From Candidatus Collierbacteria bacterium (GTDB taxonomy: Bacteria > Patescibacteriota > Microgenomatia > UBA1400 > MFAQ01), in assembly GCA_023245265.1 (NCBI GenBank), contig JAHFKQ010000002.1, positions 1-38,592 on the forward strand: 38,592 nucleotides of DNA. The letters run 5' to 3'. The notes under the pieces are model-generated. The model saw nothing but the letters and a program-made list of their open reading frames with translations. It ran no database searches and was not told the DNA's origin. This document shows, in pieces, positions 1 through 38,592 of the stretch (positions within the stretch are counted from its first letter, which is position 1; each line of letters opens with the position of its first letter). Made by a program: the position numbers and the translations under genes.

Positions 1-1217
1 CATGGACCGATTCTGTTAGTACTTACGAAAGTTATGGCGAGCAACTACTCGATTTATTCGTTGGTTCAGATCACGATTGGGGTAGCTATGCCTCTGATCA
101 CACTTATACCAAAACCGTCACCGGTACCGGTAGTGCTTTAGATTTTTATATTAATGATGTTTATCCTCAGAATAATAGTGGCTCTTTAGCGGTGACTATC
201 GAAGAGATCACTCCGGAACCTACTTCGGCCACCGTTCATATTTTTAAGTATATTGACGGAGAACAAGCGACCGTCGAAAACGCCGGCGGAGTCAATTTCC
301 CCATGTTCACTTCCACCTACAATGCGCCCTTTACTCTAGGACCGGCAGGATGGACCACCGGCGATATCGCCTATGAAGCTTCTACTTCTCCCATGGCTCT
401 CGGTTCTTCTTATAGTGCCGAAGAAAATTTGAGTACCCCTTTGGTCGGTGGCTCGTGTGATGGTTCTCATCAGTACGCTTTAGTTGGGTACTCCATCGGT
501 AATACTTTACCGTTAGCTCTCCAGTCTATCCCCAGTCTCACTATCCCTAGTTTCACCAATTTAGCGGGCGACAAATATATTGTCGTTAGAAATACTTTAT
601 GTCCGCCTACTAGGACCATCCAGGTTCATATCCTCAAATACTTGGACGGCAAGATGGCCACCTTGGCTAGTTCCAAAGGCTATGCGTTTCCGATGACTGC
701 GACTTGGCGGACGGCCAACCTAAATGGTGGAGTCTCTACTTCCGGGAATTATGTACTTGGCAACTTCCACGGCGGCTCCCTTAACCAATATGGTGCCGAT
801 ACTTCACCCATGAATGTCCCGGCCGATTACACTACTCGAGAAATTACTAACTCGCCGGACAGTAAAGTCGTCACCGATAGGTCTGCCTGTGCTGAGGGGA
901 AATACCTGCTCAAAGGTTATCGCACCAGTAGTGTTGGCTTCGCGGATGCCGCGTTGAAACCCCTCTCAGTTACTGCCCCCGTCTTTACGGCCCTTTCCGC
1001 CGACCAATATGTCATCGTTTCGAACAAATCTTGCCCAGTCAAACGGCACGAAAACCGTGATAATTGTAAAAAAGACGGTTGGAGATCTTTTTCCCACCCT
1101 TCATTCAGGAATCAAGGCCAGTGTGTAAGTTATTTTGAAAAGGAAGACCATGGCCAAAACGACTCCGATGATCAAGAGGAGCACGAAGAAAGAGAGAACA
1201 AATCCGGCCGGTCTTAG
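1..1217 (+). CDS. Secreted/surface beta-rich protein, 5'-truncated at window edge; two tandem homologous domains, a Cys-bracketed C-terminal motif and an acidic tail
   Basis: Frame 3 is open from nt 3 through the track ORF start (192) with no stop, so the gene begins upstream of the window. Stop TAG is at 1215-1217. The protein is rich in T/S/G/N/Y and has no hydrophobic core segments. C-terminus: CKKDGWRSFSHPSFRNQGQCVSY followed by a D/E/H-rich tail. Confidence 0.6.
   Translation, partial: WTDSVSTYESYGEQLLDLFVGSDHDWGSYASDHTYTKTVTGTGSALDFYINDVYPQNNSGSLAVTIEEITPEPTSATVHIFKYIDGEQATVENAGGVNFPMFTSTYNAPFTLGPAGWTTGDIAYEASTSPMALGSSYSAEENLSTPLVGGSCDGSHQYALVGYSIGNTLPLALQSIPSLTIPSFTNLAGDKYIVVRNTLCPPTRTIQVHILKYLDGKMATLASSKGYAFPMTATWRTANLNGGVSTSGNYVLGNFHGGSLNQYGADTSPMNVPADYTTREITNSPDSKVVTDRSACAEGKYLLKGYRTSSVGFADAALKPLSVTAPVFTALSADQYVIVSNKSCPVKRHENRDNCKKDGWRSFSHPSFRNQGQCVSYFEKEDHGQNDSDDQEEHEERENKSGRS
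234..1037 (+). repeat. Intragenic tandem domain duplication (repeat 1 nt 234-605, repeat 2 nt 624-1037)
   Basis: Both copies open with VHI(F/L)KY(I/L)DG(E/K)xAT...(F)PM and close with D(K/Q)Y(I/V)(V/I)V(R/S)Nxx CP. They diverge in the middle, so this is a protein-level duplication and not a DNA-level repeat. Confidence 0.7.
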
Positions 1218-1249
1218 CGCTACAGGCTATATTCAACTTAAACCTCTTG

Positions 1250-1258
1250 TGCCATAAT
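1250..1258 (+). promoter_or_regulatory. Extended -10 box TGcCATAAT, 9 nt upstream of ATG 1268
   Basis: Read directly. No purine-rich SD lies between the box and the ATG. Confidence 0.4.
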
Positions 1259-1267
1259 GAATTAGTT

Positions 1268-2161
1268 ATGGCGCACCCTGCTCACACTTTATTCTTGCCC
1301 CATCCTCACAATAATCACAAAGCGAAGATTCTTTGGCCTCGTTCCATTCTGATTCTCATCGGTCTTTTTATCATGGGTCGTTCAATCGTCGATATTACTA
1401 TTGGCCTTCTCCCCGGAGTACTCGGTTATGCCTCGCAGATTGATCCGGCCAAAGTTATTGAACTTACTAACCTCGAGCGTCAGAGTGCCGGCTTGGGGAC
1501 TGTCTCGTATAACGCCGATCTCTCTCAAGCCGCCGCCGCCAAGGCCGCCGATATGTTTGCCCATAATTACTGGGCCCATGTTTCACCGACCGGTACCGAA
1601 CCTTGGTCTTTTATCAGTAATGCCGGCTATAAATATCAACACGCCGGCGAAAATCTGGCTCGGGATTTTAGTAATCCAAAAGATGTTGTTTCGGCCTGGA
1701 TGGCTTCACCGACTCACAAAAAGAATTTGCTTGACAGTCGCTATAAAGATATTGGTATTGCCGTTATGGATGGATATATCAATGGGGTCGAAACCACTCT
1801 GGTGGTTCAAATGTTTGGCACGCCTCTGACTTCGGTTGCCCGGATTACTTCCGACACTGTCGAAGCTAAAACGGTCTTGGCCAGCGATAAGGTAGCTCCC
1901 GCCACCGCTCTCGTCGTGGAAACCAAACCCACGCCCGTCGGAGAAAAACTCATCCCCTCGGCCGGCATTTCTCCCTTGGACCTCAATCGTTCTTGGTCTC
2001 TCGCTTTTGTCGTTCTGATTTTATTCGCCCTCAGTCTGGACTGGATCTTTGTTCTTCGTTACAACATCATCCGGATCTCCGGTAAAAACTGGGCTCATCT
2101 TACCTACTTCATCGCTCTAGCCGCCATCCTCATTATCATTCGTCAAGGCATTATTCTATGA
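1268..2161 (+). CDS. Membrane-anchored CAP/SCP (PR-1, YkwD-like) domain protein
   Basis: CAP-domain signatures: NLERQSAGL..., AAKAADMFAHNYWAHVSPTG, GENLA, WMASPTHKKNLLDSRYKDIGIAV. There is an N-terminal TM (ILILIGLFIMG) and C-terminal TM segments. ATG 1268 is preferred over the track's TTG 1247 because of the -10 box at 1253-1258. Confidence 0.75.
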   Translation: MAHPAHTLFLPHPHNNHKAKILWPRSILILIGLFIMGRSIVDITIGLLPGVLGYASQIDPAKVIELTNLERQSAGLGTVSYNADLSQAAAAKAADMFAHNYWAHVSPTGTEPWSFISNAGYKYQHAGENLARDFSNPKDVVSAWMASPTHKKNLLDSRYKDIGIAVMDGYINGVETTLVVQMFGTPLTSVARITSDTVEAKTVLASDKVAPATALVVETKPTPVGEKLIPSAGISPLDLNRSWSLAFVVLILFALSLDWIFVLRYNIIRISGKNWAHLTYFIALAAILIIIRQGIIL

Positions 2162-2409
2162 AAAAGCCCCTCAGACACATTTTTGATTATCTTATTCTGA
2201 GTTTCCTCATGTCGATTGCGGTTTTATTAACTTTGGTTTTCAATGGTAATCGACTTTATCAGACCATCATTATTATCTCCACTTCTCTGCTTTATATTTT
2301 TTGGGGGCTTTTCCATCATCAAAAGGAGGGTAGCCTTCATCCCCAGGTCATCTGGGAATACTTTTTGTACGCTCTTTTGGGTTCGGTTCTGGTCTTGGGA
2401 CTCCTTTAA
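2158..2409 (+). CDS. Small hypothetical membrane protein (about 3 TM)
   Basis: ATGA start/stop overlap with the upstream gene (2158-2161). Three hydrophobic helices. No recognisable family. Confidence 0.5.
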   Translation: MKKPLRHIFDYLILSFLMSIAVLLTLVFNGNRLYQTIIIISTSLLYIFWGLFHHQKEGSLHPQVIWEYFLYALLGSVLVLGLL

Positions 2410-2417
2410 GCTTGGGG

Positions 2418-2423
2418 TATAAT
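2418..2423 (+). promoter_or_regulatory. -10 box TATAAT (context GGGGTATAATT), 8 nt upstream of rmlA ATG 2432
   Basis: Read directly. The same 11-mer recurs at 4158-4168. Confidence 0.45.
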
Positions 2424-2431
2424 TGGAATCT

Positions 2432-3157
2432 ATGAAAGGAATTGTCTTAGCCGGTGGCCGCGCCACCCGTCTCCGTCCGCTTACTTGGGTCATTAGTAAA
2501 CAACTCTTACCTGTTTACAACAAGCCCATGATTTACTATCCCATCGAGACCCTGGTTCGGGCCGGTATCGATGACATCTTGATTATTCTTTCTCCCGAGA
2601 ACTCAGGTTTGTTTCTTAATCTCTTGGGCACTGGAGAACAGTTTGGGGCTCACTTCAGTTATGCTATCCAAAAAGAGCCTCGCGGTTTAGCCGAAGCTTT
2701 TGTTATTGGTGAAGACTTTATCGGTAAGGATGATGTCACCATGATTTTGGGAGACAACATCTTTGATGAAGATTTTTCCGAGAAAATTAAGAACTTCAAA
2801 TCCGGTGGTCAAATTTACATCAAAAAACTTCCAACCATGGAGGAAGTCAAGCGGTTTGGCGTCGTCGAAATTGATGAGAACAACACAGTTTTGAGTATCG
2901 AAGAAAAGCCGGAACACCCCAAATCTATGTTCGTTTCGACCGGTATTTACACCTTTGATCATCGTGTTTGCGAAATCGCTAAAAATCTAAAGCCTTCTGC
3001 CAGGGGCGAGATCGAGATTAGTGGTAATCCCAGCGTCAGTAACACTTTCCTAGAGAAAGGGGAACTCAAAGCTTTCGTTTTTGATAGTTACTGGCAAGAT
3101 GCTGGCACTTTCGATAGTCTCCTCGAAGCTGCCAATCATATGGCCGAAAAAAATTAA
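2432..3157 (+). CDS. rmlA: Glucose-1-phosphate thymidylyltransferase (short-form sugar nucleotidyltransferase)
   Basis: N-terminal MKGIVLAGGRATRLRPLT (G-G-x-x-T-R-L-x-P-L-T nucleotidyltransferase motif). Also YPIETL..AGI.DILII, ILGDNIF and EKPEHPKS. It sits first in an rmlABCD block. ATG 2432 is preferred over TTG 2423. Confidence 0.85.
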   Translation: MKGIVLAGGRATRLRPLTWVISKQLLPVYNKPMIYYPIETLVRAGIDDILIILSPENSGLFLNLLGTGEQFGAHFSYAIQKEPRGLAEAFVIGEDFIGKDDVTMILGDNIFDEDFSEKIKNFKSGGQIYIKKLPTMEEVKRFGVVEIDENNTVLSIEEKPEHPKSMFVSTGIYTFDHRVCEIAKNLKPSARGEIEISGNPSVSNTFLEKGELKAFVFDSYWQDAGTFDSLLEAANHMAEKN

Positions 3158-3159
3158 AT

Positions 3160-4149
3160 ATGAAAATCTTAGTTACAGGAGGCGCCGGCTTTATCGGGTC
3201 CAACTTTATTCACTACTGGCTGGCCAAATATCCGGCCGACAGTATAGTTAATCTCGACCTGCTTACCTATGCCGGCCACCTCAGTTCTCTGTCCGATATC
3301 GAAAATGACCCCCGATACTCGTTTATCCAAGGCGATATTACCGACGCCGTCACAGTCGAAAAAGCCATCACGGGCGTGGACTTGATCGTTCATTTTGCTG
3401 CCGAATCTCATGTCGACCGTTCTATTCTGGACCCTCTGGTCTTTGTCCGAACCAATGTCCTGGGCACTCAGATCCTCCTGGAAGCCGCCCGGAAACACTC
3501 GGTGCGCTTTCACCATGTGGGCACGGACGAGGTTTTTGGCGCTCTACCCCTGGAAAGTGATCTCAAATTCACCGAATCGACCCCCTATGACCCCCGCAGT
3601 CCCTATTCGGCCTCCAAGGCCGCCTCAGATCACTTGGTTCGTGCCTACTTCCACACCTTTGGCTTACCCATTACCATTACCAACTGCAGCAACAACTTTG
3701 GGCCCTTCCAGGACCCCGAGAAGTTCATCTCCCGCATGATCACCAATCTTCTGACCGGTCAAAAGGTCAAGGTCTATGGTGATGGAAAATATGTGCGTGA
3801 CTGGCTCTTTGTCGAGGATCACTGCCGGGCCATCGACGAGGTGGTGCACCGCGGCCAGGTAGGGGAAACCTATCTCGTGGGCGGCCTGACCGAAGACTTT
3901 AACAATCTTGAAATTACCCGTAAAGTGCTTCAAATCATGGGCAAAGACGACTCCGAAATTGAGTTCGTGACTGACCGTCCCGGGCACGACCGCCGTTATG
4001 CGGTGGACTGGTCCAAAATCCAGCGAGAGCTTGGCTGGGAGCCCACCAAGGACTTTGACGCGTGCCTAAAAGCCACGGTAGATTGGTACCAGGCCCACGA
4101 AGACTGGTGGAAACCCCTCAAGGCTCAATCGGAGGCTATTTACAAGTAG
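3160..4149 (+). CDS. rmlB: dTDP-glucose 4,6-dehydratase
   Basis: MKILVTGGAGFIGSNF Rossmann motif and the YSASKAASDHLVRAY (YxxxK) catalytic motif. Also DRPGHDRRYAVD and a length of 329 aa. Confidence 0.95.
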   Translation: MKILVTGGAGFIGSNFIHYWLAKYPADSIVNLDLLTYAGHLSSLSDIENDPRYSFIQGDITDAVTVEKAITGVDLIVHFAAESHVDRSILDPLVFVRTNVLGTQILLEAARKHSVRFHHVGTDEVFGALPLESDLKFTESTPYDPRSPYSASKAASDHLVRAYFHTFGLPITITNCSNNFGPFQDPEKFISRMITNLLTGQKVKVYGDGKYVRDWLFVEDHCRAIDEVVHRGQVGETYLVGGLTEDFNNLEITRKVLQIMGKDDSEIEFVTDRPGHDRRYAVDWSKIQRELGWEPTKDFDACLKATVDWYQAHEDWWKPLKAQSEAIYK

Positions 4150-4161
4150 TCCTTATAGGGG

Positions 4162-4167
4162 TATAAT
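4162..4167 (+). promoter_or_regulatory. -10 box TATAAT (context GGGGTATAATT), 9 nt upstream of rmlC ATG 4177
   Basis: Read directly in the 27-nt rmlB-rmlC spacer. Confidence 0.45.
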
Positions 4168-4176
4168 TTACGAGTT

Positions 4177-4740
4177 ATGGGACTTAAGAAAATCAAGCAC
4201 GAAGCCATCTCGCTGCCCAAAAAGACTAAACTCTACCGTCAAACGTACGAGAAGGCTCCTGGGATCGAAAATGTTCACCTTTTGAAGGTCAACACTTTTG
4301 CCGATGATTTTGGTGGCTGGTTTAAGGAAACCATGCGGCTTGACCCCAAAGGGCACATTGTAGCCTTAAAAGAACTAGGCGTCTCGTTTCGCCCGGTTCA
4401 GGCCAATACTTCCTTCCTGGCCCCGAAGACCAAGCGTTTTTGGCACATCCACTTTAGCCAAAATGAGATCTGGACTACCAACGGCACTATTGTTCTTGGT
4501 CTAATCGACTATCGCCCGGAATCTCCTTCTTACCAAACCAAGATGAAGATCGTCCTTTCGGCCGACAAACTCATCTATATCCCCGCCGGTGTGGCTCATG
4601 GGTTCATCAATCCGACCCAGGACTTTGTTACCCTCAACTACTTTACCGACCAGTTCTTCGTGGCTAATGAGAATACGCAGGAATGCCGTATCGATCCTAA
4701 AGATGTTTCCTACGACTTCGTAAAACCTGAGATAATGTAA
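4177..4740 (+). CDS. rmlC: dTDP-4-dehydrorhamnose 3,5-epimerase-like cupin
   Basis: RmlC-type motifs: FADDFGGWFKE, FWHIHFSQNEIW, GLIDYRPESPSY, IYIPAGVAHGF. About 187 aa. Located between rmlB and rmlD. Confidence 0.8.
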   Translation: MGLKKIKHEAISLPKKTKLYRQTYEKAPGIENVHLLKVNTFADDFGGWFKETMRLDPKGHIVALKELGVSFRPVQANTSFLAPKTKRFWHIHFSQNEIWTTNGTIVLGLIDYRPESPSYQTKMKIVLSADKLIYIPAGVAHGFINPTQDFVTLNYFTDQFFVANENTQECRIDPKDVSYDFVKPEIM

Positions 4741-4742
4741 GG

Positions 4743-5657
4743 ATGTCTAAAATCAAAGTCTTGGTCACCGGAGCTTCCGGTTTAGTGGGATCCCGTTTTA
4801 TCGAACTATTTTCCACCCGTTTCAATTTTGTTACTCCCGGCTACCCTGAGTTTGATATGACCAATGCGGACCAAGTGCGTGAAGTAATCGAAAAAGAGAA
4901 CCCCGACTGGTTAGTAAATTTTGCGGCCTTTACCGATGTTAACGGCGCCGAAACTCAGACCGGTGATGAAAAGGGTTCCGCTTGGCTGGCCAATGTTGAG
5001 GGTGTTCGCAACCTTACTGCCGCTTTCAAATCCAAAAATTTCATCCAAATCTCCACTGATATGGTTTTCCCGGGGGACTTAAGTCAGCCCGGTCCTTATG
5101 CCGAAACGGAACTACCTCCCGAAACCAATGAAAAATTGACTTGGTATGGTTGGACCAAAAATCGCGCCGAAAAAATCGTTAAAGAAAGAGGCGGTACTAT
5201 TCTCCGTATCATCTATCCCGTGCGCGCCCACTACGATGCCAAACTAGACTATATCCGTGGCGCCCTCAAAAAATACGCCGATGGTAAGATGTACCCTTTA
5301 TTTAACGATCAGCAAATTTGTATCGCTTTTATTGATCAGATTGCCGACACTTTGACCAAAATTATCGAGACCGACTCTCACGGTGTCTTCCATTGCGCTT
5401 CCGACACCACGACTCCTTATGAATTAATTACTTATGTGGTTGATCAGCTGGGAGCCGATGCTTCCGTCATCAAGTCGGCCTCCATCGCCGAGTTCTTAAA
5501 AACCCAAGCCAACCCCAATCGATACCCTGTCTGGGGAGGTTTGAAAACAGTTCTCACCGAAGAAGCTTTAGAAACTCATTTTTCCACTTGGCAAACCATC
5601 GTAGAGTTACTTATCGGTCAAGGACTCACTATACCTGCCCCCGAAGTGTCGAAGTAA
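4743..5657 (+). CDS. rmlD: dTDP-4-dehydrorhamnose reductase-like SDR
   Basis: VLVTGASGLVGSRF Rossmann motif and a YGWTKNRAEK (YxxxK) motif. About 300 aa. Last gene of the rml block. Confidence 0.8.
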   Translation: MSKIKVLVTGASGLVGSRFIELFSTRFNFVTPGYPEFDMTNADQVREVIEKENPDWLVNFAAFTDVNGAETQTGDEKGSAWLANVEGVRNLTAAFKSKNFIQISTDMVFPGDLSQPGPYAETELPPETNEKLTWYGWTKNRAEKIVKERGGTILRIIYPVRAHYDAKLDYIRGALKKYADGKMYPLFNDQQICIAFIDQIADTLTKIIETDSHGVFHCASDTTTPYELITYVVDQLGADASVIKSASIAEFLKTQANPNRYPVWGGLKTVLTEEALETHFSTWQTIVELLIGQGLTIPAPEVSK

Positions 5658-5665
5658 TAATCGTA

Positions 5666-5671
5666 TATACT
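5666..5671 (+). promoter_or_regulatory. -10 box TATACT, 8 nt upstream of ATG 5680
   Basis: Read directly in the 22-nt spacer after rmlD. Confidence 0.4.
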
Positions 5672-5679
5672 ATCAGTAG

Positions 5680-6495
5680 ATGACCTCACCTCATGTCATC
5701 CTCGCTAAGTCGGGGATCCATAAAATATTTCCATATTTTTTTGCTCTCTCTTTATTCATATTTTCCGGTGTTGTTGCTCCCTTAGTTTTGGCCAGTGCCA
5801 AGACCGATTATGAGTACCAATATGGCCAGTACCGTCTTCACTACCCGGAGTACAAACTTCTCAAGGCAGACTATCTCGCTACCCCCAGTCTAGACAATCA
5901 ACAAAAAACCCTTCTGGCGGCCAAACAAACTATTTACTCTCGGGATTTGGCCAAAGCTTCTTTCGCTTGGTACTTGATGGATCTCGTCGCAGGGACTCAA
6001 GCCAATTACGAACCTTTAAGACCAATTGTCTCCTCTCTCGCGGCCAGTCGGGAATTTTATCTTCAGGAATCACAGCAATCCCAAAGTGTCGTGACCCAAG
6101 AAGATTTAAAAAAGTTTACCGAAGCCTATTTGAAAGCCGTTCCTCATCATGATCGGATGATTAAATTTGGGATCCTGGGTCATAAGCTTGCCACTCTGGT
6201 TCGGCTCCAAACAGACTCTAAGAATGCTTTGGATTCTTTAATCCCCAGATTACCCAGCACTTTACCGGCCACTTTGACTGCCAGAATTCAAGAACTCCGG
6301 GACTCGGCCAAAATCATTGATGCCAAAATTGATCTTTTGGCCAAAAATCTAAATATAGCTGAGGATGAGGTTGCCGCCGATGCGGAAATCTTTTTCACTT
6401 CCCGAGTGGAGAAACTGGCCGAAATCCGCACTCTTCAGTTGGACTGGATTAACCGCCTTATCGATATCGAAAAAAACTATGCCCAATCTAACTGA
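5680..6495 (+). CDS. Hypothetical signal-anchored, helical (coiled-coil-like) envelope protein
   Basis: N-terminal hydrophobic segment FPYFFALSLFIFSGVVAPLVLASA followed by a helical Q/K/L/A-rich sequence. No family recognised. Confidence 0.5.
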   Translation: MTSPHVILAKSGIHKIFPYFFALSLFIFSGVVAPLVLASAKTDYEYQYGQYRLHYPEYKLLKADYLATPSLDNQQKTLLAAKQTIYSRDLAKASFAWYLMDLVAGTQANYEPLRPIVSSLAASREFYLQESQQSQSVVTQEDLKKFTEAYLKAVPHHDRMIKFGILGHKLATLVRLQTDSKNALDSLIPRLPSTLPATLTARIQELRDSAKIIDAKIDLLAKNLNIAEDEVAADAEIFFTSRVEKLAEIRTLQLDWINRLIDIEKNYAQSN

Positions 6496-6844
6496 CAAAA
6501 TCACCAATCCGGAAGCCATCAAATTAATAAACGATCTCAAAAGTGGTGCCCTTTGGCAGCCGTTTAAGATTAAGTTAATTCAATATAAGTGGTATTTGAT
6601 AAGTGGGGGAGTGGCCCTTTTCCTTCTCCTGGCTCTCTTTGTCGGCAAAGCCTTTTTTGGTCGGTCGACCGCTCCGGTCTTTCTTCCTCCGGATATTGGC
6701 CTACCTCAGCCGACGGCCGAAACGACCTTTGTTTCCGCTTATGAGCCGATTCGTCAAAATATCCTAAACTTCGGCACCGAACTACCGGATCCTATTATTC
6801 CTCCTTTTGATAATGTTATTAACCTAGAAAGTGATAATATATAA
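6479..6844 (+). CDS. Hypothetical single-pass membrane protein
   Basis: The track ORF 6365-6844 overlaps the upstream gene by 131 nt. The in-frame ATG at 6479 (MPNLTDK...) reduces the overlap to 17 nt. One TM (WYLISGGVALFLLLALFVG) is followed by a Pro-rich tail. Confidence 0.5.
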   Translation: MPNLTDKITNPEAIKLINDLKSGALWQPFKIKLIQYKWYLISGGVALFLLLALFVGKAFFGRSTAPVFLPPDIGLPQPTAETTFVSAYEPIRQNILNFGTELPDPIIPPFDNVINLESDNI

Positions 6845-6847
6845 ACT

Positions 6848-7582
6848 ATGGCAAAATCAACCTCTAAAAAAACCATTACTAAGAAATCCGTTCCTATGAA
6901 AGAATCAAAAACCAAAGCCGCCAAGTCGGTTCGAGTTATTAAAAAACTGCGTGCCCTCAGTAAAGAGGCGGTTTCCGAGTCTCCAAGTGTTCGTCGTTCA
7001 CCCTTTGGCTTTTTGACCAAGCTTGTTTTGATCATTGCTCTTGGTTCGCTTCTTTTCTTACTGGCTCAGAAGTATCGTGGTCATCTTATAGCCGGAACCA
7101 TCAATTCCGTCCCTGTTTCCCGTTACGAGTTGAATCAAAAAATGGTGGAGAAATACGGCAAACAAACTTTTGACGAAATTGTTTCCGAGAGATTATTGAT
7201 TCAGGAACTTAAGAAAAATAAAATTTCGGTGACAGAAAAAGAGGTGAGTGATGAAATGGCCAAAATTGTCAAAGACTACGGTGGTGAAGAGGCCTTCAAA
7301 GCGGCTCTTAGTCAATATAATTTGACAGAAGCCAAAGCCAAAGATTCAATTAATCAAAGTTTGGCTCTTAAGAAGTTGATTGAGAAGTCATACAAAATTG
7401 AAATCACCGATGAAGCCATCAAGAAGTATTTTGACGATAATAAGACTATGTTTGCAGGCAAGAAATTAGAGGATGTTAAGGCCGACATCAAGGATACCCT
7501 TTATCAGCAAGAAGTTTACGCCAAGACTCAAGAATGGTTTGCCGGTATTCGCAAAACAGCCAAAGTAGTCAGCTTTATCTAA
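6848..7582 (+). CDS. Membrane-anchored SurA-N/PrsA-like chaperone domain protein (no obvious PPIase domain)
   Basis: Lys-rich N-terminus and one TM. The remainder, INSVPVSRYELNQKMVEKYG...ERLLIQELKK...EFKAALSQYNLTEAKAKD...ALKKLIE, is typical of SurA N-terminal/PrsA foldase helical domains. Confidence 0.6.
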   Translation: MAKSTSKKTITKKSVPMKESKTKAAKSVRVIKKLRALSKEAVSESPSVRRSPFGFLTKLVLIIALGSLLFLLAQKYRGHLIAGTINSVPVSRYELNQKMVEKYGKQTFDEIVSERLLIQELKKNKISVTEKEVSDEMAKIVKDYGGEEAFKAALSQYNLTEAKAKDSINQSLALKKLIEKSYKIEITDEAIKKYFDDNKTMFAGKKLEDVKADIKDTLYQQEVYAKTQEWFAGIRKTAKVVSFI

Positions 7583-7583
7583 A

Positions 7584-8381
7584 GTGAAACTAACTGCCCA
7601 AAAAAAAGAAATTACCAAGTTACTCTCCACACTTAGCGGTCGGCATTGGTTAGTCCCAATGATGACCGCCTTGTTGGTTTTAATTTTAACTATCGCCGCT
7701 GTTGTTCTTACTAAAAATGCTCAAAATTCTAAAGTAGTTCCTTCTTCCCAAACCGCTACTATTTTACCTTCCGAAAGTATCTCGTTACCAAAACCGGATT
7801 TGCGTAGTGGTAACTCCATCGAAGCCGTCCTCAAAAATCGTCGTTCCAGACGCGATTATCAAGATAGCTCGCTCTCTCTTAAACAAGTTTCTCAAATGCT
7901 TTGGGCGGCTCAGGGGGTGACGGTCGATTGGGGTGGTCGGACTACTCCATCTGCCAAATCTACTTATCCTCTTTCGGTCTATCTCATTGCCTCCAAAGTC
8001 GAAGGTTTGGATCCGGGCGAATACCAATATATTCCCGGAGATAGATCCCCGGTTCATGCCCTTAATCCCATAAAAAAGGTTGAGCTTCAAAAAGCCTTAT
8101 ACGAAGCGGTCAATGAGAGTTCTTTCAAGTCGGCTCCCGCTGTCCTTATCATCACCGGCAGTATGGGTAAGATGGCCGAAGCTTATGGCGGTCTGCCTCA
8201 CGACAAAGAAGTCTATCTTGAAGCCGGCCATGCTGCTCAAAATCTTTATCTCCAGGCCGAGAGTTTACATCTTGGTATGGTCACTATTACCTCATTCTCC
8301 GATATCAAGGTCAAGGATCTGGTCACGATTCCATCTTCAGAAACTCTTATTTACTTAATTCCCTTTGGGATACCAAAATAA
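7584..8381 (+). CDS. Membrane-anchored SagB/ThcOx-type nitroreductase-family dehydrogenase
   Basis: GTG start 1 nt after the upstream stop. N-terminal TM (WLVPMMTALLVLILTIAAVVL). Then RRSRRDY...LSLKQVSQMLWAAQGVT...YPLSVYL...EYQYIP...VYLEAGHAAQNLYLQAESLHLG, characteristic of SagB-type/nitroreductase folds. Confidence 0.7.
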   Translation: MKLTAQKKEITKLLSTLSGRHWLVPMMTALLVLILTIAAVVLTKNAQNSKVVPSSQTATILPSESISLPKPDLRSGNSIEAVLKNRRSRRDYQDSSLSLKQVSQMLWAAQGVTVDWGGRTTPSAKSTYPLSVYLIASKVEGLDPGEYQYIPGDRSPVHALNPIKKVELQKALYEAVNESSFKSAPAVLIITGSMGKMAEAYGGLPHDKEVYLEAGHAAQNLYLQAESLHLGMVTITSFSDIKVKDLVTIPSSETLIYLIPFGIPK

Positions 8382-8657
8382 ATGATCTATTCGGAGATGA
8401 CAACTGAACAAGAAGACAAGTTACGGAAGATAAATATTGAAAACAATAAGTCTAGATTCGAAAGTCTCGGTAAAAAAGGTCAGGAAGCTTTTTATTTAAG
8501 TTTGTTGAAACCGGATCCCCATAATGGTAAGGCTTTACTGCCGGATCAAGCCCGAAAAATTACTGAGAAGTTCAAAAGTGGTGAGGCTGGGTCGGTTGAA
8601 GAAGCCTTAACTCTTCTCCAACAGGAAGAATTCGACGATCGCAACACACACCGCTAG
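8382..8657 (+). CDS. Hypothetical small soluble charged protein
   Basis: The ATG immediately follows the upstream TAA. 91 aa, hydrophilic. No family recognised. Confidence 0.45.
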   Translation: MIYSEMTTEQEDKLRKINIENNKSRFESLGKKGQEAFYLSLLKPDPHNGKALLPDQARKITEKFKSGEAGSVEEALTLLQQEEFDDRNTHR

Positions 8658-8660
8658 ACC

Positions 8661-9290
8661 TTACTTTCCTTTTCTCCAAGCCTCGATCTTTTTGTGATCT
8701 CCCGAAAGTAACACTTCCGGCACTTTCCAGCCGTTATATTCACTCGGCCTGGTGTACTGCGGGTACTCCATAGACATTTCTTCACTGTAGGACTCTTCCT
8801 TAAGAGATTCCGGGTTGCCTAGCACTCCCGGCATCAGCCGGCAAATACTATCGACGACTACCATTACCGGCAGTTCTCCACCACTGAGGACGAAAGGCCC
8901 TATACTGTAGATCTCGTCCGCCAGGTGTTCATGCACCCGGTGATCAATCCCTTCAAAATGGGGGGCGATAAAGATCAGGTGTTCCTCGGATTTCAATTTC
9001 TCGGCCACTTTCTGGTCGTACATTTTGCCCTTTGTATCCATCAATATTACTTTAGATCCCTCTTTCTTTAATTCCGCTAGCGCTCGGTCAATGACATCCA
9101 CTCTCATTACCATGCCGGCGCCACCGCCAAAGGGCCGACCATCCACACTCTTATAGTTATCATCACTCCAGTCACGCAGATTTCGGACATTGATGTGCAC
9201 TACCTCGGTACCCACCGCCCGGCCAATCATCGACGACTTAAAAACGCCCTCAAACATTTCCGGAAATATGGTCAAAATGTCGATTTTCAT
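8661..9290 (-). CDS. trmD: tRNA (guanine37-N1)-methyltransferase
   Basis: MKIDILTIFPEMFEG..., RPFGGGAGMVM, GRYEGID-like HFEGIDHRV, LSGGELPVMVVVD, GDHKKIEAWR. Classic TrmD motifs along the full length. Confidence 0.95.
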   Translation of the reverse strand: MKIDILTIFPEMFEGVFKSSMIGRAVGTEVVHINVRNLRDWSDDNYKSVDGRPFGGGAGMVMRVDVIDRALAELKKEGSKVILMDTKGKMYDQKVAEKLKSEEHLIFIAPHFEGIDHRVHEHLADEIYSIGPFVLSGGELPVMVVVDSICRLMPGVLGNPESLKEESYSEEMSMEYPQYTRPSEYNGWKVPEVLLSGDHKKIEAWRKGK

Positions 9291-9298
9291 ATATCCCT

Positions 9299-9304
9299 AT
9301 TATA
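9299..9304 (-). promoter_or_regulatory. -10 box TATAAT (minus strand), 8 nt upstream of trmD ATG (9290)
   Basis: The plus strand reads ATTATA at 9299-9304. It lies in the 51-nt divergent spacer. Confidence 0.45.
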
Positions 9305-9329
9305 GCCGTCACATCCGAGTTATCGGCAG

Positions 9330-9335
9330 TATAAT
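9330..9335 (+). promoter_or_regulatory. -10 box TATAAT, 6 nt upstream of ATG 9342
   Basis: Read directly in the same divergent spacer. Confidence 0.45.
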
Positions 9336-9341
9336 TGTCCT

Positions 9342-9593
9342 ATGAACAAAACCCAGGCTACTGATCCAAAAAACGAAGTAATCCAAGAAGAGTCATGCGA
9401 CTGCTGTTGCGAAGAATGCCAATGTGACTGTCAGGAATGTAAATGTGAGGGGGGAGACTGTGGTGAGGACTGTAAGTGCGAAGGCAAGTGCTGTGAAGAT
9501 AAGCAATGTTGCTCAGATGGCGAATGTGACGGTCAATGTACTGACTGTGACTGTGAAAAAGATGAAGCGGTTGAAAAAGAATCCGAAGAATAA
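9342..9593 (+). CDS. Cysteine-rich acidic small protein, metallothionein-like (20 Cys in 83 aa)
   Basis: Hand count: 20 C, 17 E, 11 D, 8 K, and no F/W/Y/H. The core (aa 19-71, nt 9396-9554) consists of CxC, CC and CxxC motifs. ATG start with a -10 box 6 nt upstream; the stop lies 2 nt before the next gene. No signal peptide. Confidence 0.6.
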   Translation: MNKTQATDPKNEVIQEESCDCCCEECQCDCQECKCEGGDCGEDCKCEGKCCEDKQCCSDGECDGQCTDCDCEKDEAVEKESEE

Positions 9594-9595
9594 GC

Positions 9596-10777
9596 ATGAA
9601 AAAACTACCGGTCGCCGTCATCGTCATTCCCACTTTCAATGAAGCCGGTCATACTGCCAAGATGATCGACTATCTCTTTAAAAAAACTTTTCCTAAAATT
9701 ACCAGTTGGCGTTGTATTTTACTTTATGTCGATGGTCACTCTCCCGATGGTACTTGGAAAATTATTCAGGACAAACAGAAACAATATCCAAATCTAGATC
9801 TACTCATCGAAACTAAAAAAGAAGGCATTGGTGCGGCTTATGTCAAAGGTTTTAGGCAGGCTATGTCCAAACATCACGCCGATGTCATTATTGAGTTTGA
9901 TAGTGATTTCCAGCACCCTCCGGCCGCTTTACCGGTCATGCTAAAAGCCATTGAGGATGGATATGACTATGTTTTAGGTTCTCGTAAAATCAAAGGTGGG
10001 AGCAACCCCAAGGGGTGGGGCTTTAAACGACTGTTCTTTAGTGAAGTTGGGGGTTTTATCGCCCGTTTTGTTCTTTTTTTTCCAACCCGGTACTTTTTCC
10101 GTGTCACCGATCCAACTACTGGCTTAAAGGCTACTCGAGTTAAGGGTTTTGTCGACACCATGGATATGGATCATCTCTATTCCCGAAGTTTCGGCTACAA
10201 ACTTGAGTTTTTATATAAAACTATTCAGTTAGGGGCCAAAATCAAAGAAATTCCATTACAGTTCGGTCTCAGAGCAACCGGCGAGTCCAAGATTGAGCCC
10301 CAAACTGCCAAAGATATTTTTCGCTCCGTCTTTTTGTTACGCTACACCGACGCCACCACTCAAAAATTTATCAAGTTCGGTACCATCGGTTTATTTGGTT
10401 TTGTCATCAATAAAGTTGGTTTGGATATTTTTGCCAAGCTTCTCAGTAACCTAATCGGTGTCGTTGGCGTCAGAAACACTGTGGCCAATGCCTTAGCGGC
10501 AGAGTTCTCCATCATCAGTAATTTTATTCTGAACAATCTTTGGACTTTCAAAAACGAAAAGTTAGTTTGGGGGGCGAAGTTGATTCGAAAATTTACCACC
10601 TTCAATCTTAGCTCGGTTGTCTCCGGTATCATTCTCCCTAGTCTCGTCATCGGTCTAGGAACCGAATTTTTTGGTGATGCTTACCGCACTCATTTCCTCA
10701 TTCTCGCTGTCTTCTTCATCACCGTCCCTCTCAACTGGTTCATCTACAACCTCGTGATTTGGAAGAAAAAAGTCTAA
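9596..10777 (+). CDS. Polyprenyl-phosphate sugar synthase (Dpm1/GtrB-like GT2) fused to a C-terminal GtrA-like 4-TM domain
   Basis: N-terminal part: VIVIPTFNEAG..., VDGHSPDGT, GIGAAYVKGF, EFDSDFQHPP (DxD), GSR. C-terminal ~130 aa: FIKFGTIGLFGFVINKVGL...AAEFSIISNFILNNLWTF, typical of the GtrA family. Confidence 0.8.
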   Translation: MKKLPVAVIVIPTFNEAGHTAKMIDYLFKKTFPKITSWRCILLYVDGHSPDGTWKIIQDKQKQYPNLDLLIETKKEGIGAAYVKGFRQAMSKHHADVIIEFDSDFQHPPAALPVMLKAIEDGYDYVLGSRKIKGGSNPKGWGFKRLFFSEVGGFIARFVLFFPTRYFFRVTDPTTGLKATRVKGFVDTMDMDHLYSRSFGYKLEFLYKTIQLGAKIKEIPLQFGLRATGESKIEPQTAKDIFRSVFLLRYTDATTQKFIKFGTIGLFGFVINKVGLDIFAKLLSNLIGVVGVRNTVANALAAEFSIISNFILNNLWTFKNEKLVWGAKLIRKFTTFNLSSVVSGIILPSLVIGLGTEFFGDAYRTHFLILAVFFITVPLNWFIYNLVIWKKKV

Positions 10778-11889
10778 AGGTAAGGAGCCCAGTCAGCTAT
10801 TGGAGCCGTATTGTTTAGGAGGAATGTCCAAGAATAGAGAAGGATCGGAATCATCAGGAGGGCCGCCACGATCTTAAATTCTTTTTTCTGAATCAGCTTA
10901 TCCCACCCAATTAATACCAAAGGAGCGATTGGTAATATATAGCGACTAATATCCCGGTGAGCCACAAAGAGTGTAGAGAGGAAAAAGAGACCGGCGAAGT
11001 AGTACTCAATGGTGAGTTTCTTGTCCCGTAACTTCATCACCCCGGTGCCAAAAATCAGCCAGGTATAAATGACATCTTCCAGCCAGAAACTGCCCACCCA
11101 GGTTTGTCCTTTGGGAGCAAAAACACTAAAAGGTGGCCAAAAAAGGTGGATGTTATCGCCACTATGGAAGTAAGCCCAAAAGTCGCCGGTGCGCACTCCA
11201 TAGAACCAAAACAAGAGTGGTATGGCCAAAAGCTGAAGGAGTAACGGCCAGTATTTTAATTGCAGCTTCTTGGTTTTTATCGATTCCGTCAAGGCAAAGA
11301 TTCCGTAAGCCGCGAAAAGGATAATGGCCGGACTTTTGGTTAGCTGAGCCAGAGCCGCCAGTGCTCCGGACAGCCAAAAGTTTTCTTTGCGAAAGTAGTA
11401 GAGACTGGCCAGAATAAAAAAGATAAACCAAGGCTCCGGCGAGCCGACGGCCCGGACCGCCACAAACCGCGCCGGCAAAAGTAGAAATGTCAGACAGAGC
11501 CAGAAAACATTTTTACTGAGCTTAAACTCTTGCGCATATTTATAAAGCATCAGGAAACACAGCACACTGCCCAAAAGAGTGGCCAGGAGCATGGCTGTTG
11601 GTCCTTTGAGAACAGTATCAAAAATAGATATTATGGCCGGATAAAGAGGAAAATGTGCGGGATAATACTCGGTCGGCAAAGGGGCCGAGAAGGCAGTTTT
11701 AATTTGTTCTTTGTTGTACCAAGTTTTGGCTACTATCAAATAATTGGGTCCGTCAAAATTCTGCCAAAGGGTCTTGGTTCCTCCGGAAAAGTCCATGTTC
11801 CAGCCGGGTAGGTTTATTTTGGCCGCAAATGGCGCCCAGACCAGTAAGGAAAATAAAATCACCAAAATCGTTAAGTACGCTCGTTTCAT
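10774..11889 (-). CDS. Polytopic membrane glycosyltransferase-like protein (GT-C-like, PIG-V/DUF2029-type)
   Basis: About 10 hydrophobic helices. First loop: WQNFDGPNYLIVAKTWY, resembling the W..WD..WY motif of PIG-V-type mannosyltransferases. Its stop overlaps the convergent upstream gene's stop (10774-10777). Confidence 0.5.
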   Translation of the reverse strand: MKRAYLTILVILFSLLVWAPFAAKINLPGWNMDFSGGTKTLWQNFDGPNYLIVAKTWYNKEQIKTAFSAPLPTEYYPAHFPLYPAIISIFDTVLKGPTAMLLATLLGSVLCFLMLYKYAQEFKLSKNVFWLCLTFLLLPARFVAVRAVGSPEPWFIFFILASLYYFRKENFWLSGALAALAQLTKSPAIILFAAYGIFALTESIKTKKLQLKYWPLLLQLLAIPLLFWFYGVRTGDFWAYFHSGDNIHLFWPPFSVFAPKGQTWVGSFWLEDVIYTWLIFGTGVMKLRDKKLTIEYYFAGLFFLSTLFVAHRDISRYILPIAPLVLIGWDKLIQKKEFKIVAALLMIPILLYSWTFLLNNTAPIADWAPYL

Positions 11890-11898
11890 CTAGACTCT

Positions 11899-11908
11899 AG
11901 TATATACT
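11899..11908. promoter_or_regulatory. Palindromic bidirectional -10 element AGTATATACT
   Basis: Perfect 10-nt palindrome in a 26-nt divergent spacer. It holds TATACT on the plus strand (11903-11908, 7 nt before ATG 11916) and TATACT on the minus strand (11904-11899, 9 nt before ATG 11889). Confidence 0.45.
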
Positions 11909-11915
11909 TGTGAGT

Positions 11916-12626
11916 ATGGCGCGACAAATAGAAAAATTGTCAGTTTTCCTGCCGGCTTATAACGAAGAAGCCAGTATCGTCAAAACTGTCAAGAATGTGA
12001 CGGAAAATTTAATTAAAAATGTGCCCGTGTGGGAACTCATTGTCGTCAATGATGGATCCAAAGATAAAACCGGGGCCATTGTCGACAAGCTGGTTGCCAA
12101 AGACAAAAGAATTAGTGTTATCCATCATAATCCTAACCGCGGTTATGGTGGCGCTCTTAAAAGCGGCCTTTATGCTTGTCAATATCCCTGGATTGCCTTC
12201 ATCGACTCCGATGGTCAGTTTGATTTCTCCGAAATAAATCGTTTTCTTGAAGCTCAAGAAAAAACCGGTGCCGATCTGGTCATCGGCTATTACTTAGGTC
12301 GCAAAGTTTCTCTGATCCGCAAATTAAACACTTTCGTCTGGCAGGTTATTGTTAAGCTCCTATTCGGACTTTCGGTTCGGGATATTGATTGTGGTTTCAA
12401 ATTAATCTCCAAGAAAGTCCGGGATAGTATCGAGCCTTTGCAGAGTGAAAGAGGCGCTTTTATTAGTAGTGAGTTTTTGATCAAAGCCAAAAAGAAAGGT
12501 TTTAAGATTGTTGAGATCGGCGTCAGTCATTATCCCCGCGAAAAAGGGGAGGGGACCGGTGCCAATTTGGATGTGATTGTTCAGAGTTTTGTAGATCTTT
12601 TTAAGCTCTGGTATAAACTAAAATGA
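11916..12626 (+). CDS. Polyprenyl-phosphate sugar synthase (Dpm1/GtrB/DPG-synthase-like GT2)
   Basis: LSVFLPAYNEE, VVNDGSKDKT, NRGYGGALKSG, FIDSDGQF, DIDCGFKL. The track start is GTG 11910; ATG 11916 is preferred because of the -10 spacing. Confidence 0.8.
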   Translation: MARQIEKLSVFLPAYNEEASIVKTVKNVTENLIKNVPVWELIVVNDGSKDKTGAIVDKLVAKDKRISVIHHNPNRGYGGALKSGLYACQYPWIAFIDSDGQFDFSEINRFLEAQEKTGADLVIGYYLGRKVSLIRKLNTFVWQVIVKLLFGLSVRDIDCGFKLISKKVRDSIEPLQSERGAFISSEFLIKAKKKGFKIVEIGVSHYPREKGEGTGANLDVIVQSFVDLFKLWYKLK

Positions 12627-14104
12627 TCAATTTTTTCAAAAAGAACAAACTTGAGTCAGTTCTCCTCATTTTAATTTTATTACTCGCCCTTGGTCTCCGT
12701 ACTTATCGTATCGGCGAGTTTATGACCTTCTTGGGAGATGAAGGTCGTGATGTTCGTATCGTCCGAGACCTGGTTACCAAAGGGAACCTGGTCTTTATTG
12801 GGCCTCAGACCAGCATCGGCAATATGTACCTCGGACCTCTCTACTACTATATGATGGCTCCGGCCCTCCTTCTTTCCGGCCTGAACCCCGTCGGACCGGC
12901 GGTTATGATCGCTCTCTTAGGCACTCTCACCGTTTGGCTAACCTGGTTTGTAGGTCGTCGCTGGTTTGGTCCGGCCGCCGGTCTGGTAGCCGCTTTACTT
13001 TATGCCGTTTCACCGGTCGCCATTATTTATGCCCGGGCTTCTTGGAACCCCAACCCCATGCCTTTTTTTGCTCTTCTTTGCATTTGGGGCATCTATGAGG
13101 TCTGGCAGTCTAAGAAATATTTCTGGTTGCCTATTGTAGGAGTTTCTTATGCTTTTGCTTTGCAGATGCATTATTTGGGACTCTTGTTGATTCCGGTTCT
13201 GGGACTTTTTTGGTTACTCTCTTTTTTGCCCATCAAAAAGGAACCTAAAGCCAAATCAATTTTTATCAAACAAACCCTCATTGCTCTCGGTTTGTTCTTG
13301 ATGTTGATGTCACCTTTGGTCCTTTTTGATATCAAGCATCAGGGGATGAACTTTAATGCCTTCAAGGCTTTTTTTACCGATCGTCAAACTACGGTCAATT
13401 TGAATCCGGTCCGTTCGGACCGTTTTCTGCCCATTATCCTAATGACCGTCTCGGATCTGGTTCTGGCCCGTCAAACTTTATTTGCCCCTTTGGCCGCTAC
13501 TCTTCTCCTGTTACTGTCGGTACTTCTCTATCTCAAATCTACTCGCCGGGCTTCGATGCAACTTCTTTTTGTTTGGCTGGGTTTTGCTATCTTGGGGCTG
13601 AGCGTTTACAAGCAGCATGTTTACATCCACTACCTGGGCTTTATTTATCCGGCCGTTTATCTCTTACTGGGATTGCTACTTGGCTACCTTTTAAATCAAA
13701 AATTTTTCCTCAAGATTATCGCCGGTCTAATCGTGATCTTTTTGGTAGGGTACAGTTTATTTTTTAGCCCTGTTAGAGAGACTCCCAACCGCCAACTCCA
13801 GCGGACTGAAGCCGCGGTCGACCTGATTGTCAAAGAGGCAAAGGGTCAACCTTTCAATTTTGGTCTAATCGCCAAGCAAAACTACGATGAATCTTACCGC
13901 TTCTTTTTGGAAAATAAAAAAGCCAATCTGGTTCGGGGGGAGGAAAAGGTCGTCGACCAACTCTTTGTCATTTGCGAAGATGGGGACAAGTGTCAACCTG
14001 AGGGCAACCCCGCTTGGCAAATTGCGGTTTTTGGACCTTCACATGTGGTTGAATCGTGGAATATCGATTATCTAAAAATCTATCGTTTAGTTCACACCAA
14101 ATGA
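12623..14104 (+). CDS. GT-C polytopic membrane glycosyltransferase (ArnT/PMT_2-like), paralog family A member 1
   Basis: ATGA overlap with the upstream GT2. About 12 TM. First-loop motif FLGDEGRD...FIGPQTSIGNMYLGPLYYY and second motif ASWNPNP. C-terminal soluble domain. Confidence 0.65.
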   Translation: MINFFKKNKLESVLLILILLLALGLRTYRIGEFMTFLGDEGRDVRIVRDLVTKGNLVFIGPQTSIGNMYLGPLYYYMMAPALLLSGLNPVGPAVMIALLGTLTVWLTWFVGRRWFGPAAGLVAALLYAVSPVAIIYARASWNPNPMPFFALLCIWGIYEVWQSKKYFWLPIVGVSYAFALQMHYLGLLLIPVLGLFWLLSFLPIKKEPKAKSIFIKQTLIALGLFLMLMSPLVLFDIKHQGMNFNAFKAFFTDRQTTVNLNPVRSDRFLPIILMTVSDLVLARQTLFAPLAATLLLLLSVLLYLKSTRRASMQLLFVWLGFAILGLSVYKQHVYIHYLGFIYPAVYLLLGLLLGYLLNQKFFLKIIAGLIVIFLVGYSLFFSPVRETPNRQLQRTEAAVDLIVKEAKGQPFNFGLIAKQNYDESYRFFLENKKANLVRGEEKVVDQLFVICEDGDKCQPEGNPAWQIAVFGPSHVVESWNIDYLKIYRLVHTK

Positions 14105-14646
14105 GTTCCACTGCCCCTTTATCTCCTCTCATTTGGCTTGATCTGGAATTTACCGATCTTGATGTAAAACAAGGTGTCATCGTCGAAATCGCGACCGTCG
14201 TCACCGACGGCCATCTCCAAATTTTAGGCACCGGGCCGGACCTGGTCATTCATCAGCCGGAGCCGATTCTCCGCAAAATGGTCAAATGGAATCAAGAACA
14301 TTTTACTGAGTCCGGACTGCTCACCGAAATTCGTCAATCTCAAATCACTGTCGAAGAAGCGGAAACGCAAACTTTGGACTTTCTTAAAAAATTTTGTGCA
14401 CCACACACGGCCCTCTTGGCAGGCTCCTCTATCTATATGGACCGGGAATTTTTACGGGTTTACATGCCCCGTCTATATGATTTCGTGCATTACCGGATTG
14501 TCGACACCAACACCTTGAAAGAATTGATGCATCGTTGGTATCCCAGTATCCCGGACTATCCCAAGGTTGAACCCCACCGGGCCCAGGCCGACATTCTGGA
14601 GTCTATTGATGAGTTAAAATATTATCAGACCAATCTTTTTAAGTAG
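14101..14646 (+). CDS. orn: Oligoribonuclease (DEDDh 3'-5' exoribonuclease)
   Basis: LIWLDLEFTDLD...IVEIATVVTD (Exo I), SIYMDREFL, HRAQADILESIDELKYY (Exo III with His). ATG 14101 forms an ATGA overlap with the upstream stop and is preferred over the track start at 14056. Confidence 0.9.
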   Translation: MSSTAPLSPLIWLDLEFTDLDVKQGVIVEIATVVTDGHLQILGTGPDLVIHQPEPILRKMVKWNQEHFTESGLLTEIRQSQITVEEAETQTLDFLKKFCAPHTALLAGSSIYMDREFLRVYMPRLYDFVHYRIVDTNTLKELMHRWYPSIPDYPKVEPHRAQADILESIDELKYYQTNLFK

Positions 14647-14656
14647 GTCAACACTC

Positions 14657-15415
14657 ATGAAACCGAAGCTTTCGATCGTTCTCAGTAACTATAACGAACA
14701 CGCTAATCTCGAAAGGGGAGTCTTGGAGCAAATGGCCACCTATCTTCGTCAAGCCAAATTTACCTGGGAAGTCATCATTAATGACGATGGTTCCACTGAT
14801 GGAGGGGACAAACTAATCGCCGACTTTGCCAAAAAACACCCCGGCTTTTCCTTGATTCATGGAAATCACGGAGGTAAAGCCGTCGGAATTTGGAATGCTA
14901 TTCAGGTGGCTTCCGGGGAAATCGTTTTGTATACGGATATGGATCAGTCCACTCCTTTGAATGAAATTGAAAAATTACTCCCTTGGTTTGATAAGGGCTT
15001 CGACGTGGTCTTCGGTTCCCGGGGTAAAATGCGCAAAAATTTCCCTTTTTCCCGTCAGCTTGCTTCTTGGGCTTTTCGTTCGATCCGTGGTTTTATGTTG
15101 CTTCATAATGTGGTTGATACTCAGTGCGGTTTCAAAGCCATGAAACTGGCGGTGGCTAAGAATATCTTTCCTTCTTTATCGGTTATCACCAAAAAGGCGA
15201 CCACTAAAGGTTGGACCGTTTCCGCTTTTGATGTCGAACTACTTTTCTTAGCCGAAAAGTTTGGTTATAAATTAAAGGAGGTCGATGTGACTTGGAAAGA
15301 TGAAGACACTTCTAGCAGTAAGCAAAGAGGCTTTATCTCGGAATCCATCGACATGCTTATGCAAATTATTCAAGTTAAGATTAACGACCTAACCAGCAAA
15401 TATGACCAAAAATAA
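14657..15415 (+). CDS. Polyprenyl-phosphate glucosyl/glycosyl synthase (ALG5/DPG-synthase-like GT2)
   Basis: LSIVLSNYNE, INDDGSTDG, TDMDQSTP (DxD), VFGSRG, DTQCGFKAMK. Confidence 0.8.
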   Translation: MKPKLSIVLSNYNEHANLERGVLEQMATYLRQAKFTWEVIINDDGSTDGGDKLIADFAKKHPGFSLIHGNHGGKAVGIWNAIQVASGEIVLYTDMDQSTPLNEIEKLLPWFDKGFDVVFGSRGKMRKNFPFSRQLASWAFRSIRGFMLLHNVVDTQCGFKAMKLAVAKNIFPSLSVITKKATTKGWTVSAFDVELLFLAEKFGYKLKEVDVTWKDEDTSSSKQRGFISESIDMLMQIIQVKINDLTSKYDQK

Positions 15416-16904
15416 AGTTCTTTGGCTACTCGGTTTAGCTGTTACCACTCTGGCTTTGTTTTTCTTTTTTAGACTTTTCAGATTGAATACCGTTCCGGTT
15501 TTTGTCGACGAAGCCATTTATGTCCGTTGGTCTCAGGTCATGCGTACGGAACCAACACTCCGTTTTCTTCCGCTTCAGGACGGTAAACAACCACTTTTTA
15601 TGTGGGCCACCATTCCTTTTTTGAAATTCGTGTCGGATCCTTTAGTTGGAGCTAGACTGCTCTCTGTCTTGGCTGGGGTTGGGTCTCTCGTTGGTCTTGG
15701 GGTCTTGTCTTATCTTCTTTTTTCCGATATTTTTATTGCTCTCTTTAGTACTCTGATCTATGCCATTGTTCCCTTTACCATGTTTTTTGATCGCATGGCC
15801 TTGGCGGATAGTTTATTGGCCTCGTTTGGCCTCTGGTCATTGATTTTTGCCTATCAATTTGCCAAAACTCTGAAAGTTGAGTTTGCCATGTTTCTGGGTT
15901 TTGCCATTGGTGGGGGACTTTTGACCAAGTCACCGGCCATGATTTACTATCCTTGGGCTCTGTTGGCTTTGATATTTTTTGTGGACCACTCAAAGTTAAA
16001 CCGGTCTAACATCATCAAAATTTTCTGGGGTCTCTTTTTGGCTTTAGTGATCTCTCAAGGTATGTATGCCATTCTCCGCCTGGGTGTAGGCTTTCAAATG
16101 ATCGGGGCTCGAAATCAAGATTATGTTTATTCATTTAAAGAAGTTCTTGGTCATCCGTTTATGCCACTGCTGGAAAATCTAACCAAAACCGCCGACTGGC
16201 TTTTTTTACTTCTCTCACCCACGGTTTTAATTCTGGGTCTTCTGGGATTTCTTAATCCCAAAACCAGGCGTCAATATCTTTTTCTGATTCTGATTTCTTT
16301 GCTGCCTCTCTTATTTCAAGCCTTCATCGCCAAGGTTTATACCAGCCGCTACATTCTTTATGCCGTATTGCCTTTGATTCCTTTGGCGGGACTTGGTCTT
16401 CATTGGTTGTCGAGCCGCAAAGGGCGTTTAATTCAAGCCTCCATTGTTTTATTTCTCTCCGTCCCTCTCATTTTGAGCTTTGTTTATCTCTTAAACCCGG
16501 AGATAGCTCCCATGTCTTTCGACATGCGCAGTGGTTATTTCTCGGAGTGGACAGCCGGCACCGGACAAAAGGAGGTGGCCAATTATTTACTCACCGAAGA
16601 AGCCAAAGGCAAGAAGATAGTCGTCTTCACCGAAGGTACTTTTGGGACACTGCCGGATGGTTTACAAATCTATACCGAGGGGCACCCCAATATTACTATC
16701 GTGGGCTCGACACCAAATATTTTTGAAATTCCATCCGGTCTATTAAACACGGCCAAGACCAATGACCGTTTCTTCGTGCTCAATTCATCCCGGAATCATT
16801 TACCCGCGTCCGAAATGGCCAAGTTGGAGCTTATAAAATCCTATCCCAAATTTACTCGGCCCGATGGCTCGTTCGAGTCTCTGCTTTTCTTCCGCCTGAA
16901 ATAA
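15402..16904 (+). CDS. GT-C polytopic membrane glycosyltransferase (PMT_2/ArnT-like, GT39/GT83-type)
   Basis: 14-nt overlap with the upstream GT2. First loop VPVFVDEAIYVRWSQ (DE motif typical of PMT/ArnT-like enzymes). More than 10 TM. C-terminal soluble domain. Confidence 0.7.
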   Translation: MTKNKVLWLLGLAVTTLALFFFFRLFRLNTVPVFVDEAIYVRWSQVMRTEPTLRFLPLQDGKQPLFMWATIPFLKFVSDPLVGARLLSVLAGVGSLVGLGVLSYLLFSDIFIALFSTLIYAIVPFTMFFDRMALADSLLASFGLWSLIFAYQFAKTLKVEFAMFLGFAIGGGLLTKSPAMIYYPWALLALIFFVDHSKLNRSNIIKIFWGLFLALVISQGMYAILRLGVGFQMIGARNQDYVYSFKEVLGHPFMPLLENLTKTADWLFLLLSPTVLILGLLGFLNPKTRRQYLFLILISLLPLLFQAFIAKVYTSRYILYAVLPLIPLAGLGLHWLSSRKGRLIQASIVLFLSVPLILSFVYLLNPEIAPMSFDMRSGYFSEWTAGTGQKEVANYLLTEEAKGKKIVVFTEGTFGTLPDGLQIYTEGHPNITIVGSTPNIFEIPSGLLNTAKTNDRFFVLNSSRNHLPASEMAKLELIKSYPKFTRPDGSFESLLFFRLK

Positions 16905-16919
16905 CCGGCTTTCCCTGTA

Positions 16920-16925
16920 TATAAT
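16920..16925 (+). promoter_or_regulatory. -10 box TATAAT, 8 nt upstream of ATG 16934
   Basis: Read directly in the 29-nt spacer. Confidence 0.45.
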
Positions 16926-16933
16926 TAACTTAC

Positions 16934-18637
16934 ATGCGTTATTTCTTTTCTACCATTTCTTCTCTCGCCCGCTTTTTCTGGCGATACCGGATTTTAGTGG
17001 TTTTGTTTATTCTCATTATTCCGGCTTTCCAAGATCTGCTTCACCCCGGCTTTTTCCCGATGCACGATGACCTTCAGGTCTTTCGTCTTTTTCAAGTCGA
17101 TAAATGTGTACATGATGGTCAGCTTCCCTGCCGCTGGGTCCCGGATGCTGGCTTCGGCTATGGCTATCCCTTGATGCAATTTTATCCTCCGATGCCTTAT
17201 TACCCCATGGAACTGTTGGTCCTTCTGGGACTTGGTTTTTTCTGGCCGGTCAAAATTATTTTTGCCTTGGCCTTTATTTTTTCGGCTTTCGGAATGTTTC
17301 TCCTGGCCAGAGAATTTTTTGGCAAATGGGGTGGTTTAATTGCCTCGGTAATTTATGTCTACTCTCCTTATCACTCGGTTGATATTTATGTCCGTGGAGC
17401 TCTCAACGAGGCCTGGGGTATGGTATGGTTCCCTTTTGTCTTGCTGTATCTCTATCGTTTGATCAAAGATGACAAAAAACTGCGCAATTTCATACTTCTC
17501 AGTGTCGCCATCGCTCTGCAGATCACTTCACATAATGTCATGACCATGGTTTTCGCCCCTTCGGCCATTCTCTGGGCTCTCTTTTGGCTTTGGCGTACTC
17601 GGAAAATTCAACCTTTAAAAGCCTTAATTCTCTCCGGTATTTTTGGTGTCGGGTTGGCGGCTTTTTTCTTTGTCCCGGTAGTTTTGGAACAAAAGTTTGT
17701 TCATGTGGATTCGATGATGGTTGGCTATTTCAATTATTTAGCTCACTTTGCCGATATTAAACAACTTTTCCTTTCCCGATTCTGGGGGTATGGAGGTTCT
17801 ACCTGGGGTCCGGAAGATGGCATGTCTTTTGCCATCGGTCATATCCAATGGCTGGCCGCCTTTCTCGCCGCGCTGGTCGCTTTCTTCCGGTTGAAAAAAG
17901 CACGAACGACTTCACTGATGATCATCATGGTAGTTTTTCTGGGTTTAGTTTATGCTTTTCTCTCACATGGTCGGTCCGTCGAAATCTGGAAAGTCATCCC
18001 TCTTCTTCAATACGCCCAGTTCCCGTGGCGGTTAGTGGCCCTGATCGTTTTTTACTTTTCCTTCGCTTCAGGTTATCTCGCCACTCTAACCTTACCAAAA
18101 TTTTCCAGGCCCATTTTATTTACCCTTCTGATTTTGGGCACCATTCTGTGGAATATCGAGTTTTTCCATGTCGAGAGACACACCCGTATTACTTTGGGTG
18201 AAAAACTTTCCGGCCTCGCTTGGGAGAATCAAGTCACTGGCGGCATTTTCGATTACTTACCTCGTTCCGCTCCCAAACCCCCCGGAGCCCCCGCCTTTAC
18301 GATCCCCATTTTTGTCGAAGGTTTAGGGGGAGTTGAGAGTTTCCGGTCGGGTACCAATTGGATGAACTTTGCCGTTTTAGTTTCTTCACCTTCTGCTAAA
18401 GTGATGCTCCCTCTTTATACTTATCCCGGTCTGGTTACCAAAGTCGATGGTCAAAAAGTTCTTACCGAGATCGATCCTGATTTGGGTCGAGTAGTGGTGA
18501 CTGTCGGCCAAGGTTTCCACCATCTGGATATCAAGATCGGTTATACCACCGTCCGCTTACTGTCCGATTTAGTGACCCTTTTGTCTCTTGTCATATTAGC
18601 AATGCTCATCTCTCATGATCGAAAACACCCCGCCTGA
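16934..18637 (+). CDS. Large polytopic membrane protein, GT-C-like (resembles the 'PTPS-related' integral membrane family)
   Basis: First loop FFPMHDDLQVFRLFQ...RWVPDAGFGYGYPLMQFYPPMPYY, similar to the W.P...GYP..FYPP..YY signature I associate with that family. About 12 TM plus a C-terminal ~150-aa beta-rich domain and a final TM. Confidence 0.5.
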   Translation: MRYFFSTISSLARFFWRYRILVVLFILIIPAFQDLLHPGFFPMHDDLQVFRLFQVDKCVHDGQLPCRWVPDAGFGYGYPLMQFYPPMPYYPMELLVLLGLGFFWPVKIIFALAFIFSAFGMFLLAREFFGKWGGLIASVIYVYSPYHSVDIYVRGALNEAWGMVWFPFVLLYLYRLIKDDKKLRNFILLSVAIALQITSHNVMTMVFAPSAILWALFWLWRTRKIQPLKALILSGIFGVGLAAFFFVPVVLEQKFVHVDSMMVGYFNYLAHFADIKQLFLSRFWGYGGSTWGPEDGMSFAIGHIQWLAAFLAALVAFFRLKKARTTSLMIIMVVFLGLVYAFLSHGRSVEIWKVIPLLQYAQFPWRLVALIVFYFSFASGYLATLTLPKFSRPILFTLLILGTILWNIEFFHVERHTRITLGEKLSGLAWENQVTGGIFDYLPRSAPKPPGAPAFTIPIFVEGLGGVESFRSGTNWMNFAVLVSSPSAKVMLPLYTYPGLVTKVDGQKVLTEIDPDLGRVVVTVGQGFHHLDIKIGYTTVRLLSDLVTLLSLVILAMLISHDRKHPA

Positions 18638-20093
18638 CGCCCCTTCGGTGCTAGAGTTTCAAGAAGTCAAACGCCGTTCAATTTCCGGTGTTCTGGCCCT
18701 CATTTCGCGAACTTTCATTATTCAGATAATTTCTTTTGTTGCTACTCTGGCCCTCACCATTTTTCTGGATCCGAATACCTATGGTATCTTCTATTTGGTC
18801 TCCTCGGTCGTCAATTTCTTGGGCTATTTTTCCGACATTGGTCTCGCGGCCGCTCTGATCCAAAAGAAAGAGGGGATTACCAAAGAAGATCTGGCCACCA
18901 CTTTTACGATTCAACAAATTTTGGTCGTCTCTCTTCTCATTATTCTTTTTATTCTTTCTCCCTTTATCCGGACTCAATATGGGATCGATCAAGCTGGCAT
19001 GTATCTTCTTTATGCCATGGGAGTTTCCCTTTTTCTTAGTTCTCTCAAAACTATTCCCTCCATCATGCTGGAAAGGGAGATTAAATTTAACAAACTTATT
19101 TTGCCTCAGGTTTTGGAAACCCTCACCTTCAATGCTTTAGCAGTTTTCTTGGCGTGGCAAGGCTTTGGGGTGACCGCCTTTACTTTTGCTGTTTTGGGTC
19201 GGGGGGTAGTCGGTCTTATTGCGATGTATCTGGTTTATCCTTGGCGGCCCTCCCTCGGTATTAATCGGGCCTCTCTTAAACATCTTTTGCGTTTTGGTCT
19301 GCCCTACCAAGCGAATACTTTTTTAGCTGTTTTAAAAGATGATGGTATGACTATAATTCTCACTAAGTTTATTGGTACTCAGGGCCTCGGCTATATCGGT
19401 TGGGCTTCTCGTTGGGCGGGTTTACCTTTGCGGATTGTGATGGACAATCTCACCAAAGTTTCCTTCCCGACTTTCGCTCGTCTTCAACATGACAAGGAGA
19501 AGCTCGCTCACGCTGTCGAAATTAGTCTGAAATATATGTGTTTATTGGCCTTTCCCATCTTAGCCGGGATGGGCTTTGTGGCTTTACCGATGACTCACCT
19601 GATCCCTCGCTACGCCAAGTGGCTCCCGGCGATTATTCCCCTCTATCTCTATCTCTATAACTCCGCCTGGGCCAGTATCAGTACCAGTCTCACCAATTTA
19701 CTAAATGCCACCGGTCATATCAAGTCCACCTTCAAGCTCATGCTGATGTGGACCGGACTTACCTGGTTGACGATGCCTTTCTTGGCGATCAAATTGGGCT
19801 ATATGGGAGTGGCTTATGCCACCGGCCTTATAGCCACTTCCTCGATCGTGACGATCTTTATGGCCAAGTCCCATGTCAATTTTAATATCTTTACCATCAT
19901 CCGGACTCCTCTTAGTGCTACCTTCCTGATGTCTGTCTTTTTATTCTTTACCTCTCGGTTTATCACTTCGTTCCCCTTGCTGGCCGTCATCATTCTGTCA
20001 TCAATCGCTTTTTATACTCTGGCCATTTTCCTTTTGGAGGGCAAATCGTTTTTTACGGAGACACTTAATTACTTTAAGATAAAACATGCTTAG
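18615..20093 (+). CDS. Wzx-like oligosaccharide/polysaccharide flippase (MOP superfamily)
   Basis: About 14 TM. N-terminal ISGVLALISRTFIIQIISFVATLALTIFLDPNTYGIFYLVSS...DIGLAAALIQKKE is typical of polysaccharide biosynthesis/Wzx proteins. Confidence 0.75.
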   Translation: MIENTPPDAPSVLEFQEVKRRSISGVLALISRTFIIQIISFVATLALTIFLDPNTYGIFYLVSSVVNFLGYFSDIGLAAALIQKKEGITKEDLATTFTIQQILVVSLLIILFILSPFIRTQYGIDQAGMYLLYAMGVSLFLSSLKTIPSIMLEREIKFNKLILPQVLETLTFNALAVFLAWQGFGVTAFTFAVLGRGVVGLIAMYLVYPWRPSLGINRASLKHLLRFGLPYQANTFLAVLKDDGMTIILTKFIGTQGLGYIGWASRWAGLPLRIVMDNLTKVSFPTFARLQHDKEKLAHAVEISLKYMCLLAFPILAGMGFVALPMTHLIPRYAKWLPAIIPLYLYLYNSAWASISTSLTNLLNATGHIKSTFKLMLMWTGLTWLTMPFLAIKLGYMGVAYATGLIATSSIVTIFMAKSHVNFNIFTIIRTPLSATFLMSVFLFFTSRFITSFPLLAVIILSSIAFYTLAIFLLEGKSFFTETLNYFKIKHA

Positions 20094-23000
20094 AAAAATA
20101 TTTATTCTTCTTTCCCTGGTCTTTCTGAGCCTCGCTCGTCCGGTACAGGCTTTCAAAGCCGAAACCTTTGTCTCGTTTGCGAACCCTGTCCGAGGTCCGG
20201 AAAATTGGCAGGCCGGCAAACAAGATCCTTTGGCGCTTCCCAAGTTTCAGTACGCCGAGTCCACCGCCTCTGCATATCCCATTACCTGGCTCCTCCGCTA
20301 CGATGCCGTCCGAGACGCTACCATTTCCGCCTTCTTTAATCATCTCTCCGAGATAGATCAAAATCAGACTCTCGGTGCTTTCCTGGAAATTACTCCCCAT
20401 CTAGCCGCCGACGCCGATGTTACCTATCCGGCCGGAATTTCTGTTTTCAACGCTAACCGAATTTTTCTCTCCGGATACTCTGTCATGGATCGAGAAAAAC
20501 TCATCGATACTTACATGGAGTCCTTCTTTGTTCGTTTTGGCATTTATCCCAAGTCGGTTTCCGCTTGGCACTTGGATAGTTCTTCTCTGCAGTACCTACA
20601 GACCAAGTATTCGGTCCTGATCGCCATGAACTGTGACGATCAATACAGTACGGATCATTATCGTCTTTGGGGCGGGTACCTTGGGAGTCCTTACTTCCCG
20701 GACAAAAATAATTCTCTGGTACCGGCGAGTAGTTTGCAGAATCGTGTCAATCTCGCCATGGTCCGCTGGGCCCAGCGAGACCTCTTTAACTTTTATGGCG
20801 CCGGTTCTTCCTCGCTCTCATCGATTCAAGTCAACGATTACTTGGCCCAAGGACAGACGACTAAGTACTTTGAAAAATTATTGGCTACCTATGGTCAAAA
20901 ATCGTTCAATGAATTTACTTATCTCAATATTGGTCTGGAAAATGATTACGATCTCAAAACATATAAGACCGAAATAAAAAATGTTTTTCAAGTACTAAAA
21001 AAAGAGCAGGGTCAATACAACTTACATTTCATCTCCCTCGGCGGTTTTGGCGATTGGTTTAAAGCTCGTTATCCGGAAAGTACTCCTGCTTATTATTACG
21101 AATCGGCCGATCCCAAGGGTCTTTCCACCGGCAAAGTCTTTTGGTACCAAAGTCCTTTTTACCGTCTTGGCCTAAGATCTGAAAATGGCGTTACCAAGAT
21201 TATTGATTTCCGGGTTTACAATCGGGAAATTTATGAAGACTACCTCGTTACCCCCAATCAAAGTCTGGATCTTTTCCAGGAAATTCCAGCCGTTGTCGAC
21301 TCCATCAAGAGTCCCGGGTCGGAACTGATTTTAGACTTCGATATGGCCCGGGCCATTACTGTCCACTCCAAACAATGGGACAACTGGCAGATCGGCTTTC
21401 AGCTGGGTGAAAAATCATTTACTCTGTATCCGGACCATATTTCTTTTAGCGGTTTTGTTTCCCCGACACTTGCATCTAAGGATCTAACCATCGTGACCAA
21501 GAAGTCCGGCACTACTTGGTATCTAAATCCCTACACTCCTTTTAAAAATACCACTTCGTTTACTTGGCTCTTCTGGCTTATCCTCCTGCTAGTTATCGGC
21601 AAAATCATTGGAAAAATAAAAAAAACCGGTCAACCAAAATTACCTCTTTATCTTGCCCTGGGCTTAACGGTCGCTCTCCTAGCCGGTCTGACGGTTTTTC
21701 GTAATGGTTTACTTTATCCGTTTGGTATGGGTTTCTGGGGTCCGAATGGTCACGACGCTATTTTCCATCTTTCTCTCATCGAGAACTTTGCCCAAAGTCC
21801 TTTCAGTTTTTCTCATCCCCAAATTGCCGGAGAGAGAATCTCCAATTACCATTTTCTTTTCGATTTTCTTTCCGGTCTCACGGTCAAACTTTTTGGTATC
21901 TCGTCACTGGACTTTTATTTCCGTCTTTTTCCAATTCTCGCCGGCATCGCGATAGTCTTCTTGCTTGATAAATTACTCCACCTCTGGCATTACTCGCGTC
22001 AAGAGAGGCTCCTCTCCTTAGTCTTGGTCTTTTTGGCCGGGTCTTTCGGCTTTATCCCGAAGCTTCTGACGGGGCAAGACTTCTTCACCGGTGAATCGGC
22101 CTTCTGGTCCAATCAATCCGTCTCCATATTTCTCAATCCTCCTTATGCTCTTTCTCTCATTGTCCTTCTCTCTTTCTTGCTTGTGCTGGCGAAGAAGGAG
22201 GAGTCTGTATCAACTTTTCCAATCTTTGGACTTTCCCTTCTCGGTGGTTTCCTGGCCCAAACCAAGATTTACGCTTTTATCCTACTTCTGGGGGCTTTAC
22301 TTTTTTCCAAAAAATACAAGTTATTTTTTGGAGTTCTCTTGGTCGGCATTCTCATTTCCTTGCCCTTCACCACCCTTGGTGGTGCCTCTCCTTTCGTCTT
22401 TTCTCCCCTTTGGTTCCCCCGCAGTCTCTTTGCTTCGTTTGACCGTTTTTACTGGCCCCGGTTAGTTTCCGCTTGGCAGACCTACGAGGCTTCAGGCAAC
22501 TTTATCAAACTCAGTCTGATTAATCTTTTTGCCTTAGGGATTTTTTTACTGGGCAATCTGGGTTTCCGGTTTTTGGGACTAATTCAATTGGCCAAGTCCA
22601 AAGCTAATGGTCTTTCGGAAACTCTGGTTCGTTGGCTGGTTATTTTTGGGCTTCTTATTCCTTTAGTCTTCGTTCAAAATATCAATCCTTGGAACACAAT
22701 TCAGTTCTCGTACTACGCCTTATTTTTCCTGGGTATTTTTACCGCCAAAGCCTTAGTCAAGATCAACCCATTTCTTTTTCTACCCATTCTTCTTCTTACT
22801 CTTCTGACTTCAGTGGGTACGCTAAAAGATTATCTGGGTTCTTTCTCCGCCTCTCGTGTTAGTTACACCGAGCTGAGTGCTCTGGATAAGCTTCGCGACC
22901 AACCATCAGGTATTGTTCTCTCGGCCGTTTTTAATCCTCGTCTCGCTGGCACAGTTTACGCCCCCAAACCCTTATATGCCTATGTTTCCACCGCTTATAT

Positions 23001-23262
23001 CTCGGCTCTTTCCGCCAAACCGGAGTTTCTCTCCGATATGATCAATCTCGACATCACCGGTTTCGACTACCGGTCCCGCAGTCGCGATACCCAAAGATTT
23101 TTTAATACCGAAGATAAAGCTTGGGCCATCGAGTTCCTGACTAAAAATAAGATTAGTTTCGTTTATGAAACTCCACTCCAAAGAATAAAGTTATCTCCAT
23201 CTGATCTAAAGCTGACCAAAATCTTTGACTCGGGTGAAATAAACATCTATAAATTTAACTAG
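20086..23262 (+). CDS. 1058-aa tripartite envelope protein: signal peptide plus ~480-aa extracytoplasmic domain, ~14-TM GT-C/polymerase-like core, and ~170-aa C-terminal soluble domain
   Basis: N-terminus MLRKIFILLSLVFLSLARPVQA (signal-like). Soluble region to about aa 490. Hydrophobic core starts at FTWLFWLILLLVIG with the loop motif GFWGPNGHDAIFHLS. C-terminal domain SYTELSALDKLRDQ...EINIYKFN. 8-nt overlap with the flippase gene. Confidence 0.55.
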   Translation: MLRKIFILLSLVFLSLARPVQAFKAETFVSFANPVRGPENWQAGKQDPLALPKFQYAESTASAYPITWLLRYDAVRDATISAFFNHLSEIDQNQTLGAFLEITPHLAADADVTYPAGISVFNANRIFLSGYSVMDREKLIDTYMESFFVRFGIYPKSVSAWHLDSSSLQYLQTKYSVLIAMNCDDQYSTDHYRLWGGYLGSPYFPDKNNSLVPASSLQNRVNLAMVRWAQRDLFNFYGAGSSSLSSIQVNDYLAQGQTTKYFEKLLATYGQKSFNEFTYLNIGLENDYDLKTYKTEIKNVFQVLKKEQGQYNLHFISLGGFGDWFKARYPESTPAYYYESADPKGLSTGKVFWYQSPFYRLGLRSENGVTKIIDFRVYNREIYEDYLVTPNQSLDLFQEIPAVVDSIKSPGSELILDFDMARAITVHSKQWDNWQIGFQLGEKSFTLYPDHISFSGFVSPTLASKDLTIVTKKSGTTWYLNPYTPFKNTTSFTWLFWLILLLVIGKIIGKIKKTGQPKLPLYLALGLTVALLAGLTVFRNGLLYPFGMGFWGPNGHDAIFHLSLIENFAQSPFSFSHPQIAGERISNYHFLFDFLSGLTVKLFGISSLDFYFRLFPILAGIAIVFLLDKLLHLWHYSRQERLLSLVLVFLAGSFGFIPKLLTGQDFFTGESAFWSNQSVSIFLNPPYALSLIVLLSFLLVLAKKEESVSTFPIFGLSLLGGFLAQTKIYAFILLLGALLFSKKYKLFFGVLLVGILISLPFTTLGGASPFVFSPLWFPRSLFASFDRFYWPRLVSAWQTYEASGNFIKLSLINLFALGIFLLGNLGFRFLGLIQLAKSKANGLSETLVRWLVIFGLLIPLVFVQNINPWNTIQFSYYALFFLGIFTAKALVKINPFLFLPILLLTLLTSVGTLKDYLGSFSASRVSYTELSALDKLRDQPSGIVLSAVFNPRLAGTVYAPKPLYAYVSTAYISALSAKPEFLSDMINLDITGFDYRSRSRDTQRFFNTEDKAWAIEFLTKNKISFVYETPLQRIKLSPSDLKLTKIFDSGEINIYKFN

Positions 23263-23264
23263 TT

Positions 23265-24182
23265 ATGCCAAAAATAAAAATTTCGGCCGTCATCAATACC
23301 AGGAACGAAGCGGAAAATATATTTGCCTGTTTAAAAACTCTTAAGTTTTGCGATGAAATCGTGGTGGTAGATATGGAGTCCGAGGACAAGACCAAGGAAA
23401 TTGCCGCCGAGTTTACCGACCGAATTTATGATCACACGATGGTGGGCTATGTCGAACCGGCCCGAAACTTCGCTATCAATAAGGCTTTGGGGGACTGGAT
23501 CTTTATCATCGATGCCGATGAGCGAGTCCCAAAAACTCTGGCCGCCAGGCTCATTGAGATTGCCGATGAAAATACGGTGGACTTCGTCCGGATTCCCCGG
23601 AAAAACCTCGTCTTTGGTCAGTGGCTCCAGCATTCCCGCTGGTGGCCCGATCACAACATTCGTTTTTTCAAAAAAGGTTCGGTTGAATGGCATGATGAAA
23701 TCCACTCGGTACCGGTGACCTACGGGACAGGTTTGACCCTACCGGACGAACCAGCCCTGGCTCTTGAGCATCTCCATTACCGGACTATTGACGAATATTT
23801 TACCCGCGCCCTTCGTTATTCCTCTCAACAAGCCAAGGAATTGATTGACTCCGGTTACAAATTTGAGCCGGCCGATTTAATCTCCAAGCCACTCGGGGAG
23901 TTCCTCTCCCGTTTTTTTGCCGGTGAGGGCTATAAGGATGGTTTGCATGGTTTGGTGATGGCCTTTCTCCAGTTTTTTTCCATACTTCTCGTTTATCTTA
24001 AAGTCTGGCAGGCAGAAGAAAATCCTCCGGTCAAGGAGAGAGTTTTTACACCGGTCTGGCAGACCGTTTTTCGGGCCAAATTTCGGGAAATCCATTACTG
24101 GTTTTTGACGACTCTGATCCAGGAATCGCGGTCCGGAGTCCGGGTATTTTTCTTGAAGCTCCGTCGCCGTCTCCTCAAATAG
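23265..24182 (+). CDS. GT2 glycosyltransferase (WaaE/KdtX-like subgroup)
   Basis: ISAVINTRNEAENI...CDEIVVVDMESEDKT...FIIDADERVP (DxDE). Paralogous to the 25148 gene. Confidence 0.75.
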   Translation: MPKIKISAVINTRNEAENIFACLKTLKFCDEIVVVDMESEDKTKEIAAEFTDRIYDHTMVGYVEPARNFAINKALGDWIFIIDADERVPKTLAARLIEIADENTVDFVRIPRKNLVFGQWLQHSRWWPDHNIRFFKKGSVEWHDEIHSVPVTYGTGLTLPDEPALALEHLHYRTIDEYFTRALRYSSQQAKELIDSGYKFEPADLISKPLGEFLSRFFAGEGYKDGLHGLVMAFLQFFSILLVYLKVWQAEENPPVKERVFTPVWQTVFRAKFREIHYWFLTTLIQESRSGVRVFFLKLRRRLLK

Positions 24183-24202
24183 GCGGGAGAACCTAAACCA
24201 TA

Positions 24203-24208
24203 TATAAT
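24203..24208 (+). promoter_or_regulatory. -10 box TATAAT, 8 nt upstream of ATG 24217
   Basis: Read directly in the 34-nt spacer. Confidence 0.45.
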
Positions 24209-24216
24209 GTAGGTAC

Positions 24217-25146
24217 ATGAAAATCGCCTTTATTACCGTGGGTTTCCATAGCGATGAAGATACTCTTGAAGTGGTCGCCCAGCTTGAAGCCAACACTCTC
24301 CCTTCCGACACCGAAATTTTTATCTACTGCGTAGATAATTCTCAGTCCGAGAGCCTTCAAAAAAGACTAACTCGTTTTAAACAGGCTATTTATCTGGCAT
24401 CTCCGGGAAATATTGGCTTTGCCGCCGGTAATAATTTAGGCCTTAAACGCGCTCTACATGACGGTGCCGACCTTATTGTCTTGATCAATAACGATACCGT
24501 CGTTCCCAAAGATTTGGTCAAAAATATTCTAGCTTCTCCTATTACCGAGGAGAAGGTTGGCGTCGTCGGAGGTCTCATATATTTTGCCAAGGGTTTTGAA
24601 TTTAAAGCCCATTACCGGGCAGCAGACTTAGGTAAAGTAATCTGGTACGCCGGGGGGCATCATGATTGGAATAATGTTTACGCCAGTCATGTGGGAGTAG
24701 ATGAAGTCGACCATGGTCAGTATGATAAAGTCTCCGATACCGACTTTGTCACCGGCTGTCTTTTTATTGTCAGAGCCTCTGTTTTAAAGGAAGTTGGTTT
24801 ATTTGATGAACGCTACTGTCTTTACTTTGAAGACTCCGATCTTTGTGCCCGTATCAAAAAAGCCGGTTACCGTTTAGTCGTCGATCCCAAGATAAAGATT
24901 GGTCATAAAGTAGCTCAAAGTTCGGGAATTGGTTCACCTCTAAATGATTATTTTCTCACCCGCAACCGCTTTCTTTTTGGTATGTCGTACGCTAGTTTCA
25001 GAACAAAGTTCGCTCTTTTCCGGGAGGCTCTCAAAAAACTTTTTATTGGTACTCCGGCGCAGAAAATTGCCACTCGGGATTTTCTTCTGGGTAATTATGG
25101 CTGGGGTAGCTGGAACAAAAAAGTCTCGGTACCGGGCAAAAAATAA
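24217..25146 (+). CDS. GT2 glycosyltransferase, WbbL/RfbF-like (candidate rhamnosyltransferase)
   Basis: IAFITVGFHSDEDT, NIGFAAGNNLG, LINNDTVV, GCLFIVRASV, YFEDSDLCARIKKAGYRL. This motif set is typical of dTDP-rhamnosyl-transferase-type GT2 enzymes. Confidence 0.75.
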   Translation: MKIAFITVGFHSDEDTLEVVAQLEANTLPSDTEIFIYCVDNSQSESLQKRLTRFKQAIYLASPGNIGFAAGNNLGLKRALHDGADLIVLINNDTVVPKDLVKNILASPITEEKVGVVGGLIYFAKGFEFKAHYRAADLGKVIWYAGGHHDWNNVYASHVGVDEVDHGQYDKVSDTDFVTGCLFIVRASVLKEVGLFDERYCLYFEDSDLCARIKKAGYRLVVDPKIKIGHKVAQSSGIGSPLNDYFLTRNRFLFGMSYASFRTKFALFREALKKLFIGTPAQKIATRDFLLGNYGWGSWNKKVSVPGKK

Positions 25147-25147
25147 T

Positions 25148-25951
25148 ATGAAATTATCGATAATTATCTTAGCCCGCAATGTCGCCACCGAAATTATTCC
25201 GGCGCTAAAGACTTCGCAATTTGCCGATGAAATTATTGTGGTTGATACCGGTTCGACCGACGGTACCTTGGAAGTCTGTCGAAAATATGGCGCCAAAATT
25301 GTTCACGCCACAGGCGATAGTTTTGCCAAGTGGCGCAATGACGGAGCTAAAGTTGCCAAGGGCGACTGGCTTCTATATTTAGACTCCGATGAAAGAATTC
25401 CGGTGAAATTAGCTCGCGAAGTTCTTAGCACCCTTGAGAATCCACAACACTTGGCCTACACCATTAGCCGTTACGAAGTCTTTTTGGGGAAGCATCTGCC
25501 TCACTGGGGAGATCCCAGAGTTCTGCGTCTCATCAAACGGTCGGCTCTCAAGCGCTGGGAGGGGCGTCTGCACGAACAGCCAAAGATTGAGGGCTCTATC
25601 GGCGACCTTCGCCAACAAATGGTTCACCTTTCTCATAAAAATATTGATGAAAAATTACCCAACACACTTCTCTGGTCAAAGGCAGAAGCCAAAATGCTTT
25701 TCGATGCCGGGCATCCGCCCATGGCCGGATGGCGCTTTGTTCGCATTATGTTGACCGAATTTTGGGATCGTTGCCTTCGCCAGGGTTTGTGGCGTGATGG
25801 CACTGAGGGTTGGATAGAAATAATCTATCAAATGTTTAGCAAATTTGTCACCTACGAGCGGTTATGGGAAATGCAACGCCGGCCTTCGTTGAAGGAAACT
25901 TATGAGACTATCGATAAACAGCTGCTGGAAGAATGGAAAAATCATCCATAA
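25148..25951 (+). CDS. GT2 glycosyltransferase (WaaE/KdtX-like subgroup)
   Basis: The in-frame ATG at 25148 gives MKLSIIILARNVATEI...ADEIIVVDTGSTDGT...LYLDSDERIP. The track ORF start at 24944 would overlap the upstream gene by 203 nt and adds no GT2 sequence. Confidence 0.75.
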   Translation: MKLSIIILARNVATEIIPALKTSQFADEIIVVDTGSTDGTLEVCRKYGAKIVHATGDSFAKWRNDGAKVAKGDWLLYLDSDERIPVKLAREVLSTLENPQHLAYTISRYEVFLGKHLPHWGDPRVLRLIKRSALKRWEGRLHEQPKIEGSIGDLRQQMVHLSHKNIDEKLPNTLLWSKAEAKMLFDAGHPPMAGWRFVRIMLTEFWDRCLRQGLWRDGTEGWIEIIYQMFSKFVTYERLWEMQRRPSLKETYETIDKQLLEEWKNHP

Positions 25952-27369
25952 TATTTTCCCTTAAAAGATTCGTTCCTCTAATAATTCTTGGTTTTTTTGT
26001 TTTATTTCTTTATTCCCGCAATCTTGAACAAAACTCCCGCTTTATTTGGGATGAATCGAGGGCTCTGGTCGATATGCATCGAATCTGGGAGCAAAAACTA
26101 CTAACTTTTGTCGGCCCTATCTCCGAAAATAATTTGGAAATGTTTCCTTCTTTGAGTTACTACATGTATCTTCCGGCCACCATCCTCTCCAAATTTGATC
26201 CCCTTGGTCCAGTATATATGGCTGTTTTTTATGGTCTCTTAACTTGGCTATTTTTTACTATGGTCATTATTAATCATCTGGGAAGCGGACTAAAATCATT
26301 TTTACTATCACTTTTTACAGCCACCGCTTATCCAATGGTCCTGGTTTCCCGCTGGGCTTGGAATCCAAATTTAGTTATTTTCTGGTTTAGCCTTTACCTT
26401 CTTTCACTTGAGAGCGAATACTTATTTGTCATTTTTGTTGGCGGCTTTTCTCTGGGAGCCTCTTTATATCTTCATTACTTGGCCGCTCTTACAGTCCTAC
26501 CAGTCTTGCTGTTTTTGCCTCTTATTTATCGAAGTGATAAACTCGGACTTAAAAAAATATTTTTAACTTTGCTGGGCTTTGGGAGTGCTTTAATCCCATT
26601 CATAGTTTTTGAAGCCAAAAATCACTACTTTTTAAACTCCGGTAGCTTCCTAACGGCGAATAATAAATCTTTTATCTCTCTCTCCGGGAACGGCTATCAG
26701 GCTAGACTCTGGACAGCCATAGAGACTTTAGCTAAAATGTTTGTCCCCGGTCAACAGATATTTATTCTTCTTTTTTTATTTTTTCTGGTCGTTGTCTTCA
26801 TCGTTTATCACCAAGACAGAATTGTAAAGTACACCTTTGTTTCTCTGGTTTTTTCTCTAGGGCTGTTCGGCTTAGTTTCCCAAACCTATCCACACTATCA
26901 GTATTCACAGGTACCGTTAGTAATTCTATTTTTAACCCGTTTTTTGGCTTTAAATAAAAGTATTTCGGGTCAATTAATAATCTCTTTTTTGGTGCTTTTT
27001 AGTCTCTTTACTTCGTTAAATATGATTCAAAATTATACTTGGGAAGGAGATATTATGGCCGTTAGAAGTGTGGCCGACATCATTTCCGGTGAAACCAATT
27101 CTCAAACTAATGTGGCGGCCTTGGCCGGATCCGACACTAACACCGCCGGTCAGCGTTATCGGGATATGGTTTTAATTAAAGGCAAAACACTTGATCGTTC
27201 CGATTCTTATCCTCAAAGTCGGGTATTGTATGTCGTTTCTCAGAGCGCCGATCCGGAGCAAATCAGGCAAGATCCGGCTTGGGAGATAGATTCTTTCAGA
27301 GGCAGTATAATAACCGGTATCTGGCAAGTTAGTTCGTATCCCGTTTATCTATATCGTTTCGCTAAATAA
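25933..27369 (+). CDS. GT-C polytopic membrane glycosyltransferase, paralog family A member 2
   Basis: First loop FIWDESRALVDMHRIWEQKLLTFVGP...SYYMY and second motif SRWAWNPN. About 11 TM plus a C-terminal soluble domain. 19-nt overlap with the upstream GT2. Confidence 0.6.
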   Translation: MEKSSIIFSLKRFVPLIILGFFVLFLYSRNLEQNSRFIWDESRALVDMHRIWEQKLLTFVGPISENNLEMFPSLSYYMYLPATILSKFDPLGPVYMAVFYGLLTWLFFTMVIINHLGSGLKSFLLSLFTATAYPMVLVSRWAWNPNLVIFWFSLYLLSLESEYLFVIFVGGFSLGASLYLHYLAALTVLPVLLFLPLIYRSDKLGLKKIFLTLLGFGSALIPFIVFEAKNHYFLNSGSFLTANNKSFISLSGNGYQARLWTAIETLAKMFVPGQQIFILLFLFFLVVVFIVYHQDRIVKYTFVSLVFSLGLFGLVSQTYPHYQYSQVPLVILFLTRFLALNKSISGQLIISFLVLFSLFTSLNMIQNYTWEGDIMAVRSVADIISGETNSQTNVAALAGSDTNTAGQRYRDMVLIKGKTLDRSDSYPQSRVLYVVSQSADPEQIRQDPAWEIDSFRGSIITGIWQVSSYPVYLYRFAK

Positions 27370-28437
27370 ATGAAAAAAGCTTTAATATTCGATCCATATC
27401 TAGACACTTTGGGGGGAGGGGAGAGATACATTTTCTCTTTTGCTCTAGGATTAATCAAGAATGGTTACTCGGTGGTGCTCGCCTGGCCAACCAGAAAAGA
27501 GTTAGATGCGGCCGAACTGCGTTTTGGCATGGATCTTTCCCAAGTAGCCATCGATGCTACTGCTCACGCCCTCTGTAGTCAAAAAACGGCTTACACGGAA
27601 CGACTTTCCTTCACTAAAGAATACGATTTGATCTTTTGGGTTAGTGACGGCAGTTTACCTTTCTTATTTTCCAAGAACAACCTGATTCATCTTCAGGTCC
27701 CCTTCAAAAAAATGGGCGGAAACTCTACCATTACCAGCCTCAAATCAGTCTTTATCAAAAAGTTTGTCTACAACTCGGACTTTACCCGGACTGTTTTAGA
27801 GAAACATCTGCAAAAGGACAAAGGCTTTGTTCTTTACCCCCCGATCGACACCGAAAGCTTTAAACCGGGCCAGAAAGAGAACCTTATTCTTTCCGTGGCC
27901 CGTTTCGATTCGCCTTCCCACAGCAAACGCCAAGATGTTTTAATAGAGGCTTTTAGAAAATTATCCGAAAAAGTCAGCGGTTACAAACTAATATTGGCCG
28001 GCGGACTAATGGGGGAGGAAGTGGTCCTTCAAAAACTTAAAACGGCCGCCGCCGGCCTAAACATCGAGTTTGTCTTGAATCCTGATTTTGGTAAATTAAA
28101 AGAACTTTATGCTCACGCCAAGTTTTTTTGGCACGCCGCCGGGTACGAGATCAATGAACAAACGGATCCCGAGAAAGTGGAACACTTTGGTATGGCTACT
28201 GTCGAAGCCATGGCCTCGGGAGCTGTCCCTCTGGTTATCGCCAAGGGAGGCCAAAAAGAAATTATCACTCATGGAAACGGATACTTATGTCAAGATGCGG
28301 CGGAAATTGCGGCCAAAACCTTCGAGCTGATCAACGATGCTGAAACTCTCAATGAAATGTCTAAGCTGGCTGTCAAAAGATCTCGGGACTTCTCTATCTC
28401 CGAGTTCGAAAAAAAACTTGTTTCACTTCTCCAATAA
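27370..28437 (+). CDS. GT4 (GT-B fold, Glycos_transf_1) glycosyltransferase with an ALG11-like N-terminal motif
   Basis: C-terminal EHFGMATVEAMASGAVPLV (E-x7-E motif). N-terminal FDPYLDTLGGGERYIF resembles the HPY...GGGGER motif of ALG11-type mannosyltransferases. Confidence 0.8.
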   Translation: MKKALIFDPYLDTLGGGERYIFSFALGLIKNGYSVVLAWPTRKELDAAELRFGMDLSQVAIDATAHALCSQKTAYTERLSFTKEYDLIFWVSDGSLPFLFSKNNLIHLQVPFKKMGGNSTITSLKSVFIKKFVYNSDFTRTVLEKHLQKDKGFVLYPPIDTESFKPGQKENLILSVARFDSPSHSKRQDVLIEAFRKLSEKVSGYKLILAGGLMGEEVVLQKLKTAAAGLNIEFVLNPDFGKLKELYAHAKFFWHAAGYEINEQTDPEKVEHFGMATVEAMASGAVPLVIAKGGQKEIITHGNGYLCQDAAEIAAKTFELINDAETLNEMSKLAVKRSRDFSISEFEKKLVSLLQ

Positions 28438-28439
28438 AT

Positions 28440-28448
28440 TGCTAAAAT
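28440..28448 (+). promoter_or_regulatory. Extended -10 box TGcTAAAAT, 6 nt upstream of GTG 28455
   Basis: Read directly in the 17-nt spacer. Confidence 0.35.
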
Positions 28449-28454
28449 TATCTG

Positions 28455-30047
28455 GTGATTAAATCCAAAGAATCCGGTCACTTCTCTTTTTACCTTGTGG
28501 CCTTGGTTTTCGTCATTAGTACCGTCATCAAGCTTTTATATATTTCAGGCAATAATTTTGCCTTCACTCCCGATCAGGGGCGTGACTTGATCGATATCCG
28601 GCAAATGGTGGTTACCCACACTCCCAGGTTGGTCGGACCCACTACCAGTGTTAACGGCGTTTTGCTTGGGCCTTTTTACTACTACTTTATCGCTATCCCC
28701 TTTATTCTTTTTGGCGGCAGTCCTGCCGCCATAGTCATCTGGCAGATCGCTTGGTTTCAAATGGCGGCCCTATTTATCTGGTACATCCTAAGGAAAAAGA
28801 ACCTCATTCTGGCAAACCTTACCGCCATCCTCCTATTATTTTCACCGGTTGGCTTTTATACCGGCCGTTATTTTTGGAACGCCAATGTCATGCCCATTTT
28901 TACTGTCATCTTCTTTGCCTGTTTACTGGACACACTTTGGTATCGGGACAATTTTCGGCTTATTTTTTTAGGTTTGGTGGCCGGGATCTCTCTGCAAATA
29001 GAAGCGGCCTTTGGCATTTTGTTTTTTCCTTTTGCGTTTCTTATTTTGCTTCTAAATAAGTTTTCCCCGAAAGATCTTCTCAAGTTAAGTCTCGCTTTTG
29101 GAGTTACGCTTCTGCCGCAAGCTCTATTCGAGTTTCGCCATGGTTTTTTGATGACCAAAACTCTGATCGCCGGTTTGTCCGGTAGTTCGGCGGATCTGGG
29201 GGAAAAATTGCCCTTGGCTGTTAGACTCACTGAACGGTACCGGACTTTTCAAACCGCTTTTCTGCAAAGTAATCATATCGGATTTGGCTACTTAGGGCCT
29301 ATTTTTTTGGCCGGCTTTGGGTATATGCTTTATAGTCTGGTCAAATCTCGAAAAGCTAGACCGGAGAATCTGGTGAACTATTTATCCGGGGGTTTTATGA
29401 TTTTGGCTTTCGTTTTTTACCTGTCTTTTCCTCAACATTTGAAACATTGGTACACCTTCGGACTTTCTGTTTCGGGGTTACTTTTTCTGGCTTCATCCTT
29501 TGCCGGACTTTACCAAGAAGGACGGGTCGGTCGGTTATTAACCTGGACTTTTATTTCGGCTACGCTTTACTTTACTCTTTTGGCTCATTTTTCTTACTTA
29601 GGTGAGTATTTAATTACCAAATCGTCTGATCCCAGTAATCTGGCCAATCAGTTGATTGCCATTGATCGAGTGTATCAAGAGGCCGATGGCCGGGCTTTCA
29701 GAGTCTACAATTATGTTCCATCGGTGTATGACTATACTTATCAATATCTTTTTTGGTGGTATGGTACTAAAAAATATGGTTATCAACCCGATGAGATTTT
29801 TTATCTTCCCGGTCAGCCGGAGTATCTTGCCAACAATCAGGTCTTCTGGTCCAAGAAAAAACTCTTTACCAAGAAGGATTTTACCTTTCTAATAGTTCAA
29901 GAAGATGGGGAACACCAAGATCGCGTCTTTGCCTGGGAAGGGAACTTTACCAAACTTTGTCCGGTCCGATCATTTACTATCTCTCCCGGCCTAACGGTCT
30001 CTAAGCTTGAGACTTGCTCCAAAAATACCACCCGAGCCAAGCCATAA
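28455..30047 (+). CDS. GT-C polytopic membrane glycosyltransferase, paralog family A member 3
   Basis: GTG start. First loop FTPDQGRDLIDIRQMVVTHTPRLVGPTTSVNGVLLGPFYYY and second motif RYFWNANV. About 12 TM plus a C-terminal soluble domain. Confidence 0.6.
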   Translation: MIKSKESGHFSFYLVALVFVISTVIKLLYISGNNFAFTPDQGRDLIDIRQMVVTHTPRLVGPTTSVNGVLLGPFYYYFIAIPFILFGGSPAAIVIWQIAWFQMAALFIWYILRKKNLILANLTAILLLFSPVGFYTGRYFWNANVMPIFTVIFFACLLDTLWYRDNFRLIFLGLVAGISLQIEAAFGILFFPFAFLILLLNKFSPKDLLKLSLAFGVTLLPQALFEFRHGFLMTKTLIAGLSGSSADLGEKLPLAVRLTERYRTFQTAFLQSNHIGFGYLGPIFLAGFGYMLYSLVKSRKARPENLVNYLSGGFMILAFVFYLSFPQHLKHWYTFGLSVSGLLFLASSFAGLYQEGRVGRLLTWTFISATLYFTLLAHFSYLGEYLITKSSDPSNLANQLIAIDRVYQEADGRAFRVYNYVPSVYDYTYQYLFWWYGTKKYGYQPDEIFYLPGQPEYLANNQVFWSKKKLFTKKDFTFLIVQEDGEHQDRVFAWEGNFTKLCPVRSFTISPGLTVSKLETCSKNTTRAKP

Positions 30048-32259
30048 TACTGGCCAGACTTATTCCTAAACCGACGAAGAAAGATCCTGGTTTATATTCA
30101 AAAACTACTCGTCCTTCTTTAAGCCCTTTAATGCTTACGGTTCTAAAAGGTATAACCTCTTTGGTAATTTTTTCCGGAACTTGATTTATGGTTGCTGTCC
30201 AGCCGGGGAAATAAGTGTCGGTCAGCAGTAAACGGTCACCATCCAGGTTCTTAAAATTGATGACTATTTTATTGTTACCGTAACTTTCGATTTGAGCCGA
30301 TCCCGAAGCAGGGCTACCATCAGCCTTGAGCAATCTGGCTCTTTCCTGATATCGCTTATTCTGCAATACGGCCACTTCTTTAGTCTCTAAAACTTTTTGC
30401 CAGTCTTTGAGATCGATGTTGTGATTATAAAAATTACCCCCCAGTTTTCCTTCTCGGTCTCGTTTAATGGCCAGGAGGTACTTCACATTGTAAAATCCCA
30501 AAGCTTGAGCATCATAGGTATTGATTTCGCTAAATCTGGTCACTCCCGGATGTTCAACCTTGTTCAGGTCACGGCTAAAAGCTTTCACATACTCCGAAAT
30601 TGCCATCGGGTCATATCCGGAAGGGCTCATTAGTTGGTACGCCGTCCAGGTATTTTGAGGTAGAATCTCGCCTAACTCCTTTTCGATTCTAAAAACACTG
30701 TGATCTTTTTTAAGGAAGGTCAGTACTTCCGTTTCCGGGTAAATATATGACTTGGGTACAAAAGGAATATACTTCCAACCAAATCTAAATAAGTCGGCTA
30801 GTAAAACCATCAAAACCAGCCATTTCCAGATTCTATTTTTCCCGGCCCAAAGCATCGTTCCCAACAAAAAGAAAGTCAGCAGTGTGGGCACCGCTAAATT
30901 TCGTAGAGCCACCTTCAAATTGCCTTCCATTAGCAATAATTCCGGATTTTGTAGTTGACCGATGTACAGCTTTAAGGAAGAATATGTAATCGCCGCTACC
31001 ATGGCGATCATCATTAAGGCAGGTAAAAAAACCTTGAGTTTCTTTCTAAAGGTCAAAGAAGGCCAGAGATCCATCATCTCGGCCACTATTACCGAGACAC
31101 TAAGTAATGTGACCATGTTGATCCTTCCCGCTACCGAGGTCCATAAAAAGGGGAATTTATAAAGATAAATGGCCCGACCGATAGGATTATCAAACTGCAT
31201 TAGTAGAGCGATCACGGCCAAGATGGAAAAAAACTTTGCCTGTTGGAGTTTTTTAAAATTAAAGAGACTAAAGGTTAAACCTAAAAATCCTAGGATACTG
31301 AGATAAGTCATTGTTTCGTGATAATCAAAAAATCCCCAAAAATTTCCGGTTGAGGGATTTCCAAAAAAGTCTGGTGCAATTAAGGTAATGATATTTCCGG
31401 CAGGCAATAGGCCATAGTTAATTGCTTTCGAAAAATCATCAACAAATCGGATGGAAGAGTTCATCAGCTCGATTGTCGGCAGGAGTTGGATTGCACTCAT
31501 ACCGATAGCCAGGAGTCCGGCCAGACAGAAGGTGACGATGAAAGTCCGATTTTTGAGGCCAAGTCGATAGATAAAATAACCAAGGCTGATGATCACGGTG
31601 TAAATCAACGCTTGCAGATGGCCGGCTAAAACCATTAATAAAAATAAGGGAGAGAGTAGCAATAGCCATTTAGAATCTTGCCTGAGTGAGGTTTTTTCGA
31701 TGACTGCCAGTATCAAAGGAATCCAGATCATCGCGGTACCCACATTCACAAACTGAGACCAAAGAATGGAAAAACCTCCAAAAGCATATATTATGGCGGC
31801 AATCACGGCCGACATTTTCTCTCTCTTACATAATCTTAGATAGAAATACATAGCCAAAGCCGAGCCTATCGATTGAGCGACCACGAATAAAGACCAACCA
31901 TTAATTGAGCCAAAGATCACCAATAATATATTTAATGGATTAAGAGCTCCGGAATTGAAATTGGCGAGCAGTGGATAGCCGGAGTAAGAATAAGGGTTCC
32001 AAAGCGGCCATTGACCTTGGAGGTAATTCCTGGCAATCTCGTTTTTCCACAAAAAGAACTGCGAAAAAATATCTGAAATTAAGGTATTTTTTATCGCCAC
32101 TCCGACGACATTCCCCCACTTATACTCGAGCCAAGGTAGATAGGCCCCGATCAAAAGGTCGCCCGGGAAGGGCACATCGCCTCTAAATAGGCGCCAATAA
32201 TAGACTCCTGTTATAGTCAGGATTAAAACAATTGGCCAGTATTTTAGAAATTTCTTCAT
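30001..32259 (-). CDS. YfhO-family GT-C membrane glycosyltransferase
   Basis: About 750 aa. N-terminus MKKFLKYWPIVLILT..FRGDVPFPGDLLIGAYLPW. Many TM, then a large C-terminal extracytoplasmic domain and a final TM (GLGISLASIMAWLGWYFW), which is the YfhO architecture. ATG 32259 is preferred over TTG 32265, but the start is uncertain. Confidence 0.65.
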   Translation of the reverse strand: MKKFLKYWPIVLILTITGVYYWRLFRGDVPFPGDLLIGAYLPWLEYKWGNVVGVAIKNTLISDIFSQFFLWKNEIARNYLQGQWPLWNPYSYSGYPLLANFNSGALNPLNILLVIFGSINGWSLFVVAQSIGSALAMYFYLRLCKREKMSAVIAAIIYAFGGFSILWSQFVNVGTAMIWIPLILAVIEKTSLRQDSKWLLLLSPLFLLMVLAGHLQALIYTVIISLGYFIYRLGLKNRTFIVTFCLAGLLAIGMSAIQLLPTIELMNSSIRFVDDFSKAINYGLLPAGNIITLIAPDFFGNPSTGNFWGFFDYHETMTYLSILGFLGLTFSLFNFKKLQQAKFFSILAVIALLMQFDNPIGRAIYLYKFPFLWTSVAGRINMVTLLSVSVIVAEMMDLWPSLTFRKKLKVFLPALMMIAMVAAITYSSLKLYIGQLQNPELLLMEGNLKVALRNLAVPTLLTFFLLGTMLWAGKNRIWKWLVLMVLLADLFRFGWKYIPFVPKSYIYPETEVLTFLKKDHSVFRIEKELGEILPQNTWTAYQLMSPSGYDPMAISEYVKAFSRDLNKVEHPGVTRFSEINTYDAQALGFYNVKYLLAIKRDREGKLGGNFYNHNIDLKDWQKVLETKEVAVLQNKRYQERARLLKADGSPASGSAQIESYGNNKIVINFKNLDGDRLLLTDTYFPGWTATINQVPEKITKEVIPFRTVSIKGLKEGRVVFEYKPGSFFVGLGISLASIMAWLGWYFWSKSQA

Positions 32260-32292
32260 TCTCAAGACTCATTCTAACATTACCCATTGTCT

Positions 32293-32301
32293 TGATATAC
32301 T
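32293..32301 (+). promoter_or_regulatory. Extended -10 box TGaTATACT, 6 nt upstream of ATG 32308
   Basis: Read directly in the 48-nt divergent spacer. A TAGAAT on the minus strand (plus coordinates 32271-32276) may serve the YfhO gene. Confidence 0.45.
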
Positions 32302-32307
32302 AAAGCT

Positions 32308-33189
32308 ATGGGCAACAAGCCTCAAATCGATGTCATTATTCCCTCTTTTAACGCGCAATACCTGTTGGAAAAAAACCTGCCTTCTCTTGTCAAAAATACC
32401 GATAACTTGGGAAAGTTGATTATTATCGATAATGGGAGTGAAGATGACACTGTATCTTGGTTAAATCAAAAATATCCGGAAACAATCATCGTTAGTAACA
32501 AAACCAATCTTGGTTATACCAAGCCGGTCAATCAAGGGATAGCCTTCTCGGATTCTGAATTTTTTGTTCTGATGAACAATGATGTTCGTCCTCATGCGGG
32601 CTATATCACGGCGGCTCTTCCTTATTTTTCGGATCCGGAAGTTTTTGCGGTCACTTTTAATGAAGAGGGAACTTCTTGGCCCGACATGTCTTGGTCGGCC
32701 GGAAAGATGCAGTTTTCGGAAGGCAAAAACAAAACAAATCCGGTTCTTTCTGCTTGGGCCTCCGGGGGTAGTGCTATTTTTAGGCGAAGTATCTGGGACA
32801 AACTAGGGGGTTTGGATGAAATTTATGCTCCCTTTTATTGGGAAGATATCGATATCGGCTATCGGGCCTGGAAAAGTGGCTATAAAATAATCTGGGAACC
32901 AAAAGCCACGGTTTTACACGATCATGAATCGACCTCTAAAAAGTTAAATCCCCAATATATTTCTCTCATCAAGCAAAGGAACGAACTTTTATTTAATTGG
33001 CTTAATGTCACCGATATCGGCTATCGTACCGGTCATCTCCTTTTTCTGGCGAAGCATACTCTGGCTCACCCCGGATATCTTAAAGTCGTCTTGTCTGCTC
33101 TCTGGCGATATCTTACTCATCCTCACCAAAAGAGAAATTTTTTAATTTCCGATCGTAATGTTTTATCTCATATCTCCCAATCTATATGA
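32308..33189 (+). CDS. GT2 glycosyltransferase, WbbL/RfbF-like (candidate rhamnosyltransferase)
   Basis: IDVIIPSFNAQ, IIIDNGSEDDT, NLGYTKPVNQG, LMNNDV, YWEDIDIGYRAWKSGYKI. Confidence 0.75.
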   Translation: MGNKPQIDVIIPSFNAQYLLEKNLPSLVKNTDNLGKLIIIDNGSEDDTVSWLNQKYPETIIVSNKTNLGYTKPVNQGIAFSDSEFFVLMNNDVRPHAGYITAALPYFSDPEVFAVTFNEEGTSWPDMSWSAGKMQFSEGKNKTNPVLSAWASGGSAIFRRSIWDKLGGLDEIYAPFYWEDIDIGYRAWKSGYKIIWEPKATVLHDHESTSKKLNPQYISLIKQRNELLFNWLNVTDIGYRTGHLLFLAKHTLAHPGYLKVVLSALWRYLTHPHQKRNFLISDRNVLSHISQSI

Positions 33190-34010
33190 AGCCCGAACTA
33201 TCCATCATCACTGTGGGTTACAAATCCGAAAAAACCATCGGACCATTTTTAGATTCTATTCAGAAAAACCGTGATGGCATTATCAAAGAAATCATTGTCG
33301 TCGATAACTACCCGGGCGATCGGGGAGCTCAAATTGCCGAAAAACACCCGCTTAAGCCTAGGGTAATTCGAAATACCGAAAATGTCGGCTTTTCAATCGC
33401 TATTAACCAAGGTATCAAGGTTGCTCGCGGCGAGTACATTTTAATTATCAACCCGGATACCAGACTTATTGGTTCTGCTCTCAAACACCTTCTAAGTTTC
33501 GCCAAAAAAACTCCCAAGCTGGGAGCCGTGGCTCCGAGACTTCTCAATAACGATGGTCAAATTCAACCTTCCTGTTTTAAGTTTCCCACTGTCTGGAACG
33601 CTTTCAAGTATTATTTCTTGGGTTGTCAGAATTGTTTTAATAAATATAATCCCGGTGACAAGGTCACTCAAGTAGATGTTGCGGTGATGGCCGCTTTTCT
33701 CGTTCCCAAATCAACTCTGGATTATGTCGGGGGGTTGGATGAAACATATTTTCTTTACTATGAAGATGTTGAGTTTTGCCGTCGACTTCATCGTTTTGGA
33801 TTGCCCGTTTACTACTTACCTCAAGCTAAAGTTCAGCACGCTCATGGAGTCAGTGGCAACTTTGTCAGTCACCTCAAGAGTCCTTTGGCTAAATCGGCGC
33901 AAATTTATCACGGTGTTGTCGGCTCGGCGATTCTCAACTCGGTTCTTTGGGCAGGTCAAAAATGGCAAAAGTTAGGTAAAATCCTTCGCCATTTGCTACC
34001 CCAAAATTAA
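33186..34010 (+). CDS. GT2 glycosyltransferase, WbbL/RfbF-like (candidate rhamnosyltransferase)
   Basis: ATGA overlap with the upstream gene. LSIITVGYKSEKT, VVDNYPGD, NVGFSIAINQG, IINPDT, YYEDVEFCRRLHRFGLPV. Confidence 0.75.
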   Translation: MKPELSIITVGYKSEKTIGPFLDSIQKNRDGIIKEIIVVDNYPGDRGAQIAEKHPLKPRVIRNTENVGFSIAINQGIKVARGEYILIINPDTRLIGSALKHLLSFAKKTPKLGAVAPRLLNNDGQIQPSCFKFPTVWNAFKYYFLGCQNCFNKYNPGDKVTQVDVAVMAAFLVPKSTLDYVGGLDETYFLYYEDVEFCRRLHRFGLPVYYLPQAKVQHAHGVSGNFVSHLKSPLAKSAQIYHGVVGSAILNSVLWAGQKWQKLGKILRHLLPQN

Positions 34011-35548
34011 GGATAGTTATTAGTTAGACAGTCTTTAGCTTTAGATAGCCGCTTTTCCAAATAAAAGTGTCCTATTTCGGTCGTTTCTACCACTTTGGAA
34101 AATAAGTTCTCTTCTTGGGTGTCGGCGTCAATCAGTCTTCTCGGGATACCACCATATGGCTCTCTCATTAAAAATCTGACGCAAGTACTGCCTTTTTTAG
34201 GCACCGGTAATTCACCCGGAAAACCCAGGGCATTTCCGGTCTCGTAGTAGGGAAGATAATGATACTTTTTCTTCCCATACTGGGTAAAAAGATAGGCCCA
34301 GACTGTTTGAATTTTGTAGGGCATTGTCGTTGCTCTCACGGTAAAACTTCTGGTGCCGGCCCAATCATACATCTCTTCCATAACTTTTATTTCATCTTGT
34401 AAAAGCATAAACTGCTGGGTTTTGATGTCTTCCATTAGCCCTTCTTTGTTGCGAACCAATATCTGGGAAAGATTCCCCCACATGGCCAAGATTATTAGTC
34501 CGGCTGTGATCACTTTATTATGGTCCCAGAGTCGGTCCAAAAAACCCGCGAAGCCAATTATTAGTCCAGTACCAATCCCAACATTGATAAAGTAGGCGTT
34601 GTAGGAACCCAGAACCAAGATCAATATGCCTCCAAAGATCCAGGTCAAAAGTAAACGGTACTCAATTTTTTTTCTGGCCTGAAAAAACCAAAATATTACA
34701 ATTCCCACCGCCATCGGCCATAAATATCGGCTACTCCAGGGCCAAAAATTATCATGCCACATCAAAATCCACCTTTGCAAAAACACTAGCCAGGCCGGGT
34801 CATTCGAAGATCGATAGCCTGTCGTCAGAATCTTCGTCACAATCTCCAAACTTCTAAAGCCATTCTTGAATTCGCCCAGAATATAGGAGGAGAAAATACT
34901 GAGACCGAGTAATATCGCCGTTAATCTAGATTTTAGACTGATCGAGGGAATCTCTTTTTTTAGTAAAAGCAACAAGATGCCGGCCAGAGGGATTAAAGTA
35001 ACCAGAAAAATTTCGAACTGTGCCCCAGAAGCGACCCCTAAAGCCATGAGGGGCAAACCCCAAAACTTGTTTTTAGATTTTAGCAGGATCACTGCACCGC
35101 CAAAAAGGCTAATCCACGACCAAACTGCCAAACTCGGATTGCCGTAATACATCGCATATTGGCTGGACTCAAAAGAGACGGCGAACAAGAGAGCCGCCAA
35201 ATAGGCCGCTCTTTTTCCCAAGAGTTTCTCGGTGATCCAGAAGATGGGTAGGATGGCCAAGGCGTTTAAAAGTCTAAAGATAGCCGCGACGAAGTAGGGG
35301 CTACCACTGCCGAGTAAATACAGGATTCCGGTCAGGTACCAGTGTAGTACCCCATGATTCAAGCCGGTCACCCCATTGGTGGGTGGTCCAATTAGTTTTA
35401 TATCTCCTTGTGTGTAAATTGCTTGAGAAACGAAGGCGTCTCTGGCTTCATCAAATCCAAAGTACACATTTTGGGTAAAGTGGTAGAACCTAGAAAAAAT
35501 CGCTAAAAATATTATCGGAAGCCACCAGTACCACTTTATGTCTTTCAC
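34007..35548 (-). CDS. GT-C polytopic membrane glycosyltransferase, paralog family A member 4
   Basis: GTG start (no alternative in frame). First loop FGFDEARDAFVSQAIYTQGDIKLIGPPTNGVTGLNHGVLHWY. About 12 TM plus a C-terminal soluble domain. Its stop shares TTAA (34007-34010) with the convergent GT2. Confidence 0.6.
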   Translation of the reverse strand: MKDIKWYWWLPIIFLAIFSRFYHFTQNVYFGFDEARDAFVSQAIYTQGDIKLIGPPTNGVTGLNHGVLHWYLTGILYLLGSGSPYFVAAIFRLLNALAILPIFWITEKLLGKRAAYLAALLFAVSFESSQYAMYYGNPSLAVWSWISLFGGAVILLKSKNKFWGLPLMALGVASGAQFEIFLVTLIPLAGILLLLLKKEIPSISLKSRLTAILLGLSIFSSYILGEFKNGFRSLEIVTKILTTGYRSSNDPAWLVFLQRWILMWHDNFWPWSSRYLWPMAVGIVIFWFFQARKKIEYRLLLTWIFGGILILVLGSYNAYFINVGIGTGLIIGFAGFLDRLWDHNKVITAGLIILAMWGNLSQILVRNKEGLMEDIKTQQFMLLQDEIKVMEEMYDWAGTRSFTVRATTMPYKIQTVWAYLFTQYGKKKYHYLPYYETGNALGFPGELPVPKKGSTCVRFLMREPYGGIPRRLIDADTQEENLFSKVVETTEIGHFYLEKRLSKAKDCLTNNYP

Positions 35549-35554
35549 TTTATG

Positions 35555-35563
35555 ATCTTAACA
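35555..35563 (-). promoter_or_regulatory. Extended -10 box TGtTAAGAT (minus strand), 6 nt upstream of GTG 35548
   Basis: The reverse complement of plus 35555-35563 reads TGTTAAGAT. It lies in the 60-nt divergent spacer, which also holds a plus-strand TATAAT at 35580-35585. Confidence 0.35.
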
Positions 35564-35608
35564 AATACCTCAAAATATATATATAATTGGTTTTGACATT
35601 AGTCCAAA

Positions 35609-36790
35609 ATGGAAAAATATTTCAAATGGTTTTTAGGTCTTGGTCTTATCATACGCCTGGTCCTGGCCACCGTCACATATCACTCTGACTTAGGGGCTTT
35701 CGCCCAAGCCGGCCGAGCCATCGTCGGAGAGGGAAAATGGCTGAGTTTTTATGATACGATGCTGACTCCCAAGGTCGACACAGTTTTCAATTATCAGCCT
35801 CTTGCCTATTTAATTCCGGCCTCGTTTTATCTGCCTTTTAAAGGTATCGTCTTAGCTACGGGGGATCTCGTTAAAAATCGAGACTGGGTGTGGTCATCCA
35901 CCTCCTATTTCAATCCGCTTCTGCTTCTTTACAAGTTTCCGATGATGCTGGCGGATCTGGCTTTCCTCTGGCTCTTACCCAAATTTTTTATCGATCAAAA
36001 AAAGAAACAACTGGTGATGCTTTTTTGGTTACTTAATCCAGTGGCCATTTTTGTCAGTTCAATGATGGGGCAGGTTGATATTATTATCGCCTTCTTTATC
36101 ACCGCCGGCTTTTATTTCTATCAAAAAGATCGCCCGTTTTTGTCCGTTTTACTTATCGCCTTATCTGCTCTCATCAAGCCGGCTGGGTTAATCCTTATTC
36201 CCTTGCTGGCCCTTCACTATTTGACCACTCACCGCAAATTTATTCCGGCAGTGTCTTTAGCCTTTACCGGATTTGGTGTTTACGCTTTGGGTATTCTGCC
36301 CTACCTCAGCTCAATCGCTTACCGCCAATACGCTTTATTTGCCGAGCAAATAGGCAAAAGTACCTATGCGGCCATTAGCATCGCTTCCGGACATGACATT
36401 CCTTGGTTCTTTATTGCCTATCTTCTAATCTTGATTTTAGTTTGGCACCGGAAACTTTCTTTTACAACCGCCTCAGCGGCTGCACTTTTGTCCAGTCTGG
36501 CTTTTTCTCATTTTCACCCCCAGTGGTTAGTCTGGATTTTACCTTGGCTTACTATTTTCGTCATCTCGAAAGAAGATTATTTTCTCTACCTAGTTGTAAT
36601 CGCTTGTTGGTTCATTATTCTATTATCATTTGACGCAACTCTTCATCTTCAGCTCTTTATTCATTCAAATCTGACACTTCCTCAAGTCTTAAGGGGGAGC
36701 CCTTCTTTCTTTGAAATTGTCCAGTTAGCCCGGGCCGGTCTGATTGCCACTCTTATTTGGATAATTGGCGGTGTCCATGAAGCCAACTAA
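35609..36790 (+). CDS. GT-C-like polytopic membrane protein (DUF2029/GT87- or ALG6/8-like), tandem paralog 1
   Basis: About 11 TM. Motifs YHSDLGAF, FNYQPLAYLIP, YKFPMMLADLAFLWLL, LLNPVAIFVSSMMGQVDIII, ALIKPAGLILIPLL. Confidence 0.55.
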   Translation: MEKYFKWFLGLGLIIRLVLATVTYHSDLGAFAQAGRAIVGEGKWLSFYDTMLTPKVDTVFNYQPLAYLIPASFYLPFKGIVLATGDLVKNRDWVWSSTSYFNPLLLLYKFPMMLADLAFLWLLPKFFIDQKKKQLVMLFWLLNPVAIFVSSMMGQVDIIIAFFITAGFYFYQKDRPFLSVLLIALSALIKPAGLILIPLLALHYLTTHRKFIPAVSLAFTGFGVYALGILPYLSSIAYRQYALFAEQIGKSTYAAISIASGHDIPWFFIAYLLILILVWHRKLSFTTASAAALLSSLAFSHFHPQWLVWILPWLTIFVISKEDYFLYLVVIACWFIILLSFDATLHLQLFIHSNLTLPQVLRGSPSFFEIVQLARAGLIATLIWIIGGVHEAN

Positions 36791-37916
36791 ATCGTTACTC
36801 TTTTTGCTCTGCCTGGCTTTCTTAGTCAGACTTTGCTTTCTATATCCCCAGTTTTCCGGTGATGTCAAGAATCATTTGGCCTGGGGTAATGGTTTTTTGG
36901 TTTCACCAATTGGTTTTTATGATCAACATTTTCCGGGATTTAATGATCCCAATTATCCTCCGGTGGCAATTTTCTTATTTGCTTTCTCCAATCTTTTTTT
37001 AACCTTCTCCAATAACATCTTAAATTTTTTAAATCATAACTTTGCCATTTTTCCTTCCGTCTTAATTCCTTTATTCAATTCGGAAAACATGCGTATGGGC
37101 TTTTTGAAGTTGCCGGCAATTTTTGCCGATTTGGGTACCGGATGGCTTCTTTATAAAATTATTCGAGCTAGATCGGGCAAATTTCCTCTACTACTGTCTT
37201 CATTGTATCTGTTCAATCCGGCCGTAATTTACATTAGTTCGGTTTGGGGCCAAATTGAGTCTTTGACGATCTTCTTTTTGATTTACTCACTTTATCAAGC
37301 AATTTATGGTGGTCGAAAAAAATTCATTTCCATTGGCCTATTTATTTTGGCGGCTTTAGTCAAGCAAACAGCGCTCTGGTTTTTACCCTTTTTTCTCCTT
37401 TTTTGGCTAAAAGAAATGAAGGTTCGGGAATTTATTCAGGGAGTCTTTCTGGGCTTAGCCACTTTTATTTTGGCTTATCTTCCTTTTGGTTTACTACCTT
37501 GGACAGCACTCAAAATATATTTTTCGTCATTGTCCGGCTCTTCGACCGTCGTGGCCGATGCCGCTTGGAATTTCTGGTCATTCTTTTTTCGAGCCGGTAC
37601 TCCGGATTCGGTTAGTTTGGGATTTTTAACTCTGCGCCAATTTTCTATTTTACTTTTAGCCGCCATTTTACTTATTCTGCTGGTAAAGCTCTATCGCCAC
37701 TTTTCTATGCTCCTTTTTTACAATTATTTATTTATCTGGTCACTGGCCATTTTCTTTTTTCAGACTAGAGTTCACGAAAGGCATCTGGCTTTTTCTTTGG
37801 TTTTTTTATTATTATTACCCCGCCTAAATCTCCGCCTCATACTTCTATATTTTTTATTGACGGGTTTCCATCTGGGCAATCTTTTTTCCAGTCTTAAATT
37901 ACCTTTTTTGAAATGA
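36777..37916 (+). CDS. GT-C-like polytopic membrane protein (DUF2029/GT87- or ALG6/8-like), tandem paralog 2
   Basis: Collinear motifs with the upstream gene: FSGDVKNH, DPNYPPVAIFLF, LKLPAIFADLGTGWLL, LFNPAVIYISSVWGQIESLT, ALVKQTALWFLPFF. ATG 36777 (14-nt overlap) is preferred over the track's TTG 36765. Confidence 0.55.
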   Translation: MKPTKSLLFLLCLAFLVRLCFLYPQFSGDVKNHLAWGNGFLVSPIGFYDQHFPGFNDPNYPPVAIFLFAFSNLFLTFSNNILNFLNHNFAIFPSVLIPLFNSENMRMGFLKLPAIFADLGTGWLLYKIIRARSGKFPLLLSSLYLFNPAVIYISSVWGQIESLTIFFLIYSLYQAIYGGRKKFISIGLFILAALVKQTALWFLPFFLLFWLKEMKVREFIQGVFLGLATFILAYLPFGLLPWTALKIYFSSLSGSSTVVADAAWNFWSFFFRAGTPDSVSLGFLTLRQFSILLLAAILLILLVKLYRHFSMLLFYNYLFIWSLAIFFFQTRVHERHLAFSLVFLLLLPRLNLRLILLYFLLTGFHLGNLFSSLKLPFLK

Positions 37917-38592
37917 CCTACCGGAAGGTTCTTTTGATTCTGATTATTATTCTTTCACTTTTTTTTAAATGTTATCGTTTGACTGATAGATATGGTTTTA
38001 GTTGGGATCAAGAAGATGACGCTTTAAAAACGATGTCTATGGTTTGGAATCGGAAACCGTTACTGATCGGACCCAGAGTGGCCAGTGAAAATGGATTCTT
38101 TGCCGGTCCATTTCATTATTACTTTCTCTTACCCTTTTATTTCCTGGGTCAAGGTAGTCCTTACGCCGGCGTGGCCGCCATGATGACCATCGATATCCTG
38201 ACCGTGATGGCATATTTTCTGGTGGGTCATCGTCTTTATGGAGAAAAGGTTGGTTTTCTGGCCGCCTTCGTGGCCGCGTGCAAAACCGGCCTCACTTCTT
38301 GGAATGCGATGTATATTCCTTTAGTTGCCGTTATTGGATACTATCTTTGTGTAGAACAAATAAAAACCGGGCGTTACTTTTATATTTTGGTCGCCTTTAC
38401 CGGTTTAGCCGCCAACCTTCATCTTGTCCCTGCTTCGCTCATACCCTTAGCTTTGTTAGCCATAATTTTTTCCACCCCTCGACCCTCTCCCCTCAAATTA
38501 TTAAAAGGTTTGGCCATTTTTTCTTTATTCTTTGCCCCGCTCATTCTTTTTGATCTACGCCACCATTTTTTAAATCTTCAAAAATTACTGGA
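37913..38592 (+). CDS. GT-C polytopic membrane glycosyltransferase, paralog family A member 5 (3'-truncated by window end; not in the supplied ORF track)
   Basis: I translated this by hand. ATG 37913 forms an ATGA overlap with the upstream stop. The frame stays open to the last base and reads MTYRKVLLILIIILSLFFKCYRL...FSWDQEDDALKTMSMVWNRKPLLIGPRVASENGFFAGPFHYY...LTSWNAMY... Confidence 0.6.
   Translation, partial: MTYRKVLLILIIILSLFFKCYRLTDRYGFSWDQEDDALKTMSMVWNRKPLLIGPRVASENGFFAGPFHYYFLLPFYFLGQGSPYAGVAAMMTIDILTVMAYFLVGHRLYGEKVGFLAAFVAACKTGLTSWNAMYIPLVAVIGYYLCVEQIKTGRYFYILVAFTGLAANLHLVPASLIPLALLAIIFSTPRPSPLKLLKGLAIFSLFFAPLILFDLRHHFLNLQKLL

Follow-up and report, generated by a model that had tools for sequence, protein, structure and literature searches.

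A conserved Microgenomates locus rich in GT-C-like membrane proteins, probably for envelope-glycan assembly

We analysed a window of 38,592 nucleotides from a Candidatus Collierbacteria contig. The best explanation of the whole, which we consider probable, is that Microgenomates (CPR) carry a conserved super-locus for envelope glycans, at least ≈50 kb long, and that positions 9596-38592 make up its first ≈29 kb. An earlier note on this DNA had described 12 polytopic GT-C-like membrane proteins here, covering ≈18.8 kb or two thirds of the interval. ORFs were found at all 12 positions, each with 4-11 TM segments predicted by hydropathy, and their genes take up 18,821 of 28,997 bp (64.9%). The Pfam counts agreed with the remaining inventory: eight GT2 enzymes in total, of which three were claimed to be Dpm1/GtrB-like lipid-sugar synthases and five were others, a single GT4, a single Wzx-like flippase, and a complete rmlABCD block upstream. 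Genes are named below by their low coordinate, as were the minus-strand "starts" of the earlier note; 36777 is the correct start of an ORF listed from 36765 (database protein 379 aa), and the GT2 listed from 24944 truly starts at 25148.

2423-5657, plus: rmlA-rmlB-rmlC-rmlD, dTDP-L-rhamnose supply, intergenic gaps 2-27 nt (Pfam NTP_transferase 6.6e-61, GDP_Man_Dehyd/Epimerase 2.8e-82, dTDP_sugar_isom 1e-13, RmlD_sub_bind 1.2e-34)
9596-10777, plus: resembles a polyprenyl-phosphate-hexose synthase, GT2 fused to a GtrA/DPMS-type TM domain (Glycos_transf_2 4e-22, GtrA_DPMS_TM 8.5e-11)
10774-11889, minus: small GT-C, 371 aa, overlapping the convergent 9596 by 4 nt; PMT_2/PMT below cut-off
11910-12626, plus: soluble GT2, 238 aa, candidate polyprenyl-P-sugar synthase, ArnC/GtrB/PpgS-like
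12623-14104, plus: GT-C, PMT_2 type, 493 aa (PMT_2 2.8e-11), start overlapped by the 11910 stop (4 nt)
14101-14646, plus: RNase_T-type 3'-5' exonuclease (RNase_T 3.8e-23), start taken from the sister genome
14657-15415, plus: soluble GT2, 252 aa, candidate polyprenyl-P-sugar synthase, GtrB/ArnC/DPMS-like, overlaps 15402 by 14 nt
15402-16904, plus: GT-C, PMT_2/PMT type, 500 aa (PMT_2 4.8e-10, PMT 1.4e-7)
16934-18637, plus: GT-C, PMT_2/PTPS_related type, 567 aa (PMT_2 2.4e-7, PTPS_related 3.1e-6), YfhO-related
18615-20093, plus: Wzx/MOP-family lipid-linked-sugar flippase (Polysacc_synt_3 2.3e-52, NCBIfam MOP flippase 4.4e-37)
20086-23262, plus: fusion with a predicted GT-C module, 1058 aa (AF2 model and Foldseek)
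23265-24182, 24217-25146 and 25148-25951, plus: three cytoplasmic GT2 (Glycos_transf_2 1e-16, Glyco_tranf_2_3 2.8e-11, Glycos_transf_2 2.3e-17)
25933-27369, plus: GT-C of 478 aa in the variable part of the locus, paralogous to 12623
27370-28437, plus: GT4 (GT-B fold), cytoplasmic (Glycos_transf_1 2.4e-23)
28455-30047, plus: GT-C, PMT_2 type, 530 aa (PMT_2 1.5e-6, 29.0 bits)
30001-32265, minus: GT-C, YfhO family, 754 aa (YfhO 1.7e-10, 40.4 bits, residues 60-637)
32308-33189 and 33186-34010, plus: two cytoplasmic GT2 (Glycos_transf_2 6.6e-18 and 3.4e-21)
34007-35548, minus: GT-C, PMT_2-like, 513 aa (PMT_2 22.4 bits, below cut-off)
35609-36790, plus: small GT-C, GT87-like, 393 aa (GT87 24.5 bits, cut-off 25)
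36777-37916, plus: small GT-C, ALG6/PimE-like, 379 aa (AF2 model and Foldseek)
37913-38592, plus: GT-C, PMT_2-like, 226 aa seen up to the contig end (blastp/hhalign to paralogues)

Profile searches matched eight of the 12 membrane proteins to Pfam GT-C families (PMT_2, PMT, STT3, PTPS_related, YfhO and GT87). Five reached the curated cut-off: 12623 (44.3 bits), 15402 (40.3), 16934 (31.6) and 28455 for PMT_2, and 30001 for YfhO; 12623 also showed an STT3 N-terminal match (25.8 bits). Specific matches below the cut-off were obtained for 10774 (PMT_2 22.7, PMT 20.2), 34007 and 35609. The first of these also matched the NCBIfam AZOBR_p60025 glycopolymer-formation domain (2.7e-9), and an orthologue of 35609 in a related locus (L082) is recorded with PF09594. 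No match in Pfam or NCBIfam was found for 20086, 25933, 36777 and 37913. Two of these four belong with 12623/28455 as paralogues: 25933 by comparison with 12623 (blastp 3.2e-17, hhalign 99.8%), and 37913 by blastp to 12623, 28455 and 34007 (1e-12 to 2e-15) and hhalign to the 12623 family (100%). Further links join 34007 to 12623 (blastp 8e-9) and 37913 (4e-12), 16934 to the YfhO family of 30001 (hhalign 99.2%), 36777 to the families of 35609 (99.5%) and 10774 (85.8%), and 20086 to that of 28455 (89.3%). These paralogues are old, judging by their blastp identities of only 23-33%.

AF2 models were made for two membrane proteins, 20086 and 36777. The best PDB matches of the 36777 model (pLDDT 91.4) in Foldseek were ALG6 (E 7.7e-8, TM 0.75), GPI-MT-I, ALG3 and PimE. 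Sequence searches with the PMT_2-type proteins, and with profiles of two of their families, found no solved GT-C. Together, the profile, paralogy and fold evidence supports the conclusion that all 12 membrane proteins form one GT-C homology network; the same evidence rejects a transporter identity, and the earlier note's counter-possibility of mostly transporters or unrelated folds was not borne out.

The 20086 model (pLDDT 84.5) comprises an N-terminal TM anchor, an extracytoplasmic CE4/GH-like barrel (≈26-480; Foldseek match 3lm3 at 2.5e-11), a 13-helix GT-C module (≈494-917) and a C-terminal outer domain. The membrane module matched STT3/OST (STT3 4e-7), DPY19, AglB, PglB and AftD. As modelled, 20086 therefore joins two main modules, one CE4/GH-like and outside the membrane, the other STT3-like with 13 helices. 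The WWD motif was not found in 20086.

The earlier note had also pointed to an acidic motif in the first outward loop, and this motif held up in the orthologue sets. Directly after TM1 it is ≥90% conserved in nine sets of 3-41 sequences each. Conserved residues include D46 of 10774 (17 of 17 sequences), D39/D43 of 12623 (GDEGRD), invariant D36 and E37 of 15402 (VDEAIY), invariant D45 of 16934 (HDD), D40/E41 of 25933 (WDESRA), D40 of 28455 (PDQGRD, all sequences), D65 of 30001 (93%), D27 of 35609 (all sequences) and D32 of 37913 (WDQEDD). The 34007 protein carries GFDEARD after TM1, with one sequence as its orthologue set; D29 of 36777, likewise with one orthologue initially, is invariant in a 26-sequence alignment. 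In 20086, N554, H556, D557 and H561 are invariant in the first outer loop, D557 being the equivalent acidic residue. A K/R-rich N-terminus precedes TM1 in every membrane protein, which implies that the loop with the acidic residue lies outside.

The three synthase-like enzymes proved right in kind. The 9596 protein matched P. furiosus DPMS (5mlz) at 1.3e-41 over residues 6-358, an alignment that spans the whole protein and its TM domain. Best PDB matches of 11910 were ArnC (4e-14, residues 4-216) and GtrB (1.5e-9), with a full-length NCBIfam PpgS match (2.6e-14), and those of 14657 were GtrB (9.2e-11), ArnC (2.1e-10) and DPMS (8.7e-10). All three thus resemble polyprenyl-phosphate-sugar synthases, 11910 and 14657 as candidates whose lipid-phosphate acceptor is only putative, because they lack TM or interface helices and also match generic GT2 families (PgaC, chondroitin synthase N-terminus). 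Their genes each run into that of a neighbouring GT-C, by 4, 4 and 14 nt. Among the other GT2 enzymes, 24217 weakly matched rhamnosyltransferase TIGR01556 (1.6e-17), and 33186 weakly matched rhamnosyltransferases and GlfT1. Gaps are ≤34 nt throughout the gene run 11910-30047, and the Wzx gene overlaps its neighbours on both sides.

Synteny of the locus core is kept in 80 species-level genomes, whose related loci contain a median of eight GT-C genes (64% of their bases). Across Collierbacteria, orthologues retain gene order at 55-85% identity. Daviesbacteria, Woesebacteria and Shapirobacteria share the core 15402-16934-18615-20086-23265-25148-27370, with 16934 amplified to 3-5 tandem copies in the first two. 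Wzx is present in 72 of the 80 loci, the three GT2s of 23265-25951 in 43-64, the GT4 in 53, and 25933 in only two, plus the sister genome. The RNase_T exonuclease, which the earlier note did not mention, occupies the same place in 19 loci and probably does not belong to the glycan machinery. G+C is even along the window (0.39-0.48), giving no sign of a recent island. The locus runs on past 38592 in a 91%-identical sister contig, with ≈8 more GT-Cs (≈20 in the whole locus of this closest relative), more GT2/GT4 enzymes and sugar-modifying enzymes. The locus is lineage-wide and conserved, not a strain-specific antigen island. Loci of such composition are common only inside Microgenomates, and our literature search found no paper describing them there.

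The earlier note saw no initiating phosphoglycosyltransferase, recognisable Wzy/Wzz or ABC exporter in the window. In agreement with this, Pfam searches gave zero matches in any window ORF to PF00953, PF02397, Wzy_C, Wzz or ABC. An LCP ligase was not found in the window either, and none of these components was found in ≈30 kb further downstream in relatives.

Judged by family logic, the likely role of the locus is to make or elaborate a complex surface glycan, with most of the work done at the outer face of the cytoplasmic membrane; the analysis supports the multi-step, outside-the-membrane construction proposed earlier. This model starts from what was observed: which genes are present, the families and folds to which their products belong, conserved motifs, gene pairing and synteny. 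From these we infer donor lipids and sugars, step order, acceptor and product. Cytoplasmic GT2/GT4 enzymes (23265, 24217, 25148, 27370, 32308 and 33186) would make a lipid-linked primer from nucleotide sugars, one being dTDP-rhamnose from the adjacent rmlABCD. The DPMS/GtrB/ArnC-type enzymes 9596, 11910 and 14657 would load single sugars onto polyprenyl phosphate, and lipid-linked sugars would cross the membrane with the help of Wzx and of the GtrA-like domain that forms part of the 9596 fusion. The 12 GT-Cs (≈20 in the whole locus) may then extend the glycan with sugars taken from polyprenyl-phosphate donors, each relying on its first-loop acidic residue. Several of them would draw on the same donor, as happens when mycobacteria assemble LM/LAM and arabinogalactan or in ER-lumen ALG steps. 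The 20086 fusion, translationally coupled to Wzx, would be the best candidate for handling the flipped intermediate, by modification and transfer or ligation. Primer synthesis by GT-A/B enzymes followed by GT-C extension is published logic (PMC2440535), and systems of soluble GT-A, Wzx and GT-C have been published (PMC8035078).

GT-Cs far outnumber synthases (12:3 in the window, ≈20:4 in the sister genome), a pattern of sequential assembly rather than of 1:1 side-chain modules. Several parallel glycosylation systems lying side by side would look the same in these data as a single-product pathway. With sequential extracytoplasmic assembly as our preferred reading, an uncultured CPR bacterium with a tiny genome would reserve a conserved and very large cluster of genes for about a dozen extracytoplasmic membrane glycosyltransferases. 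Such a GT-C cluster suggests that the Collierbacteria-like Microgenomates lineage has a complex surface glycan not yet described.

The earlier note, made from the sequence alone, had placed 12 polytopic GT-C-like membrane proteins in the glycan locus (9596-38592), and an ORF was found at every one of these positions. By hydropathy all 12 are polytopic: the 11 complete proteins have 5-11 segments each, and the one cut by the contig end has 4. Their genes sum to 18,821 of 28,997 bp (64.9%), in agreement with the ≈18.8 kb, or two thirds of the locus, first estimated. Genes are named here by window coordinate; the starts of an RNase_T exonuclease gene (14101), the GT2 gene 24944 (25148), and the GT-C gene 36777 (36777) were corrected from the sister genome and database proteins. 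In Pfam searches, 12623, 15402, 16934, and 28455 scored above the PMT_2 gathering score, with matches covering almost the entire 160-position model and secondary matches among the four to STT3, PMT, and PTPS_related. With 30001(-), a member of the YfhO family, 5 proteins reach a cut-off, and 3 more, 10774(-), 34007(-), and 35609, fall slightly under the cut-offs for PMT_2, PMT, or GT87 (24.5 bits against 25 for GT87 in 35609). 15402 also matches PMT (PF02366) above cut-off at 31.8 bits, with an invariant DE, and 12623 has an STT3 N-terminal match of 25.8 bits. Neither PMT_4TMC nor MIR domains, nor the Emb and AftA families, were matched in Pfam by any of these proteins, and the WWD motif is absent from the five GT-Cs checked besides 20086.

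No Pfam or NCBIfam match was obtained for 20086, 25933, 36777, and 37913. 25933 and the contig-end-cut 37913 are paralogues of 12623 and 28455 by blastp (3e-17 and 2e-15) and hhalign (99.8% and 100%). An AF2 model of 36777 (379 aa) from 26 orthologues had a pLDDT of 91.4 and ≈11-12 helices, and its confident PDB matches in Foldseek were all GT-C enzymes, of which yeast ALG6 was best (E 7.7e-8, TM 0.75); GPI mannosyltransferase I, ALG3, mycobacterial PimE (at fold level only, E 7.5e-4), PIG-U, ALG9, and ArnT were also matched. A sequence search of the PDB with four GT-Cs singly and two family profiles (A3 and A4) returned no solved GT-C at E up to 0.1 or 1. All the families are joined in one network by blastp or by hhalign at ≥82%. 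We conclude from TM count, first-loop acidic residue, and profile or fold likeness that the 12 membrane proteins belong to the GT-C superfamily; profiles, paralogy, and two Foldseek searches (with the 20086 and 36777 models) all point to GT-C enzymes and not to transporters.

The acidic motif that had been read in the first outward loop proved to be conserved: a D or E directly after TM1 is at least 90% conserved in nine orthologue sets drawn from 80 related loci. A Lys/Arg-rich N-terminus, read from the sequences, precedes TM1 in each protein, so that by the positive-inside rule the loop after TM1 would lie outside.

Acidic residues of the first loop in the GT-C proteins of the window
10774 (minus strand): conserved D46
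12623 (plus strand): conserved D39/D43
15402 (plus strand): conserved D36-E37
16934 (plus strand): conserved D45-D46
20086 (plus strand): D557, invariant
25933 (plus strand): conserved D40-E41
28455 (plus strand): conserved D40
30001 (minus strand): conserved D65
34007 (minus strand): FDEARD after TM1, in an orthologue set of one sequence
35609 (plus strand): conserved D27
36777 (plus strand): D29, invariant in alignment A2
37913 (plus strand): conserved D32

The 1058-aa protein 20086 is a fusion. Its AF2 model (pLDDT 84.5) consists of an N-terminal anchor helix, an outer (beta/alpha)-barrel, a membrane module of ≈13 helices, and a C-terminal outer domain. In Foldseek, the barrel matches a "putative glycoside hydrolase/deacetylase" (3lm3, E 2.5e-11) and the CE4 enzymes HP0310, PdaC, and ArnD (8t0j, E 1.6e-4), and the best fold matches of the membrane module are the STT3 subunits of OST, DPY19, AglB, PglB, and AftD. 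The module is also linked to the PMT_2-type family of 28455 (hhalign 89%, 262 columns), and its first outer loop carries invariant N554, H556, D557, and H561. CE4 enzymes carry an Asp-His-His metal triad and catalytic Asp/His motifs, but no His at all is invariant or near-invariant in residues 1-480 across 26 orthologues, and WWD and WxDxG motifs are absent from the protein. A functional CE4 deacetylase domain was therefore rejected because the metal-binding histidines are unconserved, as was assignment as an STT3, PglB, or AglB oligosaccharyltransferase, whose fold is shared but whose WWDxG motif is not. Thus, 20086 is neither a canonical deacetylase nor a canonical oligosaccharyltransferase.

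Three Dpm1/GtrB-like lipid-sugar synthases had been proposed, and solved relatives agree with this: 9596 resembles DPMS, and 11910 and 14657 have ArnC, GtrB, and DPMS as their best solved relatives. 9596 matches the solved Pyrococcus DPMS in its catalytic as well as its membrane part (1.3e-41) and carries a fused GtrA_DPMS_TM domain (8.5e-11); its best NCBIfam matches include PgfS and AglJ, at scores far under the curated cut-offs. 11910 and 14657 are short soluble GT2s (4e-14 to 9e-10 to their nearest solved relatives), and 11910, which is closest to ArnC among solved proteins, matches the PpgS model along its whole length. Each of 9596, 11910, and 14657 overlaps the adjoining GT-C gene, by 4, 4, and 14 nt, respectively. 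The flippase gene at 18615 is of the Wzx/MOP type (2.3e-52), with a weak NCBIfam match to an "O-glycosylation flippase" model. The locus therefore contains the components of multi-component glycosylation systems, namely a synthase GT2 beside a GT-C and a dedicated GtrA- or Wzx-type flippase, and the adjacent DPMS/GtrB/ArnC-like GT2 genes suggest that the GT-Cs would use polyprenyl-phosphate-linked donors. The remaining gene counts were exact (8 GT2, 1 GT4, and 1 Wzx, with rmlABCD at 2423-5657). The GT2s other than the three synthase-like ones look like ordinary cytoplasmic enzymes; 24217 and 33186 have weak rhamnosyltransferase and GlfT1 matches in NCBIfam, of which the rhamnosyltransferase-like matches agree with the adjacent rml genes.

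As the earlier note had stated, the window lacks a phosphoglycosyltransferase, Wzy, Wzz, and an ABC exporter. The window and the extended loci (L082-L088) gave no match to PF00953, PF02397, Wzy_C, or Wzz, and neither an LCP ligase nor an ABC exporter was found in the window, the sister contig (L084 and L086), or a 790-kb JGI contig (L082, L085, and L088). Of the components of a Wzx/Wzy locus (initiating phosphoglycosyltransferase, Wzx, Wzy, and Wzz/PCP), only Wzx was found in the window and L082-L088. The missing phosphoglycosyltransferase fits a pathway that begins on a glycolipid (LAM-like) or on a lipid monophosphate (haloarchaeal Agl-like), or one whose initiating enzyme is encoded at another site in the genome.

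Several other genes lie in or beside the locus. An RNase_T/DEDD-type 3'-5' exonuclease gene (14101-14646, plus strand) sits inside the glycosyltransferase operon and overlaps the upstream GT-C gene by 4 nt; it is kept in place in 19 Collierbacteria-type loci and absent from Daviesbacteria-type loci, and no link to glycan synthesis is visible. The gene at 192-1217 (plus strand) encodes a 341-aa protein with no family match, 20% Ser+Thr, and a highly charged C-terminal tail, composed of two repeats of ≈150 aa ("VHIFKYIDGEQAT..." and "VHILKYLDGKMAT..."); it may lie at the cell surface and be a substrate for glycosylation. Several membrane-anchored proteins are encoded next to the rml genes and between these and the GT locus (1247-2161 and 5680-8381, plus strand), namely a CAP-domain protein, a SurA_N-like chaperone, a nitroreductase with an N-terminal TM helix, and two proteins without assignment, one of whose starts is probably miscalled because the ORFs overlap by 131 nt.

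The supposition that the genome is streamlined was correct, in that the host belongs to the Microgenomates of the CPR/Patescibacteria; its genome would be some 0.7-1.1 Mb, and it has no mycolate envelope. This placement follows from its nearest named relatives, which are MAGs of Candidatus Collierbacteria, Woesebacteria, and the "Microgenomates group". A profile search of species-representative genomes with 20086 found 116 relatives, and the 80 loci fetched are all from Microgenomates. Many TPA MAG records in which this Microgenomates locus is clearly present bear the title "uncultured Pseudomonadales bacterium" or else "uncultured Gammaproteobacteria bacterium", and one each is given as Spirochaetia and Clostridia (L002, L004, L008, L012, and others; L040-L081); these look like wrong taxonomic labels. 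In Collierbacteria the order, with "<" after minus-strand genes, is 10774< 11910 12623 RNase_T 14657 15402 16934 Wzx 20086 23265 24217 24944 27370 28455 30001< 32308 33186, and the proteins are 55-85% identical. A core of 15402-16934-Wzx-20086 ... 23265-24944-27370 is kept in Daviesbacteria, Woesebacteria, and Shapirobacteria, with 16934 in 3-5 tandem copies and 20086 in 2-3. Among Daviesbacteria-type loci with both the 16934-type and 20086 genes amplified (L037, L041, L043, L044, L059, L063, L066, L071, and L081; 23 kb), one 20086 copy is often on the opposite strand, and GT-C genes make up to 80-90% of the length. HMMs of the window families, applied to the 51 loci of ≥20 kb, gave a median of 8 GT-C genes per locus (range 4-12) and a median of 64% of bases.

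The core GT-Cs are conserved like housekeeping genes across orders, and the paralogues are only 23-33% identical and therefore arose before these lineages split. Distally the locus is variable, since 25933, 34007, and 37913 are rare among relatives and the 28455-30001 region is less conserved. G+C is even along the window (0.39-0.48), in which no tRNA genes or Rfam families were found. A recent hypervariable antigen island was rejected for the core on the basis of this even G+C and of order and sequence conserved across orders, only the distal part being variable.

The window is a complete contig of 38,592 bp, and the locus continues beyond its end. A 264-kb Logan contig from the sister genome (ERR5863126_337) aligns to window positions 10094-33262 as a single 23.2-kb block at 91% identity, and the stretch fetched from it as L084 begins 6.4 kb past that block, hence ≈1 kb beyond the window end if the sister contig and the window stay collinear.

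Features of the sister-contig stretch L084, in order
End of a 558-aa membrane protein, no class found
202-aa protein with four TM segments
Six tandem PMT_2 genes, 481-558 aa, each with "xDE" after TM1
A GT2 and a GT4
377-aa small GT-C, 10774-like
14655-15911 (plus strand): 418-aa protein with nine TM segments, no Pfam match, and a MOP/Wzx-like N-terminus, "LLRLLAPAEYGEF"
An 11910-like GT2 and another GT2
Ferredoxin, B12-radical-SAM enzyme, SDR, another GT2, and an epimerase

The 418-aa protein may, from its N-terminal motif only, be a second MOP flippase belonging to the downstream half. The same continuation is found on the 790-kb JGI contig and on a 51-kb Logan contig, and a further 10 kb of the JGI contig encodes more GT2s, FkbM-type and class I methyltransferases, a SPASM radical-SAM enzyme, and an epimerase. 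Genes downstream of the GT-C arrays in relatives (L084 17811-20501; L085 19393-21575; L088 12963-13976, 14883-15761, and 18576-19367) encode ferredoxins, B12-binding and SPASM radical-SAM proteins, SDR, and FkbM/RfbT-like and class I methyltransferases, suggestive of unusual sugar modification such as methylation or radical chemistry. An HTH_3/Gp49-type, toxin-antitoxin-like pair (L085 18595-19253, minus strand) is inserted in the glycan region of the JGI contig and absent at the matching place in L084. A metagenome scan with 35609 found no relative; a scan with the downstream radical-SAM protein did recover relatives. The full locus thus holds about 19-20 GT-Cs over roughly 50 kb, within a glycan region of at least 60 kb, and GT-Cs outnumber synthases by 12 to 3 in the window and by about 20 to 4 in the sister genome (≈4-5:1). 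Because the relatives' contigs are 0.6-1.1 Mb, we estimate its share of the genome at about 5-8%.

In M. tuberculosis some 15-20 GT-Cs are spread over 4.4 Mb, and an O-antigen or capsule locus typically has zero or one. Mycobacterial and corynebacterial LM/LAM and arabinogalactan are made by PimA/B and WbbL/GlfT inside, Ppm1/PpgS-type synthases, and PimE, MptA-C, EmbA-C, and AftA-D outside. The locus is similar in having cytoplasmic GT-A/GT-B primer enzymes followed by many GT-Cs on few polyprenyl-P-sugars (PMC2440535), GT87/PimE-like small GT-Cs, PpgS-like small soluble GT2s, rhamnosyl- and GlfT1-like GT2 matches, and, as in AftD, a large GT-C with added outer domains. By contrast, it lacks Emb/AftA Pfam matches, its GT87 likeness is remote and sub-threshold, it forms one contiguous operon-like block where the mycobacterial genes are scattered, and its host is a small-genome CPR bacterium that lacks a mycolate envelope. 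GtrABC, CsbB/GtcA/YfhO, GacI/J/K/L, and lactococcal Csd likewise place a GT2 synthase, a GtrA- or Wzx-type flippase, and a GT-C side by side, with a variant in S. pyogenes of a soluble GT-A, a Wzx flippase, and a GT-C (PMC8035078); a YfhO homologue and rhamnose supply genes are further likenesses. However, those systems have one GT-C per module and decorate the polymer of another pathway, whereas here there are 4-5 times as many GT-Cs (12-20) as synthases, and no pathway for a separate backbone is seen. For haloarchaeal Agl N-glycosylation and the eukaryotic ER-lumen ALG steps (AglJ/AglD synthases, the AglR Wzx-like flippase, AglS, and STT3/AglB; ALG3/6/8/9/10/12), the likenesses are that the solved protein nearest to 9596 is an archaeal DPMS, that AglJ and dolichyl-P-hexose transferase models are weakly matched, and that 36777 superposes best on ALG6 and the 20086 membrane module on STT3/AglB. 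These pathways can begin on a lipid monophosphate, a start that would explain why no phosphoglycosyltransferase is seen. Unlike them, the locus has no WWDxG, and the resemblance is at fold level only, with remote sequence likeness. By analogy, the locus would work like mycobacterial GT-C-driven envelope synthesis and multi-component transmembrane glycosylation, and it stands outside the Emb/Aft and STT3 families because their defining features were absent.

Extracytoplasmic glycan construction driven by polyprenyl-phosphate sugars, as the earlier note had proposed, is the best-supported interpretation. Its observed basis is fold and family membership, motif conservation, synthase/GT-C coupling, the flippase, synteny, and the GT-C:synthase ratio. 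A few lipid-sugar donors would feed many linkage-specific GT-Cs working in sequence on a primer that the cytoplasmic GT2 and GT4 enzymes would provide, a logic established for LM/LAM (PMC2440535), and 20086, translationally coupled to Wzx, would act on the flipped intermediate. The data are compatible with one large product or several parallel systems, and with a polysaccharide or lipoglycan or protein O-glycans; the parallel systems and the O-glycans are the main rivals.

General protein O-glycosylation, in which PMT_2/PMT-like GT-Cs move polyprenyl-P-sugars to Ser/Thr of secreted, pilin, or S-layer proteins as in actinobacterial Pmt/Ppm1 and streptococcal PgfS/PgfM, with paralogues serving different targets or successive sugars, seems to us unlikely, though it keeps real weight. 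It would account for the above-cut-off PMT match of 15402, PgfS and AglJ among the best matches of 9596, the weak "O-glycosylation flippase" match of Wzx, the oligosaccharyltransferase-like fold of the 20086 membrane module, and the Ser/Thr-rich two-repeat protein at 192-1217. Yet PMT_4TMC, MIR, and WWDxG are absent, the NCBIfam scores are far under curated cut-offs, the PMT_2 family is broad and includes ArnT-like lipid and glycan transferases, and 8 GT2s, 1 GT4, and rml suit polymer or oligosaccharide synthesis better than single-sugar protein modification. A lower probability attaches to independent three-component modules, each adding one side-chain sugar to a teichoic-acid-like or rhamnan backbone made elsewhere, with no sequential extracytoplasmic assembly, on the model of Gtr, CsbB/GtcA/YfhO, and GacI-L (reviewed in PMC8035078). 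Physical coupling of three GT2/GT-C pairs and the YfhO homologue speak for such modules, as does the variation among genomes of the distal genes (25933, 28455-37913, and the downstream arrays), which is typical of decoration genes; rml and the rhamnosyltransferase-like GT2s agree with a rhamnan backbone. The excess of GT-Cs over synthase-like GT2s and the housekeeping-like conservation of the core GT-Cs argue against it, and no backbone export system (ABC transporter or Wzy) was found nearby.

ArnT-like amino-sugar modification of membrane lipids or of lipid II/peptidoglycan, tuning surface charge, would cast 11910 as ArnC, the 20086 N-domain as ArnD, and the GT-Cs as ArnT, consistent with the best solved relative of 11910, the ArnD match among CE4 folds, and the JGI annotation "Ara4N transferase-like" on many downstream-array orthologues. 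This is very improbable: automatic annotation names are not evidence, there are no arnA/arnB-type genes, the CE4 metal site is unconserved, and 12-20 transferases far exceed the needs of lipid decoration. Close to refuted is the explanation that the membrane proteins are transporters or unrelated folds whose profile matches arise from hydrophobic composition bias. Sub-cut-off Pfam scores, four proteins without a match, and the failure to find a solved structure by sequence are in its favor, but it is opposed by PMT_2 matches over almost the whole model, by AF2 models that match only GT-C at high probability (transporters only at E>0.01, TM ≈0.1), by an acidic motif at a fixed position, and by the setting of the genes among GT2, GT4, Wzx, and rml.

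A more far-reaching reading would make the product a heteropolysaccharide or lipoglycan of the Microgenomates envelope that defines the lineage, on the scale of arabinogalactan or LAM, synthesized by a phosphoglycosyltransferase-free pathway. An AglJ/DPMS-like GT2 would begin the glycan on polyprenyl monophosphate, as happens in haloarchaea; Wzx would flip the glycan to the WWD-less STT3-like fusion 20086, which would modify it with its outer CE4/GH-like domain and transfer it en bloc; and its further elaboration, outside the membrane, would fall to ≈20 ALG/PimE/PMT-like GT-Cs. That all these parts hold together is doubtful, and less probable than either O-glycosylation or decoration modules. 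If true, bacteria would have a counterpart to the lumenal glycan assembly of archaea and eukaryotes, and it would take up ≈5-8% of a minimal genome.

The literature searched gave no account of GT-C loci in CPR; "29 genes of glycosyl transferases" were counted in a Microgenomates genome without analysis (PMC7143001), and a CPR protein-family survey does not mention glycosyltransferases (PMC6744442). The mechanism class is already known; what is new is how dense and large the locus is, that it is conserved across a superphylum of the CPR, and the CE4/GH-like-GT-C fusion. GT-C-heavy glycan assembly thereby extends beyond Mycobacteriales and eukaryotes, the three candidate lipid-sugar synthases and the deacetylase-like/GT-C fusion offer handles on it, and the evolution of its ALG6/PimE-like enzymes can be compared with that of ER-lumen glycosylation. 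A large part of bacterial diversity belongs to the CPR/Patescibacteria, which are thought to live attached to host cells and whose surface chemistry is, to our knowledge, little described. Although the genome is under about 1 Mb and without most biosynthetic capacity, it retains ≈20 extracytoplasmic glycosyltransferases in one block of at least 50 kb, whose order is conserved across several candidate phyla of Microgenomates. That so many GT-Cs are kept in order in a reduced genome suggests that the glycan product is central to the envelope or to host contact.
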